From: an uncultured virus (IMG/VR IMGVR_UViG_3300021446_000194)
Lineage: Varidnaviria > Helvetiavirae > Dividoviricota > Laserviricetes > Halopanivirales
Reading direction: 5' to 3' (one strand)
Length of the DNA stretch: 59,021 bases
Virus record (IMG/VR): IMGVR_UViG_3300021446_000194
In this document: one piece after another, positions 1-59,021 of the stretch
How the letters are laid out: each line of letters begins with the position of its first letter
Position numbering within the stretch: position 1 is the first letter of the stretch
Position numbers and translations under genes: made by a program
The notes under the pieces: model-generated
The model's database searches: none
Seen by the model: the letters and a program-made list of their open reading frames with translations, nothing else
What the model was told of the DNA's origin: nothing

Positions 1-55
1 AAAAAAAAAATCTGGGGTGAGTGGGGCTACCGTATTACGGCTACGGAGCACAGGT
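1..55. repeat. Terminal direct repeat (identical to 58967-59021); circular-assembly overlap
   Basis: The first and last 55 nt are identical; 55 is a common assembler k-mer size. Confidence 0.95.
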
Positions 56-243
56 TCGATTCGTGGTGTCTGTTTTATTCTTTCATCCCGCTACAGTTGT
101 CTGTCTTCAATGTGTCTCACCGTCAGACCAGTCTGTCAGTCTGCGTTGACTGTCGCTCCCGATGAAGATGCTGATGGAACCCTCGCCCGGAGCTTGAACG
201 CATCACCCTTCGATGCTCCGGTTATCACCGATATCGAGGCGGT

Positions 244-1302
244 TTACACGAGTCGCCCGGCGTAGGCAGTTGCGTCGCGCCCCCCAACAAACCACCCGTC
301 AACGATAGTTCCGACTGTGTGCTCATCATCAACAAAGTTATCAATTGTTCTAGGGAAGTCCCAAACGACAGGGTGATCCGAGTATAATCCCGGTCGTCGG
401 TTTGCGAAACCAATACGATAGTCACTAGTTCTAGCAACAACCACTGTGCCTTGTGTGATGTGGACCGGTGCAGGGCTGTAGCCGTCAAATTCAAAAGTGC
501 TAACCCTGTATGATGTCAATGATCCGTCTCCATCAACTTTCCACTCTGCAAGTGGTAGGTAGGATGAATCATATAGAGCGATCACGGTGTTTCTACTCGA
601 CACCTTGACAAAGGTAGCACCGTAGCCATCGTATGTTTCTTTCACCTCAACAAGAGTGATTGTGTTTGGAAGGTCGACATCAAGTGTTTGAAGTCCGTAG
701 GAGGTGGGAGTGACGAGGTAGCCGTCTTCAGTGATTGACATATCTCCATGAACATTATTAGCTGTTGTGGAGCTCAGTTCGTTTTCTAAAGTGACATTAG
801 CGGGATCAGAGACATCGAAGATAGAAAAGTCATTGTTATCCGCTCGGATAAGCCACTTTTCTGAGAATGTCGGGGTATAGGCTAATCCGTCTGTGCCTTC
901 TGAATTAGGCGCACTTATCTCTTTCACCTTGTTGAAGTTACCTGACTCATCGACATTCCATACTTCCAGCCACTCAGTGGTGTAGTTGTCTTTCTGAGTC
1001 GTGGGGATGAAGTACCCATCCCCGATCTTGATACCGTCGACCGAGCGATACCTGTTCGTGAAGTTCTGTGAGTTCTGTACTTCCGGACCGCTGTCCGTAA
1101 TCTTTACCGAGGCCAGTGCCATTTCTGTGGAACTATTTGTAGACTCTCCGATCAGGACAGCTTGGTCTTCTCTCACTTTTATTGCACCCATTCTGTCGTC
1201 GAACTCACTCAGGGATTGGGACCAGTTATCGACCACACCTGTAACTCGGCTACCGTCGTATTGTTCCATAGGTGTCTTACAGTACGCAAGGGAATAAAGC
1301 AT
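244..1302 (-). CDS. Beta-propeller-like protein, candidate receptor-binding or virion protein
   Basis: Repeated beta-blade patterns (LEVWNVDESGNF, FSIFDVSDPANV, LQTLDVDLPNTI); AT-richer than the genome core. Confidence 0.55.
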   Translation of the reverse strand: MLYSLAYCKTPMEQYDGSRVTGVVDNWSQSLSEFDDRMGAIKVREDQAVLIGESTNSSTEMALASVKITDSGPEVQNSQNFTNRYRSVDGIKIGDGYFIPTTQKDNYTTEWLEVWNVDESGNFNKVKEISAPNSEGTDGLAYTPTFSEKWLIRADNNDFSIFDVSDPANVTLENELSSTTANNVHGDMSITEDGYLVTPTSYGLQTLDVDLPNTITLVEVKETYDGYGATFVKVSSRNTVIALYDSSYLPLAEWKVDGDGSLTSYRVSTFEFDGYSPAPVHITQGTVVVARTSDYRIGFANRRPGLYSDHPVVWDFPRTIDNFVDDEHTVGTIVDGWFVGGRDATAYAGRLV

Positions 1303-1321
1303 GAGGTCGCTGCGTGCTCGA

Positions 1322-1720
1322 TCAGGATTCGAGATTAAAGATGCCGATATATGGGTACCACGCAGCTTGTGTGCCGTCGACGCCGTTGGTAGTGTCGAAG
1401 TTGGTTATCTCCAGGTTCTTCTTCTCGTTGCGTAGGTCGACCATCCAGTTATCGGAGTCGAAGCCAGACAGCTCCGAGACGATAGGCGAGTCGCCTGGAG
1501 GTCGAATGTCGAAGTCGGTTTCACCGAATACCGTCCGAAAGACGGCGACAGGATGGTCGAATGAGCGGGTGTACTCGGTGAGATTGAACTCAATAGCGTC
1601 ATCCGAGTTTCCGATCTGGTACATTGCGACGCTGCCGTTTCCTGATTCGTCTTGCTCTACGAAGGTCGCCCCCGAGTGGTCAAGGTATGCTGCATCGTCT
1701 GGGCGGATTCCTACAAGCAT
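1322..1720 (-). CDS. Hypothetical virion protein, paralog of 1770-2213
   Basis: Shares SGFDSDNW and NGVDGTQAAWYPY with its neighbour; TATA-like CCTTTTAC about 25-30 nt upstream. Confidence 0.7.
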   Translation of the reverse strand: MLVGIRPDDAAYLDHSGATFVEQDESGNGSVAMYQIGNSDDAIEFNLTEYTRSFDHPVAVFRTVFGETDFDIRPPGDSPIVSELSGFDSDNWMVDLRNEKKNLEITNFDTTNGVDGTQAAWYPYIGIFNLES

Positions 1721-1769
1721 GGCTGCGTGTTGTTCGGCGTGGGGTAAAAGGTTCAGGGTGCTCAGCGGG

Positions 1770-2213
1770 CTAGTATTCGGTAGGTTCGTGGATGAACACG
1801 TAGGGATACCACGCGGCCTGTGTACCGTCGACGCCGTTAGCGGTGTTAAAGTCAGTCAGTTTGACTTGCTTGTTGTTGGTCGTGAGGGTGATGATCCAGT
1901 TGTCTGAGTCGAACCCGGATTGTTCGCTCACCATCTCTTTCCCGGCAGAGTACGCGGAGAAGTCCGTCGAGCCGAAGATGCTGCTGAACGACATCTTGAC
2001 TTCGTCGTACTCTTCCATGGCTTCCGGTGGTAGCTTGAAGATGATCTCGTCGGTGGGGTCATTGATCTCGTATAGTGCGACGTTACCGTTGTCGTTGTCG
2101 TTCTGGGGGGTATATGTCGCACCGTTGTGGTTGACATAATGTTGGTCGCCTGGGCGGACCCCAAGAAGGCGGCTCACCTCGATTCCGTCGATGATTCCTT
2201 GTCCAAGTCCCAT
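1770..2213 (-). CDS. Hypothetical virion protein, paralog of 1322-1720
   Basis: Acidic beta-rich ORF with the shared C-terminal motifs. Confidence 0.75.
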   Translation of the reverse strand: MGLGQGIIDGIEVSRLLGVRPGDQHYVNHNGATYTPQNDNDNGNVALYEINDPTDEIIFKLPPEAMEEYDEVKMSFSSIFGSTDFSAYSAGKEMVSEQSGFDSDNWIITLTTNNKQVKLTDFNTANGVDGTQAAWYPYVFIHEPTEY

Positions 2214-2215
2214 GG

Positions 2216-3130
2216 TTAGATTTTCTGCTTGAGTGCTTCGAGCCCGGCTGTCAGTCCGGTGTAGCTGTTTTTGCCGCTCGTTTCTTCCATTTCGAGCCGA
2301 ACATCGTCGTCTACGAGCATGTACCCGTCAGGGACCACTTCACGTTGATCCGGAGGAGTTGCGAGTGGCGTCTGCCCGGATAGGTCTTCATCGGGGTCTT
2401 GCGCGCCGTCGATGTAGTAGTTGTACCGGACCGTGTTTGCGGCGCTGGCGGATGTGTACTTCAGGAGCAGGAACTCGTCTGATGCCACCTTGATACGGGC
2501 GAACGTTTTGCTCTCCCCAGCGCCGAGGTCGGCGTCGACGGTGGTGTACTCGCCGTCGACATATAGCTGGTTTTCGACCTTAATGTCTTGCTCTTCGGTT
2601 ACGACGCGAGGCGGGGCCCGAACGTCTCCTTCGTAGATAAACGTGTCTGGGTCCCCTGAGCCGAAGAGGTCTGCGACGCCCCCAGCCGAGCCTGCTGGTT
2701 TGACTCTGTTCTCTTGACCAACGACTTTCAGCGGATCGTTCTGGGAAACGTCAGTTTGGGGCGTCACTTCGGCGACGAACCGGCCGCCGTCGAGGAAGAA
2801 GACGGCTGTCCCATTGTAGCCTCCTTGGATGTCTTCGGCCGCAATTCCAAGCGCGTCGATGGGGAGTGAGCGGCCCCCCAGTTCAGCGAGTTCCCCACCA
2901 ACGTCCCCCGGGGCGAGGCCCCCGCGATACTGCCCCTGCTGGAGCATCATCAGCAGTTGGATCTGCTGTCCGCTGAGTATTGCACGCATCAGTTCGTCGT
3001 CGTCGCTCAGGGCGTTGTCGATCTGCTCGATGATGTTCAACTGCTCATTCACATCATCGAGTGAGAGAACCTTCTTGCGGATGTCCTCAGCAGAGTCGAG
3101 ATCCTGAAGCTCTGGGTTTCCACTCGGCAT
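2216..3130 (-). CDS. Putative structural protein (helical N-terminus, jelly-roll-like C-terminal domain)
   Basis: Alternating beta-strand pattern over the last about 110 aa; lies in the structural cluster. Confidence 0.5.
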   Translation of the reverse strand: MPSGNPELQDLDSAEDIRKKVLSLDDVNEQLNIIEQIDNALSDDDELMRAILSGQQIQLLMMLQQGQYRGGLAPGDVGGELAELGGRSLPIDALGIAAEDIQGGYNGTAVFFLDGGRFVAEVTPQTDVSQNDPLKVVGQENRVKPAGSAGGVADLFGSGDPDTFIYEGDVRAPPRVVTEEQDIKVENQLYVDGEYTTVDADLGAGESKTFARIKVASDEFLLLKYTSASAANTVRYNYYIDGAQDPDEDLSGQTPLATPPDQREVVPDGYMLVDDDVRLEMEETSGKNSYTGLTAGLEALKQKI

Positions 3131-3179
3131 AGGAGTGACTATTCGGTCGAGAGTACAAAAGGCTATGCCGAGCGGACGT

Positions 3180-3998
3180 TTAAGCGAAGTCTACGTCCGC
3201 GACGCTGACCCGTTTGAGCGCGTCTGTCCAGCCCCTCGGTAGGTTCGGGCTTGAGTTGGTGAACCCACCCCACGTCACGACACGGGCAGGGATACCGCCT
3301 TTGCCGATCATCTCCATGACTGTATCCCGGTCGGTAACCGGCTGGATCTGGTACGTCTGTCCGGTCGCCTTCACGTCGACGTTGACGTTGTTGTTCTGGA
3401 GGTTGGAGAACGCGAACCGGAAGCGGTTCAGGCCGTTCTCGTCGGAGTCGACGCGGAAGAGTCCCTGTCGGCGCGACCCAGATAGCGCAGTAGTGGCGAC
3501 TTCGTCATCATCGCCCGTCGTGGTACGGGTGAGCTCAGATGGGACGGACCCACGCTCCTCGAAGTCGCCGGGGCCGAACCCGCGTCCGCGGTCGGACCCT
3601 TCTCGGAGGCCGAAGATGGTTGATCCATCAGCGGTTTGGACGCCGACCCGGACGTTGTCGGGTTCGACGTTGAACCCGTATTCGATGATGGTGCTGGCTC
3701 GCTCGTTGTCGACGCGGAATACTTCGTCTCCAGGGCTGGTTACGTTGGCGCTGTGACCGTTTTCCCCGAAGTAGCCGAAGTCGAGCGTGTCGCCCTGATT
3801 GCCGTCGGCTTGGAGAGTCACCGGGTTGGGGATTTCCTCTCGACGGCGACCGGTGCGAAGGACACGGAAAGCGAGGACGCGGATAGATCTGCTGTCCGGG
3901 CCTTGGTGCACGAGAACGATGTTGTCGAACTCTCGGGACGTTACGTCTTGAATCGCCGGGAATGGCGCGTCGTAGGTGTTTTCGTATTCGACTGACAT
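3180..3998 (-). CDS. Putative capsid protein (single jelly-roll-like), start MSVEYENT
   Basis: 272-aa beta-rich ORF (TIIEYGFNV, VRVGVQT, FRFAFSN, VDVKATGQTY); the fold is inferred. Confidence 0.45.
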   Translation of the reverse strand: MSVEYENTYDAPFPAIQDVTSREFDNIVLVHQGPDSRSIRVLAFRVLRTGRRREEIPNPVTLQADGNQGDTLDFGYFGENGHSANVTSPGDEVFRVDNERASTIIEYGFNVEPDNVRVGVQTADGSTIFGLREGSDRGRGFGPGDFEERGSVPSELTRTTTGDDDEVATTALSGSRRQGLFRVDSDENGLNRFRFAFSNLQNNNVNVDVKATGQTYQIQPVTDRDTVMEMIGKGGIPARVVTWGGFTNSSPNLPRGWTDALKRVSVADVDFA

Positions 3999-4120
3999 AG
4001 TTGCCCGCTCTGTGTTTTTGTTTGGAGCGAGCGGGAAGCTCACACCCCGACGTATGCACACGGCTCCCTAAAAGGTTGCCCGTAGGGGTTACACCGATAG
4101 TGAGGCGCGAGCCCACCCGA

Positions 4121-4291
4121 TCAGAGCTGGCTCACAACGAGCGCGCCGAGAGCACCGCCAGCAGCAAGCGCACGCGGGTTGTCTGCTGTAAGGGGTCCGA
4201 TGCCTGGAAGCCGAGGGGCGTCACTGTCGCCGCTCTCAGACCGGTCATTGGACTCTTCTGTAATGGTCACAGTACCGCATTGTGTAGACAT
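4121..4291 (-). CDS. Small 56-aa tail-anchored membrane protein (MSTQCGTVTITEE...ALAAGGALGALVVSQL)
   Basis: Translated by hand, below the ORF-track cutoff; hydrophobic Gly/Ala C-terminus. Confidence 0.6.
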   Translation of the reverse strand: MSTQCGTVTITEESNDRSESGDSDAPRLPGIGPLTADNPRALAAGGALGALVVSQL

Positions 4292-4299
4292 GGGTGCGA

Positions 4300-4602
4300 T
4301 CAGTCCTCCGTTTCGTATCCGCCCTCAATCACTTCGCCCTCAGCGTTGTAGGGAATGTTCGTTGCGGCGGACAGGAGCGCGTCCTGGCTCGTCTTGGTAA
4401 ACTCCCCCTCATGCCCATCCACGACGACGAGGACTGAACCATCGTCGGCTGATCGGACACCGGCTTCGGGAGCGCCGTCGCTCACGGGGGAACTGACACT
4501 CAGGTCTTCCTCTCGAACCATGCGGACGTGCCGACGAACAGCACCCACCGGGATGGACTCTCTATCGGTGGGTGTCACTTTGATAGTGATTTTCGACGCC
4601 AT
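4300..4602 (-). CDS. Hypothetical protein
   Basis: Acidic ORF with a TTTTTG TATA-like box upstream. Confidence 0.7.
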   Translation of the reverse strand: MASKITIKVTPTDRESIPVGAVRRHVRMVREEDLSVSSPVSDGAPEAGVRSADDGSVLVVVDGHEGEFTKTSQDALLSAATNIPYNAEGEVIEGGYETED

Positions 4603-4662
4603 AGGTGTCCATTACCGCGCTGCGTCAAAAAGTTACGGGGCTGTTCTGCCCGGACAGCCGCC

Positions 4663-5094
4663 TCAGCGGTTTTCTTCGGACTGGATGTCGACATCCACGT
4701 CCGTGGTCGCGCCGCCCGTGGCCGACGCCGAGGTGACTTCGATCTCGACAGTCGGCGACTCCCCGCGGAAGAACGCGGCGTCTTCTGCGGGGTTGACGTG
4801 GAACGTTTCTTCGGCAGCCGCAGACGGCGACTGCGCGCTGCTGAAGACGGATGTGCCGTTAACGAGGACCTGAAAGCTGAAGTCCGCAGCCGTCGGGGTG
4901 ACGGTGACAGACTGGACTTCACCTTCGATCTCGTCCGGAGTGCCGATGGTGGTTGTTCCGGTCGCGTCGACGGCGACGCCTGCCGCAGCGACCGTGGTGA
5001 CAGCCGCGAAGGCAGCCAGGGGCGTATCCGAGCCCAGGGTTGACCGGCCTGGAGTACGGAGGCCGGGAGTAGTTGCACCCGGAGTTTTAGCCAT
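4663..5094 (-). CDS. Small beta-sandwich or jelly-roll-like structural protein
   Basis: Thr/Val-rich strands; N-terminal TPG repeats; directly downstream of the candidate major capsid gene. Confidence 0.5.
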   Translation of the reverse strand: MAKTPGATTPGLRTPGRSTLGSDTPLAAFAAVTTVAAAGVAVDATGTTTIGTPDEIEGEVQSVTVTPTAADFSFQVLVNGTSVFSSAQSPSAAAEETFHVNPAEDAAFFRGESPTVEIEVTSASATGGATTDVDVDIQSEENR

Positions 5095-5104
5095 TCAGAC
5101 CACC

Positions 5105-5917
5105 TCAGACCAGATCGGGCGCTTTGCTCCCGGGTGCCATGTAGAACGCCACCGGGACGACTTCCGCGTCGCCGTCGTCGTAGACCTTCGCGTCGATGTC
5201 CACAGTAGCGGTGGCGTAGGTGCCCTGCGTGGTCAGGATGTGCGTTCCGGACAGACGCGAGGAGAACAGGCCGTTGACCGGGCCGAAGTCTTCCCCGTCT
5301 ACGTCTGCCAGTTCCGTCGCAGTGACGACCGACTTGCCTTCGCTCAGGTCGATGAAGTCCCCAGTGAAGAACAGGTACTCGTCGGGGTCCAACTGGAGCG
5401 AGTTGCCCGCTGTGTTGGCCCCCTCGTCCACGCCAGCGTCACCGACGACATCCAGCCGGTTGCCAGCGGTGAGGCCGGTCTGGAGGAAGTCGTTGACCTG
5501 CGTGCCCGAGATCTCCGAGTACACTTCCGGGGTAGCGAAAGTGAACAGGATGTCGTCGGTACCCGCACGGGCCACGTCCTTGATCGTGCCACTCGGGGTG
5601 TCGTTGTCGTTCTTGTACTTTGCAGCGAACTTCTGGATGAGGTTCTCTTCTCGGGAGAGACCCAGACCGGGGAACTCGATAGTTCGCTCCGGAGTGATGA
5701 ACTGGGTGAGCCACCCCTCGACCACCGAGTCGATGACGTTTGACTCGGTCAGCGTGGAGGAGCTCCCCGAAACGGAGAACTCGTCCACGGTGTCAGACAG
5801 GGTGGACTGGGGGTCGACCCCAGCCAGCCGACGAAGGCGGTCGGCTTCGTAGAAGGTACTCTGGAATCCAGACGGTAGTGCCTCGACTGCGCCAAGTTCG
5901 GATTCGGTTTGAGCCAT
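5105..5917 (-). CDS. Candidate major capsid protein (single jelly-roll-like C-terminal domain), start MAQTESEL
   Basis: 270 aa; strongly biased codons; beta-strand series LQLDPDEYLFFTG...VDIDAKVYDDGDAEVVPVAFYM; heads the structural transcript. Confidence 0.5.
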   Translation of the reverse strand: MAQTESELGAVEALPSGFQSTFYEADRLRRLAGVDPQSTLSDTVDEFSVSGSSSTLTESNVIDSVVEGWLTQFITPERTIEFPGLGLSREENLIQKFAAKYKNDNDTPSGTIKDVARAGTDDILFTFATPEVYSEISGTQVNDFLQTGLTAGNRLDVVGDAGVDEGANTAGNSLQLDPDEYLFFTGDFIDLSEGKSVVTATELADVDGEDFGPVNGLFSSRLSGTHILTTQGTYATATVDIDAKVYDDGDAEVVPVAFYMAPGSKAPDLV

Positions 5918-5981
5918 GATCCATCTCAACCTGGGAGCGTTCCCCACTTAGTTTTTGTTTGCGGAACGTGAGCTAACGGAT

Positions 5982-6161
5982 ATGGGAGACCTACGGATAG
6001 ACGACTGCGACGACGTGAAAGAGGACTTTGAACGCTTCAAGCTTGACGAAGGAATCGACACACACGAGGAGGGCCTGCGAAAGCTCGTGAAGTTCTACAA
6101 CCTCAAGCAAGAGGAGTTTCGTGACATTGACCTGGACCGCGGGCGAGCACGGTCACGCTGA
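5982..6161 (+). CDS. Small putative DNA-binding protein (ribbon-helix-helix-like)
   Basis: Short beta strand then two helices (LRIDD...FERFK...THEEGLRKLV). Confidence 0.4.
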   Translation: MGDLRIDDCDDVKEDFERFKLDEGIDTHEEGLRKLVKFYNLKQEEFRDIDLDRGRARSR

Positions 6162-6212
6162 CTCCAGCCCATCGCCGCCGGGGCTAAGGTGGGTGAACAT
6201 CTATCGGGGGAT

Positions 6213-6821
6213 ATGGGACCAGTAAAGTTCACCCTTCACTCCCACGAACAGTCTGCATCCGGCGACTCTTCAACCAGCATGGAGGGAATGTTGGAAGAGT
6301 ACGAAAAGCAAGGGTTCGATGTCGTCGGGTTTGTCGGCCATGACTCCCGACCGTCGCCGCCGAGGGAAAGCGGCAGTATCGACGTTCTGACCGGGGTTGA
6401 ACACGAACTACAAAAGGAACCGACGCGACTGCACATGATTGAGTTTCCCGATCAGAACCTACGCATTTTGGCTCATCCCAAACCGACGTTCCCAGACCGG
6501 ACTGAGGAGAGGGCGATCAGCATGGCTGACAAACTCGGCGTCGACGCCGTCGAGATGTTCAACCGTGGGGATAAGCAGATGCCGGAGCCTGTGATGGACT
6601 CCTACCCGCGTGTGGCCTCCGACGACGCTCACAACACACACCAAGTGGGCTCGTCGTACATGACTGCGGACACAGAAAACAGCGTCAGCGGGGTGGTACA
6701 AGCGGTGAAGACGGGGAAACTATCTCTACACAATCCGGGTGTCACCGCCACGGGACATGTCGCTGGACGGATGCACCAAGGAATCTCGATGATGAAATTC
6801 TACGCCGCAGGAGGAAAGTAG
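6213..6821 (+). CDS. PHP-family metallophosphoesterase
   Basis: LHSH..S.D, GHD, GVEH, AHP and SDDAH metal-binding motifs. Confidence 0.85.
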   Translation: MGPVKFTLHSHEQSASGDSSTSMEGMLEEYEKQGFDVVGFVGHDSRPSPPRESGSIDVLTGVEHELQKEPTRLHMIEFPDQNLRILAHPKPTFPDRTEERAISMADKLGVDAVEMFNRGDKQMPEPVMDSYPRVASDDAHNTHQVGSSYMTADTENSVSGVVQAVKTGKLSLHNPGVTATGHVAGRMHQGISMMKFYAAGGK

Positions 6822-6830
6822 GCGCTTCTC

Positions 6831-7244
6831 TTATCGGGACCGAGTGCGCGTGCCGGTACGGACCTGCTCGGCCGTGCCACCGCCGTTGGTGCCGCCGTTG
6901 CTGCCGGAGCCGCCAGACGGGTTGCGGCCCCGACTGGGTCCGTCACTGAAGAGCTGTTCTCGGATTCGCTCAGCGGCCGGTGTCCCAGCCGTCTTGGGGA
7001 AAAGGACGGACACCATGCCTGCTGGGATGCTAGTGATCGCGTGAGACGCCCAGAAGTCGTCAGCGAGGAGCGGCACGTCGATGTCGACGTACCACATTCC
7101 CAGCGCGAGCGCACCTGTGCCGAGCCCGAAGAGGGCAGAGGGTTGTGTGAAGCGGCTGTTGCCCGGTTCGTCCACGAACTGTCGGGCAGCAAGCGTTCCT
7201 CCAAGGCCGAAGCCACCGCCTGCGACTCGTTGTAGTGTCGCCAT
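6831..7244 (-). CDS. Membrane protein
   Basis: Three Gly-rich hydrophobic segments; TTTTAAG promoter upstream. Confidence 0.75.
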   Translation of the reverse strand: MATLQRVAGGGFGLGGTLAARQFVDEPGNSRFTQPSALFGLGTGALALGMWYVDIDVPLLADDFWASHAITSIPAGMVSVLFPKTAGTPAAERIREQLFSDGPSRGRNPSGGSGSNGGTNGGGTAEQVRTGTRTRSR

Positions 7245-7300
7245 ACAAGCCTGTGGACGTTCTGATTCCTTAAAACCTCGCCCGCAGGTTGTTTCCGTGG

Positions 7301-7609
7301 TTAGACCGAGGGGAGCCCAGGTTTGGAAGTTCCTTTTGGGACGAAAGCGGAGAACAGGCCGGTGAGCAGGGCCGAGTAGCCAAGGGTGTAGACCATGTCG
7401 GTGTACCCACGACGGCTTCCTACCGGCGCGCCGATGGTCCCGTTGTTCACGAGCATTGCGCTTGCGAGGGCTGCACCGCCAACTCCAACGCCAACCAGGA
7501 CTGATGGTCGGAGTATGGAGTCATTACCCTGCTGATCGAGGACGGTTCGTGCGCCGAGCGTGCTGAGCGCGCCGAGGCCGATTGTCCCGGCTTCTTTCAG
7601 TTGCGCCAT
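7301..7609 (-). CDS. Membrane protein, probable paralog of 6831-7244
   Basis: Similar layout (GLG.L....AR...D...N......PS.L.G.G.G, ending PK). Confidence 0.75.
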   Translation of the reverse strand: MAQLKEAGTIGLGALSTLGARTVLDQQGNDSILRPSVLVGVGVGGAALASAMLVNNGTIGAPVGSRRGYTDMVYTLGYSALLTGLFSAFVPKGTSKPGLPSV

Positions 7610-7673
7610 ACACCCCGTTTCTCACTCGCCCGTAAAAACAGTTTGCACGGCAACCCGTTTCCGTACTTTCTGC

Positions 7674-8549
7674 TTACCCGCTGGGGAGTCGAGGAAGGGA
7701 GCTTCCCGAGCCACCACTCCCACTCTCCACAGCTTGACGTGCAGTGTCAATCGCTGACCCTGCGGCCTCACCCGCCGGGGCCAGCACATCAGCAACGCCC
7801 GTCTGGTTGAGAAGGAGGACTATGGAGAGTGCTGCACCCCCGGCGACAGCAACCTCCTGCGTGGGGAAGCTCGGGAAGCTGATCCCCGTCGTCTGTCCCA
7901 GGACGACTTTTGACCCTGCCCCGACTGCGCCCCCAGCCAGGGCAAGCCTGCCAGCGTTTTGTCCCGTAAGTGAGGCAAGCGCCCCACCGACGCCGGCCCC
8001 ACCCAACACGTACGGAGCGTACTCCTTCGCGTTTGCCCGCCGTTGCTGTTCCCGCGTGTTGATGTTCACCCGGAATGGACCCTCTGTCTCGGTAGTATTC
8101 CACGTCCCGACTTTTGATTGCGCCTTCACAGTCAGCGCCATCTTCTCCCCGGCGTCTGTCGGAGTCGGAATATCAACCGAGAACGGCCGTGTCTGACAGT
8201 GAGACAACGAGTCCGTTTCCACGATTCGAGGCTCATTCAACGATGGGCCATTGACTTTCACCCGTAGTGCGCGCTTCCCGATTTGGACACCAACGTTGTC
8301 GAGATGAATCACTCCAGTGATAGTGAGAGTGTCCCCGCGAAGTGCGTTTGATGGGACGTTAAGCTCTCGGAAGTGGGCTCCCTTGAACACCTCACCAACG
8401 TAGTCTTGCGGGTTATCTGCTACGTCGCCTCTTTCTAACCCGGCAATTCGGAGGGGTTCACCTCCCGGAAGTCGTAGTGTCCCTGTATTCCCAGATTCAC
8501 GCTCCTGGCGTTGAGGCCGGATCGTGCTGGGGGTCCGGTTACGTGCCAT
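7674..8549 (-). CDS. Ig-like domain protein with C-terminal membrane segments
   Basis: Beta-sandwich pattern (LNVPSNALRGDTLTITG) followed by Gly/Ala hydrophobic helices. Confidence 0.6.
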   Translation of the reverse strand: MARNRTPSTIRPQRQERESGNTGTLRLPGGEPLRIAGLERGDVADNPQDYVGEVFKGAHFRELNVPSNALRGDTLTITGVIHLDNVGVQIGKRALRVKVNGPSLNEPRIVETDSLSHCQTRPFSVDIPTPTDAGEKMALTVKAQSKVGTWNTTETEGPFRVNINTREQQRRANAKEYAPYVLGGAGVGGALASLTGQNAGRLALAGGAVGAGSKVVLGQTTGISFPSFPTQEVAVAGGAALSIVLLLNQTGVADVLAPAGEAAGSAIDTARQAVESGSGGSGSSLPRLPSG

Positions 8550-8588
8550 GCAACAGAGTATCGTGTGGAGGCCCGTTAAAGTACGGGG

Positions 8589-9323
8589 CTACTCTTCATT
8601 CAGAGACGCAACGGTCTGATCTTTCACTCGGCCGAAAGCACTCTTGATCGCACTTGTCGCAATGGATGTGAAAACGCCAGCAGCAACCGACGCCCCAATG
8701 GTCTTAAGGCCCTTTTGCTGCCGGGTCGTTGGAACGTCCTTCATAACCGGCTGGTCACGCATCCGCGAGATCTCTCCGAACTGCCGAAGGGTCTGCCGAA
8801 CGGTCCGGTCTTCCCCGCGGTTGGGGACCGGGTAGCATTGGTCGCCGCCGTCCGTGATGCAGTTAGCACGAGGGTACATCAGGTAGTGTGTTCCGAGGTC
8901 AGACGGGTTGAGCCGATCAAGGCTCGCCACCATCTTGGCCGTTGGCTTCTCGGTCATGGGAAGGAGCACGCCGCCAGCACCCGAGACTTCCGGTCGTGAA
9001 AGCTCCTCGATAGCCCGCTCTGTGTAGTCGTCACGGATCAGTATGGCGTCAGCATCCATCTCCATAACGTAGTCCGTGTTGGCGTTCTCAACACCAAGTT
9101 GACGCGCGTCTCCGATTCCCAGCCCGGGTTCTCTCACAACCCGGGTGTTCAATTCACTGTGGTCAACTTCCACAGGCGGCTCCGACGCATCAACCACGAT
9201 GACCTCGTCCGGGGGCTTATTCTGCTCCGCGAGCCTGTCCATCGTCCACGCAAGGTATGACGGGTTGGGGTCCTTCACCGTCAGTACCGCGGTTACGCTC
9301 GGGTCGTCGCCGTCCCCCGACAT
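8589..9323 (-). CDS. Family 2 glycosyltransferase with C-terminal hydrophobic tail
   Basis: EVIVVDAS, GIGDARQLG, MEMDADA (DxD) and GEDR motifs. Confidence 0.85.
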   Translation of the reverse strand: MSGDGDDPSVTAVLTVKDPNPSYLAWTMDRLAEQNKPPDEVIVVDASEPPVEVDHSELNTRVVREPGLGIGDARQLGVENANTDYVMEMDADAILIRDDYTERAIEELSRPEVSGAGGVLLPMTEKPTAKMVASLDRLNPSDLGTHYLMYPRANCITDGGDQCYPVPNRGEDRTVRQTLRQFGEISRMRDQPVMKDVPTTRQQKGLKTIGASVAAGVFTSIATSAIKSAFGRVKDQTVASLNEE

Positions 9324-10001
9324 TTACTCACCTCCACTAAGCACGAAGTACGCAAGACTCGCACTCCCTCCAGCAACAGCGAGTTTTTCCGTCTGGTCGA
9401 GAGAGGCCCAGAACTCACGGATCGAGCCCTCCTCGTCGCCGTTTTCTTCGTCGTCTTCGTCGTCACCATCGTCGTCGTCCTTCTCGTCGTCATCCCCGCC
9501 GCCGTCGTCACCACTACTGTTGTCGTCGCCTCCGTCTTCGTTGCGGTCTTCCGCTGGTAGAACGTCGACGGCCCTCTGCTTACTGCCGAGGGGCTTCTCG
9601 CTTTCTGCACCACGGACACTGACCGTGATGGGGAGCGTCCCGCTCTGTTCAATCGGGCCAACTGACAGGATAAACGTGTCTACACCCGCTCCACCACGCA
9701 CGCACCGGGTTGCTTGTGCGGTCGTTGAGCCCGTCGATGCTTCCACAGTCAGTGAGTACCCACCAACAGCGACTGATGTGATACAATGATCCGGGTCCGT
9801 AGGAAGGATAACCGCAGCATTGTTCTTCACATCAACCTCGATCTCGACTATGTCACCGACGCGAACGAAGTCCGGCAGGGAAGTAGTTTTGATACTAACG
9901 AGATCTTTCTTGGATGCTTCTGTATCAAAGCGTGACTCGGTTGGGTCACGCCCGTTGAACTGCTGATCTTTCCCACGCTGTCGCATTCTGTCCCGAGCCA
10001 T
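9324..10001 (-). CDS. Ig-like domain protein with Asp-rich linker and C-terminal membrane anchor
   Basis: LPDFVRVGDIVEIEVDVKN pattern, poly-D/G linker, hydrophobic C-terminus. Confidence 0.65.
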   Translation of the reverse strand: MARDRMRQRGKDQQFNGRDPTESRFDTEASKKDLVSIKTTSLPDFVRVGDIVEIEVDVKNNAAVILPTDPDHCITSVAVGGYSLTVEASTGSTTAQATRCVRGGAGVDTFILSVGPIEQSGTLPITVSVRGAESEKPLGSKQRAVDVLPAEDRNEDGGDDNSSGDDGGGDDDEKDDDDGDDEDDEENGDEEGSIREFWASLDQTEKLAVAGGSASLAYFVLSGGE

Positions 10002-10034
10002 ACGCTTTAGTGGCGGTCGAAGAAATGTAAACGT

Positions 10035-11138
10035 ATGCCTGCACCACTAAGCAGAGACCTTCAGCGGGTGATCGAAGGTCGGAACCCGAAAAAAGTCGAT
10101 GTGCTGATCGAAGCCCTACCCGGACGAGCCTCGCAAATCCGTAGGTACCTGCAAAGCGAGAATGTGCAGTACGCTGAGGCGACGGTGGGCAACAAAACAG
10201 TTTTCGAGGCTACAATCTCGACGGACCGCCTTGACGCAATCCAACGGCAGGAGTCGGTAGGCCTCATTGACCACTCCCCGACTTTCTCAACCCTCGGGGC
10301 TGCTGCCCCAACCAACCCGGGGAGGGAAGCGAATCAGCTAGGTCAGGAAATAAACCGGACGACCCTCTATCAGACAACGAAAGAGATGGGGGTCGAGGAA
10401 GCGTGGGAAGAGATCGGGAGCCGCGGGGAAGGTGCAAAGATCGGTATTGTAGACACACCGGTCGATCAGACCCATGACGCAATTGAATCCTCCATTGCAG
10501 ATGTCGGGGGGCCAGACGAACCGGAAGATCATGGGACGTGGGTCGCCGGTGCAGCCGTCGCAGACGACACAGTTACCGACCGCGGACGGGTCCGTGGCGT
10601 TGCGCCTGAAGCAGACCTGTATCATTACGGCGCGCTCGCAGGGGGGAAGGCATCCACCCTGTCGATTCTCAAAGGCGTCAACTTCTGCATCGAGAACGAC
10701 TGCGACGTGATTAATCTCTCGCTGGGCGGGCCTCACTCAGACGTTCTCCAACGAGCCGTCACCGAAGCGACGAAGCAAGGGGCCCTCGTAGTTAGCTCCG
10801 CAGGCAACTCCGGCCCGGCCTCAAACACCATCTCCTGTCCGGCGCACCACGATGAACCGCTGGCCGTCGGTGCAGAAGAGATCGACGGGTCCGTGGCTGC
10901 ATTTTCTTCCCGGGGCCCCGGATTCAGGGATACTACACAGAAGCCGGAGGTAATGGCCTACGGAGGCGGAGCAAACGTAGGCGACATCAACCTGACCATC
11001 ACCGAAGTCGTCCTCGGTCCAGCCAGAAACAACGGATACCGCTACCTGTTGGGTACCTCGATGGCATCACCCCAGGTTGCGGGGATTGCAGCACTCCGAG
11101 CGGCCGCTGATAAAGACGGAGACACGGGAGACCAATGA
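10035..11138 (+). CDS. Subtilisin-like S8 serine protease with prodomain; lacks the final C-terminal segment
   Basis: IGIVDT (Asp), DHGTWVAG (His), SAGNSG (oxyanion Asn), GTSMASPQVAG (Ser). Confidence 0.95.
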   Translation: MPAPLSRDLQRVIEGRNPKKVDVLIEALPGRASQIRRYLQSENVQYAEATVGNKTVFEATISTDRLDAIQRQESVGLIDHSPTFSTLGAAAPTNPGREANQLGQEINRTTLYQTTKEMGVEEAWEEIGSRGEGAKIGIVDTPVDQTHDAIESSIADVGGPDEPEDHGTWVAGAAVADDTVTDRGRVRGVAPEADLYHYGALAGGKASTLSILKGVNFCIENDCDVINLSLGGPHSDVLQRAVTEATKQGALVVSSAGNSGPASNTISCPAHHDEPLAVGAEEIDGSVAAFSSRGPGFRDTTQKPEVMAYGGGANVGDINLTITEVVLGPARNNGYRYLLGTSMASPQVAGIAALRAAADKDGDTGDQ

Positions 11139-11419
11139 CACTGGATAACGTCGAGGAAGTGAAGTCGGACATCGTCAACACGACCAACGGCATCCCTGGA
11201 GCCGACACCATCGTAACCGGAAAGCGGGTGAGTGCAGCGAGCAACCTCACTCGCGGCTACGGACGAGTCAACGCTGCGCGGGCTGTCTCCGGGGCCGAAA
11301 CAACCACAGCAGACGCCGGGCTGGTCCTGTCCAGCGGGGTAGGGCTCGCATCCTTCGGCTTCCTGCTGGCCTCAGACAGACCCATCGACTCAATTCTCGG
11401 GGTCGGTAAGCAAAGGTGA
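11135..11419 (+). CDS. Detached C-terminal segment of the subtilisin plus membrane anchor
   Basis: VEEVKSDIVNT helix and GYGRVNAARAV, the typical S8 C-terminal motif; ATGA overlap with the protease gene. Confidence 0.75.
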   Translation: MTLDNVEEVKSDIVNTTNGIPGADTIVTGKRVSAASNLTRGYGRVNAARAVSGAETTTADAGLVLSSGVGLASFGFLLASDRPIDSILGVGKQR

Positions 11420-11537
11420 AAGCGGTTTTGCGACGACGAAAGTAACGCCGTGGAGTCGGTGAAAAAGATGCTGTAGACGGTGATTAACTGGCTAAAGCTG
11501 CACAAACCATTTCACGTAGCGTTCTGTATTAGGTAGT

Positions 11538-12071
11538 ATGGCGGAAGCCAAATGCATCAACGACGACTGTGACAAAGAAGAAACGTGGACACTCAGGAAG
11601 CCCGTGCCAGAGTACAGCGGCGGGGTAACCTGCCCCGAGTGCGGGTCAACCCGCACAGAGATTCACGGTGAAGAGACGGCCAACATCACCGAGGTACAGA
11701 CGGCCAACGTCCAGCAGGCACAGACACCCGCGCAGAGGGGCGGTGAAGGCCGGATGTCTGGGGCTGAAGCGACGCTCGCTCTCTTGGACGGGGACCTGGA
11801 CAGGCGCAAGCGAGCTGAAGGGGCAAGCAAGGTGCTTTCCTTCGGTCAAAACCTCCTCCAGACGGCAGCCGAGTACGCGGAACAAAAGGACGAGGCAAAA
11901 AGGCAGCAGGCACAGCGGGCGAGCGTCGAAGCTGAGACCAACTACCCGGACTGTCCCGAGTGTGGGTTCACGTTGACCGAGGACGAGATCCCCCTGGGCG
12001 AAGAAAAGGTCCGCTGTCCCGAGTGTAAGGCCGTACTCCGTGTTAACCTTCCTGAGCAACAGGAACCGTAG
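11538..12071 (+). CDS. Zinc-ribbon protein
   Basis: CxxxxC, CPECG, CPECG and CPECK. Confidence 0.8.
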   Translation: MAEAKCINDDCDKEETWTLRKPVPEYSGGVTCPECGSTRTEIHGEETANITEVQTANVQQAQTPAQRGGEGRMSGAEATLALLDGDLDRRKRAEGASKVLSFGQNLLQTAAEYAEQKDEAKRQQAQRASVEAETNYPDCPECGFTLTEDEIPLGEEKVRCPECKAVLRVNLPEQQEP

Positions 12072-12498
12072 TCGGACCGAGGCGAGATAGCTCGACCCAA
12101 CTGGGGTCGTCCAACACTTCACCCTTATCAACCCGCAAGCTTTTCTCCGTCTCGTGAGCCAACTCTGGCGATCCGAAATACACACCCTCGCAGTCCTCGC
12201 CGTAGCAAGGGTCGCCGTTTTGGGTGTCAAAGTCCACTCCAAGAAGAGCAGTAGCGCCAAACTTTGACGCCCAATACCGTAGGTGCTCCACCTCTTCCTT
12301 CGTGAAGTATACTCTTCGCTCCCCCGGACATTTCAACTCCCCGGCGATCTGCACTTCTCCAAGGCCTGCGAAAACATCAGGACTCTCACGGTCAGTCCCT
12401 CCACCGGACGCTGGCGCTCGAAGGACAGCCCACCCCTCCGAGTCGAGTTTGTTCGCAACTTTCCGCTCCGACCGATTTCCCTTTTTGTTACTCGGCAT
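12043..12498 (-). CDS. hjc: Archaeal-type Holliday junction resolvase
   Basis: KGNRSERKVA..L...GWAVLRAPASG...PDVFAG...GELK, a PD-(D/E)xK Hjc signature. Confidence 0.9.
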   Translation of the reverse strand: MPSNKKGNRSERKVANKLDSEGWAVLRAPASGGGTDRESPDVFAGLGEVQIAGELKCPGERRVYFTKEEVEHLRYWASKFGATALLGVDFDTQNGDPCYGEDCEGVYFGSPELAHETEKSLRVDKGEVLDDPSWVELSRLGPTTVPVAQEG

Positions 12499-12593
12499 AG
12501 TATTGTGCAGGCAGCCTCTCGGCCGACTATATTAGACGGACTAACGTCATGTGTTGGGTAAAGCTTTTCGCAACGGGGACAAATAGACCGGAT

Positions 12594-13088
12594 ATGACCA
12601 AACGGAAGGTTGTTACTCACAAGAGTAGAGACCACACGTACAAGTCAATGTACGACGGCGAGGTCTACCAAAGCACAGTCACCGAGCAATCGCTCGAAGT
12701 TCACTTACTCCGCGGCGTCTGCGACGGGTGTATCGACGAAGATCAAGACCAACCCTGCGTGTTCCAAGCACAACACCGAATCATGCGCGGGCAAGGCGTC
12801 GAAGACTACTGTGGCTACCACGGTCCGGAAAAACCCCACGAACGGTTCTCAGGCCCACGCGAAGACGGCCACACCATCATCGACTTCGATACAGAGTGCG
12901 GGAAGACTGTGAAGAAAGACGAAAGCGAACTTGATGAAGAGGAAGCGGAGGATGTCCAACACGGTCACTGGCCCTGTGGCGATCAGGGGTTCATTATGAT
13001 CGTCCGCGAGGACGAGGACCCGCGTGTATACTGTCGTACGCACTCTAGAGAAGCATGGACGGACATCCTCAGAAGAAACGAAAAGTGA
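12594..13088 (+). CDS. Cys/His-rich zinc-binding protein
   Basis: Two C...C...YCxxH units. Confidence 0.7.
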   Translation: MTKRKVVTHKSRDHTYKSMYDGEVYQSTVTEQSLEVHLLRGVCDGCIDEDQDQPCVFQAQHRIMRGQGVEDYCGYHGPEKPHERFSGPREDGHTIIDFDTECGKTVKKDESELDEEEAEDVQHGHWPCGDQGFIMIVREDEDPRVYCRTHSREAWTDILRRNEK

Positions 13089-13261
13089 CGGGGTCTCAAG
13101 CGGTATTAGGACCTCCCTAATAGAACCTCGGTTACCAAAGATTATAAGCGATATCCAGTAGGATGTCTCTAACAGACGAGTGGGTTCGCTCGAAGAAAGG
13201 GGACGCCTGAACACCCCTTTCTACCGCCCGAACCCACTTAAAACCACCGCAGTACGAGCCA

Positions 13262-13546
13262 ATGAACCCGGACACATCTGATGAATCCAACGAAGCCGAC
13301 CGTCGTAGCGTAGTAACCCAACAATTTCGTGTGAACGACGCCGTTGTTAGTGGCTGTCCTCTCTGTGAAGCAGAGGTTAATGTATGGATACCCTTCTCAA
13401 CAGAGTATTACCCAGAGGGGGATAATCGAGACTACCTCGGCCTGAAACGCGCTCTTTCTGATGAGCACGGACTGTCAGTCTCGGTTACGGAAGTGAAGAA
13501 CCACATCGACGGCCACGTCGGATTTAGTTTTGGGGTGCAGCAATGA
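13262..13546 (+). CDS. Small zinc-finger protein
   Basis: CPLC and HxxxH; ATGA overlap with the next gene; CTTAAAA upstream. Confidence 0.7.
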   Translation: MNPDTSDESNEADRRSVVTQQFRVNDAVVSGCPLCEAEVNVWIPFSTEYYPEGDNRDYLGLKRALSDEHGLSVSVTEVKNHIDGHVGFSFGVQQ

Positions 13547-16338
13547 GCATCTTTGACAAGATCGGCTCTCTTACCGAACGGCTACTTGATCGGGTCGGAC
13601 GAGATTACGGTAACTGTCTCAGTTGCGGAAAGCCGACACGGTCACACAGTGTCGGTGGGGGGGTCGAATGTCACGCCTGCCACACCTCCGACGAGGGGGT
13701 TCTCGTAACCGACGGAGGAGAGAACTTCACCCAGATCGCCGACGATCCCGATGCAACACGGCAAATTCGCGCATTGGCTGACATCCCCGAGTTTATGGGG
13801 ACCGACTTGGAGGACTACGATCTTTTCGAGGGCGACGTAGCCGACGTGCCCGAGATGAACGCCGAGGTGCTGATCCATCAGGGCCTTGCCGAGATCGTAG
13901 AAGACGACGACGATGATGAAGAACTGGGCGATCTCGGACTCGAACAGTTCATGGGTAGCGGACCGGGTGAGGGCGAAACGAATCCAGACCCGCATCCGAC
14001 GAACACCATGAGCCACCAGGGCAATGTGTCCCGTCAGAAGAGCCTGATACCGACTGGACAGCTCAACGCTCAGACCCACACTGAGCGAAGGGTGAACGCC
14101 CGGGAGTACGGACGCAACCCGCCGAGTACCGATGAAGTTCGTGACCGGCTTGAAGACGCGATAATGCGGGTCATGCGCGAGGAAGACAAACGTGTAGTCG
14201 AGTCGCCAACAAGCTCGGGGAAGACCCACACCGTCGCCGGCACGAGGTGGGGGGCCAGAGAGGAAATCACCGGTGGGAACCAAGTCGTTCAACTGATGCC
14301 GACCCGAGACGCGAGAGACGATGCAGCCAATACGGCAGAAGAGTACGGTGGTGACCACCTCCTTCTCTACTCCCGGGACGAGTTATGCCCGGTTGTCGCT
14401 GGTGAAGAAGACCCCGAGGAAGACGAGGACGGCAACATGGAGGGTGGGATCGTCATGGACGGCATACCGGCCTCAGAGTGGATTGAACACGTCTGTAACG
14501 ACAAAGGTGTCCACTTCTCCGTTGCCCACGACTACCTCAACAAGCACAATGACCGAGGCCTTGATCTACCCTGTACCCACGACGGCGACTGCCCCGCGAT
14601 CAAGCAGCACGAGAAACGCCGCGAGGGGGACCACCCGCTAATCATCGCTACGCACAACTTCGCCCACGTCCCAGGGCTACGCCACGGTCGGCACGTCGTG
14701 ATGGACGAGGAACCGGACTTTAGCGTCGATCTCGACACCGACCGTATCCGCCGGGCTGCCAACGCTTTTCTTACCGAAGTCGGGGCTCCGGTCCGGTCGT
14801 GGGAGTCGTTCCTCCGTTTGGCCGACTACGACGGCTTCGGCGACGACGCCTTCCGCGAGGCCGAGGAGACTGAGAAGGCAATACGCAAGACCCCGGATTA
14901 CGAGTGGTTCATCGAGGACGAAGACGCCCATACGATGATCCCCGCGATACTGCGGGCGGTTTGGACAGCCGAGGAACAGCCCAGCGGGCGTATCCGCGGG
15001 AAGACCTACCACGAGCCGCCGCGGCTGGACGCTCACGCAAACCCCGACGATGAGATGTGGAACCGCGAGTGGGTCACTGTCGTGCTCGATCAGCAGAACG
15101 AGGTGCGGAACGTCCGCTCGGTGCCGGACTTTAACTCCTGCAAGTCGCTGGTAGGGCTGGACGCTCACCCGTCAATGCCGCTCTGGCAGGTGAATACGTG
15201 GCCGGACATGCAGAAGCTCCGTATCCTCGACCCGGAAGAACGCCGCCTCTGGCGCGAGCACGAGCGAGGGCTCCGTATCGTGCAAGTCGGCGATGCTACC
15301 CGCCCACTCGGGAAGTCGAATTACTACGACAGCCGGGGGATCACCTGCCTGATGGAGCACCTCCGCGACGAGTACGGCGAGAAGTTCCGTACCGCTATCA
15401 CCACCAAGACGGTGAAGAATATGCTTCGGCAGGACATGGAGATCGCCGGTGTCGAAAGGCCCGAGTTGATGCACTTCGGGAACACGAAGTCGAAGAACGA
15501 CTTTGCCGGCGAAGAAGTCGGGTTGGTCAACGGGTGCCAGGACCCCGGAGACGGGTACGTGCTTGACCTTCTCGCGGAAGTCGGTGCCGACGCCATGCCC
15601 GAGAAGGCAGATGTGTGCTGTGAGAAGTGTGGTGACCGTGAGGAAGCCCCAGAAGAACCGGGTCCGGGCTGTCCGGCCTGTGCCGGCACGGGTATGGCTC
15701 GACAGCACGGTCGCGGGTTCACCGGCGAGGACGCCGAGACCGCTGAGGCGATCCTCAACAGCGTCCGGCAGGCCGAGACGGCGCAGGCGGCTGGCCGCTG
15801 GGCTCGTCGCGCCGATCACTCCGACGATCACGCGACCGTCTTCGTCAGAACGGACGTACTGCCCTCGCACATGGTCGACGTGGTCGTTCCGGGCGTCGTC
15901 TGGACGTTCACGGACAAGCAGCGGGAGGTGGTCGACTCCCTCCGCGAAAGCGTTGAACCGAAGCGTGCACTGAAGGTCGCCGAGGAAGCCGGTGTCTCGA
16001 AGGAGTCAGTACGCCGGACGTTCAACCGGCTCGCTCCGGACGACCCCGACGACACACCTGATGGGGTTGGTTCCCGGGGGTACATCCACGCCTTTGAGAA
16101 GGCTGGGAAACACGGTGCAACGCTGTACGCGGACAACGGAATGCCGAACAACGGTGTTGCTGACATCTCGCTGGAGGAGGAAACCGCCACGAGTCACGTT
16201 TGGGATAACTATACGTGGTCCGTGGCGATCCGCGACCCACACGACCCGCCACAGCATGTCGACAGCACCGTCGAGACTCCACAGCAGGGGGAGTCGCTGG
16301 ACGAGTGGAGTGATGCGGCGACAGAACCAGGCGGGTAA
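13543..16338 (+). CDS. Replication protein: Zn ribbon, GINS B-domain, SF2-like helicase core, C-terminal wHTH (reminiscent of haloarchaeal RepH-type proteins)
   Basis: Walker A SPTSSGKT, Walker B VVMDEEP, motif VI QAAGRWAR, HTH ALKVAEEAGVSKESVRRTF; GINS-B pattern IRALADIPEFMGTDLEDYDL.EGDV..VP..NAEVLI..GLAE. Confidence 0.75.
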   Translation: MSIFDKIGSLTERLLDRVGRDYGNCLSCGKPTRSHSVGGGVECHACHTSDEGVLVTDGGENFTQIADDPDATRQIRALADIPEFMGTDLEDYDLFEGDVADVPEMNAEVLIHQGLAEIVEDDDDDEELGDLGLEQFMGSGPGEGETNPDPHPTNTMSHQGNVSRQKSLIPTGQLNAQTHTERRVNAREYGRNPPSTDEVRDRLEDAIMRVMREEDKRVVESPTSSGKTHTVAGTRWGAREEITGGNQVVQLMPTRDARDDAANTAEEYGGDHLLLYSRDELCPVVAGEEDPEEDEDGNMEGGIVMDGIPASEWIEHVCNDKGVHFSVAHDYLNKHNDRGLDLPCTHDGDCPAIKQHEKRREGDHPLIIATHNFAHVPGLRHGRHVVMDEEPDFSVDLDTDRIRRAANAFLTEVGAPVRSWESFLRLADYDGFGDDAFREAEETEKAIRKTPDYEWFIEDEDAHTMIPAILRAVWTAEEQPSGRIRGKTYHEPPRLDAHANPDDEMWNREWVTVVLDQQNEVRNVRSVPDFNSCKSLVGLDAHPSMPLWQVNTWPDMQKLRILDPEERRLWREHERGLRIVQVGDATRPLGKSNYYDSRGITCLMEHLRDEYGEKFRTAITTKTVKNMLRQDMEIAGVERPELMHFGNTKSKNDFAGEEVGLVNGCQDPGDGYVLDLLAEVGADAMPEKADVCCEKCGDREEAPEEPGPGCPACAGTGMARQHGRGFTGEDAETAEAILNSVRQAETAQAAGRWARRADHSDDHATVFVRTDVLPSHMVDVVVPGVVWTFTDKQREVVDSLRESVEPKRALKVAEEAGVSKESVRRTFNRLAPDDPDDTPDGVGSRGYIHAFEKAGKHGATLYADNGMPNNGVADISLEEETATSHVWDNYTWSVAIRDPHDPPQHVDSTVETPQQGESLDEWSDAATEPGG

Positions 16339-16590
16339 CCCCGGTCGACACCGATAGTCGCCCGCCTCTGTTCAGCCGCGAGGCCAGCAACAGCCAAACC
16401 CAGTCTCACTCTCACGAACGGTTACTACCCTCCCCTCGGGTCAGCGGGAACCACCCTGCACTTACGCAGCCCTCACAGAAAGTGCCAAAGTACCCCCATT
16501 TCCTCTATCTACGCGAGTGTCCACAAGTGAGGGTTCGTGAGACCCGGCTGGAGGACAGCCTTAAAGTTGTAGCTACCCGAACCGGATTGT

Positions 16591-18312
16591 ATGCCGTCGC
16601 TACCAGATGAGAAGAAGCGAGCAATCCGTGATATTCGGGAGTACGGATTCTCTAAGGTCAAGACCGCTGACGCGCTGGGAGTCAGTCAGGGGAGCGTCGC
16701 CAAGTACGAACCAGACGACGTGGATGGGTACGACGAGAGCCTCGAACCCGACGCCGACGCGGCGATTGATGCACTCTCGGAAGACCTCGTCCCGGCAAAC
16801 GTGCTGGACCCCGAGTGGGTCCCGGACGACGTAGACCCGGCCACCGGAGAGAGCTTCACTGGGGACCACCCGAAGCAGACCCCGCTGGCGGACAACTCCA
16901 CCCGAAAGCTCCGGGTGCAGGACGACTACACGAACGTCACGCCCGGTGACTTTCTCCGTAAGTTCTTCGAGGAGTTCGAGGTCGGTGTCCGCGAGAGCTT
17001 CGTTCGGATGCAGTCCCGGCGAGCGGAACGGCGTGGGCAGCTCCCTGACGAAGAAAAAATGCGCTCCGACCTGAACGAGATGTCATCGGGGATCTCGAAC
17101 GACACGGAGACGCGGTATATCGCCGAGGAGTACTGGGCTGAGGCTCAGCAGTACCTTAGCGAGACCGACATCGAGGTCAACTCCCGCAGCCCCCAGCAGA
17201 ACCAGAGCGGTGGCGGGGAGGGAGACTTCGTCGGCGTCGGGGAGAACGAACAGCAGGACGGGATGTGGATGCAGATGCCCGACGGGACCTACCAGTACGG
17301 TACCTACCAGCAGGCCCCGAACGGAGCGCAGATGTTCCAGCCTATGCAGCCGCCCGCGGGCGCGTCTCCTCCGGGGCAGCAGCAGATGGGGAGGCAGATG
17401 CAGGGGCAACCTCGACAACCTCAGCAGTCCCAGCAGCAGGGTGTCCCCGACCCCCAGATCGAGGAGATCCGAAGCGAACTGCGGGACCTCCGGCGAGAGG
17501 CCCAGAGCGAGAGTGGGTCCAGTCTGAAAGACCAAGTCGAGGAGTTCGCCGAGCTACAGAGCACCATCGAGTCGCTTTCAGGCGAGGAGCAAGGTGCTGC
17601 GAACGATGAAGCTATCTCCGTGCTTCGGAACGAACTTCGAGGGCTCCGGAGTGAGATACAGAGCGACGCCGGGCAGGCGGGCCCCAGTTCGTCAAAGGAG
17701 GCGGCCATGCAGAAGGCGCTTCAGTCGGATGATGTTGACGCCAACTCCCTGCTGGAGATAGCTCAGCAAATGGACGACGACAAGGACCCAGAAGTCCGCA
17801 AGAAGGAGTTGGAACTTCAGCAGGAAAAGCAGCGGATGGAGATGAAGCGAGATCGGACTGAGAACCTACTCTCGGGGGCTGAGAAGATGGTCGAACGCCT
17901 GGGTACAGGTATCGGCGAAGCTCTCTCCGCCGGTGGCGAGGGTAAGCAGCAGGGACAGCAGCAGAACGGGAGCGGTGGCGCGAGGAAGATGGGCGGCGGC
18001 GCGCAGCAGGGCGCGACGCAGGCGGACCAAGCCCCATCGAACGCTCGCGCCAACGGTAGCGGGGGGAACAACCCGATCCAGACGATGGACTGTGGCAACT
18101 GCGGTGAAGAGACCACGGTAGATACGCGAACTCCTGGCTATGAGTGCGAGGAGTGTCAGCACGCCGTCGAGCCCTGCCCTGAGTGTCACTCGCCGATTGA
18201 CATCCCACCCCTCGATGAAGTTGATACGGAAGCCGGAGAGGGTCCTCCGACGGTTGGGTGCAGCGAGTGTGGTGAAGTGCTTGAGATCGCCCCGGCAGAA
18301 CCAACCGCATAA
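16591..18312 (+). CDS. HTH, Gln-rich, coiled-coil and Zn-ribbon protein
   Basis: SKVKTADALGVSQGSVAKY helix-turn-helix; Q/P-rich middle; heptads; four CxxC motifs at the C-terminus. Confidence 0.8.
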   Translation: MPSLPDEKKRAIRDIREYGFSKVKTADALGVSQGSVAKYEPDDVDGYDESLEPDADAAIDALSEDLVPANVLDPEWVPDDVDPATGESFTGDHPKQTPLADNSTRKLRVQDDYTNVTPGDFLRKFFEEFEVGVRESFVRMQSRRAERRGQLPDEEKMRSDLNEMSSGISNDTETRYIAEEYWAEAQQYLSETDIEVNSRSPQQNQSGGGEGDFVGVGENEQQDGMWMQMPDGTYQYGTYQQAPNGAQMFQPMQPPAGASPPGQQQMGRQMQGQPRQPQQSQQQGVPDPQIEEIRSELRDLRREAQSESGSSLKDQVEEFAELQSTIESLSGEEQGAANDEAISVLRNELRGLRSEIQSDAGQAGPSSSKEAAMQKALQSDDVDANSLLEIAQQMDDDKDPEVRKKELELQQEKQRMEMKRDRTENLLSGAEKMVERLGTGIGEALSAGGEGKQQGQQQNGSGGARKMGGGAQQGATQADQAPSNARANGSGGNNPIQTMDCGNCGEETTVDTRTPGYECEECQHAVEPCPECHSPIDIPPLDEVDTEAGEGPPTVGCSECGEVLEIAPAEPTA

Positions 18313-18314
18313 CC

Positions 18315-18776
18315 ATGTCAGGTCATAGCGGGAAGGAAGCCGAATCCGGGTGGCAAGACCGGATCAGCCAGATCACCAGGATGCTGAAGTTCGGCGGAAA
18401 AGCGGTCGCCGGGCCGATGGTCAGGAAGTTCATCCGTAACCGTGTCGTGGCAATTCTCTCGGAAAAGGAACCTCAGATCCTCCAGAACTACATCCTGACG
18501 GACTATCCTCTCGTGGAGAACAATACTCCACAGAAGGTCAGAAACGCTCTGGGAAACATCGGCCCGCAGTTCGAGGAGGAGATCCAGCAGTTAGTAACGC
18601 CTGAGAACGTTCTCGACTGGTTAGAGTACCCCGAGGAATGGCTCGACGTATCGCAAAACCCACAGCAGGCGCAGGACCTTCGGGAATGCCACCAGATCAT
18701 TAAGAATACACCCGGGGGAGTGGAGTGGCTGGAAGATCAATGCCTCGCCGTCTGGCAGATAGCTGGCGTTCTCTGA
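18315..18776 (+). CDS. Hypothetical helical protein
   Basis: Tightly coupled to the upstream ORF. Confidence 0.75.
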   Translation: MSGHSGKEAESGWQDRISQITRMLKFGGKAVAGPMVRKFIRNRVVAILSEKEPQILQNYILTDYPLVENNTPQKVRNALGNIGPQFEEEIQQLVTPENVLDWLEYPEEWLDVSQNPQQAQDLRECHQIIKNTPGGVEWLEDQCLAVWQIAGVL

Positions 18777-18819
18777 ACCAGCGACACGTTTACGTTTTCG
18801 GCGGGTTCAATCACCCTAC

Positions 18820-19062
18820 ATGGCAGTCCTCGGCTTACAGCAAGACAAACGCGGGGGCGGGTACACAATACCGACCGAAACCGCGACGACGGCATTCGGA
18901 TTGATTAGCGGGATTGGTGGAGGGCTCGCCCAGATACTTGTATCGCGCAGTCTTTCGCAACGCAGTAGTGACCGGATTACACTCCGAGACCTGGCAGTCC
19001 CATTAGGGCTGTCGATCTTGGGGACTGTGGCAGCGGCCACACTGGTCCCCGGCGGCGACTGA
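18820..19062 (+). CDS. Small two-helix membrane protein
   Basis: Two hydrophobic segments. Confidence 0.7.
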   Translation: MAVLGLQQDKRGGGYTIPTETATTAFGLISGIGGGLAQILVSRSLSQRSSDRITLRDLAVPLGLSILGTVAAATLVPGGD

Positions 19063-19075
19063 CCTACACATAGCC

Positions 19076-19621
19076 ATGAGAAACCAGACGGCAGCAGAAC
19101 TGATCGAGGGTATCGCACAGGCGGGGGTGGCGCTCACCAAGGAAGTTTACACTCGAAGGCAGGAGCGCAAGCAGATGGAGCGTGAGGCGGAGATGAGGCG
19201 GGAGATGATCGAGTTGGAGGCGGACACGTCCAAGAGTAGCGGGGAGGAGTCCGCACCGGAAACGGTGGAGTCTGTGCTCGACCAAGCGGTCGAGACCAGC
19301 GAGAGGTACGACGACCTGCTGAGGAAGGCAGAAAGCAAAGAGGACTGCCAACTCTGCCGGGCGCTGATCTCGCAAGCCCGGGAGAAGCCTCTCCCCCAGC
19401 AGCGGAAGCTGATCCCGGAGCTACGAGAGTTCATCTCGAAGATAGAGGACGACGCGCCGAAGGACGAGTTGATCGAGGCTATCAACCAGAACGCGGCCCT
19501 GAAAGGGCTTCTACAAGAGCATATGAGCGCCGTGCAGGAAGCCGCTGACCCGGGGTCCGGTGTTCCTGCCGGCGACAAGTCTTCTTCGCGCCGGCGTTCT
19601 CTCTCTCGGGGAGACGGATGA
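19076..19621 (+). CDS. Coiled-coil protein with CxxC
   Basis: Helical acidic ORF containing CQLC. Confidence 0.75.
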   Translation: MRNQTAAELIEGIAQAGVALTKEVYTRRQERKQMEREAEMRREMIELEADTSKSSGEESAPETVESVLDQAVETSERYDDLLRKAESKEDCQLCRALISQAREKPLPQQRKLIPELREFISKIEDDAPKDELIEAINQNAALKGLLQEHMSAVQEAADPGSGVPAGDKSSSRRRSLSRGDG

Positions 19622-19764
19622 AGTGGCGAATCTGGCGCTACGTAGTCGGTCGGAAAAGGGTGGAGTGTCCGTACTGCGGTAAGACAAAAACGGTGTGGTC
19701 GATCATCGGTTCGGCTTGGTGGATGTCCCACCACGTGCCGGACTGCTCTGAGAGTGTATCCTGA
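19618..19764 (+). CDS. Small zinc-finger protein (48 aa, MKWRIWRY...CPYCG...HH)
   Basis: Translated by hand; ATGA overlap. Confidence 0.5.
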   Translation: MKWRIWRYVVGRKRVECPYCGKTKTVWSIIGSAWWMSHHVPDCSESVS

Positions 19765-19802
19765 CCCGGAGAGTTTTGGGCCTCCGCCCGGTACGTAGGC
19801 CC

Positions 19803-20159
19803 ATGAGTCAGCGAACACTTACAGATCGAGGCGGGTCCAGTACGGTCGACACGGACGAAGACCGCTGTGGGGCTGCGGTAATGGCCGCAATGGAGGCGAT
19901 CTCGGACCATTGCGGGGCTGATGGTGTCCCTCGGCAGCTTTCCAACGGGATGGTCACGATGGTCCCGAAAGAAGAGATGGAGATGCTGGAAAACATGGCG
20001 CCGGGCGACATGACTGACGAGGACATCGAGATGATGATGGAGGACTCGCCGTGGCTGGATGATTGGACGCACGGAATATGCACGAGTGCGGGCCACGATG
20101 AAGGGACGGGAGCGTACCGGGAGTGCCGTATCGACTTCGCCCGCGAGGCGCTGGAGTGA
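19803..20159 (+). CDS. Hypothetical protein
   Basis: Acidic Met-rich ORF. Confidence 0.7.
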   Translation: MSQRTLTDRGGSSTVDTDEDRCGAAVMAAMEAISDHCGADGVPRQLSNGMVTMVPKEEMEMLENMAPGDMTDEDIEMMMEDSPWLDDWTHGICTSAGHDEGTGAYRECRIDFAREALE

Positions 20160-20230
20160 TCGCGCTCCGGAAATAGAAGCCACCTTTTAACATCTCCTGC
20201 CGTGTTAGAACTACGCGAGGTAGTACCACT

Positions 20231-20416
20231 ATGGTAATGGACGAATCCGAGGCAGTCTCGAAGTACGAGGACGGTATCAACGAGGTCGGGATCGACGCCT
20301 ACCGGCGTGCATCGCAGGAGAACACGGCGTCTGGCGCGGCCCAGATCCTCGAAGACGCGAAGCGCGACAGCATGGACGCTTCGTCCTTCGCAGACAACTA
20401 CCGCGACGGCTACTGA
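20231..20416 (+). CDS. Small helical protein (61 aa)
   Basis: Own CTTTTAAC promoter, biased codons, T-tract downstream. Confidence 0.75.
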   Translation: MVMDESEAVSKYEDGINEVGIDAYRRASQENTASGAAQILEDAKRDSMDASSFADNYRDGY

Positions 20417-20865
20417 AGTCGGCCTGTCGGGGTAGTCCTGCGGACCCATCCCCTCTTTTTGGGTGGGTGCTTTCAGCAGAATAGTTACAACAGAGGCGTT
20501 CTAACCGGACGTATATGTCCACCAGCGACGGCGAGGGGATGTCGATCTCACCGGAAGAGAGGGCTGTAATCCTGCGTATGCGTCAGTCACGGCGAGCGGG
20601 AAACGCAATTTTCAACTACGCGATCAAGTTCTCTGATGACGCAAAGGTCGACCCGGAGGCGTCGCCGTACCGAAGGTAACCGTCAGTCGTCCTGGTCGTC
20701 TCCGAGTGCTTCTTGGATCGCCTCGGCTGCCTCCATGCAGCCGCCCCCGTCCCCCAGCCCTTCGAGGTGGCTCCGGTCAATGTGCTCCGTTTCAGGTTCA
20801 TCAGACATGATGTATTCTGGTTGGGCGGCCCACGTTTTTAGGGTTCCCCCAATATACGGCTTTAC

Positions 20866-23800
20866 ATGGTCTTTCCCACGTTTGAAGTGAAGGTGTCAAA
20901 CCAAGTGCTCCGCCCCACCGTCTCCGCTGCCGATCAGATAACCGACGAAGCGGTGTACGAGGTGTCCGAGAAGGTTCTGAAGACGGAAGTTGTCGACGCC
21001 GGCCAGAACACGTACGCGGAGACGGTCACGGAGTTGGGGGCCGAGGAGGAAGTCAATGTTGAGATGCCGGGGCAGTTCGGAGTGTCAACCGCCAGTCTGA
21101 GCAGTGCACTGAATGACCTGAGCAAGAGACAGGATGTAATCCTGTCCGGGGAGGCGGTGAGCGCAGAGATTGAGGTGGTCGACCCTCAGAGCGGTGATGT
21201 TGTGTCATCCCTCGGGATGAAAGACCCCGAAGAGTTGCGTGACACGCCCGAGCCCCCGCAGATCAACTGGGACGCGGAAGTCGAAATGAACGGTGGCGAC
21301 TTCCGTGAGGTGCACCTCGCGGCGAAGAAGGTCTCTAACAATCTTACTCTGGGGGTCGCGGACAACCCCGAACGGGGAGAGACTGGTAAGGCTCTGCTGG
21401 CCTACGCTGACGGGGACACAGACGACATCGGATTCTACCCGGACTTCGAGTTTACCGGGATCGGGTCCCCGCCTGGGGACGTTGGTGCCATCTACAGCCT
21501 GGACCTTCTTGGGGACCTGAGAAATTCGATTGATAAGCCTTCATCGACGGCTCTACGGCTGCGTTTCAGTGGTGTTGAGTTTCCTGTTGAGGCGAGCTTT
21601 AGTATTGGCCCCGAATCTGAGACTAGCGTCCGATACATCGTCAGTCCGAGACTCAAGCAAACCGACTGGGAGCTGACCGATGACCTCGGTGCTATCGACC
21701 CCTCAAGCTACGGGTTTTCCGAGGTCGGGTTCCGGCTCGGCACCGACGGTGAGCATGGCCGCGCCTTGTTCGATCTGATGGGCATGTACGCCGACGAGTA
21801 CCGGATCATCGCCCGCGAGACGGGGATCGAGAGTGCGTCTATAGACCCAGCTAACGTCGGGCTGATCTCGACACAGGCCGACCCCAGCTACTTCGACATC
21901 TACGAGGAAGTGGCTGGGTTCCCCCAGCAGCAGGTTGGTATTGCGTCACGGAACATCGAGGAGTTGCTGAAGCGGTTTAACAAGAGGGACGACTTCGAGC
22001 TTGCGGTGTCGTCCAATCGTCGGTACGTGGCGCTCCAGCACCCATTGTTCACCGCCCGCCTCGCAACAATAGACCCGGATGCAATCAGGGCCGACCCCAG
22101 CCTGCCGGATCTGGAACTTACCTCTGAGGCGCAGGTGCCCTCGGACGAGTTGGTTAATACGCTGTCCCCGATGGTCGGCAAGGATAGAGTTGCTGGGTAC
22201 ATCGTCGGGAACGGTGAAGCGTGGTTGGTCGCCGATGCTTTCAGCGGTGGGTCCGCGTCCCAATTGCAGACAAGCTCAGTTAACGGGCGCGCGTTCACGG
22301 CGCTGTCGGGTGAATATCTTGGGAAGATGATCGACGCCATTCCAGGCATTCCCGGTGGTTCCGTGAGAATGAGAGCCGGAGTGGAGCTTCCCGTTGCGTT
22401 CGAGTACCAGACCGGCGGCGGCGATCTCACGGCTGTCTCCACAATTGCCCCACGCCAAATAACGGACGACTTCCCCGAGAAGATCCGCGATATGAAGGAG
22501 GCGATCCCAAACGGTCGGGATGTCCTGAACTGGATAGACCCGGCGAACCCCGACGACTGGGACAACCCTGATTTCTCGGTGTCCGCATTCTCGGGCGCCA
22601 AGATAGAGCCGCTTTCGGAGCGCGTTCGGGCTGAGCGTCTCCAGTCCTACCCCGTGGAGCTTGATGTCGAGTTCACCCATTTCGGGGAGTCCGACGAGGC
22701 GTGGTCCTACGAGGTGGATGAAATGGAAGTCACCGGGAACAGAGGAAGGAAGCGAGACACCACAGTCTACCTCGAACTGGAAGACGGCGAAGACTTCGGC
22801 GCTTCCGACAACGCCATCCGGAGTGCGTTGGAGGATGTGGGCGACGCCTTCGACTTCAGCCTGATCGACACGGGTGAGCGCGTCGCGCAGGCGACGTTCA
22901 GCTCTGAAGACGAGTACACAGTCGAGCTACTGAACGTCCAGCCAAATACCAATCACGCGATCACCACCTCCGACGGGTACCGGATTCGCAGTCTCACCCG
23001 GGACGACAACGAGTACATCTACACCAGCGCCCCGGACGAAACGCCCGCAGAGGGGCGGGTCGCCTTTCGGGCCGTCGAGGACCCGCAGGGGAGCACGTTC
23101 GGATTCTATCTCGACATGATCGACAACGACGATGTTGAGGCGCGAGCGAGCGTTACTGGGCTGCCTTCTATTAGCCAAGCCTACGGGGCTATGGTAGAGT
23201 GGATTAGGAACCACACGTTAGAAGATGCCGTCGAGACCGCTGGCGGCGAAGTGACCGTCTCCGACCGCGAGGTGCGCGACCAGCTATCGGAGTTGGCTGA
23301 CACGTACGTCGACTACAACATGGAGGAGCGGCCGGGGAGTGGCGTCGATGAAGGGGAGTTCTATGCAGCCCTCGTCGGGAAACTTAACGTCCTTCCTGAC
23401 GCTTCCCACCGGGCAGACATCAGCGTCCGAACCCCGACTGAGCAGCGCCCTACATACAAGGTCGACTGGACGGTATCCATCATGCCAAGTCGCCTGGGTG
23501 GGCTGGTAGACAGTCAGCACCTCGGCGATAATGACATTGGGGAGACCGACGACAAGGCTGACGTTCCCGGGATGGTGGAGGAGGCGATCCGTACCCTCAG
23601 CGGCTACAGTCCATACCTCGCTCGACGCGACAACGAGGATGTCCCGCCTCAGAACGCGCGTAACCTCCCGGGATTCCGCGAGAACGACATCCGGAGCTAC
23701 GTCGACGCATCGCTCCCGGTGCCGAAAGAAGAACTTGCTTCTGAGATCGCGGCGGACGCCGACGGTCCGCCGGTCGAACTAGAGGAGGTGTCGCAGGTGG

Positions 23801-26800
23801 GCCCATCCCGCGCGGAGGTGTTGGAAGAAGACGGTGTGTTCGACGTGATTGACGTGGCGGTCCTCCTGTCGTCCACCAAGACGAGCTTCCTCTCTACGAC
23901 GCTGGTCAATCTTCCCGAGACACCACGGGAAAGCATACAGGAGGCAGCAGCAAAAGTGTGGGCTCGGTACATCTGGCCGAAGCGTGAGCTACCCGACGGG
24001 TATGATCGTATCGGGTCAGGCGACGCGGAGCCCCCAGAAACCGACAGCGATCCCGTGCTGGAGGAAGATACGTCTCCGGAACCGCCGGACATCGACGATC
24101 TCCCCTCTGCGTTCGGCGACTGGGAAGCGACGACGATGGACGACGCAAGCCCGGTGTACGCCCGCGAGTTTGAGATCAACGGCGTCGAGGTGCAGTCTCA
24201 GGTGTCTGTTCAGCCAGCCAACGATGGTGAGACGTGGGAGGTTATCCACAGCATTGCCACGTTCGGCGATGATGGATCTGAGGTAAACTCGTTCACCGTC
24301 GACACAGGGTACGAGTCGGTGGAGATGGCTGTGCCCTTCCTCGCTACCTACCTTGGGGACGAGGCTCTCGAAGACATCGCCGAGAAGATGCCCTCGGTTG
24401 AGGCTCCCCCGGACGATGAAGATGAAGAGGAGGCTGCCATGGAACCCGACTCTGACCCTGACCCGTCTGAAACGCCTGAGCAGCCCCCGGAGCCGTCTGA
24501 CGGCGGCGGAGACGGCGGCGACAATGTGTTTCCCATCGAGGCTGAAGTGACGCTGGTTTTGGATGACGGCGAGGCGGTGGTCGACGTGGAGGCGTCGAAC
24601 CTCGACGCCGTCGATGAGGAGACGTTGGGCGACTTCTTCGACCTCATGGAGATCGTCGCCGACCCCACGTTCCGGGACCCACCGGATTTCATCGCGCGCG
24701 CTGTGTTCGAGTCGCCGATGGAGTACGACTTCGTGGAGTACAACGAAGCGACGGAAGGGCTAGACCCCGAAGACTTCGACCCGCCCGGTGGGTTCGAGAC
24801 CACTACCGACGAGGGCGTGACCAAGCCCGACATGGAGCCGCTGGAGACGTGGCGTGCTCCGGGGGGTGAGCAGGTAGAGATATATCGAACTACGGTTTAT
24901 ATCAACCCGCCCCTCAGCGACTTCACTGTCGAGGCCGACATCCCGCCGGAGACGGCGCAAGAAGTGGTCCGGAACATCGAGGGGTACACGCTGCTCAACG
25001 AGCGAGAAGAGCAAGAGCCCTCGCAACCGCAGGACCAGGACTCCCAGGAACCCCCGGAACCGTCACGCAGTGAAGGCACCGACGAGTCAGAGACTGAGGA
25101 AAGACCTACCCCGAAGGCGGACGAACCGGATGTTACTGTGAGCGAACGCGAAGACGAAAAGTCCGTTCGAGGCGTCCCGGTGAGCACGATCCCGGATGTG
25201 CTCGAACCCGTCCTTCCGGGCGTCGAGGTTGAGGTGGACGTGACAGGGAACGTCGTGGAGCTTCGGGAGAACGTTGTCCCCGACGCGCAGGACCTCTTCG
25301 ACGGAGAGCCTGCGGTCGTAACCGCCCAGACAGGCGAGGGCAGCGACCTCTTCGAGCAGGCTGTGGTAGCGTACAACGCTGCTGTCGATACTGATCCCCT
25401 CGACGTGGAGGCGGTCAACGACGCAAGACGCAACGCTGATCTCGACATCCCCCTGCTCGATGAATCCCCGGCGGTGAGTGAAAGCGAAGAGCCGGAGCCC
25501 GAACCTGTTGGCGGCGAAGACCTGCCGGTCACTGACCAGGATCGGGTTGAGCTACAGGAACTTGCTGAGGTCCTTAACAACGAGCAGATTCCGGGAGAAA
25601 CCCGGGCGGAGGAGGCCAGCGAGACCGTCGACAGCATCTTGCAGTCGGCATATCCCAACACCATCGAAGACTCGCGTGTTGATCTGGACTTCGGCCGTGG
25701 CGGCGGTCTTCGTGCGTTGGTTCTGACAGCCCAACTTACCTCTCAGAAGCGGGACGACATCGCTGGTAGGTCTATCTGGGCTGACCCCGGTCCGCAGGGA
25801 GGGACTGTCGTCCAGTTCCGGATACTCGGCGATCCCAACAACCCCGTCTCTCTGATCCAGTCTTTCGAGAAGGTGATGGACGGGCTGGATGAGACACGGC
25901 CAGGGAACCAGCGCCTCAAAGACAAGCTCGACCACATCGAGGACTTCACCACGTTCAAGTTCGTCCGAGGGAACGTCGATCTTGACAAGTCGTTCATCAG
26001 CGCCCCGGAAATGCGGGCGCTACTCCCCGAACTGGCTGAAGAGATACAGAGGAGTTTCGACGCCCACCTCCAGAACATCGACGCTGCGTACTACGCTGCT
26101 CAGAAGGTACACGAGGTAGACACGGGCGGAGACATCCGCGGCCGTTTGGAGCAGTCCGTGGGCGACTTCCCATCTCCCGGTTCGCGTGCAGAGATGCTCG
26201 AAAAGGCGTTGGGCGCGCTGGACTCTGGCGACTTCGAGCCCGGTGTGTTCTTCCGTCGGTACTACGACTCCATCGCCCGTGACACGCCTTCGGATATCTG
26301 GGAGGAGCGCGGTATCGTCACCGACGACGATGAAGAGGAAGAGTCCGAACCGGAGCCCGAACCGGAGTCGGAACCAGAACCGGACTCCACTGAACGCGAA
26401 CCTGGACCCGAACCCGAGTCCGAGCCGTCCCCGGGCGGTGAAGAGCCGACCCAGCAGGGTGTCGAGGAGAAGGATACCTCATTCTCCGAGATGTCTGAGG
26501 TGGTGACAGACCTCTCTGCTGTGGAAGAAGAGTTGGAGGAAGTGGTCGGCAACACCAGACTCGGCGACATCGGCGACCCCACAGTCGCCGACGAAGCACG
26601 GGAGGCGCTGACCGAAGTGCAGGAGATTAAGGGTGTGTTGAGTGAGAAGTCGCTGGGGGAGGTCCAGCCCTCGGATATCACGCAAGCCCGCTTCGCCGTC
26701 GATATCGGACAGGCTGCTGTCGAGAACATGGAGACCGCCGCCGAAGAGTCAGCGGACCCCGGGCCTGAACCCCAGCCTGAGCCCACTCCCGAGCCCCAAC

Positions 26801-27327
26801 CCGAGCCCACTTCGGAGCCCCAACCCGAGCCTGTTGGCGAGTTCAACACCTTCGAGCAGGCCGTCGAGGAACGCGGGCCTATCCAAGTGGAGGTGTTCGC
26901 GCTGGAGCGCGGCTTCGGTAACGTATTCGGGCTTCGGCTCCCCGACCAGCCGGAACTGACGCAGAAGGAGGGGGAGGGCGTCGCCGATCAGGTTGCCCAA
27001 GAGCTGTTCAGCGAAGTCGACCCCGACGAGTACGCCCCAGGCGAGGCTATCGGAACGGCTGTCGTCTCACCTGACCGCGTCGAGAGTATCGAAGTGGGCG
27101 GCGTCACGGACGACCAGCCAGCCCAACCTGCGACTGATCCCGAACCGCAGTCCGGTGGGTCTGCCGCGGAGCAGATGGGCCGGATGGATACCGGCGACGT
27201 GGAGATTGATGAGCTAACCATCGAGGATCTGGACATCGAGGAGGTGCGGGTCGGTGATGTCACCGCGGAGAACGTCAACACCAAAGACGTGCGGGACATT
27301 CGGTCCGACATCGAAGAAGACATCTGA
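20866..27327 (+). CDS. 2153-aa acidic protein with two tandem N-terminal PCNA domains, a central HhH motif and Pro/Glu linkers
   Basis: Domain 1: DPEELRDTPEPP, ADGDTDD, YSLDLL, EFPV, YIVSPR. Domain 2: IDPANVG, IDPDAIRADPSLPDLEL, EYLGKMIDAIP, GVELPV, IAPR. HhH: LEEVSQVGPSRAEVLEEDG. Confidence 0.85.
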   Translation: MVFPTFEVKVSNQVLRPTVSAADQITDEAVYEVSEKVLKTEVVDAGQNTYAETVTELGAEEEVNVEMPGQFGVSTASLSSALNDLSKRQDVILSGEAVSAEIEVVDPQSGDVVSSLGMKDPEELRDTPEPPQINWDAEVEMNGGDFREVHLAAKKVSNNLTLGVADNPERGETGKALLAYADGDTDDIGFYPDFEFTGIGSPPGDVGAIYSLDLLGDLRNSIDKPSSTALRLRFSGVEFPVEASFSIGPESETSVRYIVSPRLKQTDWELTDDLGAIDPSSYGFSEVGFRLGTDGEHGRALFDLMGMYADEYRIIARETGIESASIDPANVGLISTQADPSYFDIYEEVAGFPQQQVGIASRNIEELLKRFNKRDDFELAVSSNRRYVALQHPLFTARLATIDPDAIRADPSLPDLELTSEAQVPSDELVNTLSPMVGKDRVAGYIVGNGEAWLVADAFSGGSASQLQTSSVNGRAFTALSGEYLGKMIDAIPGIPGGSVRMRAGVELPVAFEYQTGGGDLTAVSTIAPRQITDDFPEKIRDMKEAIPNGRDVLNWIDPANPDDWDNPDFSVSAFSGAKIEPLSERVRAERLQSYPVELDVEFTHFGESDEAWSYEVDEMEVTGNRGRKRDTTVYLELEDGEDFGASDNAIRSALEDVGDAFDFSLIDTGERVAQATFSSEDEYTVELLNVQPNTNHAITTSDGYRIRSLTRDDNEYIYTSAPDETPAEGRVAFRAVEDPQGSTFGFYLDMIDNDDVEARASVTGLPSISQAYGAMVEWIRNHTLEDAVETAGGEVTVSDREVRDQLSELADTYVDYNMEERPGSGVDEGEFYAALVGKLNVLPDASHRADISVRTPTEQRPTYKVDWTVSIMPSRLGGLVDSQHLGDNDIGETDDKADVPGMVEEAIRTLSGYSPYLARRDNEDVPPQNARNLPGFRENDIRSYVDASLPVPKEELASEIAADADGPPVELEEVSQVGPSRAEVLEEDGVFDVIDVAVLLSSTKTSFLSTTLVNLPETPRESIQEAAAKVWARYIWPKRELPDGYDRIGSGDAEPPETDSDPVLEEDTSPEPPDIDDLPSAFGDWEATTMDDASPVYAREFEINGVEVQSQVSVQPANDGETWEVIHSIATFGDDGSEVNSFTVDTGYESVEMAVPFLATYLGDEALEDIAEKMPSVEAPPDDEDEEEAAMEPDSDPDPSETPEQPPEPSDGGGDGGDNVFPIEAEVTLVLDDGEAVVDVEASNLDAVDEETLGDFFDLMEIVADPTFRDPPDFIARAVFESPMEYDFVEYNEATEGLDPEDFDPPGGFETTTDEGVTKPDMEPLETWRAPGGEQVEIYRTTVYINPPLSDFTVEADIPPETAQEVVRNIEGYTLLNEREEQEPSQPQDQDSQEPPEPSRSEGTDESETEERPTPKADEPDVTVSEREDEKSVRGVPVSTIPDVLEPVLPGVEVEVDVTGNVVELRENVVPDAQDLFDGEPAVVTAQTGEGSDLFEQAVVAYNAAVDTDPLDVEAVNDARRNADLDIPLLDESPAVSESEEPEPEPVGGEDLPVTDQDRVELQELAEVLNNEQIPGETRAEEASETVDSILQSAYPNTIEDSRVDLDFGRGGGLRALVLTAQLTSQKRDDIAGRSIWADPGPQGGTVVQFRILGDPNNPVSLIQSFEKVMDGLDETRPGNQRLKDKLDHIEDFTTFKFVRGNVDLDKSFISAPEMRALLPELAEEIQRSFDAHLQNIDAAYYAAQKVHEVDTGGDIRGRLEQSVGDFPSPGSRAEMLEKALGALDSGDFEPGVFFRRYYDSIARDTPSDIWEERGIVTDDDEEEESEPEPEPESEPEPDSTEREPGPEPESEPSPGGEEPTQQGVEEKDTSFSEMSEVVTDLSAVEEELEEVVGNTRLGDIGDPTVADEAREALTEVQEIKGVLSEKSLGEVQPSDITQARFAVDIGQAAVENMETAAEESADPGPEPQPEPTPEPQPEPTSEPQPEPVGEFNTFEQAVEERGPIQVEVFALERGFGNVFGLRLPDQPELTQKEGEGVADQVAQELFSEVDPDEYAPGEAIGTAVVSPDRVESIEVGGVTDDQPAQPATDPEPQSGGSAAEQMGRMDTGDVEIDELTIEDLDIEEVRVGDVTAENVNTKDVRDIRSDIEEDI
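26764..26833 (+). repeat. Tandem coding repeat (PEPQPEPT)n
   Basis: About 24-nt units such as GAGCCCACTCCCGAGCCCCAACCC. Confidence 0.8.
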
Positions 27328-27406
27328 CACGTCGGTGGTTTGTTGGGGCTATGTAATCCTTTCCCATACAGCAGTTTTGTCAACCCCCGCGCCGTTGGTA
27401 TATGAT

Positions 27407-27832
27407 ATGAGGAGAACGGTCGAAGTTATTCCCCCATCGGTGGTGACTGCTCCCGTTCCTGCTGGCGACGACGCGGACTATTCGGTGTATCCGCCTCGCC
27501 TTCTCCTTCCGGGAGAGGCGGTCCGGTGGTCGTCAGACCTCCACCACGTCTGCCCCCGCTGCTGGGACGTATTCACCCTCCGAAAGCACGATTTTGATGT
27601 CTCGGAGGGTGGTGATATAACGGTGAGTTCGTCCGTCGCCTGTCCGCTGTGCGGTCTCCATACCTATATTCGAGATGGGAAGCACGAGGACCCACTCGAA
27701 GAATATGGGAGCCCAGCAGAGGACTGGGAACAAGCCCGCCGAGAACGAGTCCAGTTACTTTTGGGGTACCGCCCCACGGCCACCCAATTAGTGATTAAAC
27801 AGCACTATCCGGGGTTCTCTCCCAACGTCTGA
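27407..27832 (+). CDS. Zinc-binding protein, DUF6527-like
   Basis: CPRC...ITVSSSVACPLCGLHTYIRDG. Confidence 0.5.
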   Translation: MRRTVEVIPPSVVTAPVPAGDDADYSVYPPRLLLPGEAVRWSSDLHHVCPRCWDVFTLRKHDFDVSEGGDITVSSSVACPLCGLHTYIRDGKHEDPLEEYGSPAEDWEQARRERVQLLLGYRPTATQLVIKQHYPGFSPNV

Positions 27833-27950
27833 GTACCGCCGTATCGTAGCACCCTGTGGCGTCGACGGCCGTCGTTTTTGCGCTCCCAAATATGACCCCA
27901 CTTCGGCGCCTCCCCCGTGAGACCTAACCCAATGCGGCGGGTAGTGGCGG

Positions 27951-28223
27951 GTGGATATGAAGGGATCAGAGCCAGCAGGACATAGCGAACGGAAGGTGCA
28001 GGCCCTCGCTCTACTCCGCGCACACGGGCCGCTGACGGTGGCTGAGGTCGCCGATGCTGCTGGGGTCACTAAGACCAACATGGAGAACGTGCTCATGCGC
28101 TGTCGTCGGTCTGGATACGTCGAGAGTGAGGGTGGAGAGTTCCGGCCGGGGCAGGGTCAACAGCCCGCGGAGTACGATGTGACCAGCCGGGGCGTGGCGC
28201 GGCTCCAGTACGAGGGCCGGTGA
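27951..28223 (+). CDS. Winged-helix transcription regulator
   Basis: GPLTVAEVADAAGVTKTNMENVL...GYVE...YDVTSRG. Confidence 0.85.
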   Translation: MDMKGSEPAGHSERKVQALALLRAHGPLTVAEVADAAGVTKTNMENVLMRCRRSGYVESEGGEFRPGQGQQPAEYDVTSRGVARLQYEGR

Positions 28224-28320
28224 GGCTGGATCTGGCTTAGGGAGGTATGGGGTGGCGATGGCTGGGGAGGTGAGATCGGGGCTGAGGTGGTGTCAACTGA
28301 TCTACCGCTAAGTTGTGCAA

Positions 28321-28452
28321 GACGTTAAACGTCTTTTCGTAACTTTACTTTTCCGCGCTAAACAAAGTTGTTTTGGCGTGTTAGTCGCTCTACTCACTGT
28401 TAACCGTGAGAACAGGGTGCGGAAATATGTATTTCCGAAGGACTTAACTACC
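28321..28452 (+). promoter_or_regulatory. AT-rich control region with palindromes and a BRE/TATA-like box
   Basis: GACGTTAAACGTC (28321), CTCAC-N8-GTGAG (28393), GGAAATA-TG-TATTTCC (28421), then GAAGGACTTAAC. Confidence 0.6.
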
Positions 28453-29303
28453 ACCCGCTGCACAGACACATTGAACGCGACGCGAGACGACGCAAAGCGC
28501 GACGCGGCGACGTGGCGCGCTGCGTGGTAGTCGACGACCGGCGCTCGTCGGACGCTCCCGACGACGCTGCCGAGGCCGGACGCGGATACCCGGACCTCGG
28601 CCTGTCAGCGAACGCATGTCGGCGTTGCCGGCCGCTGCGCCGCTGTCGCCTGCACGCTCCGCCCCGCAACCCCATGACGCACGCGGGACGCCTGTGCTCC
28701 GCTGCTGGCGGCCTCACGGTCGCTCTCACGAGGCAGGCGAGCCCATCACGTCACGAACCCACCGACGAGCCGACAAGGCGCGGGCTGACGGGCCGGCGTC
28801 GCCTCACGGCGGCGCGACAAGGCCCGGGCCGACGCGCCGGGCTCCGAGGGATCGAGACAGGCATACGGCGGCTGATGTCGTCCCGTGCCGCGAGTAGAGG
28901 GGAGCGGAGCACAACGCCAAGCCGGCAGGATAACCGCGAGGTGGACCGCCCGGTGTCCGGGTTGTCGGGTTCGATCCCCGGCCGTGACCCTGACGGCGTC
29001 GGCGTTGTCGGCGGGTTTTGGACCACTAACCGCTACCCGGTGGGCACTCTCTCGGCTGCGAGGCCGACGAGCCAACGCCGGAAGACCGCACGACGACGGG
29101 AACGCAACGAGTAGGGCCGGATCGAGAGACCCGACCCGCGGGCCGACGCGAAGCCGTACCCAGAGTGCGACACTGTCCGCTGATTCCTCCGCTGCGGGTC
29201 TCTGACCCAAATGCGGGATCAACTGGTCACACACACCTAAACCGCAACAGTCCGGCCGCTCGAACCGCGGGCCGTTGGGCTGTTGTGGGGGTGTTGTTCG
29301 ATC
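28450..29303 (+). ncRNA. Candidate large structured RNA or long 5' leader
   Basis: No acidic ORF; dense nested inverted repeats; T-loop-like arm at 28965-28981; several UCAC-loop hairpins. Confidence 0.55.
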
Positions 29304-29615
29304 ATGTCTGATACCGACAAAGTCAGCCCGGACGAGCTCCGGGAGCAACTGGAGGACCGCCACGGAGTCGTTGCTGTCGACTGCTGGGAACCCATCGAGG
29401 ACCACAACGAGCGGGTCAGCGACGACTTTAAGCAGTTCCCAATCACCGTGAGGAGCGGGGATAGCGGCACGCCGCTGTTCGCGGAAGTGAGACAGGCTGG
29501 ATGGTTCGTCGCGGGAGCGTACCCGCACGCACACCCGGATAGATCGGGATGCTGCACGACGCTACTGGTCCGCGACGTGCCGCCCCAAGAGACCGTCCCC
29601 ACGGCCGAGGCGTAG
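29304..29615 (+). CDS. Hypothetical cassette-like protein
   Basis: Acidic ORF following a hairpin and GGGGGTG motif. Confidence 0.75.
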   Translation: MSDTDKVSPDELREQLEDRHGVVAVDCWEPIEDHNERVSDDFKQFPITVRSGDSGTPLFAEVRQAGWFVAGAYPHAHPDRSGCCTTLLVRDVPPQETVPTAEA

Positions 29616-29679
29616 CAACCCCGCTGTGCTGGCTCGCGCTGGCACTGCGGCCTTCCCAGCACCATGCTGGGGGTGTGCT

Positions 29680-30129
29680 ATGACTGAAGCCAACCCGCTG
29701 CCGACTGCAAGTCAGGAGGATTGGACCGAAGAGGATCGCGCGCTTGCCGCCACCGGCGACTTGTGGAAGCCCGACGGCGACGACAACCCTGCCGCCACCG
29801 GCAGTAGAGCGACGACAAACGACGGGCGAGTCTGGGATGTCGCTCCGTCGACTGTCAGCGTCGACGACAACCGGGAGGTCCGAATCTCTCCCCCCGACCG
29901 CGACGGCTGGGTCACATGCGAGCCGACACACCCAGCGTCGGGCAAATGGACTCCGAACCCCATGACCACGGTTATGACTGTCCCACGGGACGGTCACGAC
30001 TACGTCGCCGTTTTCAGGCGTCTCACCTGCGGGGCCGGGACGGTCGGGTACCGGCTCCGCTACGTCGGGCCCTACCTGCACTCCGGAGGTGCGTACTCTG
30101 AGGCGTTCCCCGTCGAGGGGGTTTACTGA
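29680..30129 (+). CDS. Hypothetical cassette-like protein
   Basis: ORF bounded by two repeat copies. Confidence 0.75.
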   Translation: MTEANPLPTASQEDWTEEDRALAATGDLWKPDGDDNPAATGSRATTNDGRVWDVAPSTVSVDDNREVRISPPDRDGWVTCEPTHPASGKWTPNPMTTVMTVPRDGHDYVAVFRRLTCGAGTVGYRLRYVGPYLHSGGAYSEAFPVEGVY

Positions 30130-30189
30130 CCGACACGCCGGCTCGTGCCGGCGTTGCGGCCTACCCCGGAACAGCCGGGGGTGTGACCT

Positions 30190-30693
30190 ATGTCCAACGA
30201 CCACGGCCTATCAGTTGGCGATGTAGTACAGAAGCAGAACGCCCAACGGCTCGACGTTATCGCGGTTTCCGACAACGACGGCGCCGTAACGCTCGTGCCC
30301 GAGGGAAAGCGCACTATCGGCTTCGGCGACCCCGAGACGTGGGGCGCTGAAACCGTTGCTGGCTTCATCGAGAACGGCGACATAAAGGTTCTCGATGGCG
30401 ACAACGACGCCGACGAGTTCGGCGGCACCGACGACCTGCCTGGACGCGCCCAAGCCCGTGAGATCGGCACGACGCTGGAGATCCGCACGAGGGAGGCCCA
30501 ACACGGCTATGTTGCAGACTTCGAGCGGGGTTCCGAGTTGGTGGGAGAGATGCTGAACATCTCCCACTCGGCGGCGTCACTCTCGCCCGGCGCAACGCTG
30601 GAGTTCGGCGGAGACCGTCGGAAGCGCGTTACCGTGCTCGATCAGGGAGCGAGCGGGAGCCTGCTTGCTGTCGAGATCGGCGACAGAGACTAA
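30190..30693 (+). CDS. Hypothetical cassette-like protein
   Basis: ORF bounded by two repeat copies. Confidence 0.8.
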   Translation: MSNDHGLSVGDVVQKQNAQRLDVIAVSDNDGAVTLVPEGKRTIGFGDPETWGAETVAGFIENGDIKVLDGDNDADEFGGTDDLPGRAQAREIGTTLEIRTREAQHGYVADFERGSELVGEMLNISHSAASLSPGATLEFGGDRRKRVTVLDQGASGSLLAVEIGDRD

Positions 30694-30756
30694 CCGCCTG
30701 CGGTACCGGCTCACGCCGGCGCTGCGGCCTTCCCAGCACCGCGCTGGGGTGTGACC

Positions 30757-31119
30757 ATGACCGAAGCCACGACGACGGACGACGACGAGGTACAGCCCGA
30801 GGACGTGATCAATGGCTCAAGGCTTGCCCGCGACTGGGAGCCCGAGGACTGGCGGCAGGCATACCGCAACGCCGGCAGTGTCGAGGAGGCTAACGACGTG
30901 GCTCAAGCCTTCAAGCTGCTGGATTCTGGCCGTTGGTGGGACATGTGCCAAGAGGTGCACAAGGTCTTTGGCTGCTCAGATAAATCCGGCCGCGAAGCGT
31001 TCGCGGAGGCCCACCCGCAGATGGTGGAGTGGGCAAGCGTTTGGGGACTCTGCGAGCATATGGCGCGCTTCCCGCGCCACACGGAGGCTAGCGAGGAGCG
31101 GCTAACCTTCCGCGACTAA
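30757..31119 (+). CDS. Hypothetical cassette-like protein
   Basis: ORF bounded by two repeat copies. Confidence 0.8.
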   Translation: MTEATTTDDDEVQPEDVINGSRLARDWEPEDWRQAYRNAGSVEEANDVAQAFKLLDSGRWWDMCQEVHKVFGCSDKSGREAFAEAHPQMVEWASVWGLCEHMARFPRHTEASEERLTFRD

Positions 31120-31183
31120 AAGCGCCGCTGGGCCGCCTCACGGCGGCGCTGCGGCTTCTCCCGGACCGCCCGGGGAGTGTGCC

Positions 31184-31402
31184 ATGAACTCGACAACAGT
31201 CCGCGAGACCGAAGAGTATGGACAGTTTGCACCGTCGGGCTACACAGTCGCCCCGCTCGGTGACAGCTACGTTCGGTTTTTCGGCGGGTTCAGAGTCGAA
31301 CCCTCCCGTCACTGACAGGCCGTCACGCATGACGTGCTCGTAGATCAGGACGGTAGCGTGCAAGTACATATCAACGGAACGCCGCTCGCAGAACTCCCGT
31401 AA
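31184..31402 (+). pseudogene. Cassette-like ORF interrupted by an in-frame TGA at 31313-31315
   Basis: The frame stays open after the TGA to a TAA that overlaps the next repeat copy. Confidence 0.6.
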
Positions 31403-31456
31403 CGCCACCTCACGGCGGCGCTACGGCCTACCCTGGCACCGTGCCGGGGGTGTGAT

Positions 31457-31777
31457 ATGACCACCGAAGCCAACGCCGACGACTTCGCGGCAGAGATGGA
31501 CAGCAACCCGTGCGGCCGCCGTGTCGGCCTCCGAGCAGTCGGGCCCTACGTGCTCGAACGCTACGACGATCTGATTACTGCCCGCCGTCGACGCAAGAAC
31601 GGCGATGAGTTACAGGAGCGGATCGGCGTTTGGGTCAAGGACCCCGACCATTGGCGGACGTACCGCAAAGTCGGATCGTTCAGGGCCGTAGCAGCCAATA
31701 TCGCCAAGATGTGGGACAGGCTGGACGACACCGATGCCGTCGCCGAGTGGGTCGAAGAGTACCCATCCGACATCTAA
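31457..31777 (+). CDS. Hypothetical cassette-like protein
   Basis: ORF bounded by two repeat copies. Confidence 0.8.
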   Translation: MTTEANADDFAAEMDSNPCGRRVGLRAVGPYVLERYDDLITARRRRKNGDELQERIGVWVKDPDHWRTYRKVGSFRAVAANIAKMWDRLDDTDAVAEWVEEYPSDI

Positions 31778-31842
31778 CCGGCCGCGGTGCCGGCTCATGC
31801 CGGCGCTGCGGCGTCCTGGGGACGGTCCCGGGGGTGTGTTCG

Positions 31843-32103
31843 ATGGTACGAGTTCGAGACCTACATTTCCGCCGACGACCCGGCTACTGCGTAGAGTTTG
31901 ATAGATTCGGGCTGTTCGTTCTCTCCGAGCAGCAGCTCGACGCGGTCGCCGAGGCCGTCGACACGATCAAAGCCGAGACCGCCGACGCTAACGAGACTGT
32001 TACCGGCAGCGTCCACGTATCCGGGGCGAACGCCCGGATCGTGTGGGACGATCCGGACCGCGACCCGCTGGGTCCGACCGATGTAACGCCGGAGGCTGTC
32101 TAA
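31843..32103 (+). CDS. Hypothetical cassette-like protein
   Basis: ATG directly after a repeat copy. Confidence 0.75.
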   Translation: MVRVRDLHFRRRPGYCVEFDRFGLFVLSEQQLDAVAEAVDTIKAETADANETVTGSVHVSGANARIVWDDPDRDPLGPTDVTPEAV

Positions 32104-32219
32104 TGTCTCTCTGGTATAACGTCTGTCGGAACTTCCGACGGGGCGACGGGCTCGGCGAAGATCGGCAGGGTGAAACGTGCTGCTCCGAGTGCGGTACGAG
32201 GCTCCGCCCGAGCGGCTGA
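32103..32219 (+). CDS. Tiny Cys-containing protein (38 aa)
   Basis: TAATG coupling; CSECG; ends at the next repeat. Confidence 0.45.
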   Translation: MSLWYNVCRNFRRGDGLGEDRQGETCCSECGTRLRPSG

Positions 32220-32282
32220 AATCCCGCGGGCCGGTTCACGCCGGCGCCGCGGCTTTCCCCCGGAGCGGTCGGGGGTGTGACC

Positions 32283-32591
32283 ATGTCCGATCAAGACACG
32301 ACCGACGACGAGTATAACCGACCCGACGACGGTCCCGCCACGGGACACGCGGCCGTTGGGTTCGTGACCGGCCAACGCTTCCCCGACGGCGAGCGTCCGG
32401 AGGAGGTCCGGATCATCTACGAGCGCGACGGGAGCGAGCACGCGGCCGTTGTTCTCCGAACATCTGGCTCCGTCGAAATCAGCCCTGGCGACTCTGTGCG
32501 GTTCCAGACCGCCCGCACAAACGTAGGGAGCACAACCGACGTTGTGTATATCGACCGGCTGCTCGGGGCCCGCCCCGTTCCCGCCGAGTGA
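32283..32591 (+). CDS. Hypothetical cassette-like protein
   Basis: ORF bounded by two repeat copies. Confidence 0.75.
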   Translation: MSDQDTTDDEYNRPDDGPATGHAAVGFVTGQRFPDGERPEEVRIIYERDGSEHAAVVLRTSGSVEISPGDSVRFQTARTNVGSTTDVVYIDRLLGARPVPAE

Positions 32592-32640
32592 CCCCCCCAC
32601 GGGCTCGCTCGGCTTCTCCCGGCTTTGCCGGGGTGTGACT

Positions 32641-32940
32641 ATGTCAGAGACCGACACCGACACCGACACGGCGACCGTCAGAGAAAAGAAGTTCAACGGG
32701 ACGGCGACGTTCGAGATCGAAACAACGTCAGCCCGGAAGGCTAAGGCTGCCGCCGAACGCTTCTTCCGCGAAAAACATGGTGAACGTCCCACTGAGACGG
32801 TCGTACAGGAACGCGACCACAACTACCACTGCATCCACGATAAAGCCGACAAAAGCGACCATTCGCTTTACGATGTGATAGTCACCGACCACAGTTCGGG
32901 GACTCATGCAGATGTTGAGACCTACGAGTTCGACCAGTAG
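32641..32940 (+). CDS. Hypothetical cassette-like protein
   Basis: ORF bounded by two repeat copies. Confidence 0.75.
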   Translation: MSETDTDTDTATVREKKFNGTATFEIETTSARKAKAAAERFFREKHGERPTETVVQERDHNYHCIHDKADKSDHSLYDVIVTDHSSGTHADVETYEFDQ

Positions 32941-32992
32941 ACCCGCCTCAAAGCGGGCTGCTGCGTACCCGGCACCGCGCCGGGCTGTGACC

Positions 32993-33274
32993 ATGTCCGG
33001 CAAGGCAACTAACAACGGATGGAAAACTGATGATCCGATCTACAACCAATGCGAGTGTGGGCGCCACGTCCGAGGCGACCGCATCTGTGGGTGCGGTCGA
33101 CGGCAGGGAAAGGGACACACCTACATGGCGAATGGGAACACTGACAGGGCAGGCAACTACGCCGTCGTGGCTGGTAACTATCAGTGGGCAAGTGACACGT
33201 CGGCATTTGATACCCCTCCTGGCGTCGTTCGTGCGTCGGTTAAGGCCACCCTCGACGCCTCGGGGCTCCGATAA
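32993..33274 (+). CDS. Small zinc-finger protein
   Basis: CECG...CGCG; ATG after a repeat copy. Confidence 0.6.
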   Translation: MSGKATNNGWKTDDPIYNQCECGRHVRGDRICGCGRRQGKGHTYMANGNTDRAGNYAVVAGNYQWASDTSAFDTPPGVVRASVKATLDASGLR

Positions 33275-33524
33275 TGCCGAGTGTGCCTTTTGCGGCAAGG
33301 TGTACGTTCACTGGACGGTCCGCTGCGTCGACTGTGGCTATCTGCACGTGCAGGAGGAGCACGCATAACTGACGGCGAGGGTCATTCCCTCCCCGTCGCT
33401 TGGGGCCTGACACGCCCCTGGGGGCTGACACGCCCCCCACACCCCCGCAGATCAACGCTTACCGGCGCTGGGCGGTCCCCCCCGCCCCGCCGGCCTTTCC
33501 GGCATCGCGCCGGGGTGTGACAAC

Positions 33525-34100
33525 ATGGACGATAACACCGAGCGAAAGCAAACTCTGAGGACGGGGATGGACCTCGCTCAGCGCAACAAGTACCAAGCTC
33601 GAATCGACCAGCGGCTCAGGGACGCTTTTGAGAACCGCGAGGAAGCGGTCAAGCAGTCCAGAGACCGCTTTGCGAGAGCCATTGAGGAGGGCTGGACAAT
33701 CCGCCACGCCGTCGCCACGTCCGGCGCCCACGGGTGGCAGATCGAAAGTGACGACGATGGCCTCCGGCTGTCGGAAGGTGCGTACCCGGGAGATGTTTCG
33801 TGGTTAGTCTTTGAGAATGGTTGGATTCACCGCACCGGCGCGCGCTGGCTCAAAGACGACGACCTTGCCGCCTGGGTCCGCCGGAAGAAAGATAGTCAGG
33901 AGGCAATCACCGAGCGGCTGCGAGAAAAAGAGCGCGAGGCGTTTGAGGCTGATGACCGTATCCGGTATGCGGTGGACACAACCGGCGAGAAGATGCCGGG
34001 GTGGTGGGTTTTCAGGCCGACTGGTTACACCGGCACTCCTCGGCATGTTGTCGCGTATGCCGCCGGGTACGACGCTCGACAGGGCGGGGAAGAAGAATAA
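33525..34100 (+). CDS. Hypothetical protein
   Basis: ATG after a repeat copy. Confidence 0.8.
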   Translation: MDDNTERKQTLRTGMDLAQRNKYQARIDQRLRDAFENREEAVKQSRDRFARAIEEGWTIRHAVATSGAHGWQIESDDDGLRLSEGAYPGDVSWLVFENGWIHRTGARWLKDDDLAAWVRRKKDSQEAITERLREKEREAFEADDRIRYAVDTTGEKMPGWWVFRPTGYTGTPRHVVAYAAGYDARQGGEEE

Positions 34101-34176
34101 GTTAGAAGAGTGAACCACGTCGACGGGCCGGACCCGTCGGCGTCCTCTCACGGTGCGGTGCCGTGTGTTATTAGCT

Positions 34177-34752
34177 ATGCCAGAATACGGGATCTACCTC
34201 GATGTAGACAGTGACGGCGTGTACCTATCCGCGCCTGACCGCTACACGGGGATAACAGCAGCACAGCACGCGACCTACGTCCTCTCCGAGATCGTGGGCA
34301 GCCGCCACGGGGGAAACGCGCCCTACGCGCGGATGCTCATGTCGGCATCCCAGTGGCTCCACGACGCCAGGCAGTACGACTCCGCCCGGGGGATCGTCTA
34401 CTCGGATGAGGGGAGTGACGAACACCCACCGGCTCGGGGGCAGGTGGCGGACGTGTTCCTGATCCTAGCGGGAGCACACGCTGCCGACACTTTCGGACGG
34501 ACTGGGACAAAAAAGATGGAGGAGGGTGTTTCCTTCGCCAACGATCTGGCCGAACGCCTTGGCGACGAGATCGGGACGACGCCGATCAACCACGGACCAG
34601 CGGTTCAAGAGCCGGAGCGTATACACCACTATAAAGGCCCGTCATCGTTCATGCAGCAGCGGTTCTGTACCGACTGTGGCGGCGAGGCGACGGGTGAGCT
34701 CCCCGAGGGGGGAAAGTGCCCGTTCTGCGAGGAGAGTGGGACGCTGATCTGA
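34177..34752 (+). CDS. Hypothetical protein with C-terminal Zn ribbon
   Basis: CTDC...CPFC. Confidence 0.75.
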   Translation: MPEYGIYLDVDSDGVYLSAPDRYTGITAAQHATYVLSEIVGSRHGGNAPYARMLMSASQWLHDARQYDSARGIVYSDEGSDEHPPARGQVADVFLILAGAHAADTFGRTGTKKMEEGVSFANDLAERLGDEIGTTPINHGPAVQEPERIHHYKGPSSFMQQRFCTDCGGEATGELPEGGKCPFCEESGTLI

Positions 34753-34802
34753 CCACCCGAGGATCACACCTTGGGAGGTTCTATCCGCCACGCGGCGGAG
34801 GT

Positions 34803-35828
34803 ATGACCATGGAATGGAACCCGTCCGCTAAGTACGAGTTGTACCTGCATTGGATAGACGACATCCTCACGGACGAGAAGCGTACCGTTCGTGACGTTTA
34901 CTACGCACTCGAATCCCGGGGCTTCCCGGACGAGTGCGCGGAGCAGGGGTACGACTTCAAGTATCGGTTTGTCAAGAGAGCGGTCAAGAAAGGCAGGAGG
35001 GCGGGGTATATCGACCCGTCGATGATCGTTGACACATCCCGGCGGGCCGTCGAAATCCCCAGCGAGGGGTACGACGACCCAGTGGAGTTCGCCGGGCGAA
35101 TAATGTCGACGGTAGCGAGCGGCTACAATGAGAACTTCTGGCGGGACCAGGACCATTACGTCGAGGTATGGCTCGAAAAGCAGTCGTTGGCGTCGGTGTT
35201 TGCGCCGATCTGCGCCGAACATAACGTCCGACTTGAAGCCACCCGCGGCGACTGGTCCGACAGCAAGGTCTATGAGGCAGCACACCGACTGCTTGACAAG
35301 CTGAACGCGGGCAAGCAGGTGCGCGTGGTCTACTGGGGGGACTTCAACCCCAGCGGGTTCCACGCACCCGTCAGCGTCCAACAGACGCTCAAGCACTACG
35401 GCCTCGATCTGGGGCCGCGGCAGCAGGACGAGCCCCCGTCGCGGTATTTCGACATCTGGCCGCAGAGTGAGCCGTCGTCGTGGAGCGGGCACGAAGGCGC
35501 CGACATCATGTTCGAGCGCGCGGGGCTAAACCTCGAACACATCAAGCGGTACAGTCTGCCTGAAAACCCCAACCCTTCGTCTTCGGACAAGGACCGCCAG
35601 CTACGCGAGCGGTTCCGGGAGCACGTTTCGGAGGGGCGAGACGTGAACGTCGAGCTTAACGCCCTCAAGGAGTTCCACCGCGACGATCTCGAAGCAGAGA
35701 TCAGGAATGGGATAACGCAGTATATCGACACCACGCAGCGCGCGACCACCGAAGAGCGTGTGGGCGAGCGCCAAGAGGCGATTCAGGAGGCGTTCAACGT
35801 GGACAGAGACGCGCTGAGCAGCCTGTAG
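34803..35828 (+). CDS. Topoisomerase VI A/Spo11-like protein (Mini-A type; WHD plus TOPRIM)
   Basis: TVRDVYY (catalytic Tyr context), VEVWLEK, YWGDFNPSG, VELNAL. Confidence 0.8.
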   Translation: MTMEWNPSAKYELYLHWIDDILTDEKRTVRDVYYALESRGFPDECAEQGYDFKYRFVKRAVKKGRRAGYIDPSMIVDTSRRAVEIPSEGYDDPVEFAGRIMSTVASGYNENFWRDQDHYVEVWLEKQSLASVFAPICAEHNVRLEATRGDWSDSKVYEAAHRLLDKLNAGKQVRVVYWGDFNPSGFHAPVSVQQTLKHYGLDLGPRQQDEPPSRYFDIWPQSEPSSWSGHEGADIMFERAGLNLEHIKRYSLPENPNPSSSDKDRQLRERFREHVSEGRDVNVELNALKEFHRDDLEAEIRNGITQYIDTTQRATTEERVGERQEAIQEAFNVDRDALSSL

Positions 35829-36005
35829 ACCGACAGCCAACATCTTCACCAGTGTTGGTGTCTTCGGGGGCAGCGAGCCCCCATTGCGCTGCCACAGGCA
35901 GCCAGCATAGAGTCGTACAAACAGTCCGTCACACCCTCGCGCATCGCCGCTGTTCGCTTATCCGCCAGCGCCTTCACCGGGGCTGGCGGTATTCCCCAAC
36001 TGGGG

Positions 36006-36290
36006 ATGATCCAGATGCCGCAGATAGACCACGACCTTCTCGAAGAACTGGAAGAGGACTACACACCCTCGGCCGCCGCCGAGGCGAACAAGGCCACGCT
36101 GGTCGCTGCGATCCTCGAACGGGCCAGCGTTAGCTACGACGAGAAAGAGTTGGAGAAGACCGACCGGGTTAAGTCCCGACACCTGCGCTCGCTTCTCCAT
36201 GCACTACAGGACGTGGAGGAGCGTTCCGATGGTGGTGAACCCAGCTCGATGTCGACCGCGACGGACAAAAAGGGCCGCCGGCGTCGGTAG
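36006..36290 (+). CDS. Hypothetical protein
   Basis: Acidic helical ORF after a hairpin leader. Confidence 0.7.
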   Translation: MIQMPQIDHDLLEELEEDYTPSAAAEANKATLVAAILERASVSYDEKELEKTDRVKSRHLRSLLHALQDVEERSDGGEPSSMSTATDKKGRRRR

Positions 36291-36295
36291 CAACG

Positions 36296-36481
36296 ATGAT
36301 CGACGCTTCTCTGTGGGTTTACCGCGGCGCGGCGACGATGGCTTTCTGCTACCTCTCCGTGACGACTCTCGTCTTCTCGGTGTATATCGGCCTCGTTGAC
36401 GGAGCGGTCACGGCTTCAGTTGTGTTGGCGTTCATCGCTGCGGCGCTCGCCCTGTTTGGGCTGATCGTTTTGCCGGAGTAG
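36296..36481 (+). CDS. Small membrane protein
   Basis: Two hydrophobic helices. Confidence 0.65.
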   Translation: MIDASLWVYRGAATMAFCYLSVTTLVFSVYIGLVDGAVTASVVLAFIAAALALFGLIVLPE

Positions 36482-36565
36482 CATTTCGAGGCTGGTCAGA
36501 CAGCTTTCGAGGGTTCTGCCCGCGGGCTCACGCGAGGGTTCGCTCGGGCGGAGGTGTGACCAATC

Positions 36566-37996
36566 ATGGCACCCCAGCAGGAGACTACCAAAGCCGACGA
36601 CGAGACGGACAGTACGCTCCGATTTGCCGGCCTCACCCGCTTCGTGGAGGGGCGTGTTCCCGAGGAGGTATTCGGACACGGCTCCTCGATGAAATGGTGG
36701 GCTAAGGAGTGGAACCGTGAGGAAATGAAGGCCGACGAGGACGATAACGTCGACCTGCCGGACAGCGGGTTCAACTCCGTGATCGACCAACTCCCCCGGG
36801 CGACGACGGCGGAGGTCCAATGGGTCCACCCGCGCACGGGCGAGACATACAAGACCGCCAAGCACAACGCCGTTATCGACCCGGACCGCGCCGAACAGAT
36901 CAACGGACCCTTCGGCTCCTACGCCGAGGTGCTCCAGCACTACGCCGATAAGGATCTTACCGACGCGGAGGCCGCGGAGGCCGTCGAGGAAACGGGGTTC
37001 GAGGACGCCGTCGACAAGTACGTGTCGGACGGCGAAACCCGTGGCCGGGCAAAGACAACGAGTCCTGGCGACGACGCCCTCTACCACATCCCTACTGACG
37101 ACTACGAGGTGGTCAACCCGTCAGAGGTGCTCCGACCGCTGGCCGAGGTACTCGGCGATCAGGGGCTCGGTGAAGATGTCTTCGGCGAGGCACGCCTCTA
37201 CCGCGCCGGCGGGAAGGTGTCGCTGGATGTGTTCTTCAACGGGAAGACCGTCGAGTGGCCCGGAAAGGACGACGACCGTAAGCCGGTCGTGGTCGGTATG
37301 CAGATCGACTACGACCACTTTGGCGGGACGAGCGTCAACATCCAGGGCATGGGGATGGACTGGGAGTGTACGAACGCGCTCCGCTCCATCACCGGTACCG
37401 AGACGGTGAAACACGCTGGCGACATCGACAGCCGCGTCGAGTGGAAAGAACTGTACGAGGACCTGCTCGAATCGCTGGACCTGAAGACCGACCAACTCTC
37501 GCAGGTGATCCACGAGGCCAGCAACGAGTTTCTGGACCTCGGCGACCTGCCGGACGATCTGACCGACGTGCTTGACCACCGCGAGGTCGACACGATCTGG
37601 CAGGCGCTCTACAAGGCCGCCGGGCTCCCGGGTTACCTCGCCAAGCACGCAGGGGACAACCTCAGTGCCGAGGCGGGCGACCCCTACGAGCCCTCATGGT
37701 GGGAGATCCACCGCGGAGCCACCTACGCGATCTCGCATTACAGCCGGTCAGAGACGCACGCGGGTAGCAGCATCGACCAGCAGAACCGGACAGCCAACGA
37801 CATGCTGCTCAACCCCGAGCAGATCATCGAGAACGTCGACGTGGCCTACCACGAAAAGCAGGAAGACACCACCCTCTCCGAAGAGGGCGGTGGCGCGGCA
37901 AGCCTCCAGCGCGTGCAGGAAGGGCTCGCCGAGAAGCGCGAGGAGTACGAGGAGCGACAGGACATGATCGAGCAGATTCAGGCCCAGGCCGAGTGA
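36566..37996 (+). CDS. DUF932-like mobile-element protein
   Basis: IPTDDYEVVNP...GGKV...DHFGGTS...CTNAL...KH pattern; strongly biased codons. Confidence 0.55.
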   Translation: MAPQQETTKADDETDSTLRFAGLTRFVEGRVPEEVFGHGSSMKWWAKEWNREEMKADEDDNVDLPDSGFNSVIDQLPRATTAEVQWVHPRTGETYKTAKHNAVIDPDRAEQINGPFGSYAEVLQHYADKDLTDAEAAEAVEETGFEDAVDKYVSDGETRGRAKTTSPGDDALYHIPTDDYEVVNPSEVLRPLAEVLGDQGLGEDVFGEARLYRAGGKVSLDVFFNGKTVEWPGKDDDRKPVVVGMQIDYDHFGGTSVNIQGMGMDWECTNALRSITGTETVKHAGDIDSRVEWKELYEDLLESLDLKTDQLSQVIHEASNEFLDLGDLPDDLTDVLDHREVDTIWQALYKAAGLPGYLAKHAGDNLSAEAGDPYEPSWWEIHRGATYAISHYSRSETHAGSSIDQQNRTANDMLLNPEQIIENVDVAYHEKQEDTTLSEEGGGAASLQRVQEGLAEKREEYEERQDMIEQIQAQAE

Positions 37997-38052
37997 CTGA
38001 ACGGGCCGACAGACCACCAGAGCGACGGTCATTCGTCAGCTCTGGTCATGCG

Positions 38053-38220
38053 ATGCCAGACTCAATTGGCTACCGATGCGACGGCTGTGGTGAACAGTTC
38101 CTCTACAAGAACCACGAGACGAACGCCGCAGTCCTCCGGGCCGTGTGGGACCACATAGATGAAGAACACGGCGGCAAAGAGACCGCCGACACGATCACCC
38201 AACAGACACAGGAAGCATGA
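38053..38220 (+). CDS. Small C2H2-like zinc-finger protein
   Basis: CDGC...H....H. Confidence 0.6.
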   Translation: MPDSIGYRCDGCGEQFLYKNHETNAAVLRAVWDHIDEEHGGKETADTITQQTQEA

Positions 38221-38528
38221 CCTCTCCCGGGGAAATCCCTCGCTCGATGGTCGCCGATGTGATCTCCAAGAGAGCGAACAAACAGGACCACTGCGGGGTT
38301 TGCGGCGGGGAGATAACGGGCAGCATCGGCCTCACCCGGGACCGGGAGTGCGTCGATTGTCGCACCTGCTACACGGTCGTCGGCCACCGCGACGATGGCG
38401 GTCCAGAATACGATGTCGAGATGGACACAACCCCGGTGGCCCGGATCAGACGCAAACTCCGAACGACCGTATGGGAGAGAGCAGTCTACGAATCCATGTC
38501 TGGAGATGATAATGAGACCGGACAGTAG
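38217..38528 (+). CDS. Zinc-ribbon protein
   Basis: CGVC...CVDC. Confidence 0.65.
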   Translation: MTSPGEIPRSMVADVISKRANKQDHCGVCGGEITGSIGLTRDRECVDCRTCYTVVGHRDDGGPEYDVEMDTTPVARIRRKLRTTVWERAVYESMSGDDNETGQ

Positions 38529-38685
38529 TGGGGTTATCTTCGTCCGGTATGGGTGTTGGGACTGCGAGTTCGGTGGTGATTCGCTAAACGGTGTCGGGCT
38601 CGCGTCCCAGCACGCCGAGGCGAACCCCGAACACGAGGTATGGGCTGAGCAGGTCACTAGCATGACGTGGAACGAAGATGGCTAA
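38512..38685 (+). CDS. Small zinc-finger protein
   Basis: CWDC...HA....HEV. Confidence 0.55.
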   Translation: MRPDSSGVIFVRYGCWDCEFGGDSLNGVGLASQHAEANPEHEVWAEQVTSMTWNEDG

Positions 38686-39028
38686 CTCCGACTCCGAAAC
38701 CCGAGTCGGCCACACGAAGGCCGACTCCACCGACACGTACGTCGGACGCGGCGACGGAGGGAAGCATCTCCACACCGCCAACATCCGCAAGCGGGGCTGG
38801 TTAGGTAATCCCTACACTCTGGAAGAGCACAGCCGCGAGGAGTCGATCCAGCAGTTCCGGGACGACTTCGAGCACCGACTCGAACACGACGGCGCATTCC
38901 GCAACGAGGTTCGGAAGCTGGCTGGCGACGTGCTTGGCTGCTGGTGCCAACGGCTCGAAAACGACGGGCCGTCCTGCCACGCCGAGGTGATTGCCGAGCA
39001 CGCCGACCGACTTGCGGAGGAAGCGTAG
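38678..39028 (+). CDS. DUF4326-family protein
   Basis: TYVGR...GWLGNPY...LAGDVLGCWC...CHAEVI. Confidence 0.8.
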   Translation: MANSDSETRVGHTKADSTDTYVGRGDGGKHLHTANIRKRGWLGNPYTLEEHSREESIQQFRDDFEHRLEHDGAFRNEVRKLAGDVLGCWCQRLENDGPSCHAEVIAEHADRLAEEA

Positions 39029-39094
39029 AGGATCGAATACACACTCTGGCGGCGGTCAGACGCCGCCGGGCATTGCGGTGACGGCCAAACCACG

Positions 39095-39640
39095 ATGGAT
39101 TATAACACTATCGCCGAAGACATGAGCGACGGAGAACTGGTAGTGAAAGTAAACGAGATAATCCGCGGCGTGAAAGAGGAGGTGGACAAAGCATACCAGT
39201 ACGCTGCTGCGGTCGATGACGCCGACGGTCTTGCGGATGAGATTCAGGACGCCCAGACCCACGTCCAGCGTGTACAGGATGTGGCGGGGGAGAGATTAGA
39301 GTACGTGGCGAAGAGAATCCACACCAACACGGGGGTGGTAACCACGTACGAGAGTCCGGGGGGAAAGACTGGCCCACAGGATGCAATAGTGGTGGTAGAC
39401 GTAGACCGTGTACAACAGCGAGTGACGTTTACTGTTGGTTTCGAGGACGAAGGACCGGCCCTCAACGCGCGGGACGTGTTGACAATGGGGGTGGCCTACG
39501 TGCAGTCGCACCACCCGAACCGGTCGGTCAGCGCAGGCGATAAGGAGGCCGCGGTTCCGTTCGCCTTCGCAACAGCCAAAGAGTATCTTGAAACGGAAGC
39601 ATTCTGGGACTTTTCCGACATCCATTACCCGTCTATTTGA
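39095..39640 (+). CDS. Hypothetical protein
   Basis: Acidic ORF within the operon. Confidence 0.75.
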   Translation: MDYNTIAEDMSDGELVVKVNEIIRGVKEEVDKAYQYAAAVDDADGLADEIQDAQTHVQRVQDVAGERLEYVAKRIHTNTGVVTTYESPGGKTGPQDAIVVVDVDRVQQRVTFTVGFEDEGPALNARDVLTMGVAYVQSHHPNRSVSAGDKEAAVPFAFATAKEYLETEAFWDFSDIHYPSI

Positions 39641-39693
39641 GTCGCGTAGTGGCGTTCACGCGCCACTCTCGCCTTCCCGAGAGGGGACTAACT

Positions 39694-39984
39694 ATGCAGC
39701 AGGGTGACCCAGTTCTGGTCAAGAACATGGATGGTGAACAGGCCCGAGCCGTGATTGCCGAAATAACCGACAAAGTTGCCGCCGAGGCGACTATCCCGAA
39801 AGGCGACGAAGAAGTGTCCGTCTCCCGCTACTGGGGAGGCAGCGTCGATCCAGACGAGGGCATTGTCGTCGTCCGGTTCCTGAAGACAGTGACACACGAT
39901 AACCGTCCGGCCGGGTACGGAGAAAAAACATACAGCTATCCCGAGTCGAAGGTTGAACCGCAGGACACGGGGCGAGAGGGGTGA
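39694..39984 (+). CDS. Small SH3-like beta-barrel protein
   Basis: GDPVLV...VVVRF...YSYPESKV pattern. Confidence 0.6.
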   Translation: MQQGDPVLVKNMDGEQARAVIAEITDKVAAEATIPKGDEEVSVSRYWGGSVDPDEGIVVVRFLKTVTHDNRPAGYGEKTYSYPESKVEPQDTGREG

Positions 39985-39991
39985 TTTGGCT

Positions 39992-40129
39992 ATGGCAAAC
40001 TGCCCGAACTGTGGGTTCGTTCTCGACACTGAGGAGGACAACGATGCCCTCGCCGCCGACGAGCAGTTCGACTACTTCTGCGCGGCCTGCGGGGAGTTGT
40101 ATGTGGAGGCTGACCTCGACGTAGACTGA
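39992..40129 (+). CDS. Small CPxCG zinc-finger protein (45 aa)
   Basis: CPNCG...CAACG; SD-like GGGGTGA upstream. Confidence 0.6.
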   Translation: MANCPNCGFVLDTEEDNDALAADEQFDYFCAACGELYVEADLDVD

Positions 40130-40141
40130 GTATGTTTAAGT

Positions 40142-40471
40142 ATGACTGAGTATGAGATATTCGAGTGCGACGGCTGCGGCGACAGGCACGGCCACAAGAC
40201 AGAGATGCAAGAGATCCTGCTGATCGCCGAGTCCGGCCACTTCGACGAGCCCGAGACGCTGACCACGCACCTCTGCACCACCTGTACGACGAAAGAGATC
40301 GACAGCGCCCTCGAAAAAGTCGAGGCGTTCGGCGTCGACAGGTTCCGTGGAGAGGTGAAGGCGGCCATCTTGAACGGTGGTGATCTTGTCGGCGTCCCGC
40401 AGATGTACGGTAATGAAACGTTCCGTGATGTGCGCGAGGCGGTGGAGCAGGTCGAACAGCGGTTGATGTAG
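40142..40471 (+). CDS. Zinc-finger protein
   Basis: CDGC...HLCTTC. Confidence 0.7.
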   Translation: MTEYEIFECDGCGDRHGHKTEMQEILLIAESGHFDEPETLTTHLCTTCTTKEIDSALEKVEAFGVDRFRGEVKAAILNGGDLVGVPQMYGNETFRDVREAVEQVEQRLM

Positions 40472-40526
40472 ACTGTACGGGCCGTTGCGGCTGTCAGAAG
40501 CCGCTTCGGCATGAGGTGAAACCTGT

Positions 40527-41087
40527 ATGGCAACACGGCTTGATTGGCCGTCGAGTATCGACCGGACTCCGCCCGAGCAGCGGAAAAGCGGGTCCAAGTT
40601 CAGCGTTATGTTCTCCGTCACTCGCGGTGACTTGACCGACGAGGTGGAACGGCTTGGAGCCGACAAATGGCGAATCGACCACATCACCGGCTCCGGCGGC
40701 GACCCTGGCGTTGTCCTCCGCTTCACCCGGGACGGGACTGACCACGCGGTCGCCTGCGACGGGTACGAGACCAAATCGGCGAATCTCCGGGAGCTGTACC
40801 TCTGGGTAGAAGAGACCCGTATGCGGGAGAAACGGAAGGCAGAGGGGGCGAGCGACGCCTTCGCTGCTGCGCGACTTCCATCTGGGGACGGCCCGAGCGA
40901 GGACGACCCGCTGGCGAACATCGACCCCTACGAGGTGCTCGGCGTGCAGCCCAGCGCCTCCGAGTCCGTCGTAGAGGCTGTTGTCAGGCAGCGCAAAGGC
41001 GAAGCGCATCCGGATAGCGGTGGGAGCCAACTGGAGCTACAGAAGGTGGAGAAGGCTGAAGAGATGATCCTCAACGGCCAGGGATGA
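40527..41087 (+). CDS. J-domain (DnaJ-like) protein
   Basis: DPYEVLGV...AHPDSGGS at the C-terminus. Confidence 0.85.
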   Translation: MATRLDWPSSIDRTPPEQRKSGSKFSVMFSVTRGDLTDEVERLGADKWRIDHITGSGGDPGVVLRFTRDGTDHAVACDGYETKSANLRELYLWVEETRMREKRKAEGASDAFAAARLPSGDGPSEDDPLANIDPYEVLGVQPSASESVVEAVVRQRKGEAHPDSGGSQLELQKVEKAEEMILNGQG

Positions 41088-41299
41088 GCGTCGAGGACCC
41101 ACGCCTGTGCCCCGAGTGCCGCGAACCACGGCAGGGGCTTGTCTGTCAATGTGGGTGCGATCTCCGCGAGGTGGATGTCGTTTACTGCGCGGAGTGTTCA
41201 AAGCCGGCGACGAAAGAAGCGGCTGACCGCCAGACGTGGCAGGGGTCGTCTGTGGCACACGCCTCGAAGAGCGGATACTTCTGTCCAAACTGTCAGTAG
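41084..41299 (+). CDS. Cys-rich zinc-finger protein
   Basis: CPEC, CQC, CAEC and CPNC. Confidence 0.65.
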   Translation: MSVEDPRLCPECREPRQGLVCQCGCDLREVDVVYCAECSKPATKEAADRQTWQGSSVAHASKSGYFCPNCQ

Positions 41300-41348
41300 A
41301 TACTGTCGGAGCGCCTTTCACTTGGCGCCCCGTCACTTGGATTCAGCG

Positions 41349-42287
41349 ATGGCTGATCGGTATGACTATCGGATTGACCGGGATGTGGCCGACACGATCA
41401 AACAGCGAGTGAATGATCCGTCGGTCAACGCGCTTGACTGGGCGTGGCAGTACGTCGCACCGACGATGTCAGAGCGACGCCGCGCCCGGACGGCTACGCT
41501 ACTCTCTTTGGCGTCCGAACCCGACAGGAATGGCGTCCGGGGACGGATTCATGCCTTGTACCCCGGACCGGGAGGAACCGGAAAGACGGTGCTTCGAGAC
41601 TGGGTGAAAAATACCTTCGACTGCGCCTACGGCGTTGGTCCCGGATCGTCGGACACCGGGCTGCGCTACAACGCGAACGTGAACAAACCCGGAAAACTCC
41701 ACATGGCCGACGGGGGAGTGCTCTGTGTTGAGGAGTTCGACAAGTTCGACCGCGACGAATGGGAAGCAACCTACGAGTCCATGTCGGACGGCTACTTCGA
41801 GGTGGATAAAGGCGGCGTCGACGCCGAGATCGACGCCGAGACGCGGATCATCGCGGTGTGCAACGAGACACGGCCGTTTTCCCAACCACTACTCTCCCGA
41901 TTCGACTTCATCGTGGAGATGGACGAGTACGATGCAGCGGAGACCATCACCGTCGGCGAGGACATCACTGACCAGTTCATTTCGGCGTTCATCAAAGACG
42001 AAGACGGTGCCGCCCGGCCGTTCCTGCCGCAATACCTCTCCTACATACAGGGGTTCCGGCCGGGGCTCACGGATGACTTCGCCGGGCAGGTGAAGCAGTG
42101 TCTCCGACGGCTGGTCCACGAGGAGGACATGGTCGGGGACATCCGCGGGAAGGAGGCGTACCTACGTATCGCATACACGGCTGCGAAGCTGGATATGCGG
42201 GACGTAGAGGTGGAGGACTGGGTCCGAGCAGTCGATCTCGTCCATCCAGACATCGACGCCGCGGGGCTCTACTCAGACTTCCTTTGA
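41349..42287 (+). CDS. MCM-family AAA+ ATPase lacking the N-terminal domain
   Basis: RGRIHALYPGPGGTGKT, GKLHMADGGVLCVEEFDK, LLSRFDF, sensor-2 helix IRGKEAYLRIA. Confidence 0.85.
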   Translation: MADRYDYRIDRDVADTIKQRVNDPSVNALDWAWQYVAPTMSERRRARTATLLSLASEPDRNGVRGRIHALYPGPGGTGKTVLRDWVKNTFDCAYGVGPGSSDTGLRYNANVNKPGKLHMADGGVLCVEEFDKFDRDEWEATYESMSDGYFEVDKGGVDAEIDAETRIIAVCNETRPFSQPLLSRFDFIVEMDEYDAAETITVGEDITDQFISAFIKDEDGAARPFLPQYLSYIQGFRPGLTDDFAGQVKQCLRRLVHEEDMVGDIRGKEAYLRIAYTAAKLDMRDVEVEDWVRAVDLVHPDIDAAGLYSDFL

Positions 42288-42293
42288 CGGTGG

Positions 42294-43080
42294 CTACTCC
42301 TCGTCGGTAGAGGTGTCCACGTCAGGTCGGTAGTAGATGGGTCCGTCATCCAATTCGGCCCCACACAGCGGACACGAAACGGTCTTCACCAGGGGTATGG
42401 GGTACTCCACATCGCACTTCTCGCAGGTGTACTGGGGGTGGTCGTCGTCCATACCGTCGAAGTACTCCTCTCGGCGGTCAGCGTCCGGGTGGTTCATCGC
42501 CGTCACCGCAAGGTTATACCCCAGCAGCAGCGCCGTGTGCGCGTGGCCGTCGTGAAGCACGTCCTCCACGACCCCCGGTCTGGACGATCCTGCCGCCGTT
42601 CCGGATGTACACCGGCTCACCGACCCAATCCGCTCCATCGACGCTGAACGCCCCCGGAATATTGATACTGAGCTCCCGGGACTCGCCGTCGATTAGGTAC
42701 GTGGCGTCATTGAGGAGGATATCCGGCCGCGCCCGCCCACCGACAATGACTTCATCGGGTTCCCTCGGTACTTGCTCGTTGATGCTGTCGATCCATTCTT
42801 TCCCGCACTCAGGCGAGCAGAAGTACTCGTTCAGCGTGTATTCGTGACCGTCTTGGGTCCCCACTCGCTCCCAATAGATCACGCCGCCCTGGTCGATAAG
42901 GTCGGCTTGCGGAGCGATCTTCCGGTCGCAGTTCCGGCACTCGGTCTCCTCGCCGGCAAGCGAGTCCAGTAGTGTCCGGAGCGTGACGAAAAACTCGGTC
43001 CACGTCTGGTCGACGGGGCGGATCTCGTCTACCTGTTCCTTCGCGTCAACCTCAACAGTCAGGGAAGTATCTTCTCCCAT
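42294..43080 (-). pseudogene. Frameshifted gene (RHH-like N-terminus plus Zn fingers), broken at a G5 run near 42572-42576
   Basis: Removing one G joins RIVQTG to VVEDVLHDGH and a C-terminal CEKC/CPLC finger. Confidence 0.6.
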
Positions 43081-43162
43081 ATGAGACAATTGCCGCAATT
43101 ACATTTAGTAATGTCGGTCCCGGGGGTTTGAGGGTATCAGAGCCTTCCCTCCGTATGAAGCC

Positions 43163-43396
43163 ATGACAGAAGACATTGACTCTACAGAAGACAAACACAC
43201 GGTGGGAGGTTCTCACCGTGCCTGGACACAGGCAGAAGCAACAGTGGAGGCTATCCCAGACGACGGTGACGGCGTCAATCTGTACGTCCGCGACCTGTCG
43301 ATGCTTGACGGCCCGTATACATGTGACTGCGGAAAGACGTTTGAGGACCGCAAAGGCGTCCGAGCACATCTCGACGAGGTGAACGATGGCGCGTGA
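43163..43396 (+). CDS. Small zinc-finger protein
   Basis: YTCDCGKTF...H. Confidence 0.65.
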   Translation: MTEDIDSTEDKHTVGGSHRAWTQAEATVEAIPDDGDGVNLYVRDLSMLDGPYTCDCGKTFEDRKGVRAHLDEVNDGA

Positions 43397-44300
43397 AGGG
43401 GATACCCCCAAGACTTCGCAGGAGAGTGAGGTAGAGACGGTGGGGCTTGGTCAGTCCACGGACGGAAGTTACCGATACGAACAGGTCCCGATCCATCTGT
43501 GCCAAGGGTGCGGGTCCAGCTTCTATCCGGGCGATGAGGTCGTTACGCTGTCTGACGGTTTCATCGAAACCGACGAATCGCATAGCCCCGACAATATCCG
43601 ATTTTTCCACGGAGACTGCTGGAAAAACAGCCGTTACATGGACACGGGAAGTGATTGCGACAGAGGTGTGCGACAGATGGGGTCGCTCGGAGCTGCGGAG
43701 GACACCGACCGCGACGACTGGAACGACCTCGAACTATCGTACCACAGTGTGCGTCCGAACAAGTGGACGTTTCAGTCCAAGAAGATCCGCCGATGGGTAG
43801 AGAGCCGGCTTGAGGGCCGCGTCTTGAACGCTTGTGCCGGAAAGACGAAACTCACCAGCGACCACGAAATCGTCCGGAACGACCTCGATGAGAACCGGGA
43901 CGCAGATCTCCACGTCGACGTGTGTGAGCTCGCGGACCACCTCGAAAGTGATTCCTTCAATACAATCGTCTATGACCCGCCGTTCTCACAGAACCAAGCA
44001 ACACAGACCTACGACATCGAAGACGGTGAGGCGGTCGTTGCGGGTAGTGACGCTATTGCGAAACGGCAGTTCGACAAACTGCTCGCGCCGGGCGGCCTCG
44101 TGGTCCAGTTCGGCTACACCACGACCTGTATGCCGACCTCGCTCGGGTACGAGCGGTTAGAGGTAGGCGTCTGGAATACCCTTGGTCGGTCCAACGATTA
44201 CCTCTCGGTAGTCGACAAAAAGCCAGGTGAAACGGAGGTCCAATCCCGGTGGTTCAGCACTGAAACGTCTGATACAACGGGTACGGAAGGATCTGACTGA
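43386..44300 (+). CDS. Putative amino-DNA methyltransferase with N-terminal Zn finger
   Basis: RVLNACAG (SAM-binding) and YDPPF (catalytic); CQGC...FHGDC. Confidence 0.75.
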   Translation: MAREGDTPKTSQESEVETVGLGQSTDGSYRYEQVPIHLCQGCGSSFYPGDEVVTLSDGFIETDESHSPDNIRFFHGDCWKNSRYMDTGSDCDRGVRQMGSLGAAEDTDRDDWNDLELSYHSVRPNKWTFQSKKIRRWVESRLEGRVLNACAGKTKLTSDHEIVRNDLDENRDADLHVDVCELADHLESDSFNTIVYDPPFSQNQATQTYDIEDGEAVVAGSDAIAKRQFDKLLAPGGLVVQFGYTTTCMPTSLGYERLEVGVWNTLGRSNDYLSVVDKKPGETEVQSRWFSTETSDTTGTEGSD

Positions 44301-44356
44301 TACCCGTACGGAACCCGAGGTTTGAGGGTGTCGCAGCCCTACCCCCGTGTGAAGTC

Positions 44357-44599
44357 ATGGCACAAGAAAGTAGTCATACAGATGGAAGAGATGGGGCTCC
44401 CGTGGTTCGGGACAGTGGCCCCGAATACCTCAGCCGCCCCGAGTTTGATACCGGGAAGGTGGTCGACTGGGACTGTCCATGTTGTGGGAAGTACGGGCAC
44501 GACGACCGACGGAGTGCCGAGTACTACCCGATATGCACGAACCTTGACTGCCCGGTGAAGATGTTCTCCGTATTCCGGGGTGAACCCGATGCCGAATGA
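44357..44599 (+). CDS. Small zinc-ribbon protein
   Basis: CPCC...CTNLDC. Confidence 0.6.
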   Translation: MAQESSHTDGRDGAPVVRDSGPEYLSRPEFDTGKVVDWDCPCCGKYGHDDRRSAEYYPICTNLDCPVKMFSVFRGEPDAE

Positions 44600-44879
44600 A
44601 CAGCAGGAAAAGTCCATCGAGATGGTATATGAGGACCGGAACCTGCTTGCCTGCGCGCTGACTCGGGCCGTCGACGCCCCAAGCGGATGGAAATGGGACC
44701 CCGCCGAACCGGGCTGGGCTGTCATGTGGATCGAGACGCCGATGGGGCAGGTGTCCTGGCACGTCCCGCGGGACATGGCGCTGGGGATGGGTCCCGACCC
44801 CGGTTGGGCAGATTACGACGGGTACGACCGTGAGGAGAAGAACGACCGTCTGCGAGAGTGGATAACGGAAGGCCTGTAA
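44589..44879 (+). CDS. WDGH-like viral protein
   Basis: Y..RN.L...GW....ETPMGQVSWH...YDGY...RL pattern. Confidence 0.55.
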   Translation: MPNEQQEKSIEMVYEDRNLLACALTRAVDAPSGWKWDPAEPGWAVMWIETPMGQVSWHVPRDMALGMGPDPGWADYDGYDREEKNDRLREWITEGL

Positions 44880-44880
44880 C

Positions 44881-45123
44881 ATGGGTTTGCCAAAGACGTT
44901 TCCCCCAGCGGCGTTCTACGTCGAATTAGAGGAGTACAACACCTCTCGGACGTGCAGCGGGACTGACTGCTCCGCTGCTGCCGACTACCACGCCTGCATC
45001 CCAACCGATCAGGAGAGAGGTTGGTTCGCGTGGGTCGGGCACGCCTGTGCCGACTGCCTTTCAGAGTGCAACTTCGTCGGCGACCCGCCGGACGATGTCA
45101 ACCGAACTCACGATTCAGCATGA
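44881..45123 (+). CDS. Small Cys/His-rich protein
   Basis: CSGTDC...HACADC. Confidence 0.55.
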   Translation: MGLPKTFPPAAFYVELEEYNTSRTCSGTDCSAAADYHACIPTDQERGWFAWVGHACADCLSECNFVGDPPDDVNRTHDSA

Positions 45124-45659
45124 GCGCCGACTTATTCAATGGCGAAAACGAACCGCTTCCTCCCCGATTCCTCCCGCGTGAACCCGGAGTATATACGCCG
45201 ACTGACCACTTCCGGAAACGCATAGACGACGATACCCGGGTGGTTACGAAGGAGATGGTTGAAGAGGCGATTCGGAAGGGGGAGGTACGTGAGGACTCCG
45301 CCGGCTGTTGGCGGTTTGTCGGCGAGGTTCCCGGGATGAAGTGCCACGTCGCTTGTGGCGTCGATGAGCGGCGCCACGTCGTCGTCGTCACAGCCTACAC
45401 GATGGTTACGGACGCCAAAGAGGCGATCATCGACAGTGGGTTCGACCGCCACGCGGTGAAGTGTTCAGCGTTCCGCGACTCCATCTGCACGGATGGGTGG
45501 TTCGGGGACGAAATACGGGACATGTCGTTTTCCCCGCCGCTGGAAGTGTACGGCCACTCGATCTACACTGAAAGTGGAAGCACAAAAGTCCGCTGCGAGC
45601 GGTGCGGCGGCGTTTTCTCTCGGAAGGCACCGTTGAAGATGGACCGCTGTCAGGCCTGA
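45120..45659 (+). CDS. DUF4258-like (RelE-fold) domain plus C-terminal Zn finger
   Basis: TDHFRKR...VEEAIRKG...VVVVTAY; CERCG. Confidence 0.55.
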   Translation: MSADLFNGENEPLPPRFLPREPGVYTPTDHFRKRIDDDTRVVTKEMVEEAIRKGEVREDSAGCWRFVGEVPGMKCHVACGVDERRHVVVVTAYTMVTDAKEAIIDSGFDRHAVKCSAFRDSICTDGWFGDEIRDMSFSPPLEVYGHSIYTESGSTKVRCERCGGVFSRKAPLKMDRCQA

Positions 45660-45668
45660 CCAAGTTTT

Positions 45669-45708
45669 GCCCCACTCTGCGTGTCGCAGCGCAGTAGTGG
45701 GGCTTTTT
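45669..45708 (+). terminator. Hairpin plus T-tract ending the long plus-strand operon
   Basis: GCCCCACT-CTGCG...CGCAG-TAGTGGGGC-TTTTT. Confidence 0.6.
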
Positions 45709-45759
45709 CTCGTGTATTGAGTGCCTATCCTTTTCACGAAGAGGGACCATACGCCGGCT

Positions 45760-46296
45760 ATGGAACAGCAGGCTGCTGCCCGACTGACGGAAATGGACGT
45801 TGAGTACCGCGACCGAGAGGAGTCAAGTGGGGACGTAAATGTCCGGTTCGTGTACCAGCCGTCTGGCGGGATGGATATGGAAGAGTTCGAGACACAGCTC
45901 CGGGAGACTTTCGAGACCCACATTGCCGGGCTTAACGGCGTCGAGGACGTGTCGAGTCTCTTCACGATCACACCGGACGCCGGGGAAATCGAGGTAGTTG
46001 CCGAGAGCGACCAAGAGCCCGGCCGCAGCACACTGGTCACAATGATGTCGTCGGTGGCTATCGACGTGATGCTCGGCGAGGCTCCGAAGGCTGTGCTCGG
46101 CTTCGAGCAGTACGTGAGCCAGCAGGCACAAATGGTCCGTCAGCAGACGGACGTGAAGGCCGCTGTTGGAGGCGCACAGCCGCCCCAGCAGAACGATGCC
46201 CAGAGTCGGACCCGGAGGCTTCGACGCCGAGGAAACGCTGATGAGGGCGGGAGAGACGGCGACGATGCTGAAGCGGGAGTCGAAGAGACAGAGTGA
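45760..46296 (+). CDS. Hypothetical protein
   Basis: Acidic ORF; CCTTTTCAC box upstream. Confidence 0.75.
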   Translation: MEQQAAARLTEMDVEYRDREESSGDVNVRFVYQPSGGMDMEEFETQLRETFETHIAGLNGVEDVSSLFTITPDAGEIEVVAESDQEPGRSTLVTMMSSVAIDVMLGEAPKAVLGFEQYVSQQAQMVRQQTDVKAAVGGAQPPQQNDAQSRTRRLRRRGNADEGGRDGDDAEAGVEETE

Positions 46297-46310
46297 CTGT
46301 TTTCCTCGGG

Positions 46311-46724
46311 TTACAAGATCTTCGACCCTGCGCCAATAGCTGCCCCGAGAAGGGCCCCAGCGGCGGTCGTGCGACGTTTCTCGGTCGGGCATGAGGTCTT
46401 AACCGTGTCACCGGGGTTCAGGATGTGACGATGGTCGTGGGAGTCGTGAGAAACGATGAGAGATCTATCCCCCGTGTTCTTGAGGTTGATCGGGCCGTCA
46501 AATACCCACACGTCCGGCTGGCCGCCGATCTCGACACGATGGGTTTTGATTCGGCCGCTACCCCCGTCAGCAGCGTTCGCAGACAGGCGTCTTGGCGGCT
46601 GCTTCAACACACCTTTCCGGATCATTGACCCGTAGCTGAGCTTGTACTTTCCTCCTCTGGGCGCGTTGATAGTGAGTCGGTGATCCGCATCTGGATCGCC
46701 GCCGCAGAAGTCACACTCTGGCAT
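46311..46724 (-). CDS. Small protein with CxxC and hydrophobic C-terminal tail
   Basis: CDFC; AAGALLGAAIGAG tail. Confidence 0.65.
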   Translation of the reverse strand: MPECDFCGGDPDADHRLTINAPRGGKYKLSYGSMIRKGVLKQPPRRLSANAADGGSGRIKTHRVEIGGQPDVWVFDGPINLKNTGDRSLIVSHDSHDHRHILNPGDTVKTSCPTEKRRTTAAGALLGAAIGAGSKIL

Positions 46725-46729
46725 GGGCT

Positions 46730-47725
46730 CTATGCTGGCCCCGTGTCACGCTTGCCTGCTGATACGGGGTAGTCGCCGGGGGTGTTCGGGAGCGAAAACC
46801 CGACCGTTTTCGACTCGCTTGATGTCCCCGATTCAATGGTGACATCCTTGGTCGTGACCTCCTCACCGTCGATATCGACGTAGAGCGTTGTCGAGGCGTC
46901 GATGTCACCCGTGTTCTCCACCTCGATGTCCATGTTGATGAAGCCGCCCGGTGACCCTTCAGACGGGAGCCCAGAACACCCGGTGACGTTCACACCATCG
47001 GGCTGGGCCGGCGCAATGTCTATCTCCCCCGCGGTCACTTTGTCCACCTTGATCTCCGTGTTTGGCGGTTGTGGCTCCGTGAAACTTCCTGTCGAGGTGA
47101 CTGTCTTCTCGGAGTTTGCAGCAACGGTCACATCATTCGTTGCGAACTCTTTCCCTCCCAGGGAGTAGTTGAGGGTCATGGTTCCTTCAGCGTCGCCCGA
47201 ATTGTTCACGGTCGTTGAAATGGTCACCTCGTCGCCCACTTCGACGTATGTCTTGTCTATGCTGGCGTCGAAGATAGCCAAATTCGGCTGCGGGTCGGGG
47301 TCTGGGTCGGGTTCGGGCCCGGGGTCGACGGGGTCATCCGGCACTTCACTATCACCACCGCCACCGCCGTCGTCGCCGTCGTCACCGCTTCCTCCGTCGC
47401 CGCCGCCCGGCGGCCCTGGATCAGCTATGGGCCCCTGTCCAGGGAGGTGTCCCGCCTCTACCCCGAAGCGGCCCCTTTCGCGGGTACTCCGCCTCTGCCG
47501 TCTTCGGCGGGAGGAGCTTGCCCCTGGAGAGGGCGGGGCGGGGTCTGGCTCTGGAGTGGGTTGCGTTTCGACATCGTCGCTGTCCGAAGTGTCAGAGTTG
47601 AAGAGGCCGCGTATTCTGCTCAGGAACCCTGCTGAACTGACGGTTTCACTCTGCTCCTCGATCTCGAACAGCGGTGTGTTCTCGCTTGGGGAGGACTCGG
47701 AAGGCTCACCACGGTTCCGTGCCAT
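46730..47725 (-). CDS. Protein with two CARDB/Ig-like domains after a low-complexity N-terminus
   Basis: VEVGDEVTISTTVNNSGDAEG and DIEVENTGD motifs. Confidence 0.75.
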   Translation of the reverse strand: MARNRGEPSESSPSENTPLFEIEEQSETVSSAGFLSRIRGLFNSDTSDSDDVETQPTPEPDPAPPSPGASSSRRRRQRRSTRERGRFGVEAGHLPGQGPIADPGPPGGGDGGSGDDGDDGGGGGDSEVPDDPVDPGPEPDPDPDPQPNLAIFDASIDKTYVEVGDEVTISTTVNNSGDAEGTMTLNYSLGGKEFATNDVTVAANSEKTVTSTGSFTEPQPPNTEIKVDKVTAGEIDIAPAQPDGVNVTGCSGLPSEGSPGGFINMDIEVENTGDIDASTTLYVDIDGEEVTTKDVTIESGTSSESKTVGFSLPNTPGDYPVSAGKRDTGPA

Positions 47726-47727
47726 CT

Positions 47728-48123
47728 TCACACACCACGTTCTCGCTGTACGTTTTCGCGGCGGTCGGGGTCGTCATCGTCGGTACTTCCACCGAGGACG
47801 CTGAGACCGCTAACGGGTTCACTCACTTCTTTGAGGGTGGCCGTGGGCGTGTAGTCGCCTGGGTTTGCAGGGAGGGTTAGGGGGACGGTGACTGTAACGC
47901 TCCCGTCGGCTGGGACGTTGAAGTCGGCACTCCCGATTGTTTGTCCGCTGGCGGTCACTTCGACCGTTCCCGCTGCTCGGGTGGCATTGTTGTTCGATAC
48001 ATCGACGTTTACGCTGGCTGAACCTCCCGGGTTTGCCTCTGACGGGAGGCCAGAGCAATTGTCCGCTGACACGCGGGCAGCAGCGAACGCCTCTCTGACA
48101 GTAATGGAGCCGCAATCAACCAT
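47728..48123 (-). CDS. Single Ig-like domain protein, paralog of the second domain of 46730-47725
   Basis: Shared CSGLPSE..PGG and LP..PGDY. Confidence 0.75.
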   Translation of the reverse strand: MVDCGSITVREAFAAARVSADNCSGLPSEANPGGSASVNVDVSNNNATRAAGTVEVTASGQTIGSADFNVPADGSVTVTVPLTLPANPGDYTPTATLKEVSEPVSGLSVLGGSTDDDDPDRRENVQRERGV

Positions 48124-48164
48124 ACCCTATACTCGTTGAGGCCGAAACTTAGAAGTTTGCCCGT

Positions 48165-48803
48165 TCACAGATCCCGCTCCACAATCGGGTCTGGAGGCTC
48201 ATAGCCGGCGAAGCTCAGTTCATTCAGCAGCGTTCGCATGTCAACCGTGTAGTTCTTGTAGTAGTTGGGGTCGGCTGATACCCGGCGCTGGGGCTGGGCG
48301 TCGTAACTGACTTCGGCGTTCTCGGGGTGACCGAGAAGGTGGGCGACCCACGCCACCTCGAAAAGATACTCCGGAGTCTCGATACCCGAGCCACCTTGCA
48401 CTTGAACGACGCCGTCGACGCGCGTATCGACCACTGCTTCGGAGAGGCCACCTCCGGACTCGGGAAGGTCGATGTAGCTTCTGTTCCCCTCGATAATCAC
48501 GCTGGCGAAGGGGACGACGTGGAGTGGTTTGGTCTGTTGGTCATGTGGCTCAATCACGTCAAAGTCGGCGTCGGTCGCTGCCATGTGGAACAGGGAGTCG
48601 TGGTGGATTCGAGAGCGGTTTGCGACGAGGGTGAGGTTCGGCTCGTCGAGATAGAGGCCGGTGACTCCTGCCGTATCGTTATACTCACCGTCCCACGTCT
48701 GGCGGATATACTCGGCATCGTCGTCGCCTATCCCGCGACCAGGGTAAGCACGGATTGTCGGCGGGGAAAAGTCTTCGGGGGTGGGATCAAGCTCTGCAAT
48801 CAT
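48165..48803 (-). CDS. Hypothetical protein
   Basis: Acidic ORF; ATGA-coupled to the upstream gene. Confidence 0.75.
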   Translation of the reverse strand: MIAELDPTPEDFSPPTIRAYPGRGIGDDDAEYIRQTWDGEYNDTAGVTGLYLDEPNLTLVANRSRIHHDSLFHMAATDADFDVIEPHDQQTKPLHVVPFASVIIEGNRSYIDLPESGGGLSEAVVDTRVDGVVQVQGGSGIETPEYLFEVAWVAHLLGHPENAEVSYDAQPQRRVSADPNYYKNYTVDMRTLLNELSFAGYEPPDPIVERDL

Positions 48804-49879
48804 CGGAGCTCTGACCCCTCGCCAACGATGTCAAAAAGGCGGGTCATAACCTCCAGGGCCCGCTTCTGGGAGTAGATGTCCGTGAGGTTGACGTGGTGGT
48901 GAGTAATCTCCTCGTCAGTTGTCGGTTGTACCGCACTCGAAAACCGGGACTGGACGAGGGAGGAGCCATGGGAGTAACTGACTCCTTCGATGCTCTCAAG
49001 ATCGGCAACTGGACTGTCGGCGTTGCTGGGGTAGGGGACGCGGACCAACCCGTCGAGGACCCCACCCTGCCCCTGTTGGTCGACCTCTACCGACATCATG
49101 GCTCCGTAACTGGTGAAGGGATAGAGGGAGAGGTTTGTCGACTCGACTGTGTTGATCTGGAACTCACGCTGGGGGTTAGCGGACGAGAAGGGGCTCTGCC
49201 CGGGCAACCCGGCGTAGGTGACCCAGTCTCGTGGCGAGTCGTATTCGCCGTCTTCCCGCCGGTACAGCTTCTTCACGCCGTTCACACCCCAATGGAGGGT
49301 GAGCGCGGCGACGTTGGCGTTGTGCTCCGGTTCCCACTTCAAAGAGTCACGGCGCATGATCTCGGACCACAGCGCGTGACCGAGTATGTGGTCTACGATG
49401 AACCCATCGCCTCCGCCCACGTCGACGCCGACAGCGCCGAGGACCTGATCGGCAGTGAGTCCGTAAATCTCGACTGCACCGTCCCGACGGACGGTTAGCC
49501 CCTGGTCGAGCGGTGGCTCGAAATCCATCGCCCCGCCCATTTGGAACACCTGCCGTACAGCAGTCTCCACATCGGCGACTTCGGCATCCAGTTGAGACAA
49601 CCGGATGTAGTCTTCGTTCCATTGGTTAGTTAGCTGCCGGGCGCGGTACTCGACGCCGTACTGCGGCTGTGGGATGTCAATATCCTCGTTCGCCCCCAGG
49701 ATCGCTGACAACACGCCGCCAGGACCGTAGTCTTCGACTGCCTCCCTAAGCGGCCCCGAAGCGCGTGGGGCGTAATTCCGCCGGCTTTTGTCGGCCATGT
49801 TGTCCAGCCGGGACTGGACGATCTGCACAATACGGTCGTCGTCCGGGTTGCGGCCGTTGTCGCCCGGTATGCCATCCAT
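48800..49879 (-). CDS. Hypothetical protein
   Basis: 359-aa acidic ORF. Confidence 0.8.
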   Translation of the reverse strand: MDGIPGDNGRNPDDDRIVQIVQSRLDNMADKSRRNYAPRASGPLREAVEDYGPGGVLSAILGANEDIDIPQPQYGVEYRARQLTNQWNEDYIRLSQLDAEVADVETAVRQVFQMGGAMDFEPPLDQGLTVRRDGAVEIYGLTADQVLGAVGVDVGGGDGFIVDHILGHALWSEIMRRDSLKWEPEHNANVAALTLHWGVNGVKKLYRREDGEYDSPRDWVTYAGLPGQSPFSSANPQREFQINTVESTNLSLYPFTSYGAMMSVEVDQQGQGGVLDGLVRVPYPSNADSPVADLESIEGVSYSHGSSLVQSRFSSAVQPTTDEEITHHHVNLTDIYSQKRALEVMTRLFDIVGEGSELR

Positions 49880-49905
49880 ACCTCAGTATGGGTTAGCCTA
49901 CCCCT

Positions 49906-50637
49906 TCAATTCCGCCCCTCGATCTTGGCTTCGATATCTTCCCGAATGGACTGCTTATCGCTCTTTCCACTCTCGGACTCGGAAAGGAGGCCAGCATCCC
50001 GAGCGAGATCACCCAGAACGCCTTGGATACGGCCGAAGGAACGGTTCTCGGGGGTAGCGTTCACTGGGACGTGAAATGTCGACACACACTCCATTGAGAA
50101 CGGCCGAAGGATCTGTTTGCTTGTTTCTGGACTCTGGGCCTGTGCGAGCTCTCGGACAATGTCGCGGCGCTCGACAGGACTTAGTTGACGCCCTTTACTG
50201 TTAGGCGTCAGCGTGCGGAGGACTGCCGTCGACGGCGTCGACGTGGCCTCAGGAGCGTCGGCCCCGATTACGGCGTACCCACGGACCCCACCAGTGTCGC
50301 TGTACGGCGCGGCACGGATGATGTGGTACCCGAACGTCTCGTAGTCAGCGGTGGAAAGCGTCGCCGCGTTCGAGGGCGGGTGCGTATGGATCTCAATGTG
50401 TTCCCGAGCGTTGTCTGGGACGGGCTGGGTCGCAACGTAGTCGCTGTTCCCGACCCGAATCCGAGTCCTCCCCCACCGACTACCGGGCGTCGAAAACACA
50501 GTCATAGAGCGTTCCTTGCCGTCGCCCACAGTCGAAATGTACATCTCCCGGAGAACGCCCTCAAAGCAACGCAGTAGGTAGTCGCAGGGTGTCTCGTCTG
50601 GACGTGGACTGGGACGGAGCGATTCGTTCTGACTCAT
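49906..50637 (-). CDS. JAB/MPN(JAMM)-like metalloprotease domain protein
   Basis: KER...IHTHPPSNAATLSTAD (E, HxH, SxxD). Confidence 0.7.
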   Translation of the reverse strand: MSQNESLRPSPRPDETPCDYLLRCFEGVLREMYISTVGDGKERSMTVFSTPGSRWGRTRIRVGNSDYVATQPVPDNAREHIEIHTHPPSNAATLSTADYETFGYHIIRAAPYSDTGGVRGYAVIGADAPEATSTPSTAVLRTLTPNSKGRQLSPVERRDIVRELAQAQSPETSKQILRPFSMECVSTFHVPVNATPENRSFGRIQGVLGDLARDAGLLSESESGKSDKQSIREDIEAKIEGRN

Positions 50638-50828
50638 GCCCACGGGTAGATACTGAGGGTGCAAAAGCCCGGTGGCAGGGTAGTATCCCCAGCCACACGA
50701 ACCCCGCTGATGCCCATGTTTGGTCGGCGACCGACTACGAGGGGGAGTGTCGAGGGTATCGCCGTTCTCGGGAGGGTACCAGGGTAGGTGCCTCCCAGCG
50801 CGTCCTGGGTGGGCGCATGTGTTAAAGC

Positions 50829-51806
50829 TTACCCACCTTGCCGCCCCTTCTGGCTAAGCACGCCGCTCATCTCGCTGTGTTTCTGCGCGTCGAAGTGGGT
50901 GTACCGGCTTGCATCCGACTCTTTCCCGAGGTAGTCGCCGATCTCGTCGGCCGTATACCCCTGCATCCCCAACCATGAACCAACCGTGTGGCGGAAAAGG
51001 TGTGGATGCAGACGGCTCCCATCAACTTCAGGGTGGTCAGCCCGTTCCCCGATGCTGGTGACCAGCCCTCGGACGTAGGACTCCCGAACGCGGTTCTGGC
51101 CTTTGTACGGCTCCGTCTGATTGACCGTATCGTTCACGAAGAGTGCGCCGTCATCGCCGTCAACACGAGCATACTCACCGATGCCCTTAATGTACGCTCG
51201 AATCGCCTCAACGTCCTCCTCGTAGAGTAACCGTCGGTCGGTGACTTCGTTCCGCCGCTTGGTCCGCTCTACACGCACGAACCCCCCGACCGTACCCGCT
51301 TCGTCAGGATGATCCGCAACAAAGTCTTCGCCGCGGTGCTCCGTCGGCGGCTCAAAGACTACGTCGCCGCGGTCGAGGGCGACAAGCTCCCCGACCCGCA
51401 TACCTGTCCGAATGAAGAGCATGACCATCGCCAGATCCCGTGCATCTTCGCAAGCAGCCTCACGGACAGCAGAGAACTCCTCTTCACTCAAGTAGTCGGG
51501 CGTCCCTCCCGATGTCACCTCGAACCGCTCGCGGAACCATTGCTTCAGCGGCATGATGTCGACAGACCGATCCTCAACGACGAGATACTTCACAAACGCG
51601 GATTTCTCGACGTTCAGGGTCGAACCGGCAAGCATCGCCCGATCCATGAGGTAGTCCTGAAACTCAGAAGTCGTCACTTCACCGTCACCTGATCGCCACT
51701 CCTCGAACCGACGCAGGGCCCCGAGGTACTTCTGCATGGTCCCCTCGGCTAACTCTCCGTTTCTCACACGGGAGTTGAGGTACTTCTCGTACCGATCAAG
51801 CTCCAT
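50829..51806 (-). CDS. Tyrosine recombinase (XerC/D-like)
   Basis: TGMRVGEL, TK, HLFRH and RYTH catalytic motifs; N-terminal core-binding domain. Confidence 0.92.
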   Translation of the reverse strand: MELDRYEKYLNSRVRNGELAEGTMQKYLGALRRFEEWRSGDGEVTTSEFQDYLMDRAMLAGSTLNVEKSAFVKYLVVEDRSVDIMPLKQWFRERFEVTSGGTPDYLSEEEFSAVREAACEDARDLAMVMLFIRTGMRVGELVALDRGDVVFEPPTEHRGEDFVADHPDEAGTVGGFVRVERTKRRNEVTDRRLLYEEDVEAIRAYIKGIGEYARVDGDDGALFVNDTVNQTEPYKGQNRVRESYVRGLVTSIGERADHPEVDGSRLHPHLFRHTVGSWLGMQGYTADEIGDYLGKESDASRYTHFDAQKHSEMSGVLSQKGRQGG

Positions 51807-51845
51807 AGCTCCGCTTCGTGGCCGCCGCAGAAAGTTGTTCCCCCG

Positions 51846-52289
51846 CTAATCGTCTCCCGTCCCATCCTCAACGTCGATATCTTTCGGCAGGATGAACGGG
51901 TCAGGTGGATAGATCTTCTCAGCGTTCTCCGGGTGGCATATCGGACAATCGCCGTTGCCACAGTCTTCCCCGTCGGCCAAAATGTCGTGTAACGCTCGGA
52001 AGTTCCGCTGAATCCGCTTCTCGTTGTTGTCTACATCCGCATGGAGACGTTCAACATCCCTGTCGACATCCTCCACCTGCTCTGAAAGTGTATCAAGACG
52101 GGTCCCATGGGTTTCAAGCGTGTCCCCAACGCGGCCGATTGCCGTCTCTTGCTCTTCCAGCTTCTCTTCACGCTGGCTCGCTGCTTCTGAGCGCCGCCCT
52201 AATCGGTAAACAATCCCACCAACGGCAATGAGCACACCAAGCAGCGTGATTAGCGACCCTATCGTACCCGAACTGACGCCGAAGGGCAT
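51846..52289 (-). CDS. Membrane-anchored coiled-coil protein with Cys cluster
   Basis: N-terminal TM, heptads, CGNGDCPIC. Confidence 0.75.
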   Translation of the reverse strand: MPFGVSSGTIGSLITLLGVLIAVGGIVYRLGRRSEAASQREEKLEEQETAIGRVGDTLETHGTRLDTLSEQVEDVDRDVERLHADVDNNEKRIQRNFRALHDILADGEDCGNGDCPICHPENAEKIYPPDPFILPKDIDVEDGTGDD

Positions 52290-52292
52290 TGT

Positions 52293-52496
52293 TTAGCTGC
52301 CTCCACCATCATCGCCTCTCTTCCGCTTGGTTTTGTGGTAACGCGAAGAAAGACCGTAGGCACTCAATACTGTGAACAATACACCGACGACGGCAGATTC
52401 TGGAACTGACCCGTAGGCGCCGCCTACGATCACTCCAATGACCACGACTGAAGCGACTAGATCCCTTCCTTCGATCTCGATTCCCTGGAGTCTCAT
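52293..52496 (-). CDS. Small two-TM protein with basic tail (holin-like layout)
   Basis: Two hydrophobic helices followed by HKTKRKR. Confidence 0.5.
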   Translation of the reverse strand: MRLQGIEIEGRDLVASVVVIGVIVGGAYGSVPESAVVGVLFTVLSAYGLSSRYHKTKRKRGDDGGGS

Positions 52497-52601
52497 GCAA
52501 CCCTATTGAACGTCCCACAGTTTCAAGATGTGGGTATATTTCCATGGCATCTCTGGCAGTAAGCCGTTCCTAATTGGACGGGACCCCTCTGAGAAAGCGT
52601 T

Positions 52602-52790
52602 TCACTCCCGAACGATTTCAGAATTGCTCACGCCGATACCAAGGTTGAATATCTGAGCCTTCTCGTCGGCAATCGAGCGGATCTCGCCATCAGACAGCGC
52701 AGTAAAATCGGTTGAGTTGTCGACGTAACTTAGCCCTTCTTCGCCATTATCCGCCGTCACGACGAGGGAGTGATTATTAACCCGGATCAT
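52602..52790 (-). CDS. Small hypothetical protein
   Basis: ATGA-coupled to the upstream gene. Confidence 0.6.
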   Translation of the reverse strand: MIRVNNHSLVVTADNGEEGLSYVDNSTDFTALSDGEIRSIADEKAQIFNLGIGVSNSEIVRE

Positions 52791-53332
52791 GTGCGGATAC
52801 CTTCTGCAACGACTGTGATATTATAGCTATCTCCATCCATAGCCATCTGAATCTGACTGCTGTTCCGACTGTAGGTTCGTCCCTGGGGTGTCCCGAGGTC
52901 GTTGATTGTACGGTCAACGATTGGTGAGGAGTTACGGGTAATCCTCAACAGATCATAGAACCGATTGTTGTTCTCGTCGTTCCCGTAGACGTGCATTCGG
53001 TAACCGCCCGCAGAGTTCGGGAGGGTGAGGATCGTCGTTGCAGTTGTCGAGACAGAATCGGTTCCCTGGGCTCGGGTCAAGGCCCCACGACCACTTGTCC
53101 CAATTTTTGACTTCTCGAACTCTAAAGTCGTGCCGGCAGCAATCTCGTCGCCGAGTATTGCACTATCCGCGCTGAGTTTGCCGATACCCGTTATGTTGAA
53201 CCCCGCAGCATCGAGGGCAGCAATGAGCTTTCCAACATCTATTTCCTCTGTACTTACCGATGCGGGAGAGATCTCTTCGCCGCCTTCCTCATCTGAACTG
53301 TGGTCGTGTCGGGAAAGTTGGTCGACGCCCAT
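52787..53332 (-). CDS. Putative spike or fibre protein
   Basis: HDHS...GG..ISPASV N-terminal motif; beta-rich head. Confidence 0.5.
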   Translation of the reverse strand: MGVDQLSRHDHSSDEEGGEEISPASVSTEEIDVGKLIAALDAAGFNITGIGKLSADSAILGDEIAAGTTLEFEKSKIGTSGRGALTRAQGTDSVSTTATTILTLPNSAGGYRMHVYGNDENNNRFYDLLRITRNSSPIVDRTINDLGTPQGRTYSRNSSQIQMAMDGDSYNITVVAEGIRT

Positions 53333-53397
53333 TGTGTACGTTACTGGTACGCAGGGAGGTAAGCGTTGGTGTCCGACCCAGACACCGCCTAACAGCC

Positions 53398-54717
53398 TCA
53401 GTAGCCCTCGGAGAGCCGTGCGCGGATGGGGTCGGCATCTGCGGCGTTGCCGCGGTGGGCTGCTGTGACCAGCCTCGTGGCCCGGTCGGGGACCGTGTTG
53501 CCCGTCCGCTCGTCGGCGAACTCGATAGCCGTTGAGTCAGAGCCTTTCAGCGGGAGCGCCTCGCGTAGCACCGCCGTTTCTGGACTGTATCCGGTTGCCT
53601 CAGTGTCTACGTCGACCTGACTCTCGTCGCCCGTGTCGTCACCATGCGGTTGACGGAAGTTCGCGCCGGTGAGCGCCGTCTCGGGGTCGTACTCGTCCCA
53701 CACGAAGACGTATATATCGTTCGTCGGTCGGATCTCGAAACTATCGGTATTCAGCGGCATCGTATCCCGTCCCCGTCGACGCACGGCAAGTAGCGGAACC
53801 CCGGGTTCGGCGAAGGGGTCGACAGTGTTGTTGTTGGACACGGTTGCTGTGTCAATAGACTGGTTTTGCGTGGTGCGCCCGGTGACGGTCCGGCGGATGT
53901 TCCGCCCAGAGCGGGTCGCCCCGAACACGGAGTATTGGACACCGCCGGTATAGAGTTGTAGGGGGTCGGCGGTGCCTTGGTTATCCACGATGAACTGAAT
54001 GGGGAGGTTCGGCGTCCCCATCGTGGGGGAGGTATCGGGCGTAAACTGGTGGACTGCTCGGAGGCGGTCGAGTTGCGCGTCGACGTACCCGATGGTGAGG
54101 GGGTTAGCGTTGTACCACGTGTAGGGCTGGTTCCACGTGAGCCCCGACGACAGCGACAGTTCACCAGCACCTTCGCCCGGGTCGAGGACGGTATCGCGGT
54201 TCCACTCAGCCTGTGCAACGGGCGAGCCGCCGACATGGGCCGATTCTTTGCGGAGGAACGCTGACAGGCCGTTGCTGTCGAGGAGGAGACCGAGGCCGTT
54301 CTCGATAGTCTTACTCGATCTATCATAGGTGAATGCTCCCCATATCATCCGACCGTGGGTGAGCTTGACCGCACCGTTGGAATCGAACTGGAGGTGCGTC
54401 TCGGGAATGCGGATGGCCTGCCCCGGCTCAGCCTGCGCGTGTGAAACGTACTCGCCGGAGATGGCCGTTCGGAGCCGGGCCGTGTCGCTGCCGGTCGCCG
54501 TCGTTGCCAGCTCTATCTCGCCGGTGCTGCCGGTGATGTTGCTTTTGTCGAAGTCGGTCCCGTTGGAAGCGTAGAACCACCGCTTTTTCGAGACGGGGTA
54601 GTCGGGGTCGATGGAGAACTGAACCGTCTGCGGAGCGGTCTTGCGTGCCCGGTACGGCGTGTCCGCCGCCTGCTCAGATGCAGGCGTTCCGACATCCGCT
54701 ACTTGGTCATAAGGCAT
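53398..54717 (-). CDS. Beta-rich (ConA/lectin-like) virion protein
   Basis: LATTATGSDTARLRT...WG.F....GLG...WY...NLPIQF pattern. Confidence 0.5.
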   Translation of the reverse strand: MPYDQVADVGTPASEQAADTPYRARKTAPQTVQFSIDPDYPVSKKRWFYASNGTDFDKSNITGSTGEIELATTATGSDTARLRTAISGEYVSHAQAEPGQAIRIPETHLQFDSNGAVKLTHGRMIWGAFTYDRSSKTIENGLGLLLDSNGLSAFLRKESAHVGGSPVAQAEWNRDTVLDPGEGAGELSLSSGLTWNQPYTWYNANPLTIGYVDAQLDRLRAVHQFTPDTSPTMGTPNLPIQFIVDNQGTADPLQLYTGGVQYSVFGATRSGRNIRRTVTGRTTQNQSIDTATVSNNNTVDPFAEPGVPLLAVRRRGRDTMPLNTDSFEIRPTNDIYVFVWDEYDPETALTGANFRQPHGDDTGDESQVDVDTEATGYSPETAVLREALPLKGSDSTAIEFADERTGNTVPDRATRLVTAAHRGNAADADPIRARLSEGY

Positions 54718-54726
54718 CGGTCAGAC

Positions 54727-55644
54727 TCACCGCTCCGTGTCCGCGTGGACGTTGATGTTGTTCTGTGCGGCACCGGACTCGTCGGTGACCGTTATCGACA
54801 CCTGCGGCGCTTTTCGGACGAGGCGGGCGTAGTCCTCTGTGATAGTGTCGAGGCCGATGTCGGTGGCGTCCTCGGTCTGAAACACGTTGCCCGAGTCGTC
54901 TTCCCACGAAACCGAGACGGAGAAGGCGTTGTTGTCGGTCGACGTGGCGGCGATTATGACGGCCGTGCCACGCTCGACCGCTCCGGGGCCGATGGCAAGG
55001 TCGCCCGAACCAACCAAGTCGTGTCCGATAGTCTGACTACCTAGGTAGTCGGTGGCAAGAGCAGGGTCGACCTGCGTGCCCGTGCTGTCTTCGACGCCGA
55101 CCGGGGACTGCTGTTCAACCCGGAGCTCGTCGTCGCCGACTGACGCCAGCGCCGCGGCGATAGCTGTCACGAGCGCCGTCTCGGTACCAGCGAGGTCGGT
55201 GTCCAACTCCTCGGCTTGGACTTCTGCGGCGTTGCCTGTATCGTCTTGGCCGTAGAGGTTTACGCCGAACTTGTCTGTTCCGTTGGACTCCAGCGCGTTC
55301 TCCAGGGCCGCTGTCGCGGGGTCAACGCCGTTCCCGTTGGTGTCGAACACGCGGGCTCGCAACTCGTCTTCTGCAACCGTCTGGAGGGCGCGAGCAGCAA
55401 ACGTAAGCAACCCCGCGTCGGTGGCGGCCGCATCTGTGTTGAGTGCCTGTTCAACTACTTCTTCCCCGTCAGAGCCGGTAATGCGGACGACTACTTCGTC
55501 CGTGTCGTTGGATTTGAGCGCCTCTTCGAGCGCGTCCGTTGCCGGATTGATCGGGTTTCCAGCACTGTCGTACAGACGGGAGCGTATCTCGTCAATCCCA
55601 ATGGACTCAAGAACGTCGTCAGGCAACCGGTTAGTTTCCTCCAT
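54727..55644 (-). CDS. Putative spike protein with internal repeats
   Basis: R..D..GN...PAT.ALE.AL.SN.TD twice; QQSPVGVEDSTGTQVDP. Confidence 0.6.
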   Translation of the reverse strand: MEETNRLPDDVLESIGIDEIRSRLYDSAGNPINPATDALEEALKSNDTDEVVVRITGSDGEEVVEQALNTDAAATDAGLLTFAARALQTVAEDELRARVFDTNGNGVDPATAALENALESNGTDKFGVNLYGQDDTGNAAEVQAEELDTDLAGTETALVTAIAAALASVGDDELRVEQQSPVGVEDSTGTQVDPALATDYLGSQTIGHDLVGSGDLAIGPGAVERGTAVIIAATSTDNNAFSVSVSWEDDSGNVFQTEDATDIGLDTITEDYARLVRKAPQVSITVTDESGAAQNNINVHADTER

Positions 55645-55804
55645 ATCCGGACAATGAGGGTCAACCCCCTAATAATCTCGCCCAAGAGAGCTCCTACAAG
55701 CTCCGACAGAGAACCAAGAAGCACCGACCTTAACCATCGAGGGGCGAGTATGACCGAACGCGGTAGGTCGGGGAAGTTCACACCCTGTAAGCACACCGAG
55801 TCGC

Positions 55805-56425
55805 TTATGGGTAGAATCCGATCTCGTCGAACCACATTTCAATGGCGGAACTGTCGGAGAACGAACCTTCGTTGAAGTGTTCAAGTTCAACTTCTGCGAC
55901 ACCTGTTGTATTAACGAGTGGGCGCCCACTGTCGGTGTACGTACTCCCTGATTGAAGATCCTCGAAGTCTACATCAAAGGTCCCAGCACCCCAGTCGAAA
56001 GTTACAGTAAACCGAACCCACCTGTCAACACCATCTCCGCCGAAAACTTGCCCGGAGCCGTTGCCGTCGATGATTACCCAGGAGGGGTTGTCGGTGGCAA
56101 GCCCAAGTACAATGTTCCCGTTCCCATCACGAACCTGCATCCCTCCCCCGTGGCCCGAGTTCGAGTCGTTCCAGAAATACTCAAGTTTCGACAGTTGGCG
56201 TTCATCTCCGTCATAAGGCTGAGCGTGCGCCTCAGGGTCTTGGCTACCTGAGATATACCCTGCGTATGATCCGTTGTGGACCCGATCTTGAACAGCAGTT
56301 AGGTTCGTATCTTGCGTCCATCGAGATGTATCTCCCGTCTCGAAGTCATAGACTACGTCCCCAGATATACTGGTCAGTGTATTAAGATCCGGAGTGGAAA
56401 TACCATCCGTTTGCAGCCCCATCAA
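55805..56425 (-). CDS. Lectin/LamG-like beta-sandwich protein
   Basis: YDFETGD...W, WVRFTVTFDW, WFDEI. Confidence 0.55.
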   Translation of the reverse strand: MMGLQTDGISTPDLNTLTSISGDVVYDFETGDTSRWTQDTNLTAVQDRVHNGSYAGYISGSQDPEAHAQPYDGDERQLSKLEYFWNDSNSGHGGGMQVRDGNGNIVLGLATDNPSWVIIDGNGSGQVFGGDGVDRWVRFTVTFDWGAGTFDVDFEDLQSGSTYTDSGRPLVNTTGVAEVELEHFNEGSFSDSSAIEMWFDEIGFYP

Positions 56426-56748
56426 TCAGTCACCTCAAAGCCGACAGCCCAGAGGTCCGCCGTCCCACCGCTGACATTCTTTAAGACGGTGCGGACGTTC
56501 TGTGATTGGCTGGCGAGGAAGTCATTATCTTGACTGTGCCACTCTCCGGTTGGGTTATCAACCAAAGTCGAAACTTCCCACGTCCCATCACCATCCGGGT
56601 CGAGTTCTTTCCGTATCTCAGCGTCCGCTCCCCCGCCAAGCTCGGTAATGTTCACCGCACCTGTACCGGCCCCACTACCGTCGATGATGACGGTCCCTCC
56701 GTCAGCAACGCCAGACTGTCCCTTTGCGTAGGATGAGTTTTCAGCCAT
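56422..56748 (-). CDS. Small beta-sandwich structural protein
   Basis: Gly-rich strands; within the structural operon. Confidence 0.6.
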   Translation of the reverse strand: MAENSSYAKGQSGVADGGTVIIDGSGAGTGAVNITELGGGADAEIRKELDPDGDGTWEVSTLVDNPTGEWHSQDNDFLASQSQNVRTVLKNVSGGTADLWAVGFEVTD

Positions 56749-56751
56749 AGG

Positions 56752-57003
56752 CTATCTTGCCTCCCCTTCGCGGCGCACAACCATTTGTGCTTCGGTGGTA
56801 CTGACCTCAGAAACGGTTTCGACTGTCTCTGCTGGATGCCCAACCCGGGCAAGCATCTGTGCACTCCCCGAGTCAGCGGTATCGTTGCTACCAGCACCTC
56901 CGCCGCCGTTAGTGACCTGCCCGCCGAGGACGCGCTGCGCTGTCACGTTTCTGTCGGGGGGCTTCGCACTACGTCTTGGGGATCGAACGCGGTCAGAGGT
57001 CAT
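56752..57003 (-). CDS. Small hypothetical protein
   Basis: ATGA-coupled within the operon. Confidence 0.55.
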   Translation of the reverse strand: MTSDRVRSPRRSAKPPDRNVTAQRVLGGQVTNGGGGAGSNDTADSGSAQMLARVGHPAETVETVSEVSTTEAQMVVRREGEAR

Positions 57004-57914
57004 GGCGCACCCCCAATTATCACGTCAGCTGTGTCACCGGCCGTCCCGGTTCCACTCACTTCGACTCGAACCCACTTTGCTGTCGCATGGGCATAGTTGG
57101 GCTGGAAATCTGTCACTCCGGTTTCTGAGTCAACCTCGAAGTAGTTATTGTCGTCCCACGACCGTTCAACGGTCACATCTGTTGCAGAATCGGCGTTAGT
57201 GAACACAACGTCGACGACGGTGTACCCGTCTATCTGGAGCTTGAAAGTGACCGTATTCTCGATATCGGCGCCGTAGTTTTCGTTGGACTTCTCCAGCGCG
57301 TCCTGTTGATCTGTCGGGACCTGAATCCCGGACGCCTGTATGTCCGTCCGCAACTCGTCGCCGCCCACGGACGAGAGCGGGGACTGATTCAGCGGGTCGA
57401 TCTGGGTTCCCGTACTGTCCTCGACACCAATCGGAGTCTGTTGTTCAACGGGGAGAGTGCCGATATTGTTGTTCTGGAGATCGACACGGACTTGATCGCC
57501 GCCTTGGCTGGCCGTCACAGCCGTTGTAAGCGGGTCGATCTGGGTACCGGCTGAGTCCGTCACCCGGGAAACAAACTCGTCCAACCCTTGCGAGTTGAGC
57601 GCCCGCGCTATGTACTGCACCTGCACAACCGTGCTCGCGTCAGCCGACTGATTCAATTGAGCAGTTGACAGCGGGGTGATCCCACCGGCGCCGTCCTCGA
57701 CGTAGATCCGCGTCCGGTTCTCGTCGTCACCGACGGTTTCGAGTACGTCCGTCAGCCGGGCGCCGTTGTCAGCAACAATCGCCGACTCGATCTTCCCGCC
57801 CGAGGTCAGTGTAATCGGAACGTACTCGCCGTTGTCCTTCCTGGCGTAGAGCCGAGCCTCTTCATTGCGGGTTATTACGTTTTGGTCAGCGTTAATCGGT
57901 CCTTCCTGTCCCAT
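57000..57914 (-). CDS. Putative spike protein, paralog of 54727-55644
   Basis: DSAGTQIDPL and QQTPIGVEDSTGTQIDPL repeats. Confidence 0.6.
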   Translation of the reverse strand: MGQEGPINADQNVITRNEEARLYARKDNGEYVPITLTSGGKIESAIVADNGARLTDVLETVGDDENRTRIYVEDGAGGITPLSTAQLNQSADASTVVQVQYIARALNSQGLDEFVSRVTDSAGTQIDPLTTAVTASQGGDQVRVDLQNNNIGTLPVEQQTPIGVEDSTGTQIDPLNQSPLSSVGGDELRTDIQASGIQVPTDQQDALEKSNENYGADIENTVTFKLQIDGYTVVDVVFTNADSATDVTVERSWDDNNYFEVDSETGVTDFQPNYAHATAKWVRVEVSGTGTAGDTADVIIGGAP

Positions 57915-57971
57915 ACGATCTCATTCAACAGCAATATACGTAAGAGTGGCGCGGATACCAAGAAAGACCGA

Positions 57972-58943
57972 CTACTTAGGAACAGCCATATCCTCCCCGT
58001 ATTCACCTTCTACCACATAACACCCACTATCGAACAGATTGAACTTCTCGATGGTTTCAACAGAAAAGCCGGTAGCCCACAGGGTAAAATCAAGAGGATC
58101 AATACTGATCGAGTGGTAATTCTTTTGTGGTTCGTAAATATCAAGAAGATTTACGTTCTTATCGTAATGAACAAACGGGCTATTGTCGTATTCAGAATAA
58201 CCATTGTCAGGTTCTATCCCCCAAAAACTACCGTCCCTGTAGTCAATACAGAAATCATCCAGATTATTGTTAGTATCTCCCGGCTCCTCTATGATTGACC
58301 AATCTGACGGGTCATAATGCACTAAGCCGTCAAAGTTAGTATGTACCCAAACAGTCCCATCAGTATCAACAGCAACAGAATTAGTAACGTTACCGTGATA
58401 GTGAGTATCTAATACGTTACCCTCCCTGTCAACTTTAGTGATGTCGTCACCACTAATAAAGTACATTAGTCCATTATTCGGATCAAAACTGAGCCCATCT
58501 GGATAGCTTATATCCATAAATTCCGTAACATTACCCTTTCTATCGTATTTTCTAATAGTGTCGTCATTAGAGTTAGGTTCCCAGAATACATTACCTGTCA
58601 GGGGGCAAATTTCCATGACAAATGAATTATCTACAGGAATATCCATAGGTGTAATTTGTTCCCATCTACTGTCTATTGTCTGGGAGATGGTTTTGCCCGC
58701 TAAATTGAGATAGCTTGGTCCACTGTAGTAATTGCCACCTTGATAATCGCCCCTAAAGAGCTTGTATGGAACAACGTCACCCTTGAGTGACTGGGCCGCG
58801 CCGACTTCGGCTGTTTTTCCATTTTGTGTGACTGACAACTCGCCACTGAACTCAAGTGCTGTTGCATCCCTAACTACCGTCTGTCCATCCTCGCCGACCT
58901 TTATATCTGATTCTGGAGTTGGGGGTACACGCTGTTGGCTCAT
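57972..58943 (-). CDS. Beta-propeller (NHL/YncE-like) protein, candidate receptor-binding protein
   Basis: Repeated blades PDGLSFDP, SVAVDTDGTVW, FCIDYRDGSFW, ISIDPLDFTLW; markedly AT-rich. Confidence 0.65.
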   Translation of the reverse strand: MSQQRVPPTPESDIKVGEDGQTVVRDATALEFSGELSVTQNGKTAEVGAAQSLKGDVVPYKLFRGDYQGGNYYSGPSYLNLAGKTISQTIDSRWEQITPMDIPVDNSFVMEICPLTGNVFWEPNSNDDTIRKYDRKGNVTEFMDISYPDGLSFDPNNGLMYFISGDDITKVDREGNVLDTHYHGNVTNSVAVDTDGTVWVHTNFDGLVHYDPSDWSIIEEPGDTNNNLDDFCIDYRDGSFWGIEPDNGYSEYDNSPFVHYDKNVNLLDIYEPQKNYHSISIDPLDFTLWATGFSVETIEKFNLFDSGCYVVEGEYGEDMAVPK

Positions 58944-58966
58944 GTAGACCTATACTCGCCCATCGA

Positions 58967-59021
58967 AAAAAAAAAATCTGGGGTGAGTGGGGCTACCGTA
59001 TTACGGCTACGGAGCACAGGT
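58967..59021. repeat. Terminal direct repeat (identical to 1-55)
   Basis: Exact identity to the window start. Confidence 0.95.

Follow-up and report, generated by a model that had tools for sequence, protein, structure and literature searches.

The window analysed here, a stretch of 59,021 nucleotides, holds a complete circular element of 58,966 bp, likely a tailless virus of haloarchaea, whose replication protein (Rep) carries a GINS B-domain where most relatives have a primase-polymerase; Rep forms of this kind are new. Together with a giant tandem-PCNA protein, an Hjc, a Mini-A-type protein and an MCM-like AAA+ protein, Rep belongs to a group of five genes that are real and are separately sourced rather than one kit. 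In the mechanism that we propose, replication would rest on Rep as a predicted origin-binding helicase, and its captured B-domain would recruit the host DNA polymerase D (PolD), replacing the primase-polymerase of the relatives. The giant, likely a virion-carried mosaic protein by analogy with VP1 of HCIV-1, would work early, in the form of an open clamp arc to which PCNA-partner proteins bind, and Mini-A, Hjc and AAA+ are likely accessory genes. Taken as a whole, we give this account slightly better than an even chance of being correct.

Table 1. Location of the features discussed in the text (window coordinates)
Feature	Position	Strand	Remarks
Hjc-type Holliday junction resolvase, 151 aa	12043..12498	-	Pfam PF01870, E 1.5e-19
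Rep, 931 aa	13543..16338	+	Zn-finger-like start, GINS B-domain, predicted SF2-like helicase, winged helix
GINS B-domain (Gins51_C, PF22090)	13765..13896	+	Rep residues 75-118
Seven-gene block, no assigned function	16591..20679	+	573, 153, 80, 181, 127, 61 and 54 aa
Giant acidic protein, 2153 aa, VP1-like	20866..27327	+	Tandem PCNA, conserved region, variable tail
PCNA unit 1	20866..21660	+	Giant residues 1-265
PCNA unit 2	21718..22467	+	Giant residues 285-534; conserved turn motif of the C-terminal domain lost
Small winged-helix protein	27951..28223	+	Adjoins the giant gene in L001 as well
Mini-A-type Topo VI-A-like protein	34716..35828	+	phrog_6247, E 1.3e-62; start likely ~34803
MCM-like AAA+ ATPase, 312 aa	41349..42287	+	Pfam E 9e-19; MCM N-terminal domain absent
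Direct repeat, 55 nt	58967..59021	.	Identical to 1-55; assembly overlap of the circular molecule

Searches of the window with Pfam, PHROGs and NCBIfam returned no terminase, portal or HK97 capsid protein, the hallmarks of Caudoviricetes, of which divergent forms may be present. No A32-like ATPase was found in the window, and VP4, VP7 and the A32-type ATPase of HCIV-1, HHIV-2 and SH1 gave no tblastn match in it; the circular window does not show the set of features that defines the Sphaerolipoviridae (a linear genome, inverted terminal repeats, VP4, VP7 and an A32-like ATPase). HCIV-1, an Alphasphaerolipovirus with VP4/VP7 capsid proteins, also differs in its linear genome of 31 kb. A 270-aa capsid candidate (5105-5947) gave no lead in an Atlas search, and scanning viral contigs with the giant, the 270-aa and 573-aa proteins and the AAA+ family yielded no close relative and one weak match. 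Contigs of run X1 cover positions 10001-29900 with almost no differences, and X1 may be the source sample. A single syntenic relative, L001, has nine genes in the same order as the window; in L001 too the seven-gene block lies between the Rep and giant genes, with its order kept and 36-51% identity. The Rep of L001, only 22% identical to that of the window, is of the primase-polymerase type.

A sequence-only reading of this DNA had listed the five replication-like genes (GINS-B/Rep, double-PCNA giant, AAA+-only MCM-like, Hjc and Topo VI-A-like) together with the lack of a recognisable polymerase or primase, and both statements held. All five were confirmed by profile matches; they are dispersed across 30 kb on both strands and form no cluster. 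No polymerase or primase was recognised in 60 ORFs searched with Pfam and PHROGs or in 81 searched with NCBIfam, and an HMM for the primase-polymerase domain, constructed from Rep-family sequences, gave no match among the window ORFs (best E 0.05); the same HMM matches L001 at E 1.7e-46. Given that most window ORFs have no family, a hidden polymerase or primase fold may remain among them.

In Rep, the Walker A/B and QxxGRxxR motifs are conserved in alignments, there is a weak DEAD match (E 0.003), and an HMM search detected no AEP catalytic (primase-polymerase) domain. The Gins51_C match has an E value of 1.7e-7 and 31.3 bits against a Pfam cut-off of 27. The B-domain aligns to Gins51C of T. 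kodakarensis, with an E value of 0.33 when taken alone; this places F84 and M105 of Rep opposite V148 and V170, and the position facing V148 is hydrophobic in 13/13 of the GINS-form Reps. Only 74 residues precede the domain and an acidic linker follows it, and no match to the GINS A-domain, involved in tetramer formation, was found in Rep. In contrast to archaeal Gins51, this domain stands here apart from the A-domain, joined to a viral helicase and outside the MCM-bound GINS tetramer. In Thermococcus, Gins51C on its own binds DP1N and GAN (PMC9023282), and haloarchaeal DP1 carries a matching N-terminal domain. Since the Thermococcus domain binds PolD and GAN, Rep likely recruits the host PolD, and the fusion is a good candidate for a recruiting handle.

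Fusions of AEP and helicase domains have been described in general (PMC5862659), with GINS and haloarchaea unmentioned in the part of that work consulted. The window Rep has the helicase core and winged helix that are found in the primase-polymerase/helicase Reps of haloarchaeal proviruses, with an identity of 40-55%. In the 120 Rep-family proteins listed, the window's included, the primase-polymerase HMM matched 67 and the GINS-B HMM 13, none matched both, and 40 matched neither; in the 13, the B-domain occupies the place of the primase-polymerase. The 13 GINS forms fall in 6-7 places of a tree of 108 helicase cores, and three of them lie alongside six primase-polymerase forms in a clade that has full support. 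Constraining the 13 to one group lowers the log-likelihood by 351 units (AU p 8e-6, with a quick FastTree constrained tree and 2000 replicates), and GINS forms represent more than one clade. This scatter may reflect recombination between modules and not repeated selection. Twelve of the B-domains share 45-65% identity with the C-terminus of host GinS; that of the window reaches 40%, and 51% to a second type of B-domain that occurs as extra copies in low-GC loci. This split points to a separate capture of the window B-domain, which is what its sequence looks like.

The two PCNA units of the giant were recognised with phmmer against H. volcanii PCNA and as two stretches by NF002222 (E 1.6e-45). 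The AlphaFold model of this region has a pLDDT of 83 and TM-scores of 0.89-0.90 to the PCNAs of A. fulgidus and H. volcanii, and all the Foldseek matches listed for the giant are clamps. The modelled clamp domains also fit the crescent that three domains form in bacterial beta clamps (TM by target 0.76, 428 columns), so a ring-like geometry appears to be kept. By HMM search the family comprises 19 tandem-PCNA giants, with two units in each and a third in none, that is four clamp domains against six in a full PCNA ring; no close relative of the giant was found in genome contigs. Across the 19 proteins unit 2 has a turn-motif score of -0.15, whereas unit 1 scores 1.47 and single PCNAs score 1.74, and in several relatives the outer domain of unit 1 carries an insert of 80-110 residues. 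On the model, the tandem would be a clamp arc with a diverged outer end. Both units retain the pocket motifs, which we take to be the binding site for PIP-box partners; a strict PIP-box was absent from the 64 window genes checked. The giant is conserved up to residue ~1045, a region that includes a helix-hairpin-helix-like motif, and its tail is variable. Residues 1076-1170 resembled by eye the anti-BREX segment of HHIV-2 VP1, a likeness to which profile searches gave no support.

The two PCNA domains of HCIV-1 VP1, which is a virion protein, were published in 2016 (PMC4958249). Like the window protein, VP1 is giant and acidic with the PCNA domains at its N-terminus (27% identity over 424 aa, E 2e-30), but beyond the tandem the two do not align, and the C-terminal ~200 aa common to VP1 of HCIV-1, SH1, PH1 and HHIV-2 are absent from the window giant. 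With only the PCNA tandem shared, a virion location is proposed by analogy. The HCIV-1 genome also lacks a polymerase.

The Hjc (NF040854, 76 bits against an NCBIfam cut-off of 70) is, by its sequence, an ordinary resolvase. The Topo VI-A-like protein conforms to Mini-A (PMC7671362), being a short stand-alone viral homologue with the RxxYY catalytic tyrosine motif, and no gene for a Topo VI B subunit was found in the window; it is 61% identical to HCIV-1 ORF35. Its metal site has the E and, as in ORF35, DxN instead of DxD, and its C-terminal box, VELNAL versus xWELDAL in Mini-A, is closer to the Topo VIII form. For the AAA+ protein the start is likely the ATG at 41349, where its homologues begin. 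Walker A, Walker B and the arginine finger are invariant in 16/16 members, so that this appears as an intact, conserved family. The motifs of its core are those of the MCM helicases of archaeal viruses (PMC4889955), from which it differs in its length of ~310 aa, the lack of the N-terminal OB/Zn domain and a helix-2 insert ~7 residues shorter.

Other explanations were weighed against this account. That Rep, tandem PCNA, AAA+, Mini-A and Hjc jointly rewire or poison the host replisome, as the sequence-only reading had it, with the tandem plus one host PCNA closing a hybrid ring and AAA+ joining host MCM hexamers, we regard as quite improbable; reliance on the host replisome is the portion of that claim that is supported. 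Every part is intact and conserved, the clamp model fits a crescent, and HCIV-1 likewise combines tandem PCNA with Mini-A; however, L001 pairs its giant with a primase-polymerase Rep of its own, HCIV-1 has no match to Rep, AAA+ or Hjc, and homologues of the giant or Hjc were present at 0/48 Rep-relative loci, in fetched flanks of 10 kb that do not reach AAA+ and Mini-A, 18-25 kb from Rep. The lost turn motif of unit 2 and the insert in unit 1 speak against a closed ring, and the AAA+ retains its catalytic residues, unlike a dead poison subunit. Patchiness with decay had been named as the sign of a false kit: the distribution is patchy, but no part is decayed. It is likewise improbable that the AAA+ serves as a genome-packaging or assembly ATPase with no replication role, an idea favoured by the missing terminase, portal and A32-like ATPase, by the truncated MCM architecture, and by credible Walker A motifs being found, among real window ORFs, only in Rep and AAA+; the gene sits among small early-type genes, a long way from the structural genes, which form a block on the opposite strand, and keeps an MCM-type presensor hairpin.

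For the B-domain, a role in titrating GAN or PolD off host forks, or a neutral remnant, would suit the 40 of 120 relatives with neither domain and the small stand-alone B-domain ORFs of the mobile-looking loci L064, L066 and L067. Some of those 40 Reps look complete, hence Rep may work without a handle and the B-domain may be optional. We nonetheless judge this reading rather improbable: 0/80 Reps combine both domains, and this strict exclusion fits functional replacement, as does recurrence at the same position of the helicase. A somewhat stronger, though still unlikely, alternative is that the giant, delivered with the genome, acts mainly in anti-defence, its PCNA units being decoys for clamp-dependent host nucleases and having no part in replication. 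The pocket motifs retained in both units would suit a decoy, with the role we assume for them. VP1 of SH1 and of HHIV-2, also giant mosaic proteins, inhibit BREX (type V), and HHIV-2 virions form without VP1 (10.64898/2026.04.28.721311); three members of the tandem-PCNA family (P0154, P0167 and P0168) share segments with these VP1 proteins, but PCNA units are absent from the latter, and the window giant had no segment that matched them.

Returning to recruitment of PolD by Rep, a further extension is tentative and on balance unlikely: haloarchaeal viruses would have repeatedly swapped the primase-polymerase for a GINS B-domain, with the SF2-like helicase replacing MCM and coupling directly to host PolD and GAN, and a virion-delivered two-thirds PCNA arc would act as a loader-independent clamp or decoy in a new group of circular viruses. 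An earlier paper raises the question of how viral helicases and clamps that stand alone function (PMC4889955). For polymerase-less archaeal viruses, a 45-residue GINS domain on Rep would offer a specific answer to how the replisome is engaged, easily tested in Haloferax, and would mimic the point at which helicase and polymerase are coupled, which is conserved in archaea and eukaryotes alike. With 19 proteins, versus one case described before, the tandem-PCNA family brings the role of the clamp domains of HCIV-1 VP1 within reach of tests in a virus that can be cultured.

A helicase without a polymerase is a common state among viruses. HCIV-1 and the window each have both tandem PCNA and Mini-A, and SH1 and HHIV-2 have neither, which hints that the two features are linked.

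The sequence-only reading described five replication-like parts, and all of them are real: a Rep helicase with a GINS B-domain, a giant protein with a tandem of PCNA units, an MCM-like AAA+ protein, a Mini-A-type Topo VI-A-like protein, and Hjc. No recognisable polymerase or primase was detected in 60 ORFs with Pfam and PHROGs or in 81 with NCBIfam, and a family-specific primase-polymerase HMM likewise had no match in the window.

The search for Rep relatives returned 135 proteins, and the analysis was carried out on the 120 matches listed, including the window's Rep. According to HMMs built here, the primase-polymerase domain is present in 67 of these proteins, the GINS B-domain in 13, both in none and neither in 40; some of the latter are fragments or carry other primase types, and others are seemingly complete. 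Independently, and among the matches listed, Pfam identified Gins51_C in at least eight of the 13 GINS forms and Prim-Pol in at least two of 50 scanned proteins (49 family members and the Rep of L001, a syntenic relative). After removal of twelve proteins that do not span the helicase core, the GINS forms occupy six to seven places on the tree of 108 proteins, and their monophyly was rejected (AU p 8e-6; 2000 replicates, with a quick FastTree as constrained tree). Twelve of the 13 B-domains resemble host GinS C-termini (best identity 45-65%, 26 hosts); that of the window (51%) is closer to a type of which a survey across 401 genomes revealed additional copies at four loci of low GC content. 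We conclude that the exchange of the primase-polymerase for a GINS B-domain is a new variant of Rep; our literature search, in partly available texts, found no published account of such a fusion, and GINS is nowhere mentioned in the available parts of PMC4889955 and PMC5862659.

The loci with additional B-domain copies (L064, L066, L067 and also L065) have 49-53% GC. Three copies sit in ORFs of 70-141 aa, the copies outscore the host gene against Pfam, and they are possibly stand-alone viral GINS-B proteins.

In Thermococcus kodakarensis, Gins51C binds PolD DP1N and GAN simultaneously, and either of the substitutions V148D and V170D is enough to prevent the binding of DP1N (PMC9023282, available part). 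F84 and M105 of the window's Rep align with V148 and V170, and this Rep may recruit PolD through its B-domain.

HCIV-1 VP1 is matched by the giant across the PCNA tandem. Two PCNA domains in this virion protein are already published, with use of the host replication machinery inferred (PMC4958249, available part). Of the 360 hits, the best 150 include 19 proteins, counting the giant, with two full PCNA units and none with three; single PCNA genes are present in phiCh1, phiH and HFTV1. The AlphaFold model (pLDDT 83 from 18 sequences) resembles PCNA and also the crescent that three domains form in beta clamps, from which the units are predicted to pack as an arc. The C-domain turn motif is kept in unit 1 and lost from unit 2, and partner-pocket motifs are retained; because strand pairing is backbone-based, this loss only suggests an open arc. 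The breadth of the tandem-PCNA family and the arc design are new variants and, together with the GINS-B exchange, deserve a direct binding test. VP1 has been termed a vertex protein (PMC5332951, available part); the VP1 of SH1 and HHIV-2 blocks type V BREX, and HHIV-2 virions form without it (preprint 10.64898/2026.04.28.721311). Unlike the giant, these two VP1 proteins lack PCNA, and they do not match it, although three members of the tandem family have segments in common with them.

The Topo VI-A-like protein fits the Mini-A description (PMC7671362, available part), and 76 phage records contain a match, the top one being HCIV-1 ORF35 (61%). A search limited to lengths of 171-546 aa gave 15 close homologues of the AAA+ protein (264-338 aa, 49-61% identity), in all of which the catalytic motifs are invariant; our literature search found nothing relevant on N-terminally truncated viral MCM.

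That the five parts act jointly on the host replisome is not borne out by their distribution. L001, the sole relative with gene context, has homologues of the nine genes downstream of Rep in the same order, the giant included, and its Rep (22% identity) carries a primase-polymerase domain. HCIV-1 shares with the window only the PCNA tandem and Mini-A, and SH1 and HHIV-2, unlike the window, have neither. At E 1e-5, none of the ORFs in 48 Rep-relative loci (32 genome, 16 viral) was similar to the giant, Hjc, Mini-A or AAA+; the comparison is fair for Hjc and the giant only, and many flanks are truncated. In six of seven loci inspected, Rep directly precedes genes that, from their motifs, we take to be terminase and portal, and is therefore a mobile module common to tailed proviruses. 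Dependence on the host replisome is supported and is ordinary; viruses with a helicase or PCNA and without a polymerase are already described (PMC4889955, 10.1101/2025.02.15.638363, available parts).

The closing 55 nt of the window duplicate its start, and the molecule is therefore circular (58,966 bp). Its proteome is acidic, and a methyltransferase and one PHROG virion protein are also encoded (Pfam, PHROGs). Searches including Pfam, PHROGs and NCBIfam revealed neither a terminase or portal nor an HK97 capsid protein or a sphaerolipovirus capsid gene in the window, and the putative structural block contains no recognisable capsid or packaging gene. Near-identical DNA occurs in halite metagenome runs of a single study. 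The window is likely a tailless haloarchaeal virus and may represent an undescribed virus group. CTAG is depleted across the whole window (15 observed vs ~78 expected).

Further features of the window
Feature	Position	Remarks
Putative structural block	244-5947 and 46311-58943	minus strand
Weak matches to HHIV-2 ORF26	54727-55644 and 57000-57914	
Glycosyltransferase	8589-9323	adjoins subtilase
Subtilase-family protease	10035-11138	E 9e-43 (Pfam)
573-aa protein	16591-18312	helix-turn-helix, Gln-rich, coiled coil, Zn ribbons; residues ~110-190 highly conserved, common to L001
Small-gene array	28780-33540	about 11 genes, each after a ~60-nt repeat of two hairpins
476-aa protein	36566-37996	hypothetical proteins with 34% identity in HRTV-7 and HSTV-2
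252-aa protein	49906-50664	HxH motif by eye, presumably JAB/MPN-like; no family match
Tyrosine recombinase	50829-51806	same element as small-gene array

The two-hairpin repeat stops just 5' of the ATG and shows compensatory change in 5 of 14 predicted pairs (8 copies); the array looks like a cassette array or a shared leader. The subtilase beside a glycosyltransferase is unusual halovirus cargo.

Follow-up and report, generated by a model that had tools for sequence, protein, structure and literature searches.

A GINS B domain of the Gins51/Psf1 type on an XPD/DinG-like helicase of a haloarchaeal mobile element, and its possible role in docking the host polymerase PolD

The window analyzed here is the whole stretch of DNA of 59,021 nucleotides. 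It carries the gene of a modular protein, P0003, the parts of which are as follows.

13543..16338, plus strand: P0003, 931-aa modular protein, putative replication helicase (from the ORF listing; codon-usage score 213.7)
13543..13716, plus strand: N-terminal zinc-ribbon module, aa 1–58, with C25, C28, C43 and C46 (CxxC...CxxC read from the translation)
13756..13899, plus strand: GINS B domain of the Gins51/Psf1 type, aa 72–119 (Pfam envelope aa 75–118; PDB profile, AF2 and Foldseek)
13900..14034, plus strand: acidic low-complexity linker, aa 120–164 (translation; alignment of 12 sequences)
14035..15882, plus strand: XPD/DinG-like SF2 helicase core, aa ~165–780 (AF2, Foldseek, phrog_27506)
14386..14592, plus strand: four conserved cysteines, C282, C318, C344 and C350, a candidate 4Fe-4S site (alignments of 12 and 71 sequences)
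15604..15693, plus strand: Cys-rich zinc-ribbon-like insert, aa ~688–717 (weak HypA-like match at aa 687–727)
15910..16044, plus strand: C-terminal winged helix-turn-helix, aa ~790–834 (weak Pfam matches; matches of homologues)

The modules of P0003 are arranged in the order zinc ribbon, GINS B domain, acidic linker, XPD/DinG-like core, zinc-ribbon insert and winged helix. The placement of the B domain between the N-terminal zinc ribbon and the acidic linker, ahead of the helicase core, is as the original prediction had it, and the peptide quoted there is, after a leading TRQ, the plus-strand translation of 13756–13899. The opposite strand of this segment is likewise open, within a 238-aa ORF; the codon-usage score of the plus-strand ORF is far above that of the opposite-strand ORF. 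The acidic run directly C-terminal of the B domain corresponds to aa 120–128 of the P0003 translation, and the linker also contains an F-M-G motif at aa 136–138, M137 and G138 of which were invariant in the 12-sequence alignment.

The zinc-ribbon module of P0003 also heads P0013, P0021 and P0077 (three of the 74 other family members, 68.7–74.1 bits), and the Haloplanus litoreus copy at locus L002 likewise starts with a module of this type. The zinc-ribbon-like insert at aa ~688–717 is variable in the family, being absent from four of the 12 aligned sequences. At the C-terminus, the P0003 winged helix gave only weak Pfam matches to DUF7342 and DUF5817_CT; homologues matched HTH_11, HTH_IclR or MarR_2 at the same position with E values of about 1e-5 to 1e-7. 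The winged helix of P0003 probably binds DNA.

The proposal that a B domain of archaeal Gins51/Gins15 is present in P0003 was borne out by Pfam, the PDB profile search, AF2 and Foldseek. A profile check of the region around aa 70–120 returned a GINS match: PF22090 (Gins51_C) matched the whole of P0003 with an E value of 1.7e-7 and 31.3 bits, above the curated cut-off of 27 bits, aligning aa 75–118 with profile positions 3–47 of 48, and the excised 54 aa with an E value of 1.2e-9 and 38.2 bits. Cellular haloarchaeal Gins51 proteins from five genomes scored 24.7–36.5 bits against this profile, so that the P0003 domain scores as an authentic one does. All 12 B segments of the family matched PF22090 (E ≤ 1) and 10 of them also PSF1_C (PF24997), to which P0003's own segment gave no match in the same Pfam scan of the 12 segments. 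In the PDB profile search with the B domain, Gins51 of T. kodakarensis came first (5ghr_B, E 7.2e-4; 3anw_A, E 3.4e-3).

The AF2 model of the P0003 B domain, for which only the 12 mobile-element sequences without cellular GINS were supplied, had a pLDDT of 92.9 and a beta-beta-beta-beta-alpha-beta fold with the last strand (E48–50) present. Foldseek ranks 1 to 11 for this model were all taken by GINS B domains, the crystal structure 5ghr being the second-best match (5ghr_B, TM 0.88, rmsd 1.0 Å). Pfam detected no Sld5/GINS A domain in P0003 at E ≤ 1, and the B domain is flanked by the zinc ribbon and the acidic linker. A chance likeness, in which a short segment rich in beta structure has a cupin-like G-D-x-x-x-x-P motif but is no true GINS domain, could be imagined, as the profile search also reached cupins and vicilins (convicilin 7u1j_A, E 0.004; quercetin dioxygenases, E 0.22) and Cupin_2 was weakly matched by four of the 12 family B segments. 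However, the cupin matches span 19–28 residues only, whereas those to GINS span the whole domain; GINS ranks first in Pfam, the PDB sequence search and the fold search alike, and the domain is kept in 12 family members and confidently modeled. The cupin reading is effectively refuted by the Pfam segment scan, the AF2 model and Foldseek, and we give chance likeness a negligible probability. On the profile match and the predicted fold, aa 72–119 of P0003 are a real GINS B domain of the Gins51/Psf1 type.

The part of P0003 behind the linker had been described as an SF2-like core. The SF2 assignment stood, and the core could be placed more precisely: its fold resembles that of XPD/DinG, and four cysteines are conserved in it. 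Walker A (G226-K227-T228) and Walker B (D388-E389, within DEEP at 388–391) are present, with GKT and DE invariant in the alignments. The AF2 model of aa 159–790, based on 71 sequences, had a pLDDT of 90.8 and a pTM of 0.90. All Foldseek matches listed for it (ranks to 48) were XPD, DinG, CasDinG, DdmD or TFIIH-XPD, the best being 9kqh_A (E 6.7e-12), with modest TM-scores of 0.34–0.48 and identities to the PDB matches of 9–12%. The core was also matched by phrog_27506 (E 6.5e-31). The Pfam search of P0003 returned no XPD/DinG family, apart from a DEAD match below threshold (E 0.003; 17.7 bits against a cut-off of 26) nothing of a helicase, and the full-length profile retrieved no helicase from the PDB by sequence; the likeness of the core came from the fold search. 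As modeled, the P0003 core is an XPD/DinG-type SF2 helicase fold.

C282, C318, C344 and C350 (C124, C160, C186 and C192 in the numbering of the aa 159–790 fragment) were invariant in all 12 sequences and at least 90% conserved in the 71. They are situated between Walker A and Walker B, the position of the Fe-S cluster in XPD and DinG, and the P0003 motor probably carries such a cluster. XPD and DinG translocate 5'→3' on single-stranded DNA. P0003 shares with XPD/Rad3 and DinG (CasDinG, DdmD) the core fold, the Walker A and DExx motifs and the four cysteines between them. Unlike these proteins, it has inserts of its own and a C-terminal winged helix, its family carries N-terminal adaptor or primase modules, and the family context is mobile-element replication, not repair.

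P0003 and its 74 homologues form a family of 75 proteins, and the members named by source are all haloarchaeal. In the databases these proteins are labeled 'transcriptional regulator' or 'hypothetical protein'. Whether homologous Reps lack the B domain had been raised with the original prediction, and most of them do: with the B-domain HMM, 12 of the 75 proteins scored at least 69.9 bits and the remaining 63 at most 2.3 bits. Prim-Pol was detected in P0032 and P0034, DnaG_N in P0058 and P0061, and PriCT-2 in P0058; a profile of 19 long family forms matched PDB chains named 'Primase' (E 5.4e-11). No primase family was found in P0003 by Pfam. Judged from these profile matches, the N-terminal region of the family is a swappable slot, filled by a primase of the AEP or DnaG type in many members and by the GINS B domain in 12. 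The slot is not a strict choice between primase and B domain, since a third group of members (e.g., the L002 copy) has only zinc-ribbon or helix-turn-helix-like modules there. The idea that the B domain is the remnant of a PriS-like primase C-terminal domain in the primase-bearing relatives was rejected because none of the 63 members without an N-terminal B domain scored above the 2.3 bits given above.

Distant relatives of P0003 are the sole large ORF of complete plasmids of 8.9 and 10.8 kb, and one close relative adjoins portal and prohead-protease genes in a tailed provirus. Among 50,697 phage records, tblastn found nothing that matched P0003, and a search of IMG/VR with P0003 as a single protein no relative; an alignment-based scan of IMG/VR yielded 13 loci. 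The element, whose Rep had been described as viral, may be a virus or a plasmid. A related copy of P0003 does sit in a tailed provirus; in the element itself, Pfam on 59 ORFs and PHROGs on 39 detected no portal, no terminase and no major capsid protein. One match to a 'virion structural protein' family was obtained (phrog_1645, E 2.3e-14), and some genes of the element are common to haloarchaeal tailed viruses. The structural proteins of the provirus at locus L065 had no tblastn match in the 59-kb window, and large ORFs without an assignment lie on the minus strand, among them 53398–54717, 54727–55644 and 48800–49879. Positions 40000–59021, compared as DNA with 401 haloarchaeal genomes, reached 70% identity over ~590 bases at best, so that no host could be named.

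The B domains of the family were compared with 34 host Gins51 C-terminal domains. That of P0015 was up to 76% identical to them (mean 63%), and that of P0003 was the least similar in the family (mean 37%, maximum 47%), being closest (52%) to a stand-alone B-domain mini-protein. Such mini-proteins of 62–134 aa occur in provirus-like and conjugative-like regions of haloarchaeal genomes, and B domains are found in these genomes also in tandem on KAP-family NTPases. Among 1.84 billion proteins, the best matches to the family profile scored 72–92 bits and mostly had the domain at the C-terminus of proteins of up to ~480 aa, the position of the B domain in cellular Gins51. The identity of up to 76% between family B domains and host Gins51 points to capture of the domain from the host gins51 gene. 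A wider reading, which we offer as tentative and hold to be somewhat doubtful, is that of a portable 'replisome plug', taken from gins51 apparently more than once, that would couple P0003 to PolD and primase without the host MCM or GINS. The literature searched yielded no account of mobile elements with a GINS domain.

A single small domain of GINS is what joins the replicative helicase of archaea to PolD. The mobile element, a complete haloarchaeal circle of ~59 kb, would have P0003 as its replication helicase. In cellular Gins51 the B domain is a flexible hook for the DP1 N-terminus (DP1N) and GAN, and it most likely has the same role in P0003, where the acidic linker would tether it and so attach the host PolD to the helicase that the element encodes. 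As PolD also holds primase, this docking could bring the host primase too, and the B domain may dock GAN/RecJ as well. The element would then need no polymerase and no primase of its own; Pfam detected neither a DNA polymerase nor a primase among the 59 ORFs scanned. It is towards this overall explanation, a replication helicase of the element with a host-captured B domain docking PolD, that we lean, if only slightly. The binding partner, the polarity and activity of the helicase and its independence from the host MCM are as we infer them, and the same applies to a route bypassing CMG, which the original prediction had also proposed. Further genes of the element code for an MCM AAA+ core and for a protein containing two PCNA units (sequence comparison revealed no third such unit in the giant ORF); 'bypassing CMG' is therefore not established.

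Docking to PolD was addressed by complex prediction. A provirus B domain, 45% identical to that of P0003 and used with custom alignments, was combined with the DP1 N-terminus of its own host and gave an ipSAE of 0.49 versus 0.01 for the best control. This value was rated 'weak support', a mark that was reached by 116 of 157 solved complexes and two of 215 mismatched pairs; at scores up to 0.60, however, only 18 of the 157 solved complexes passed, together with both mismatched pairs. The DP1N runs agreed in at least 96% of contacts, with a partner pLDDT of at least 74. The score may reflect memory of the solved Thermococcus DP1N–Gins51C–GAN complex 7e15.

According to the available part of the report on T. 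kodakarensis (PMC9023282), Gins51C binds DP1N and GAN, both at once, and a change of two valines of Gins51 to Asp abolishes DP1N binding. These valines, V148 and V170, align with F84 and M105 of P0003, and the two positions are never charged in the 12 family sequences. PolD connects primase to GINS, as stated in the accessible text of PMC8096248. DP1N was conserved in all 30 haloarchaeal genomes checked. By analogy, recruitment of the host PolD by the B domain is plausible. The P0003 domain is the one least like host Gins51 in its family, so its partner could differ.

The domain might instead dock the RecJ-like nuclease GAN, the archaeal counterpart of Cdc45, and not PolD, with the effect that the helicase is stimulated or that a nuclease is delivered to process primers or flaps. 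The last beta strand of the corresponding T. kodakarensis domain is its contact with GAN, as given in the available text of PMC9023282, and the P0003 model has that strand and 5ghr as its second-best fold match. GAN docking is nevertheless compatible with PolD docking because Gins51C binds both simultaneously, and we consider GAN in place of PolD unlikely. Of the four haloarchaeal RecJ paralogues, three are dispensable in Haloferax volcanii, according to the portion of PMC7776575 at hand. A decoy function, in which the B domain would titrate PolD and/or GAN away from the host CMG and shut down host replication, is very improbable in our estimate. The enzyme-free mini-proteins in mobile-element-like regions, to one of which the P0003 domain is most similar, would fit a decoy, but in P0003 the domain is covalently joined to a helicase and occupies the primase slot of its relatives, which argues for recruitment to a fork.

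The B domain could also have been re-used away from the host replisome, for example to regulate the helicase from within the same molecule, to oligomerize or to bind another of the element's proteins, such as the PCNA-fusion or MCM-like one. Its divergence from host Gins51 and the other replisome-derived proteins encoded by the element are consistent with such re-use. The B domains of relatives, however, with their identity of up to 76% to host Gins51C, would be difficult to account for if the surface facing the host had gone out of use, and the long acidic linker suits a flexible tether; we regard re-use as quite improbable. Docking of PolD, the reading to which we return, can be set beside known systems. 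With archaeal Gins51 (3anw, 5ghr, 7e15) and eukaryotic Psf1, the P0003 B domain shares the Pfam family and the fold. As in Gins51, it is borne on a flexible linker and the hydrophobic positions contacting DP1N are kept hydrophobic. Unlike Gins51, P0003 has no GINS A domain and cannot be a GINS subunit; its B domain is located near the N-terminus of a helicase, not at a C-terminus, and is encoded by a mobile element.

RepA of phages N15 and PY54 combines a DnaG primase and an SF2 helicase in one protein, as described in the available part of PMC4889955. P0003 resembles it in the use of an SF2 helicase as the replication protein, and most P0003 relatives have an N-terminal priming module; unlike in RepA, the primase slot of P0003 holds a host-derived docking domain without catalytic residues. 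Archaeal viruses and plasmids capture host replisome genes such as those of MCM, PCNA, Orc1/Cdc6 and RPA. In haloarchaeal viruses, a carried host replication component presumably recruits the remaining host replisome, as far as the available text of bioRxiv 10.1101/2025.02.15.638363 goes. Unlike in captures of whole genes, what was acquired here is no more than an interaction domain of 50 residues, grafted onto an unrelated helicase. The word GINS occurs neither in that preprint nor in PMC4889955.

If PolD docking holds true, P0003 would be a natural experiment showing that the B domain suffices as a polymerase-recruiting module. On the wider, doubtful reading of a replisome plug, it would form a hybrid replisome of a 5'→3' Fe-S helicase and the host PolD, the first such CMG-independent route to PolD. 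Heads that alternate between primases and adaptors mark the family as an uncharacterized class of XPD/DinG-like replication proteins. As a bait in Haloferax, the 50-residue domain could reveal the haloarchaeal GAN among the RecJ paralogues and whether haloarchaeal Gins51 binds DP1. The stand-alone B domains and those on KAP NTPases hint at further elements that plug into the replisome, block it or perhaps sense it.

Window positions 13756-13899 (+) encode TRQ followed by the peptide of the original prediction, corresponding to aa 72-119 of P0003, the 931-aa putative replication helicase (ORF 13543..16338, +), whose codon-usage score of 213.7 was the second-highest among the window's ORFs. The module order had also been read correctly: a CxxC...CxxC zinc ribbon (C25, C28, C43, and C46), the stretch in question, an acidic run, and a P-loop helicase. 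The assignment of this stretch to the GINS B domains held as well. PF22090 (Gins51_C) matched aa 75-118 over 45 of 48 profile positions (E 1.7e-7, 31.3 bits, cut-off 27), and the excised 54 residues reached 38.2 bits (E 1.2e-9). Cellular Gins51 proteins of five haloarchaeal genomes obtained 24.7-36.5 bits with the same model, thus the window's domain scores like a genuine Gins51_C. A single-sequence phmmer search of the PDB hit just two chains, both of them GINS B domains: 8ouw_A, which is C. elegans PSF1 (E 0.041), and 5ghr_B, which is Gins51 from T. kodakarensis (E 1.3). When the profile of the 12 family copies (alignment A2) was used, 5ghr_B (7.2e-4) and 3anw_A (3.4e-3) came on top, and cupin/vicilin matches, each spanning just 19-28 residues, ranked below GINS. 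The AlphaFold2 model of aa 69-122, built from 12 mobile-element sequences only and with no templates, had a pLDDT of 92.9 and a beta-beta-beta-beta-alpha-beta topology. In Foldseek against the PDB, ranks 1-11 were all GINS B domains (Psf1 8ouw_A, 8.4e-4), and 5ghr_B superposed over 53 columns with a TM-score of 0.88 and an rmsd of 1.0 A. Judged by these several independent sequence and model comparisons, aa 72-119 is a GINS B domain. Swiatek and MacNeill reportedly described in 2010 the homology of the GINS B domain to the PriS C-terminal domain. Pfam detected no GINS A domain anywhere in P0003, which by its sequence bears the B domain alone and is not a Gins51.

The helicase core was hardly recognizable by sequence: the DEAD match in Pfam was weak (E 0.003), the PHROGs match, phrog_27506, has no assigned function, and no PDB helicase was found by the sequence profile. 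The AlphaFold2 model of aa 159-790, with 71 family sequences in the input alignment, reached a pLDDT of 90.8 and a pTM of 0.90. All matches among the best 48 listed by Foldseek were XPD, DinG, CasDinG, DdmD, or TFIIH-XPD (best 9kqh_A, 6.7e-12; XPD 5h8w_A, 2.8e-10), with TM 0.34-0.48 and identity of 9-12%. Between Walker A (G226-K227) and Walker B (D388-E389), P0003 has four cysteines, C282, C318, C344, and C350, which were invariant in 12/12 sequences and at least 90% conserved across 71. In XPD and DinG, the 4Fe-4S cluster is held at this place. These two helicases translocate 5'->3'. Two further segments were distinguished in P0003:

aa ~688-717, variable Cys-rich insert
aa ~790-834, C-terminal winged helix, matched more clearly in homologues

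A short (F/A)-M-G motif (window 13948-13956, aa 136-138) is found in the linker that joins the N-terminal modules to the core. M137 and G138 were invariant in 12 aligned proteins. The motif, visible in most remaining family members as well, may function in binding as a short linear motif.

Out of 5.8 billion proteins searched, 75 including the query made up the family, and every member carrying a source name was haloarchaeal. Whether homologous Reps lack the domain, a check proposed with the original prediction, was answered in the affirmative for most of them, as the B-domain HMM divided the family cleanly into 12 proteins with at least 69.9 bits and 63 with no more than 2.3 bits. The 12 carriers were all short forms (863-938 aa). 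Eleven open directly with the B domain at residue 1, and only in P0003 is it preceded by a zinc ribbon. The same zinc-ribbon module, followed by different modules, stands at the start of P0013, P0021, P0077, and the Haloplanus litoreus copy. The N-terminal slot of the long forms (about 1100-1400 aa) is occupied by primases, and the profile of 19 further long forms matched PDB chains named 'Primase' (E 5.4e-11). Individual assignments were:

P0032 and P0034, Prim-Pol in the N-terminal slot
P0058 and P0061, DnaG_N/Toprim in the N-terminal slot, with PriCT-2 also in P0058
P0066 and P0077, PF08275 (DnaG_N), precomputed
P0065, PF09250 (Prim-Pol), precomputed

The swap is not strictly two-way, since a third group has zinc or helix-turn-helix-like modules only. 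A family member was found on 13 IMG/VR viral contigs, one of which has the B domain, and the domain was present in none of the 11 genome loci examined, the short loci L003 and L012 being outside this count.

Gins51_C was present in 398 of 401 haloarchaeal genomes, with two matches in nine of them; in an archaeal replication phylogenomics study, GINS51 is described as essentially single-copy (PMC3914693). By identity, most Rep B domains closely resembled the C-terminal domains of host Gins51:

P0015 B domain, up to 76% and on average 63% identity to 34 host domains
P0022 B domain, mean 50% identity to host domains
P0006 B domain, mean 49% identity to host domains

The P0003 copy was the most diverged from them (mean 37%, maximum 47%). 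Its nearest relative was a stand-alone 134-aa B-domain protein of one haloarchaeal genome, G064 (52%, common motif PEFMGTDLE), followed by the Rep P0022 (49%). Searched against 1.84 billion representatives, the family B-domain profile matched 1037 proteins with E<=0.001, of which 321 had E<=1e-10. Among the best 150 of the 1037, the domain was mostly C-terminal in proteins of up to about 480 aa, the position in cellular Gins51, and N-terminal or internal in about 11 according to manual reading of the table.

Distant relatives of P0003 (22-31% identity) sit on small plasmids. Two of these plasmids, complete at 8.9 and 10.8 kb, have no large ORF other than the relative and otherwise hold an integrase gene and small genes. 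A close B-domain copy in the genome G109 (886 aa, 769 bits to P0003) adjoins portal (PF04860) and prohead-protease (S78) genes, which places it in a tailed provirus. From the primase fusions of the relatives, the winged helix, the small-plasmid relatives, and the provirus copy, we infer that P0003 is a replication protein.

The original prediction went further and proposed that the B domain recruits host PolD. The T. kodakarensis study (PMC9023282) describes Gins51C binding the N-terminal helical domain of DP1, the PolD small subunit, and the nuclease GAN simultaneously, loss of DP1N binding upon V148D or V170D substitution, and pairing of GAN with the last beta strand of Gins51C; according to PMC8096248, PolD connects primase to GINS. 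In the PDB profile alignment, V148 aligns with F84 and V170 with M105 of P0003, positions never charged in 12 family sequences, and DP1N was conserved in 30/30 haloarchaeal genomes checked. Complex prediction was run with the B domain of the provirus Rep and G109's own DP1N (alignments A5 and A4), P0003 itself not being the input. The ipSAE was 0.49 (runs 0.50, 0.49, and 0.47) vs 0.01 for the best of three controls, with contact agreement of at least 96% and partner pLDDT of at least 74. This earned the mark 'weak support', which was reached by 116 of 157 solved complexes and two of 215 mismatched pairs; at scores <=0.60 only 18 of the 157 passed, together with both mismatches. As a similar complex has already been solved (7e15), the score indicates likeness rather than binding.

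No recognizable DNA polymerase or primase was found by Pfam among 59 ORFs of the element, ORFs outside the scan all being shorter than about 110 aa, so the element must use host enzymes. Tethered to the helicase, the B domain would hook host PolD, and through it primase, and possibly GAN as well, filling the N-terminal slot that holds the relatives' own primase. Recruitment of host PolD by P0003 is plausible. Other primase-helicases, in which the helicase moves 5'->3' along the lagging-strand template and carries the priming function at its head, have a layout matching this reading; N15 and PY54 RepA are SF2 examples in a survey of viral replication proteins (PMC4889955). The PolD-hook mechanism is now directly testable. 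The word 'GINS' does not occur in that survey, nor in a haloarchaeal virome preprint. No paper reporting that a virus or plasmid protein contains a GINS domain was found in the full-text literature, a scope that leaves out most subscription journals and supplements, and an earlier mention in a mobile-element protein may exist.

The window is the whole contig, and its positions 1-55 and 58967-59021 form a 100% identical direct repeat, which shows that it is circular and closed, with a length of 58,966 bp. Besides a subtilase, a glycosyltransferase, and a methyltransferase-like protein, the element encodes:

12043-12498 (-), Hjc-type Holliday junction resolvase (PF01870, E 1.5e-19)
20866-27327 (+), giant 2153-aa ORF, its first ~530 residues being two tandem PCNA (sliding-clamp) units
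41139-42287 (+), 382-aa protein consisting of nothing but the MCM AAA+ (P-loop) core (PF00493, E 9.1e-19; NCBIfam MCM positions 269-596 of 682)
50829-51806 (-), tyrosine integrase

The Hjc gene, located amid several small zinc-ribbon proteins, precedes the helicase gene by about 1 kb, and the MCM protein has no MCM N-terminal domains. The PCNA units of the giant ORF (aa ~6-265, NCBIfam NF002222, E 1.6e-45; aa ~294-530, Haloferax PCNA 3hi8_A, E 1.4e-14) were missed by Pfam, no third unit was found by sequence, and the remaining about 1600 very acidic residues had no family match. At 29620-33000, an intergenic unit of roughly 33-73 bases, with GC-rich hairpin-like arms and then ...GTGTGACCATGAC..., is repeated in 4-6 copies, each directly 5' of a small + strand ORF (repeat families D1-D3 and D15). 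The arrangement suggests that a cassette of promoter, leader, and start is being reused.

B domains were also encountered in other haloarchaeal loci:

L050:9047-9451 (+), stand-alone 134-aa protein, neighbours Prim-Pol, D5_N/SF3 helicase, and OB-fold protein
L051:9114-9440 (+), stand-alone 108-aa protein, HerA-like ATPase neighbour
L052:9111-9299 (-), stand-alone 62-aa protein, neighbours TraG/TrwB-like and VirB4-like genes
L049:5607-8057 (+), 816-aa protein of unassigned family, internal B domain at aa 711-755 (51.3 bits)
L066:7661-10225 (+), KAP-family P-loop NTPase (PF07693, E 8.4e-39) with two tandem C-terminal B domains
L067:8293-8916 (+, G346) and L068:7841-8497 (+, G164), second host-type Gins51 C-terminal regions, apparently with no A domain

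The three mini-proteins (Gins51_C 47-58 bits) lie in lower-GC regions that look like mobile elements. The L049 gene adjoins an XPB/Rad25-like helicase gene. The KAP gene is located in a low-GC island (0.44 vs about 0.70), P0078 is a second KAP and B-domain protein, and such proteins may be of a defence type, reading or targeting the replisome. The L067 and L068 copies consist of a proline- and acid-rich linker and the B domain, the N-terminal parts of these ORF calls being doubtful. The domain order of Gins51 is inverted in P0217 (486 aa), with the B domain at aa 90-145 and a Sld5-type GINS A domain after it at aa 192-296.

Follow-up and report, generated by a model that had tools for sequence, protein, structure and literature searches.

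Sliding clamps are known as free subunits that form closed rings, and in Sulfolobus the PCNA ring is assembled stepwise, with a PCNA1-PCNA2 heterodimer that awaits PCNA3. The same fold can bind DNA without a closed ring, as in the herpesvirus processivity factors HSV UL42 and HCMV UL44, the latter a C-clamp dimer. UL44 forms an open, four-domain, C-shaped arc in which double-stranded DNA is bound by basic residues, and it needs no clamp loader. PCNA is also a target of other elements, and PCNA inhibitors encoded by mobile genetic elements are known in Thermococcales.

The closest described relative of the protein presented here is VP1 of Haloarcula californiae icosahedral virus 1 (HCIV-1, an Alphasphaerolipovirus), a virion protein of 1608 aa for which two PCNA domains (cd00577, aa 5-223 and 376-601) have been reported (Demina et al. 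2016, PMC4958249). That paper describes HCIV-1 as having no recognizable DNA polymerase and proposes use of the host replication machinery. The VP1 proteins of HHIV-2 and SH1 are virion proteins as well, and that of SH1 co-fractionates with the lipid core. According to a 2026 preprint, both inhibit type V BREX and both are dispensable for particle formation, and VP1 is said there to have no homologues beyond close relatives (10.64898/2026.04.28.721311). Another point of comparison is provided by the polyvalent proteins of phages and conjugative elements, huge multi-module proteins whose modules are shuffled and which are thought to be delivered with DNA and to act early in the recipient; in the survey that describes them, those longer than 1000 aa are nearly all bacterial, with a paucity in archaea (Iyer et al. 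2017, PMC5512222). PCNA and sliding clamps have 0 occurrences in that survey. A phrase search of the literature for fused or tandem PCNA turned up no paper on viral proteins of this kind, the HCIV-1 paper being worded otherwise, and the whole word 'VP1' is absent from the HCIV-1 cryo-EM paper (PMC6414509). Within the literature covered, the only published note on such an architecture is the 2016 domain annotation in HCIV-1 VP1.

The window analyzed here, the whole stretch of 59,021 nucleotides from an uncultured virus record, encodes a giant protein (P0001) that begins with two PCNA units:
20866..27327, + strand: ORF of the giant acidic protein P0001, 2153 aa, ATG start, stop codon counted in
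20878..21660, + strand: PCNA unit 1, both domains, aa 5-265; PCNA profile matched at i-E 1e-33 over columns 3-249 of its 250
21661..21729, + strand: inter-unit linker, aa 266-288; low model confidence, short helix
21730..22464, + strand: PCNA unit 2, both domains, aa 289-533; from the profile match and the fold

In alignments, the N-terminus of P0001 is in register with the N-termini of PCNA and of its relatives. A PCNA profile built from 80 stand-alone PCNAs was run on 715 six-frame ORFs of the window and matched only the two units, with no third PCNA unit among these ORFs. The match to unit 2 spans aa 301-530 (columns 16-246, i-E 1.1e-32). The interdomain connecting loop of halophile-type PCNAs has the motif IDPDxIRxEPxxPxLxL, which is canonical in unit 2, IDPDAIRADPSLPDLEL (aa 402-418), and diverged in unit 1, where the loop reads KDPEELRDTPEPPQINWDA and the counterpart of the motif is KDPEELRDTPEPPQINW. 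The motifs quoted in an earlier note, made from the sequence alone, are all present in the translation; along with the canonical loop they comprise DPANVG (aa 327-332), ADGDTDD (aa 181-187), SGEYLGKMIDAIP (aa 481-493), VEFPV, VELPV, SPR (aa 260-262) and APR (aa 528-530). The strong divergence that the note had seen between the two copies corresponds to 24% identity (E 3e-5).

In a phmmer search of PDB sequences, the PCNA of Haloferax volcanii (3hi8) matched P0001 with a whole-sequence E of 1.7e-16; its residues 14-131 matched the N-half of unit 2 (i-E 1.7e-10), and the C-half of unit 1 gave an i-E of 0.0039. Among the NCBIfam models NF002218-NF002222, the best match was NF002222, 'DNA polymerase sliding clamp' (E 1.6e-45, two stretches, best aa 6-265), with 155.6 bits against a curated cut-off of 207. 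The Pfam PCNA families (PF00705/PF02747) gave no match to P0001 at E<=1, and PF00705 was detected at E<=0.01 in 18 of 21 relatives scanned. Whereas archaeal PCNAs are free subunits of ~250 aa that make up a closed ring of three, P0001 holds two units in one chain of 2153 aa and scores below the cut-off for a curated clamp.

Modeling of aa 1-545 alone, close to the check that the note had proposed for aa 1-540, gave an AlphaFold2 model (pLDDT 86.8, pTM 0.82) in which both units adopt the two-domain PCNA fold of ~245 residues. Unit 1 (aa 6-262) matched Haloferax PCNA 3ifv_C with Z 29.1 (rmsd 1.6 A, 237 aligned), and unit 2 (aa 288-533) matched Archaeoglobus PCNA 1rwz with Z 28.8 (rmsd 2.4 A, 239 aligned). 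Together with the profile matches from end to end, the fold supports the original description of two full-length PCNA units at the N-terminus of a 2153-aa protein. The likeness extends across archaeal PCNAs (homotrimeric, H. volcanii 3ifv/3hi8; heterotrimeric, Sulfolobus PCNA1-2-3, 2ix2/2hik), which have the fold of each unit at Z 26-29 as well as the interdomain-loop motif, and the contact predicted between the units is that of ring neighbors. In the model, the units are packed head to tail as neighboring subunits of a PCNA ring, which makes up four of its six domains. Foldseek ranks a single-chain PCNA trimer, 3k4x_A, first for the pair (TMq 0.74 and rmsd 5.9 A over 571 columns), in agreement with the two-thirds clamp that the note had envisaged. 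The linker is modeled with pLDDT <50 at aa 265-272 and a helix at aa 271-276. A prediction of the complex between aa 1-540 and a cellular Halorubrum PCNA, run twice with no controls, scored 0.00 both times and is uninformative either way.

The covalent pair resembles the PCNA1-PCNA2 heterodimer of Sulfolobus, and the UL44-type arc is a working precedent for two-thirds of a ring. In UL44, however, two separate single units dimerize head to head and carry no giant cargo, in contrast to the head-to-tail covalent pair in P0001, and UL44 does not appear among the structural matches listed.

An exhaustive search for homologues with the same architecture, which the note had also proposed, identified about 20 more giant proteins with the PCNA pair. 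Each of the 23 large proteins examined contains two PCNA-homologous units, never three; in 16 of them both are complete, and in the other 7 one unit is truncated, interrupted by an insertion or detected in part. A tree was made from 120 of 128 sequences, 8 being dropped for >40% gaps; these were 7 insertion-bearing first units, that of HCIV-1 among them, and one truncated second unit. The 17 retained first units all fell in one clade (support 0.983) and all 23 second units in another (support 0.96), the latter including the second unit of HCIV-1. Both units of P0001 are orthologous to those of the other members, and the tree shows that the pair arose once and that the order of units is fixed across ~20 giants, including HCIV-1 VP1. 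The PCNA-pair layout of HCIV-1 VP1 is shown here to be the hallmark of a larger family of mosaic giants. A covalent pair has been kept unchanged at the head of ~20 different giants from haloarchaeal mobile elements, and therefore the two-thirds clamp appears to be a functional unit in its own right. Beyond this family, genes for stand-alone PCNAs are present on many haloviruses and on many plasmids of haloarchaea. The matches listed for PLSDB plasmids (tblastn) were all to stand-alone PCNAs, with no double-PCNA giant, and the P0001 gene gave no match to phages by megablast.

The note knew of no described architecture like this one, a statement that does not survive the 2016 report on HCIV-1 VP1 (PMC4958249). 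Both proteins are giant and acidic, carry tandem PCNA units at or near the N-terminus of a chain of >1000 aa, and have second units in the same clade. HhH motifs lie further downstream in HCIV-1 VP1 as well, as seen in its 69%-identical relative P0016. The two proteins align over aa 136-535 of P0001 (27% identity, E 8e-32), and there is no alignable sequence outside the PCNA pair, none past aa 535. The first unit of HCIV-1 VP1 has an insertion of ~100 aa, unlike that of P0001, and P0001 does not have the C-terminal region of VP1 (HCIV-1 aa 1398-1608) that is described as common to SH1, PH1 and HHIV-2. Of the two proteins, HCIV-1 VP1 alone has a demonstrated association with the virion.

Downstream of the clamp-like units, P0001 is a mosaic, with the following features:
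22501..24045, + strand: family-conserved middle region, aa 546-1060; beta-sheet-plus-helix domains; BLASTP, 13 relatives
23728..23985, + strand: candidate HhH-like helical domain at the end of the middle region, aa ~955-1040; VIA matches, below significance
25519..26322, + strand: shuffled module, aa ~1552-1819; BLASTP, common to 6 relatives
26851..27324, + strand: C-terminal module, aa ~1996-2153; BLASTP, common to 2 relatives

BLASTP alignments with the 13 relatives extend from ~aa 1-12 to aa 1046-1103 of P0001. The middle region was modeled over aa 540-1075 (pLDDT 80, pTM 0.65, AlphaFold2) and had no Foldseek match at E<=0.001. Its best VIA-wide match, to actin-capping protein alpha, reached Z 8.1, within the range that the tool calls common, and the best 50 matches listed contained no PCNA or beta-clamp; a cryptic third clamp-like unit in this region is nevertheless conceivable. 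At aa ~955-1040, VIA gave matches to BAF (Z 5.1), Dbh/Dpo4 (Z 4.8) and the N-terminal domain of Rad51 (Z 4.5, rmsd 2.7 A), all of them below significance. HhH or RadA-N matches occur in relatives (Pfam, NCBIfam), and at the equivalent place Pfam detects HHH-type motifs in P0005 (946-961), P0013 (953-979) and P0002 (957-991). These observations lend weak support to an HhH-like domain.

The modules at aa 1-1060, 1220-1348, 1552-1819 and 1996-2153 are each common to different subsets of relatives by BLASTP. The shuffled module is found in P0023 (E 1.4e-32), P0004, P0014, P0156, P0012 and P0011, and the C-terminal module in P0023 (E 3e-15) and P0014 (E 6e-11). In having many modules per chain, shuffled among relatives and encoded by a mobile element, P0001 is like the polyvalent proteins; it is unlike them in that no typical catalytic domain was found by Pfam or NCBIfam. 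The cargo of 1600 aa contained no enzymatic or anti-defence domain detectable by Pfam, PHROGs, NCBIfam or PDB sequence, libraries that may lack the relevant families. A search of aa 546-2153 against PDB sequences gave nothing at E<0.1, and aa 1525-1830 had no usable match in the ESM Atlas.

Module sharing also ties the VP1 proteins of HHIV-2 and SH1 into the wider mosaic family. Between HHIV-2 VP1 aa 1315-1450 and aa 1045-1181 of P0004, the protein most closely related to P0001, the identity is 64%, and the VP1s of SH1 and HHIV-2 have modules in common with the double-PCNA proteins P0016 and P0018. Like P0001, they are giant acidic mosaic proteins of haloarchaeal mobile elements. They differ from P0001 in that no PCNA unit could be detected in either (best whole-sequence E 0.02), they show no direct similarity to it (E limit 0.1), and anti-BREX activity has been demonstrated for them only. 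Since a PCNA unit is not detectable in the anti-BREX VP1s, any functional link to P0001 passes via a chain of mosaic homologies.

The element itself is circular, at ~59 kb, with 55 identical bases at both contig ends. It encodes an integrase, an MCM-like helicase and a methyltransferase, with no recognized DNA polymerase. When the 47 HCIV-1 proteins were compared with the window one by one by tblastn, only gp8, VP1 (through the PCNA pair), gp35 (61% identity) and gp41 matched, and the sphaerolipovirus ATPase and capsid genes were absent. The P0001 gene is therefore not placed beside a packaging ATPase and two capsid genes, as that of HCIV-1 VP1 is, and the element also differs from HCIV-1 in being circular and twice as large. 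No terminase, portal or capsid family was recognized among the ORFs scanned; one window protein matches a family annotated 'virion structural protein' in PHROGs (E 2.6e-14), and the best homologue of a 931-aa replication-type protein is encoded by a plasmid from Haladaptatus. The element is a haloarchaeal mobile element, either virus or plasmid. It may be a plasmid without any particle, because no sphaerolipovirus ATPase or capsid gene and no terminase, portal or capsid family was recognized and because the 931-aa protein is plasmid-like.

The reading that we favor, tentatively and at a little short of an even chance, is that the PCNA pair serves as a DNA tether at the head of a giant mosaic protein, which travels with the DNA of the element. 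The four-domain arc would bind double-stranded DNA through channel helices enriched in Lys/Arg; it might stay open, as a C-shaped clamp, or be closed into a ring by a third subunit. The HhH-like domain might assist in DNA binding, and the ~1600 aa of cargo would in this way be held on the DNA of the element itself. Alphasphaerolipovirus VP1 suggests, by analogy, that the protein would accompany the DNA into the new cell and do its work there at an early stage, host defences being one possible target. Evidence for the enrichment comes from the family mean net charge (K+R minus D+E) of the channel helices, which is +1.28 for aA1, +1.91 for aA2 and +0.23 for aB2 of unit 1, and +1.87 for aB1 of unit 2, compared with -0.56 to -1.36 for the channel helices of 80 stand-alone halophile-type PCNAs. 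The helices were placed from the AlphaFold2 model and general PCNA architecture, and the charges are residue counts rather than electrostatics calculated from coordinates. Inspection of the inner-ring charge, as the note had advised, gave a divided answer: Lys/Arg is enriched family-wide in three of the four domains, and the fourth, the C-terminal domain of unit 2, is acidic across the family (net -1.55 and -2.05 for its channel helices). P0001 itself has 1, 2, 3 and 2 K/R in the channel helices of unit 1 and 0, 5, 0 and 1 in those of unit 2.

Tethering is supported by the PCNA folds and their ring-like arrangement, the fixed pair, the basic channel helices, the HhH-like element and the homology to HCIV-1 VP1, along with the module links to virion and anti-BREX VP1s, the mosaic modules and the mobile-element context. 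Against it, the homology to HCIV-1 VP1 is limited to the PCNA pair, the VP1s with demonstrated anti-BREX activity have no detectable PCNA, no capsid or packaging genes were recognized among the ORFs scanned, no recognizable anti-defence domain was found, one domain has acidic channel helices, and the conserved interdomain loops would equally fit recruitment of the kind used in replication. A more elaborate form of the idea, which we consider speculative and unlikely as a whole, is that the pair, as a C-clamp or as a ring closed by host PCNA, holds a giant mosaic effector fast on the DNA of the element. The effector would therefore be packaged or transferred with the genome without a capsid-specific signal, enter the next cell on the DNA, slide along it, and blunt BREX or restriction-type defences or seed replication. 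If so, the double-PCNA giants, including HCIV-1 VP1, would be archaeal DNA-tethered polyvalent proteins with the pair as their delivery device. The family offers a concrete and testable idea of how such proteins stay with viral DNA, and it provides defined constructs, aa 1-545 of P0001 and aa 1-610 of HCIV-1 VP1, for biochemical work in a cultured virus-host pair.

The strongest alternative, on balance unlikely, is that the pair is a replication clamp subunit. It would be comparable to a covalent PCNA1-PCNA2 heterodimer that, with one host PCNA, makes a closed heterotrimeric ring, is loaded by the host clamp loader and, so that the element can be replicated, brings in host polymerase, Fen1 and ligase by way of its interdomain loops. 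The ring-neighbor geometry leaves space for exactly one more subunit, which fits the constant presence of two units, never three, in relatives and in the window. Heterotrimeric PCNAs do exist in Sulfolobus, as PDB titles attest, and stand-alone PCNAs are common on haloviruses and haloarchaeal plasmids. The element's MCM-like helicase and want of a recognized polymerase, as well as the host dependence proposed for HCIV-1 (PMC4958249), would also suit such a role. Measured as mean top-residue frequency, conservation of the interdomain loop in the family (0.55 for unit 1, 0.62 for unit 2) comes close to that in stand-alone PCNAs (0.69). Conversely, conservation is lower in the two outer edge strands, where a third subunit would pair (0.33 for bI1 of unit 1 and 0.29 for bD2 of unit 2), than in the presumed inner strand pair (0.46 and 0.44), a weak hint against ring closure. 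Furthermore, it is not obvious why a replication clamp should require an acidic, shuffled cargo of 1600 aa, a pattern scan of 11 family proteins found no canonical PIP box, the NCBIfam score lies below the sliding-clamp cut-off, and HCIV-1 VP1 is a virion component (PMC4958249).

We regard as improbable that the arc is a decoy for host take-over, capturing host PCNA monomers or PIP-box proteins that are then withdrawn from host replication and repair or redirected. Its interdomain loops, conserved in both units, and its incomplete form with two free edges would be suitable for this, and the PCNA inhibitors of Thermococcales show that mobile elements do target PCNA. Nothing speaks directly in favor of a decoy; Lys/Arg enrichment in the channel helices would be superfluous in it, and the adjoining HhH-like domain points to DNA.

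The proposal in the note that PCNA had been reused as a structural scaffold appears quite improbable; the fold would then give rigidity to a particle or to some other large assembly and have no role on DNA. The virion location of HCIV-1 VP1 (PMC4958249) and scores below the curated clamp cut-offs are in keeping with it. A mere scaffold is less likely because, across the family, three of the four domains have channel helices with Lys/Arg enrichment and the interdomain loop is conserved in both copies; along with the ring-neighbor geometry, these are traits of a working clamp that the pair has kept. Particles of HHIV-2 can form without VP1, which also counts against a scaffold, although it bears on it only indirectly because that protein has no PCNA units.

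The notion that the gene is an artefact, either a chimeric assembly or separate genes fused by sequencing error, would draw on its origin in a metagenome assembly with low depth (about 6-8 in run X1) but has next to no chance of being right, given the contigs that bridge the PCNA units in two samples and the recurrence of the architecture in 22 more large proteins (JGI, ENA, NCBI, Logan) and in the cultured virus HCIV-1. One Logan contig from X1, possibly the source sample, covers 20522-22861 with zero differences and therefore crosses both junctions. The linker between the copies is also bridged by two contigs, 21372-21671 and 21655-21827, from X3, a second sample. The gene is thus not the mis-assembly that the note had named as a refutation. 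Parts of the gene are uncovered in X2-X4. The stretch is present in four DNA-type runs of one halite-metagenome study, with no RNA run listed. A short joint in X1 from 21817 to 24567 consists of 21-27 aligned letters with mismatches, and looks like an unrelated contig.

The following open reading frame encodes a strongly acidic protein, similar in this respect to proteins of halophilic archaea, that begins with two PCNA units in tandem.

20866..27327, plus strand, giant protein of 2153 aa

An earlier note, made from the sequence alone, had claimed two strongly diverged PCNA domains at this N-terminus on the basis of a set of PCNA motifs. All of these motifs are present in the translation, both copies are PCNA-like from end to end according to profile, NCBIfam and structural models, and the divergence is indeed strong, with 24% identity between copy 1 and copy 2. 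A PCNA profile of 250 columns was built from 80 stand-alone PCNAs, a set picked by similarity to the query. Copy 1 (aa 5-265) matches columns 3-249 of 250 (i-E 1e-33) and copy 2 (aa 301-530) matches columns 16-246 (i-E 1.1e-32); among 715 six-frame ORFs of the window, no match was found outside the two copies. Haloferax volcanii PCNA (3hi8) matches the protein with E 1.7e-16 (phmmer, PDB sequences), and tblastn with either copy as query retrieves stand-alone PCNAs of haloviruses and haloarchaeal plasmids. The NCBIfam sliding-clamp model NF002222 matches two stretches (E 1.6e-45; 155.6 bits, below the curated cut-off of 207), and a Pfam scan of the protein gave no PCNA match at E ≤ 1.

The view that no such architecture had been described proved wrong, since the PCNA pair of VP1 from the virus HCIV-1 is published. 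This 1608-aa protein matches aa 136-535 of the window protein in a single piece (tblastn, phage records; BLASTP E 8e-32); Demina et al. report it as a verified virion protein, and in their supplementary table the two cd00577 domains span aa 5-223 and 376-601 (PMC4958249). The pair has thus been on record since 2016, as an annotation of domains in a single virus protein, which was not taken further. What is new is how broad the family is and that its two-unit design does not vary, the modelled ring-neighbour geometry with basic channel helices, a middle region that is conserved, the mosaic ties to anti-BREX VP1 proteins, and the occurrence in a putatively circular element without sphaerolipovirus capsid genes. 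A literature phrase search on tandem, fused, double or duplicated PCNA brought up no other account, and a 2017 survey of polyvalent proteins mentions neither PCNA nor sliding clamps and states that large examples are few in archaea (PMC5512222).

When 1.84 billion cluster representatives were searched exhaustively with phmmer, 417 proteins matched at E ≤ 0.001. The top-ranked matches are large proteins (487-3662 aa) aligned in one stretch across both copies, and the remainder are PCNAs of ~250 aa. The number of PCNA-homologous units is always two: it is found in 23/23 large proteins examined, and three units in none. Both units are complete in 16 of these proteins; the other seven have one unit that is interrupted by an insertion, that is truncated, or of which only a part was detected. 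The large proteins are encoded on contigs of 8-66 kb in assemblies from JGI, ENA, NCBI and Logan. A FastTree tree was calculated on the 250 profile columns with 120 of 128 sequences, the eight dropped for >40% gaps being seven insertion-bearing first units (HCIV-1's included) and one truncated second unit. The 17 first units all group in a single clade (support 0.983) and the 23 second units all in a separate one (support 0.96), which indicates that the pair arose once, through either a duplication or the joining of two distinct PCNA genes, and that its order was kept. Members of a second subgroup match the window protein by BLASTP in the PCNA pair alone: HCIV-1 VP1 and the large relatives P0014, P0015, P0016, P0018, P0019, P0023, P0033 and P0034, among which P0016 and P0018 are metagenomic giants. 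P0018 (2247 aa, ENA metagenome) is unusual in that its pair is not N-terminal; DUF6610 and HHH_2 precede the pair (aa 374-904), and DUF6884, a KOW-like domain and HHH_5 follow.

An AlphaFold2 model of aa 1-545, made with a family alignment of 20 sequences, has a pLDDT of 86.8 and a pTM of 0.82 and is poor only at the linker (aa 265-272) and the tail. Both units take the PCNA fold, unit 1 (aa 6-262) superposing on Haloferax PCNA 3ifv_C (Z 29.1, rmsd 1.6 Å, 237 residues) and unit 2 (aa 288-533) on Archaeoglobus PCNA 1rwz (Z 28.8, rmsd 2.4 Å, 239 residues). Foldseek ranks 3k4x_A, a single-chain PCNA trimer on DNA, first among matches for the whole model (model-normalised TM 0.74; 571 columns), so the units are predicted to lie side by side as ring neighbours and to supply four of the six ring domains. 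To this extent, the 'two-thirds clamp' proposed in the earlier note is borne out in the model.

The inward, channel-lining position of four helices is a general feature of the PCNA fold. These helices were assigned from the model and compared after first units, second units and stand-alone PCNAs had been aligned to one profile.

Net charge of channel helices (mean K+R minus D+E)
80 stand-alone PCNAs, all four helices: -0.56 to -1.36
First unit, aA1: +1.28
First unit, aA2: +1.91
First unit, aB2: +0.23
Second unit N-domain, aB1: +1.87
Second unit C-domain, aA2: -1.55
Second unit C-domain, aB2: -2.05

Such K/R enrichment, in a protein that is very acidic elsewhere, would speak for contact with DNA. 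Edge strands form the subunit interfaces in PCNA, and their conservation is higher in bD2 of unit 1 (0.44) and bI1 of unit 2 (0.46) than in bI1 of unit 1 (0.33) and bD2 of unit 2 (0.29), a small difference that would fit an inner contact between the units and freer outer edges. PCNA partners dock chiefly on the interdomain connecting loop, which remains conserved in both units (0.55 in unit 1 and 0.62 in unit 2, against 0.69 in stand-alone PCNAs).

Thirteen relatives share aa 1 to ~1060, the PCNA pair together with a 500-aa middle region (BLASTP). Further modules, separated by acidic Pro/Glu-rich linkers, are shared more narrowly by the same method.

aa 1220-1348, module common to one relative
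aa 1552-1819, module common to six relatives
aa 1996-2153, module common to two relatives

The middle region is modelled as sheets against long helices (pLDDT 80, pTM 0.65). Its end, aa ~955-1040, has low-Z structural matches to DNA-binding domains of HhH type (BAF 5.1, Dbh/Dpo4 4.8, Rad51 N-terminal domain 4.5); in relatives, Pfam HHH families match at the corresponding place, and RadA N-terminal regions match elsewhere in the chain (NCBIfam). Together these give a tentative indication of an HhH-like domain.

Mosaicism extends to the VP1 proteins of SH1 and HHIV-2. According to a 2026 preprint (10.64898/2026.04.28.721311), these inhibit type V BREX and are abundant in virions, yet particle formation goes on without them; they are not visible in cryo-EM maps, may be internal and DNA-associated, and outside PH1 VP1 'lacks homology to known proteins'. 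In dissociation work cited by an SH1 cryo-EM paper, SH1 VP1 goes with the lipid vesicle (PMC6441041). The statement on homology is contradicted by module sharing: aa 1045-1181 of P0004, the closest relative of the window protein, are 64% identical over ~136 aa to aa 1315-1450 of HHIV-2 VP1, a C-terminal region is common to P0016 and the VP1 of SH1, HHIV-2 and HCIV-1, and other modules are common to P0018 and SH1/HHIV-2 VP1. By these alignments, SH1 and HHIV-2 VP1 are mosaic relatives of the double-PCNA family. No PCNA unit was found in either (best E 0.02), and neither is matched directly by the window protein.

In the best-supported reading, the PCNA pair, aided by the HhH-like domain, would hold a mosaic giant protein on the DNA of the element. 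By analogy with VP1, the protein may travel with this DNA and act early in a new cell, and it might have an anti-defence role. An open, C-shaped clamp of four domains has a precedent in herpesvirus UL44, which binds DNA and needs no loader. The chief alternative is a replication clamp, in which one host PCNA subunit would close the pair into a ring, as in the crenarchaeal heterotrimer. The modelled ring has room for exactly one more subunit and the interdomain loops are conserved in both units, as such a clamp would predict; however, the giant, shuffled cargo and the presence of HCIV-1 VP1 in the virion speak against replication as the whole story. Tethering to DNA and service as a replication clamp are compatible with each other. 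An assembly artefact is ruled out: the stretch is present in four runs of one halite-metagenome study, a contig of run X1, possibly the source sample, is identical to the window over 20522-22861, a span that includes both junctions, and in another sample, X3, the linker between the units is bridged by contigs, with recurrence of the architecture elsewhere being the stronger evidence.

Positions 1-55 of the window are identical to 58967-59021, as expected of a circle of ~58,966 bp, and the element could be circular or terminally redundant. The following genes bear on its nature.

10035-11138, plus strand, subtilisin-like protease (subtilase)
13543-16338, plus strand, 931-aa protein with a Gins51 C-terminal domain (E 1.7e-7), a weak DEAD-box match and a match to phrog_27506
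34716-35828, plus strand, homologue of HCIV-1 gp35, 61% identity
36566-37996, plus strand, 476-aa protein (phrog_13083, E 2.4e-70)
41139-42287, plus strand, MCM-like AAA+ helicase core without the usual N-terminal domain
43386-44300, plus strand, DNA methyltransferase (phrog_11619)
50829-51806, minus strand, tyrosine integrase
53398-54717, minus strand, 439-aa protein matching PHROG 1645 'virion structural protein' (E 2.6e-14)

The helicase, methyltransferase, integrase and protease are typical mobile-element cargo; a GT2 glycosyltransferase is also encoded, and no tRNA genes were found in the window. The 931-aa protein, possibly the replication initiator or helicase of the element, has its best homologue on a Haladaptatus plasmid (43% identity, annotated as a winged-helix regulator) and no match in phages. 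Homologues of HCIV-1 gp8 and gp41 are present, and the gp35 homologue is by far the closest tie to a sphaerolipovirus; gp35 is annotated 'DNA topoisomerase' (phrog_6247, E 1.3e-62), and Pfam and NCBIfam assigned the homologue to no family. The 476-aa protein has ~34% identity to proteins annotated as hypothetical in the HSTV-2/HRTV-7 group of tailed haloviruses. Sphaerolipovirus ATPase and capsid genes are absent from the window, none of the ORFs scanned could be assigned to a terminase, portal or capsid family, and the element may be either a virus or a plasmid. The sole hint of a particle gene is the 439-aa protein, which weakly matches HGTV-1 gene 10 and lies closest to viral clusters in the ESM Atlas (Uroviricota, score 0.96). 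Minus-strand ORFs near it (46.7-59 kb, 0.2-4 kb) code for acidic products whose weak matches are Ig-, CARDB- or propeller-like.

Follow-up and report, generated by a model that had tools for sequence, protein, structure and literature searches.

A long GC-rich non-coding stretch, possibly a leader or spacer, ahead of a small-gene operon in a haloarchaeal virus- or plasmid-like element

Why does a compact genome carry, at the head of an operon, about 0.85 kb of very GC-rich DNA in which no convincing gene can be read, and is this stretch an RNA, the leader of an operon, or a remnant? The stretch in question (28450-29303) belongs to a circular 59-kb contig that we analysed over its full length (the window, 59,021 nt) and that is a complete, circular, ~59-kb, haloarchaeal virus- or plasmid-like element of halite-metagenome origin. 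Every gene from ~10 kb to 46 kb is on the + strand. The interval 28224-29303 holds zero codon-periodic ORFs; it follows a wHTH gene (27951-28223) and ends just before ATG 29304, where an operon of small, cassette-like + strand genes opens that extends to about 35800. A preliminary description of this DNA had called the stretch the largest gap without an acidic ORF, and very GC-rich, and both observations stand. In a crude gene call by codon periodicity, it is the biggest gap of the window that is free of codon-periodic ORFs (809 nt; 1080 nt when an ORF of 46 codons and pI 12 is disregarded). The gap ORFs of at least 40 aa are all basic and aperiodic (pI 9.7-12, GC3-GC2 -0.21 to 0.13); the accepted genes of the window have pI 4-6 and GC3-GC2 0.15-0.45. 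The stretch is non-coding DNA, and its parts are collected in Table 1.

Table 1. Features of the gap and its borders
Feature	Position	Strand	Remark
AT-rich zone, GC about 0.47-0.49, TATA-like runs	28300..28449	+	putative promoter/operator of the possible leader and the operon
Terminator-like hairpin AAGACGU-UAA-ACGUCUU, then short U run	28319..28337	+	3' of the wHTH gene; putative role
CGA/CGC-rich low-complexity 5' part of the gap	28470..28592	+	homologous to the relative, with indels and a frame shift
Arg-rich 200-codon ORF (P0002)	28512..29114	+	judged spurious; pI 11.7, GC3-GC2 0.09
519-nt core	28593..29111	+	aligns gaplessly with one relative lineage; folds at shuffle level
UCAC-loop hairpin, 7 bp	28707..28724	+	in the style of hairpin 1 of the downstream intercistronic element
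UCAC-loop hairpin, 8 bp	28796..28815	+	within the best-conserved part of the core
T-loop-like hairpin gucggg-UUCGAUC-cccggc	28964..28982	+	within a sub-threshold mascRNA-menRNA match
Long 47-nt hairpin CCGCAACAGUCCGGCC.../...GGCCGUUGGGCUGUUGUGG	29242..29288	+	3' arm enters the SD-like GGGGGUG

The base composition of the stretch is itself informative. The core has a GC of 0.72 and the whole of 28450-29303 one of 0.70, with little difference between the three codon phases of the gap. For comparison, 12 + strand genes have a GC of 0.699 at their 2974 fourfold sites and a GC3 of 0.73, and six other intergenic gaps have a GC of 0.49-0.64. Since the region has the GC of the fourfold sites, it looks as weakly constrained DNA is expected to look, and a match of this sort can usefully be read as pointing to weak constraint.

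The Arg-rich ORF is not a gene, and a number of arguments lead to this conclusion. First, its length is unremarkable, because 200-codon ORFs arise by chance in a sequence of 70% GC: 36.6% of 2000 shuffles yield a 220-codon open run. Second, it has neither a family nor a fold. None of eight ORFs tried matched a Pfam family at E<=0.05 (best E-value for the Arg-rich ORF 0.33), the AlphaFold2 model lacks secondary structure (mean pLDDT 41.2), and phmmer among 1.84 billion representatives returned a sole relative, P0003, so that homologs come from one lineage alone. Third, the substitutions look neutral. P0002 and P0003 are identical at 122 of 173 positions (71%) with 0 gaps, and the pattern is indistinguishable from a neutral nucleotide simulation in which the frame was held open: 129 positives against 132.0 +/- 2.8, a mean BLOSUM62 of mismatches of -0.92 against -0.85 +/- 0.20, and 11 codons with at least two changes against 10.9. 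Codon-type conservation is not seen. Single changes, inferred by nearest codon, fall 22/17/1 over codon positions 1/2/3, so no alternative frame is favoured. Fourth, the N-termini (TRRE...RCRGRTRI) of P0003 and of P0006, the latter on a 1,355-nt contig, match frame +2 of the window and not the frame of the ORF, which leaves 27 N-terminal residues frame-shifted in the relative and no common start codon; read by eye, the 5' part differs from the relative by indels on a 9-nt scale. The wHTH protein is better kept than the ORF (77/88 residues identical to the wHTH protein of the relative lineage, 81 positives). It could still be argued that the frame encodes a basic, Arg-rich, disordered protein, e.g. 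one that binds nucleic acids, in which composition and not sequence is under selection. In both relatives the frame stays open up to the same stop, GC is highest (about 0.78) in the phase that would be its third codon position, and a long antisense ORF (28746-29534) lies in the register typical for shadows of real genes. Yet the start is a GTG before which we saw no SD-like motif, 20% Arg is expected from any frame of the same sequence, and almost every other protein of the element is acidic. Together with the neutral substitutions, this makes such a gene extremely unlikely.

Is the stretch then a structured RNA? The preliminary description had seen a densely base-paired region and proposed a large RNA comparable to GOLLD and ROOL, which are large structured RNAs of bacteria and phages. 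The region resembles them in size (0.5-0.9 kb), in being non-coding and in being carried by a mobile or viral genome. All six pairings that had been listed are present, roughly where they had been placed, but pairing is not denser than chance: perfect complementary 7-/8-/9-/10-mers number 68/20/6/2 against 64.8/19.1/5.5/1.6 in dinucleotide shuffles, and 40-47% of 300 such shuffles match or exceed the observed counts. At 70% GC, eye-catching nested pairings arise by chance. Fold energies agree. The core is no more stable than its shuffles (z +0.65 on the + strand and +0.66 on the - strand, 50 dinucleotide shuffles), 28773-29020 has z -0.70 and -0.65 (200 shuffles), and six 200-nt windows starting at 28501-29001 range from z -1.14 to +0.83 on the + strand. 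Only the edges stand out, with z -3.36 for the 200-nt window starting at 28401 and z -3.92 for that starting at 29201; the whole region has z -1.70 on the + strand (1/20 shuffles equally stable) and -0.43 on the - strand (7/20). The 4227 covariance models of Rfam 15, GOLLD and ROOL included, gave 0 matches in the whole window at gathering score.

Comparison with the relative lineage provides a second view of structure. This relative is known as protein only (P0003 and P0007; 23,120-nt contig), and nucleotide changes were inferred by nearest codon with synonymous sites unseen. Simulation implies 81.3 +/- 6.4 differences per 519 nt in the core, i.e. ~84% inferred nucleotide identity. Among 62 inferred changes, 23 are at positions unpaired in the + strand MFE structure, and 20 MFE base pairs are broken against a null of 23.5 +/- 2.6, all changes being deduced from protein. 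On the same structure there are 13 one-sided pair-keeping changes (null 9.4 +/- 2.2) and 2 compensatory pairs (null 0.7 +/- 0.8), and helices of at least 4, 5 and 6 bp hold 19/10/6 compensatory pairs against nulls of 19.1/8.7/3.7. Hence, with one relative lineage and protein-inferred changes, pair-keeping and compensatory changes show no global excess. Substitution density rises to 40-45% of codons in some 60-nt bins, and the most conserved part of the core is 28773-28892 (5/40 codons changed). A separate observation is that 519 nt at this identity contain zero frame-breaking indels, which is unexpected for truly free DNA and hints at constraint; the hint is weakened by ascertainment, as the relative was findable only via an open, called ORF. 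The stretch may also be better kept than its downstream neighbour, since the relative retains the wHTH gene and the stretch, and a search of 5.8 billion proteins turned up no homolog of the downstream 103-aa gene.

Other relatives of the region were sought in several ways. Nucleotide searches (blastn) gave nothing for 28200-29400 against phages and plasmids and nothing for 27300-35200 against plasmids; against phages, the latter interval had a sole match, of 381 nt at 69%, to a topoisomerase-like gene of HCIV-1. Locus searches in IMG/VR, JGI metagenomes and GTDB genomes, seeded with the downstream 102-aa protein, the wHTH protein and the P0002/P0003 alignment, gave just two 20-residue matches (L001, L002) and one compositional match (L003), which we rejected as a relative locus because it shares only 37 nt with the window in blastn.

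These results bear directly on the hypothesis of a large, specifically folded non-coding RNA, either as a transcript of its own, for which the U4 run at 29016-29019 would be a possible end, or as a leader with a tertiary fold to which nearest-neighbour models are blind. Haloarchaeal structural RNAs have high GC and no codon periodicity, which the stretch resembles, and the hypothesis would fit the lower whole-region z on the + strand, the indel-free core, the pair-keeping and compensatory counts on the + strand MFE, and two inferred compensatory pairs in the T-loop-like hairpin (see below). It is nevertheless very unlikely, given a core that folds like shuffled sequence on both strands, complementary k-mers at chance level, helix-wide compensatory counts near their nulls, changes at unpaired positions, broken pairs near their null, heavily substituted bins and no Rfam family at gathering score. 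In these respects, and in having one relative lineage, the region is unlike GOLLD and ROOL. A large archaeal-virus RNA would have been a first, and the tests do not support it.

What does stand out locally is a few short hairpins. The 7-bp UCAC-loop hairpin has -11.0 kcal/mol (z -2.84); in the relative, an inferred 28720 T>C turns a G.U into a G-C pair and 28723 C>G disrupts one basal pair. The 8-bp one has -16.3 kcal/mol (z -2.08), with an inferred 28812 G>A that makes U.G into U-A, and lies between the two copies of a 26-nt direct repeat (28771-28796 and 28815-28840, 88% alike). In all 59,021 nt there are 7 TCAC-loop hairpins of at least 5 bp on the + strand and 0 on the - strand, 2/7 being in the region and 3/7 in the 65-nt elements described below. 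The T-loop-like hairpin, directly downstream of a small hairpin (28948-28962), is thermodynamically ordinary (z -0.43). Its changes inferred from P0003 convert 28966/28980 from C-G to A-U, 28968/28978 from G-C to C-G, and 28965 from U.G to C-G, and a local helix with at least two compensatory pairs occurs in 1.0% of 5000 permutations, for one relative and protein-inferred changes. At E<=10, the only Rfam match over 28100-29500 covers this hairpin (mascRNA-menRNA, 28933-28988); with 18.7 bits and E 1 it falls short of the gathering score, 42.5.

The same hairpin raises the possibility of a site acting at the DNA level, such as a tRNA-derived attachment site on 28964-28990, or an origin, packaging or resolution site. 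Behind its UUCGAUC loop and T-arm-like stem comes an acceptor-like run of 7 nt, a tyrosine integrase is encoded on the element, and the differing T-stems of the two relatives could mean different host tRNAs instead of selection on RNA. There is a precedent: halovirus HF2 has a poor tRNA-like gene, HrrHF2_450, that is read as attP, with the integrase adjacent (PMC8707807). Our element likewise has a poor tRNA-like piece in an integrase-encoding halovirus, but here it is a T-arm-like hairpin alone, and the integrase gene (50829-51806, - strand) is 22 kb off. ARAGORN found 0 tRNA genes, the tRNA-family model had no match at E<=10 over 28100-29500, and no anticodon arm with a 7-nt loop was seen by inspection. 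A 60-nt stretch searched against plasmids (blastn) gave nothing better than E 0.4, the cumulative GC skew has no turn near 28-29 kb, and the high GC is unlike an unwinding region. We consequently give a DNA-level site hardly any credence.

The well-supported, covariation-backed RNA structure of the locus is found past the gap, where every downstream gene is preceded by one of 11 copies of a 65-nt element. This element has two covarying hairpins, GC 0.62-0.80, an SD-like run and start codon at its end, and no AT-rich motif. With the model built on it (R1), scores of the 11 true copies range from 21.2 to 77.8 bits. Within 28450-29303 there is no full-length match; the best is the 8-bp UCAC-loop hairpin (model positions 8-27, 13.7 bits, E 0.21), and 28704-28727 and 28948-28992 show weaker resemblances of 7.7 bits each, the latter followed by CGTGACC where the elements have GTGTGACC before the ATG. 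No copy of the element was found in HCIV-1 (best 11.6 bits, E 0.33). Exact patterns of the T-arm stretch and of the element core had 0 occurrences in IMG/VR. Repeats ahead of successive genes are described for HF2, where class I (58 bp) and class II (29 bp) intergenic repeats are AT-rich carriers of demonstrated promoters (PMC8707807). The 65-nt element, and the hairpins of the same style in the region, are similarly placed in a halovirus; the element differs in being GC-rich, with two covarying hairpins and an SD-like end.

The weak, partial likenesses to the element would fit another origin for the stretch, i.e. as dead DNA left by one or more decayed cassettes (element and small gene) at the operon head, functionless whether transcribed or not. 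The GC equal to that of fourfold sites, the neutral-like evolution of the ORF and the lack of excess folding are all in keeping with this, but the R1 matches in the region are not significant, and the core is free of frame-breaking indels and has pair-keeping changes in three hairpins. A paralogy search of the region against the rest of the window gave the decayed-cassette idea no support (best blastn match 25 nt, E 0.015; tblastn E >= 4e-4, short and low-complexity). Moreover, codon periodicity would be erased only slowly under neutrality, and over such a time 0.8 kb should have been lost by deletion. We regard dead DNA as rather unlikely.

The reading that we prefer, and to which we assign about an even chance, is that 28450-29303 is a long untranslated 5' leader or spacer of the + strand cassette operon. 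It is the best reading because the stretch, which has a few hairpins, is bordered by an AT-rich, operator-like zone on one side and by the operon's first gene on the other. The zone, a putative promoter and operator of leader and operon, contains a perfect palindrome, GGAAATATGTATTTCC, at 28421-28436 that occurs once in the window and has an imperfect inverted partner at 28336-28356. Scans for sigma-70 promoters and bacterial terminators, whose models are inapplicable to archaea, found nothing. The terminator-like hairpin behind the wHTH gene has -6.4 kcal/mol (z -1.99, 8/200 shuffles equally stable). Transcription could start near 28455, 3' of the TATA-like run and the palindrome, the latter plausibly serving as operator for the winged-helix regulator whose gene lies immediately upstream. 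The transcript would then cross ~0.85 kb of GC-rich sequence before reaching the first gene; its 519-nt core would be under little or no constraint on sequence or structure, at the neutral base composition of the genome, and the functional parts, if any, would be the two UCAC-loop hairpins, the T-loop-like one and the terminal 47-nt hairpin. Transcription, its start site and the roles of the hairpins are in this proposal deduced from sequence. Long leaders or spacers ahead of early or middle operons, next to a repressor gene and its operator, are known from phage immunity regions. The locus has the same layout (wHTH gene, terminator-like hairpin, AT-rich zone with palindrome, + strand operon), but binding and transcription are putative here, and the leader would be unusually long and GC-rich for haloarchaea. 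Most haloarchaeal transcripts are leaderless and long leaders are uncommon, which counts against a leader, as does the fact that promoter and operator are called by reading the sequence, with a loose version of the palindrome pattern (<=3 mismatches) no rarer than chance (48/100 shuffles). Also at odds with a core this free of constraint are the absence of frame-breaking indels, a downstream neighbour that may be less well kept, and the persistence of this much sequence in a compact genome, which is unexpected for free DNA given the deletion bias usual for prokaryotic genomes.

The 47-nt hairpin at the 3' end of the possible leader has -35.1 kcal/mol (z -3.29, 3/200 shuffles equally stable). 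It partly covers the SD-like GGGGGUG (29286-29292), 12 nt before ATG 29304, and this arrangement of hairpin and SD-like motif mirrors the layout of the 11 downstream elements. In a near-identical contig from another run, 29276 T>C replaces G.U by G-C in this hairpin (pairing judged by inspection). Four of five available halite-metagenome DNA runs were compared and contained short near-identical pieces of the same element, in which usable variation consisted of 29276 T>C and 29312 T>G alone. The runs also held a few short pieces less than 90% alike, which diverge from the window further along, and an apparent joint that 'goes back 1070' was dismissed as misplacement by the aligner between copies of the repeated element.

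With the large RNA unsupported, the region is of modest interest in itself, as an untranslated stretch of unusual length and high GC that has a few hairpins; it serves chiefly as a caution on the pairings and frames that chance produces at such a GC, and as a pointer to the downstream element. A more speculative view, distinctly improbable in our judgement, is that leader and 11 elements form one RNA-level control system of the cassette operon. UCAC-loop hairpins, which occur on the + strand only, twice in the leader and once in most elements, would dock a viral or host factor for read-through, processing or coupled translation; SD-covering hairpins would gate the cistrons; and the 0.5-kb indel-free core would be a spacer, or a fold that the models miss. 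If true, such an operon architecture would be of a kind new among archaeal viruses.

The gap at 28450-29303 is non-coding. On the most likely reading, which we put at about even chances, it would serve the cassette operon, the series of small + strand genes from 29304 to about 35800, as a long leader that is not translated, or as a spacer. The preliminary description, which had proposed a large non-coding RNA or a regulatory leader, is partly supported: the gap is non-coding, the predicted leader is plausible, and the large structured RNA is not supported. The element carrying the gap has identical ends (bases 1-55 match 58967-59021, 55/55) and is therefore complete and circular, or terminally redundant, with a length of about 58,966 bp. 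Its DNA is present in halite-metagenome DNA runs, its proteins are acidic, and every gene in the interval of roughly 10-46 kb lies on the + strand. It encodes an MCM-type helicase, a GINS/helicase protein, a tyrosine integrase, a subtilase, a CARDB protein, a DNA methyltransferase, a topoisomerase-like protein common to HCIV-1, and one protein with a weak 'virion structural protein' match; this gene content thus identifies a haloarchaeal virus- or plasmid-like element. The 2153-aa protein, which as a whole has no Pfam or PHROG family, matches PCNA sliding-clamp genes of several tailed haloviruses at residues roughly 300-535 and HCIV-1 VP1 at residues 136-535 (26.7% identity, E 2e-25).

Features of the gap and its surroundings (+ numbering of the window)
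Feature	Position	Strand	Remarks
2153-aa acidic protein	20866-27327		PCNA-like part
Winged-helix (wHTH) gene	27951-28223		MarR_2/TrmB match
G-rich, almost C-free tract	28224-28300		directly 3' of wHTH stop codon; repeated GGCTG(G/A)GG-like units, several G-runs
Terminator-like hairpin, then short U run	28319-28337		
Two related 21-nt AT-rich sites (TTCG...TTTCCGC)	28336-28356, 28419-28439		83 nt apart; the second contains the palindrome
Perfect palindrome GGAAATATGTATTTCC	28421-28436		within AT-rich zone
UCAC-loop hairpin	28707-28724		z -2.84
UCAC-loop hairpin	28796-28815		z -2.08
Hairpin gucggg-UUCGAUC-cccggc	28964-28982		inferred changes C-G to A-U, G-C to C-G, U.G to C-G
47-nt hairpin	29242-29288		-35.1 kcal/mol, z -3.29; ends in SD-like GGGGGUG before ATG 29304
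65-nt element, 11 copies	29619-34811	+	hairpin 1, short linker, hairpin 2, ATG; each adjoins start codon of small gene
65-nt element copy ends	29682, 30190, 30759, 31186, 31459, 31845, 32285, 32643, 32995, 33525, 34811	+	

The gap had been described as large, devoid of acidic ORFs and very GC-rich, and all of this is upheld. Codon-periodic ORFs are absent from the wHTH gene to the ATG at 29304, which makes the gap the window's largest of its kind by a crude periodicity-based gene call; all gap ORFs of at least 40 aa are basic (pI 9.7-12; GC3-GC2 from -0.21 to 0.13), and Pfam gave no family for the eight gap ORFs searched. GC, at 0.70-0.72, is nearly even across the three codon phases, and fourfold-degenerate sites have 0.699 (n=2974, 12 + strand genes, with GC3 of 0.73). 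Phase-flat GC at the neutral-site value is the expectation for weakly constrained DNA, and it is because of this value that the gap looks very GC-rich beside the AT-richer regulatory spacers (0.49-0.64 in six other intergenic gaps of the window). Dead DNA or decayed cassettes would be another source of such a stretch, a reading that we consider unlikely; no paralogy of the gap to the rest of the window was found.

A gene for an Arg-rich disordered protein is a most improbable alternative, which concerns the Arg-rich ORF (28512-29114, +). A stop-free run of 220 codons arises in 36.6% of 2000 shuffles, and 20% Arg is the yield of every frame of the gap sequence. Among 5.8 billion proteins the ORF has one relative, P0003 (194 aa, on a 23,120-nt Logan contig), and an exhaustive search of 1.84 billion representative proteins gave none beyond it. 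Their alignment spans 173 residues, of which 122 are identical and no more than 129 positive, and has 0 gaps. We simulated neutral nucleotide substitutions on the window's own 519 nt of this alignable core (28593-29111) until 51 codons differed, keeping the frame open, which mimics the way the relative was found. The simulation gave 132.0 +/- 2.8 positives, a mean BLOSUM62 of mismatches of -0.85 +/- 0.20 (observed -0.92) and 10.9 codons with at least two changes (observed 11, a minimum), and implies a nucleotide identity of about 84%. The substitutions thus fit neutrality, and codon-type conservation is not seen. Single inferred changes at codon positions 1/2/3 number 22/17/1, with no preference for the wobble position of another frame. 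Before residue 28, the frame read in the relative is the window's frame +2, which implies a frame-shifting indel near 28590 and more indels before it; TRRE...RCRGRTRI stretches of P0003 and the related P0006 are visible in the window's six-frame translation. AlphaFold2 gave a mean pLDDT of 41.2 and no secondary structure, weak evidence given the two-row alignment. The wHTH protein and its relative P0007, on a contig of the same 23,120-nt length, share 77 of 88 residues (81 positives), and 12.5% of codons changed in the wHTH gene vs 29.5% in the ORF, so the gap stretch is less constrained than the adjoining gene. The better-kept wHTH gene and the neutral-like changes therefore indicate no protein-level selection on the ORF, which failed every testable criterion as a protein gene.

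The pairing of the gap is equally unexceptional. All six pairings named in the preliminary description are present, but such nesting is not above chance: complementary 7-/8-/9-/10-mers number 68/20/6/2, vs 64.8/19.1/5.5/1.6 in 300 dinucleotide shuffles. The whole stretch folds with z -1.70 on + and -0.43 on - (20 shuffles per strand), the core is no more stable than its dinucleotide shuffles (+0.65 on +, +0.66 on -; 50 shuffles), and 28773-29020 gives -0.70 and -0.65 on the two strands (200 shuffles). Among 200-nt windows only the edges are exceptional (28401, z -3.36; 29101-29301, z -2.0 to -3.9). Rfam gave no match at gathering score and a single one below it (mascRNA-menRNA, 28933-28988, E = 1). 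ARAGORN found no tRNA, and we regard an att site derived from a tRNA, or a DNA site of another kind, as highly improbable.

Covariation was checked against one relative, whose 62 nucleotide changes were inferred from P0003 by nearest codon, with synonymous sites unseen. On the + strand MFE, 23 changes fall at unpaired positions (null 26.3), 13 pairs are kept with a one-sided change (9.4), 2 are compensated on both sides (0.7) and 20 are broken (23.5); compensatory pairs in any helix of at least 4, 5 and 6 bp number 19, 10 and 6 (19.1, 8.7 and 3.7). These counts are near null, thus giving no global pairing signal, with a few local exceptions. A local helix with at least two compensatory pairs occurs in 1.0% of 5000 permutations, a post hoc look at the gucggg hairpin, where 2 of 6 pairs depend on unseen synonymous sites. 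The two UCAC-loop hairpins carry two wobble-to-Watson-Crick changes and one break by the same inferred changes, and in a near-identical contig from another run 29276 T>C is read as G.U to G-C in the 47-nt hairpin. Changed codons per 60-nt bin along the core are 8, 4, 9, 2, 3, 7, 8, 7 and 3, the best-kept part (28773-28892) lying around the second UCAC hairpin and a 26-nt direct repeat. A stretch similar to this repeat and hairpin (28771-28844, 74 nt; 6 other letters, 5 gaps) occurs on a 3,988-nt contig from another halite run that is otherwise dissimilar; by a rough estimate, chance could explain a match of this size in metagenome DNA rich in GC. With its core folding like shuffled sequence, k-mers at chance and no Rfam match at gathering score, the gap falls short of GOLLD/ROOL-type RNAs on every criterion that could be tested, and a real large ncRNA is very unlikely. 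A limited literature search, which does not prove absence, turned up no paper on large structured RNAs in haloarchaeal viruses; the HFTV1 transcriptome passages describe coupling of translation within halovirus operons as well as numerous antisense RNAs, and no large viral ncRNA (PMC12542753).

Structure with strong covariation support lies downstream, in a 65-nt GC-rich element directly 5' of every gene from 29680 to 34811. Hairpin 1 is often GCCGGC-UCAC-GCCGGC within an outer stem, and hairpin 2 has the G-run of the SD-like GGGGGUGUGA as its 3' arm, with ATG next. With a covariance model trained on 6 copies, 11 are detected (21-78 bits), all on +. In this model-fitted alignment 87.9% of cells are paired vs 70.6% in shuffles (38-53% in slid controls), 13 of 19 pairs have changes on both sides, and none of 500 shuffles attains any of these measures. 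No full copy lies inside the gap (best partial match 13.7 bits, E 0.21), none was found in HCIV-1, and an IMG/VR scan with one core pattern gave none. TCAC-loop hairpins of at least 5 bp number 7 on + (2 in the gap, 3 in 65-nt elements, 2 elsewhere) and 0 on -. The element is reminiscent of the intergenic repeats in halovirus HF2, which are AT-rich promoter carriers (PMC8707807); unlike these, it is GC-rich, hairpin-forming and fused to an SD-like motif and start codon.

The leader would be largely unconstrained and carry a few small hairpins in the style of the intercistronic element, and its terminal hairpin would partly occlude the first SD-like motif. Upstream, the wHTH gene, the terminator-like hairpin, an AT-rich zone (GC about 0.47-0.49; TATA-like runs) and the palindrome point to a putative regulated promoter, which would fire near 28455. 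The 21-nt sites are candidate operators for the wHTH regulator, and the G-rich tract may consist of repeats that bind protein, or of DNA or RNA prone to form G-quadruplexes. Phage immunity regions have a regulator, operator and leader layout, which the putative one at the gap resembles. A few points speak, at least in part, against the leader reading. First, the core lacks indels at about 84% inferred identity, a point tempered by ascertainment, since a relative could come to light solely through an open ORF that had been called. Second, both the wHTH gene and the stretch are retained in the relative lineage, while the next gene gave no homolog among 5.8 billion proteins. Third, long leaders are rare in haloarchaea.

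The cassette genes starting at 29680, 30757 and 31457 have common first codons, ATGAC(Y)...GAAGCC (N-termini MTEA, MTEA, MTTEA); the repeated unit therefore reaches into the start of the coding sequence, a pattern suggestive of duplication or recombination at the elements. Among 5.8 billion proteins, the acidic 103-aa product of the first gene past the gap (29304-29615) has no homolog but itself, whereas the wHTH gene and the gap ORF each have a relative in one and the same lineage. The difference hints at an exchange of cassettes downstream of a conserved module of regulator and leader.
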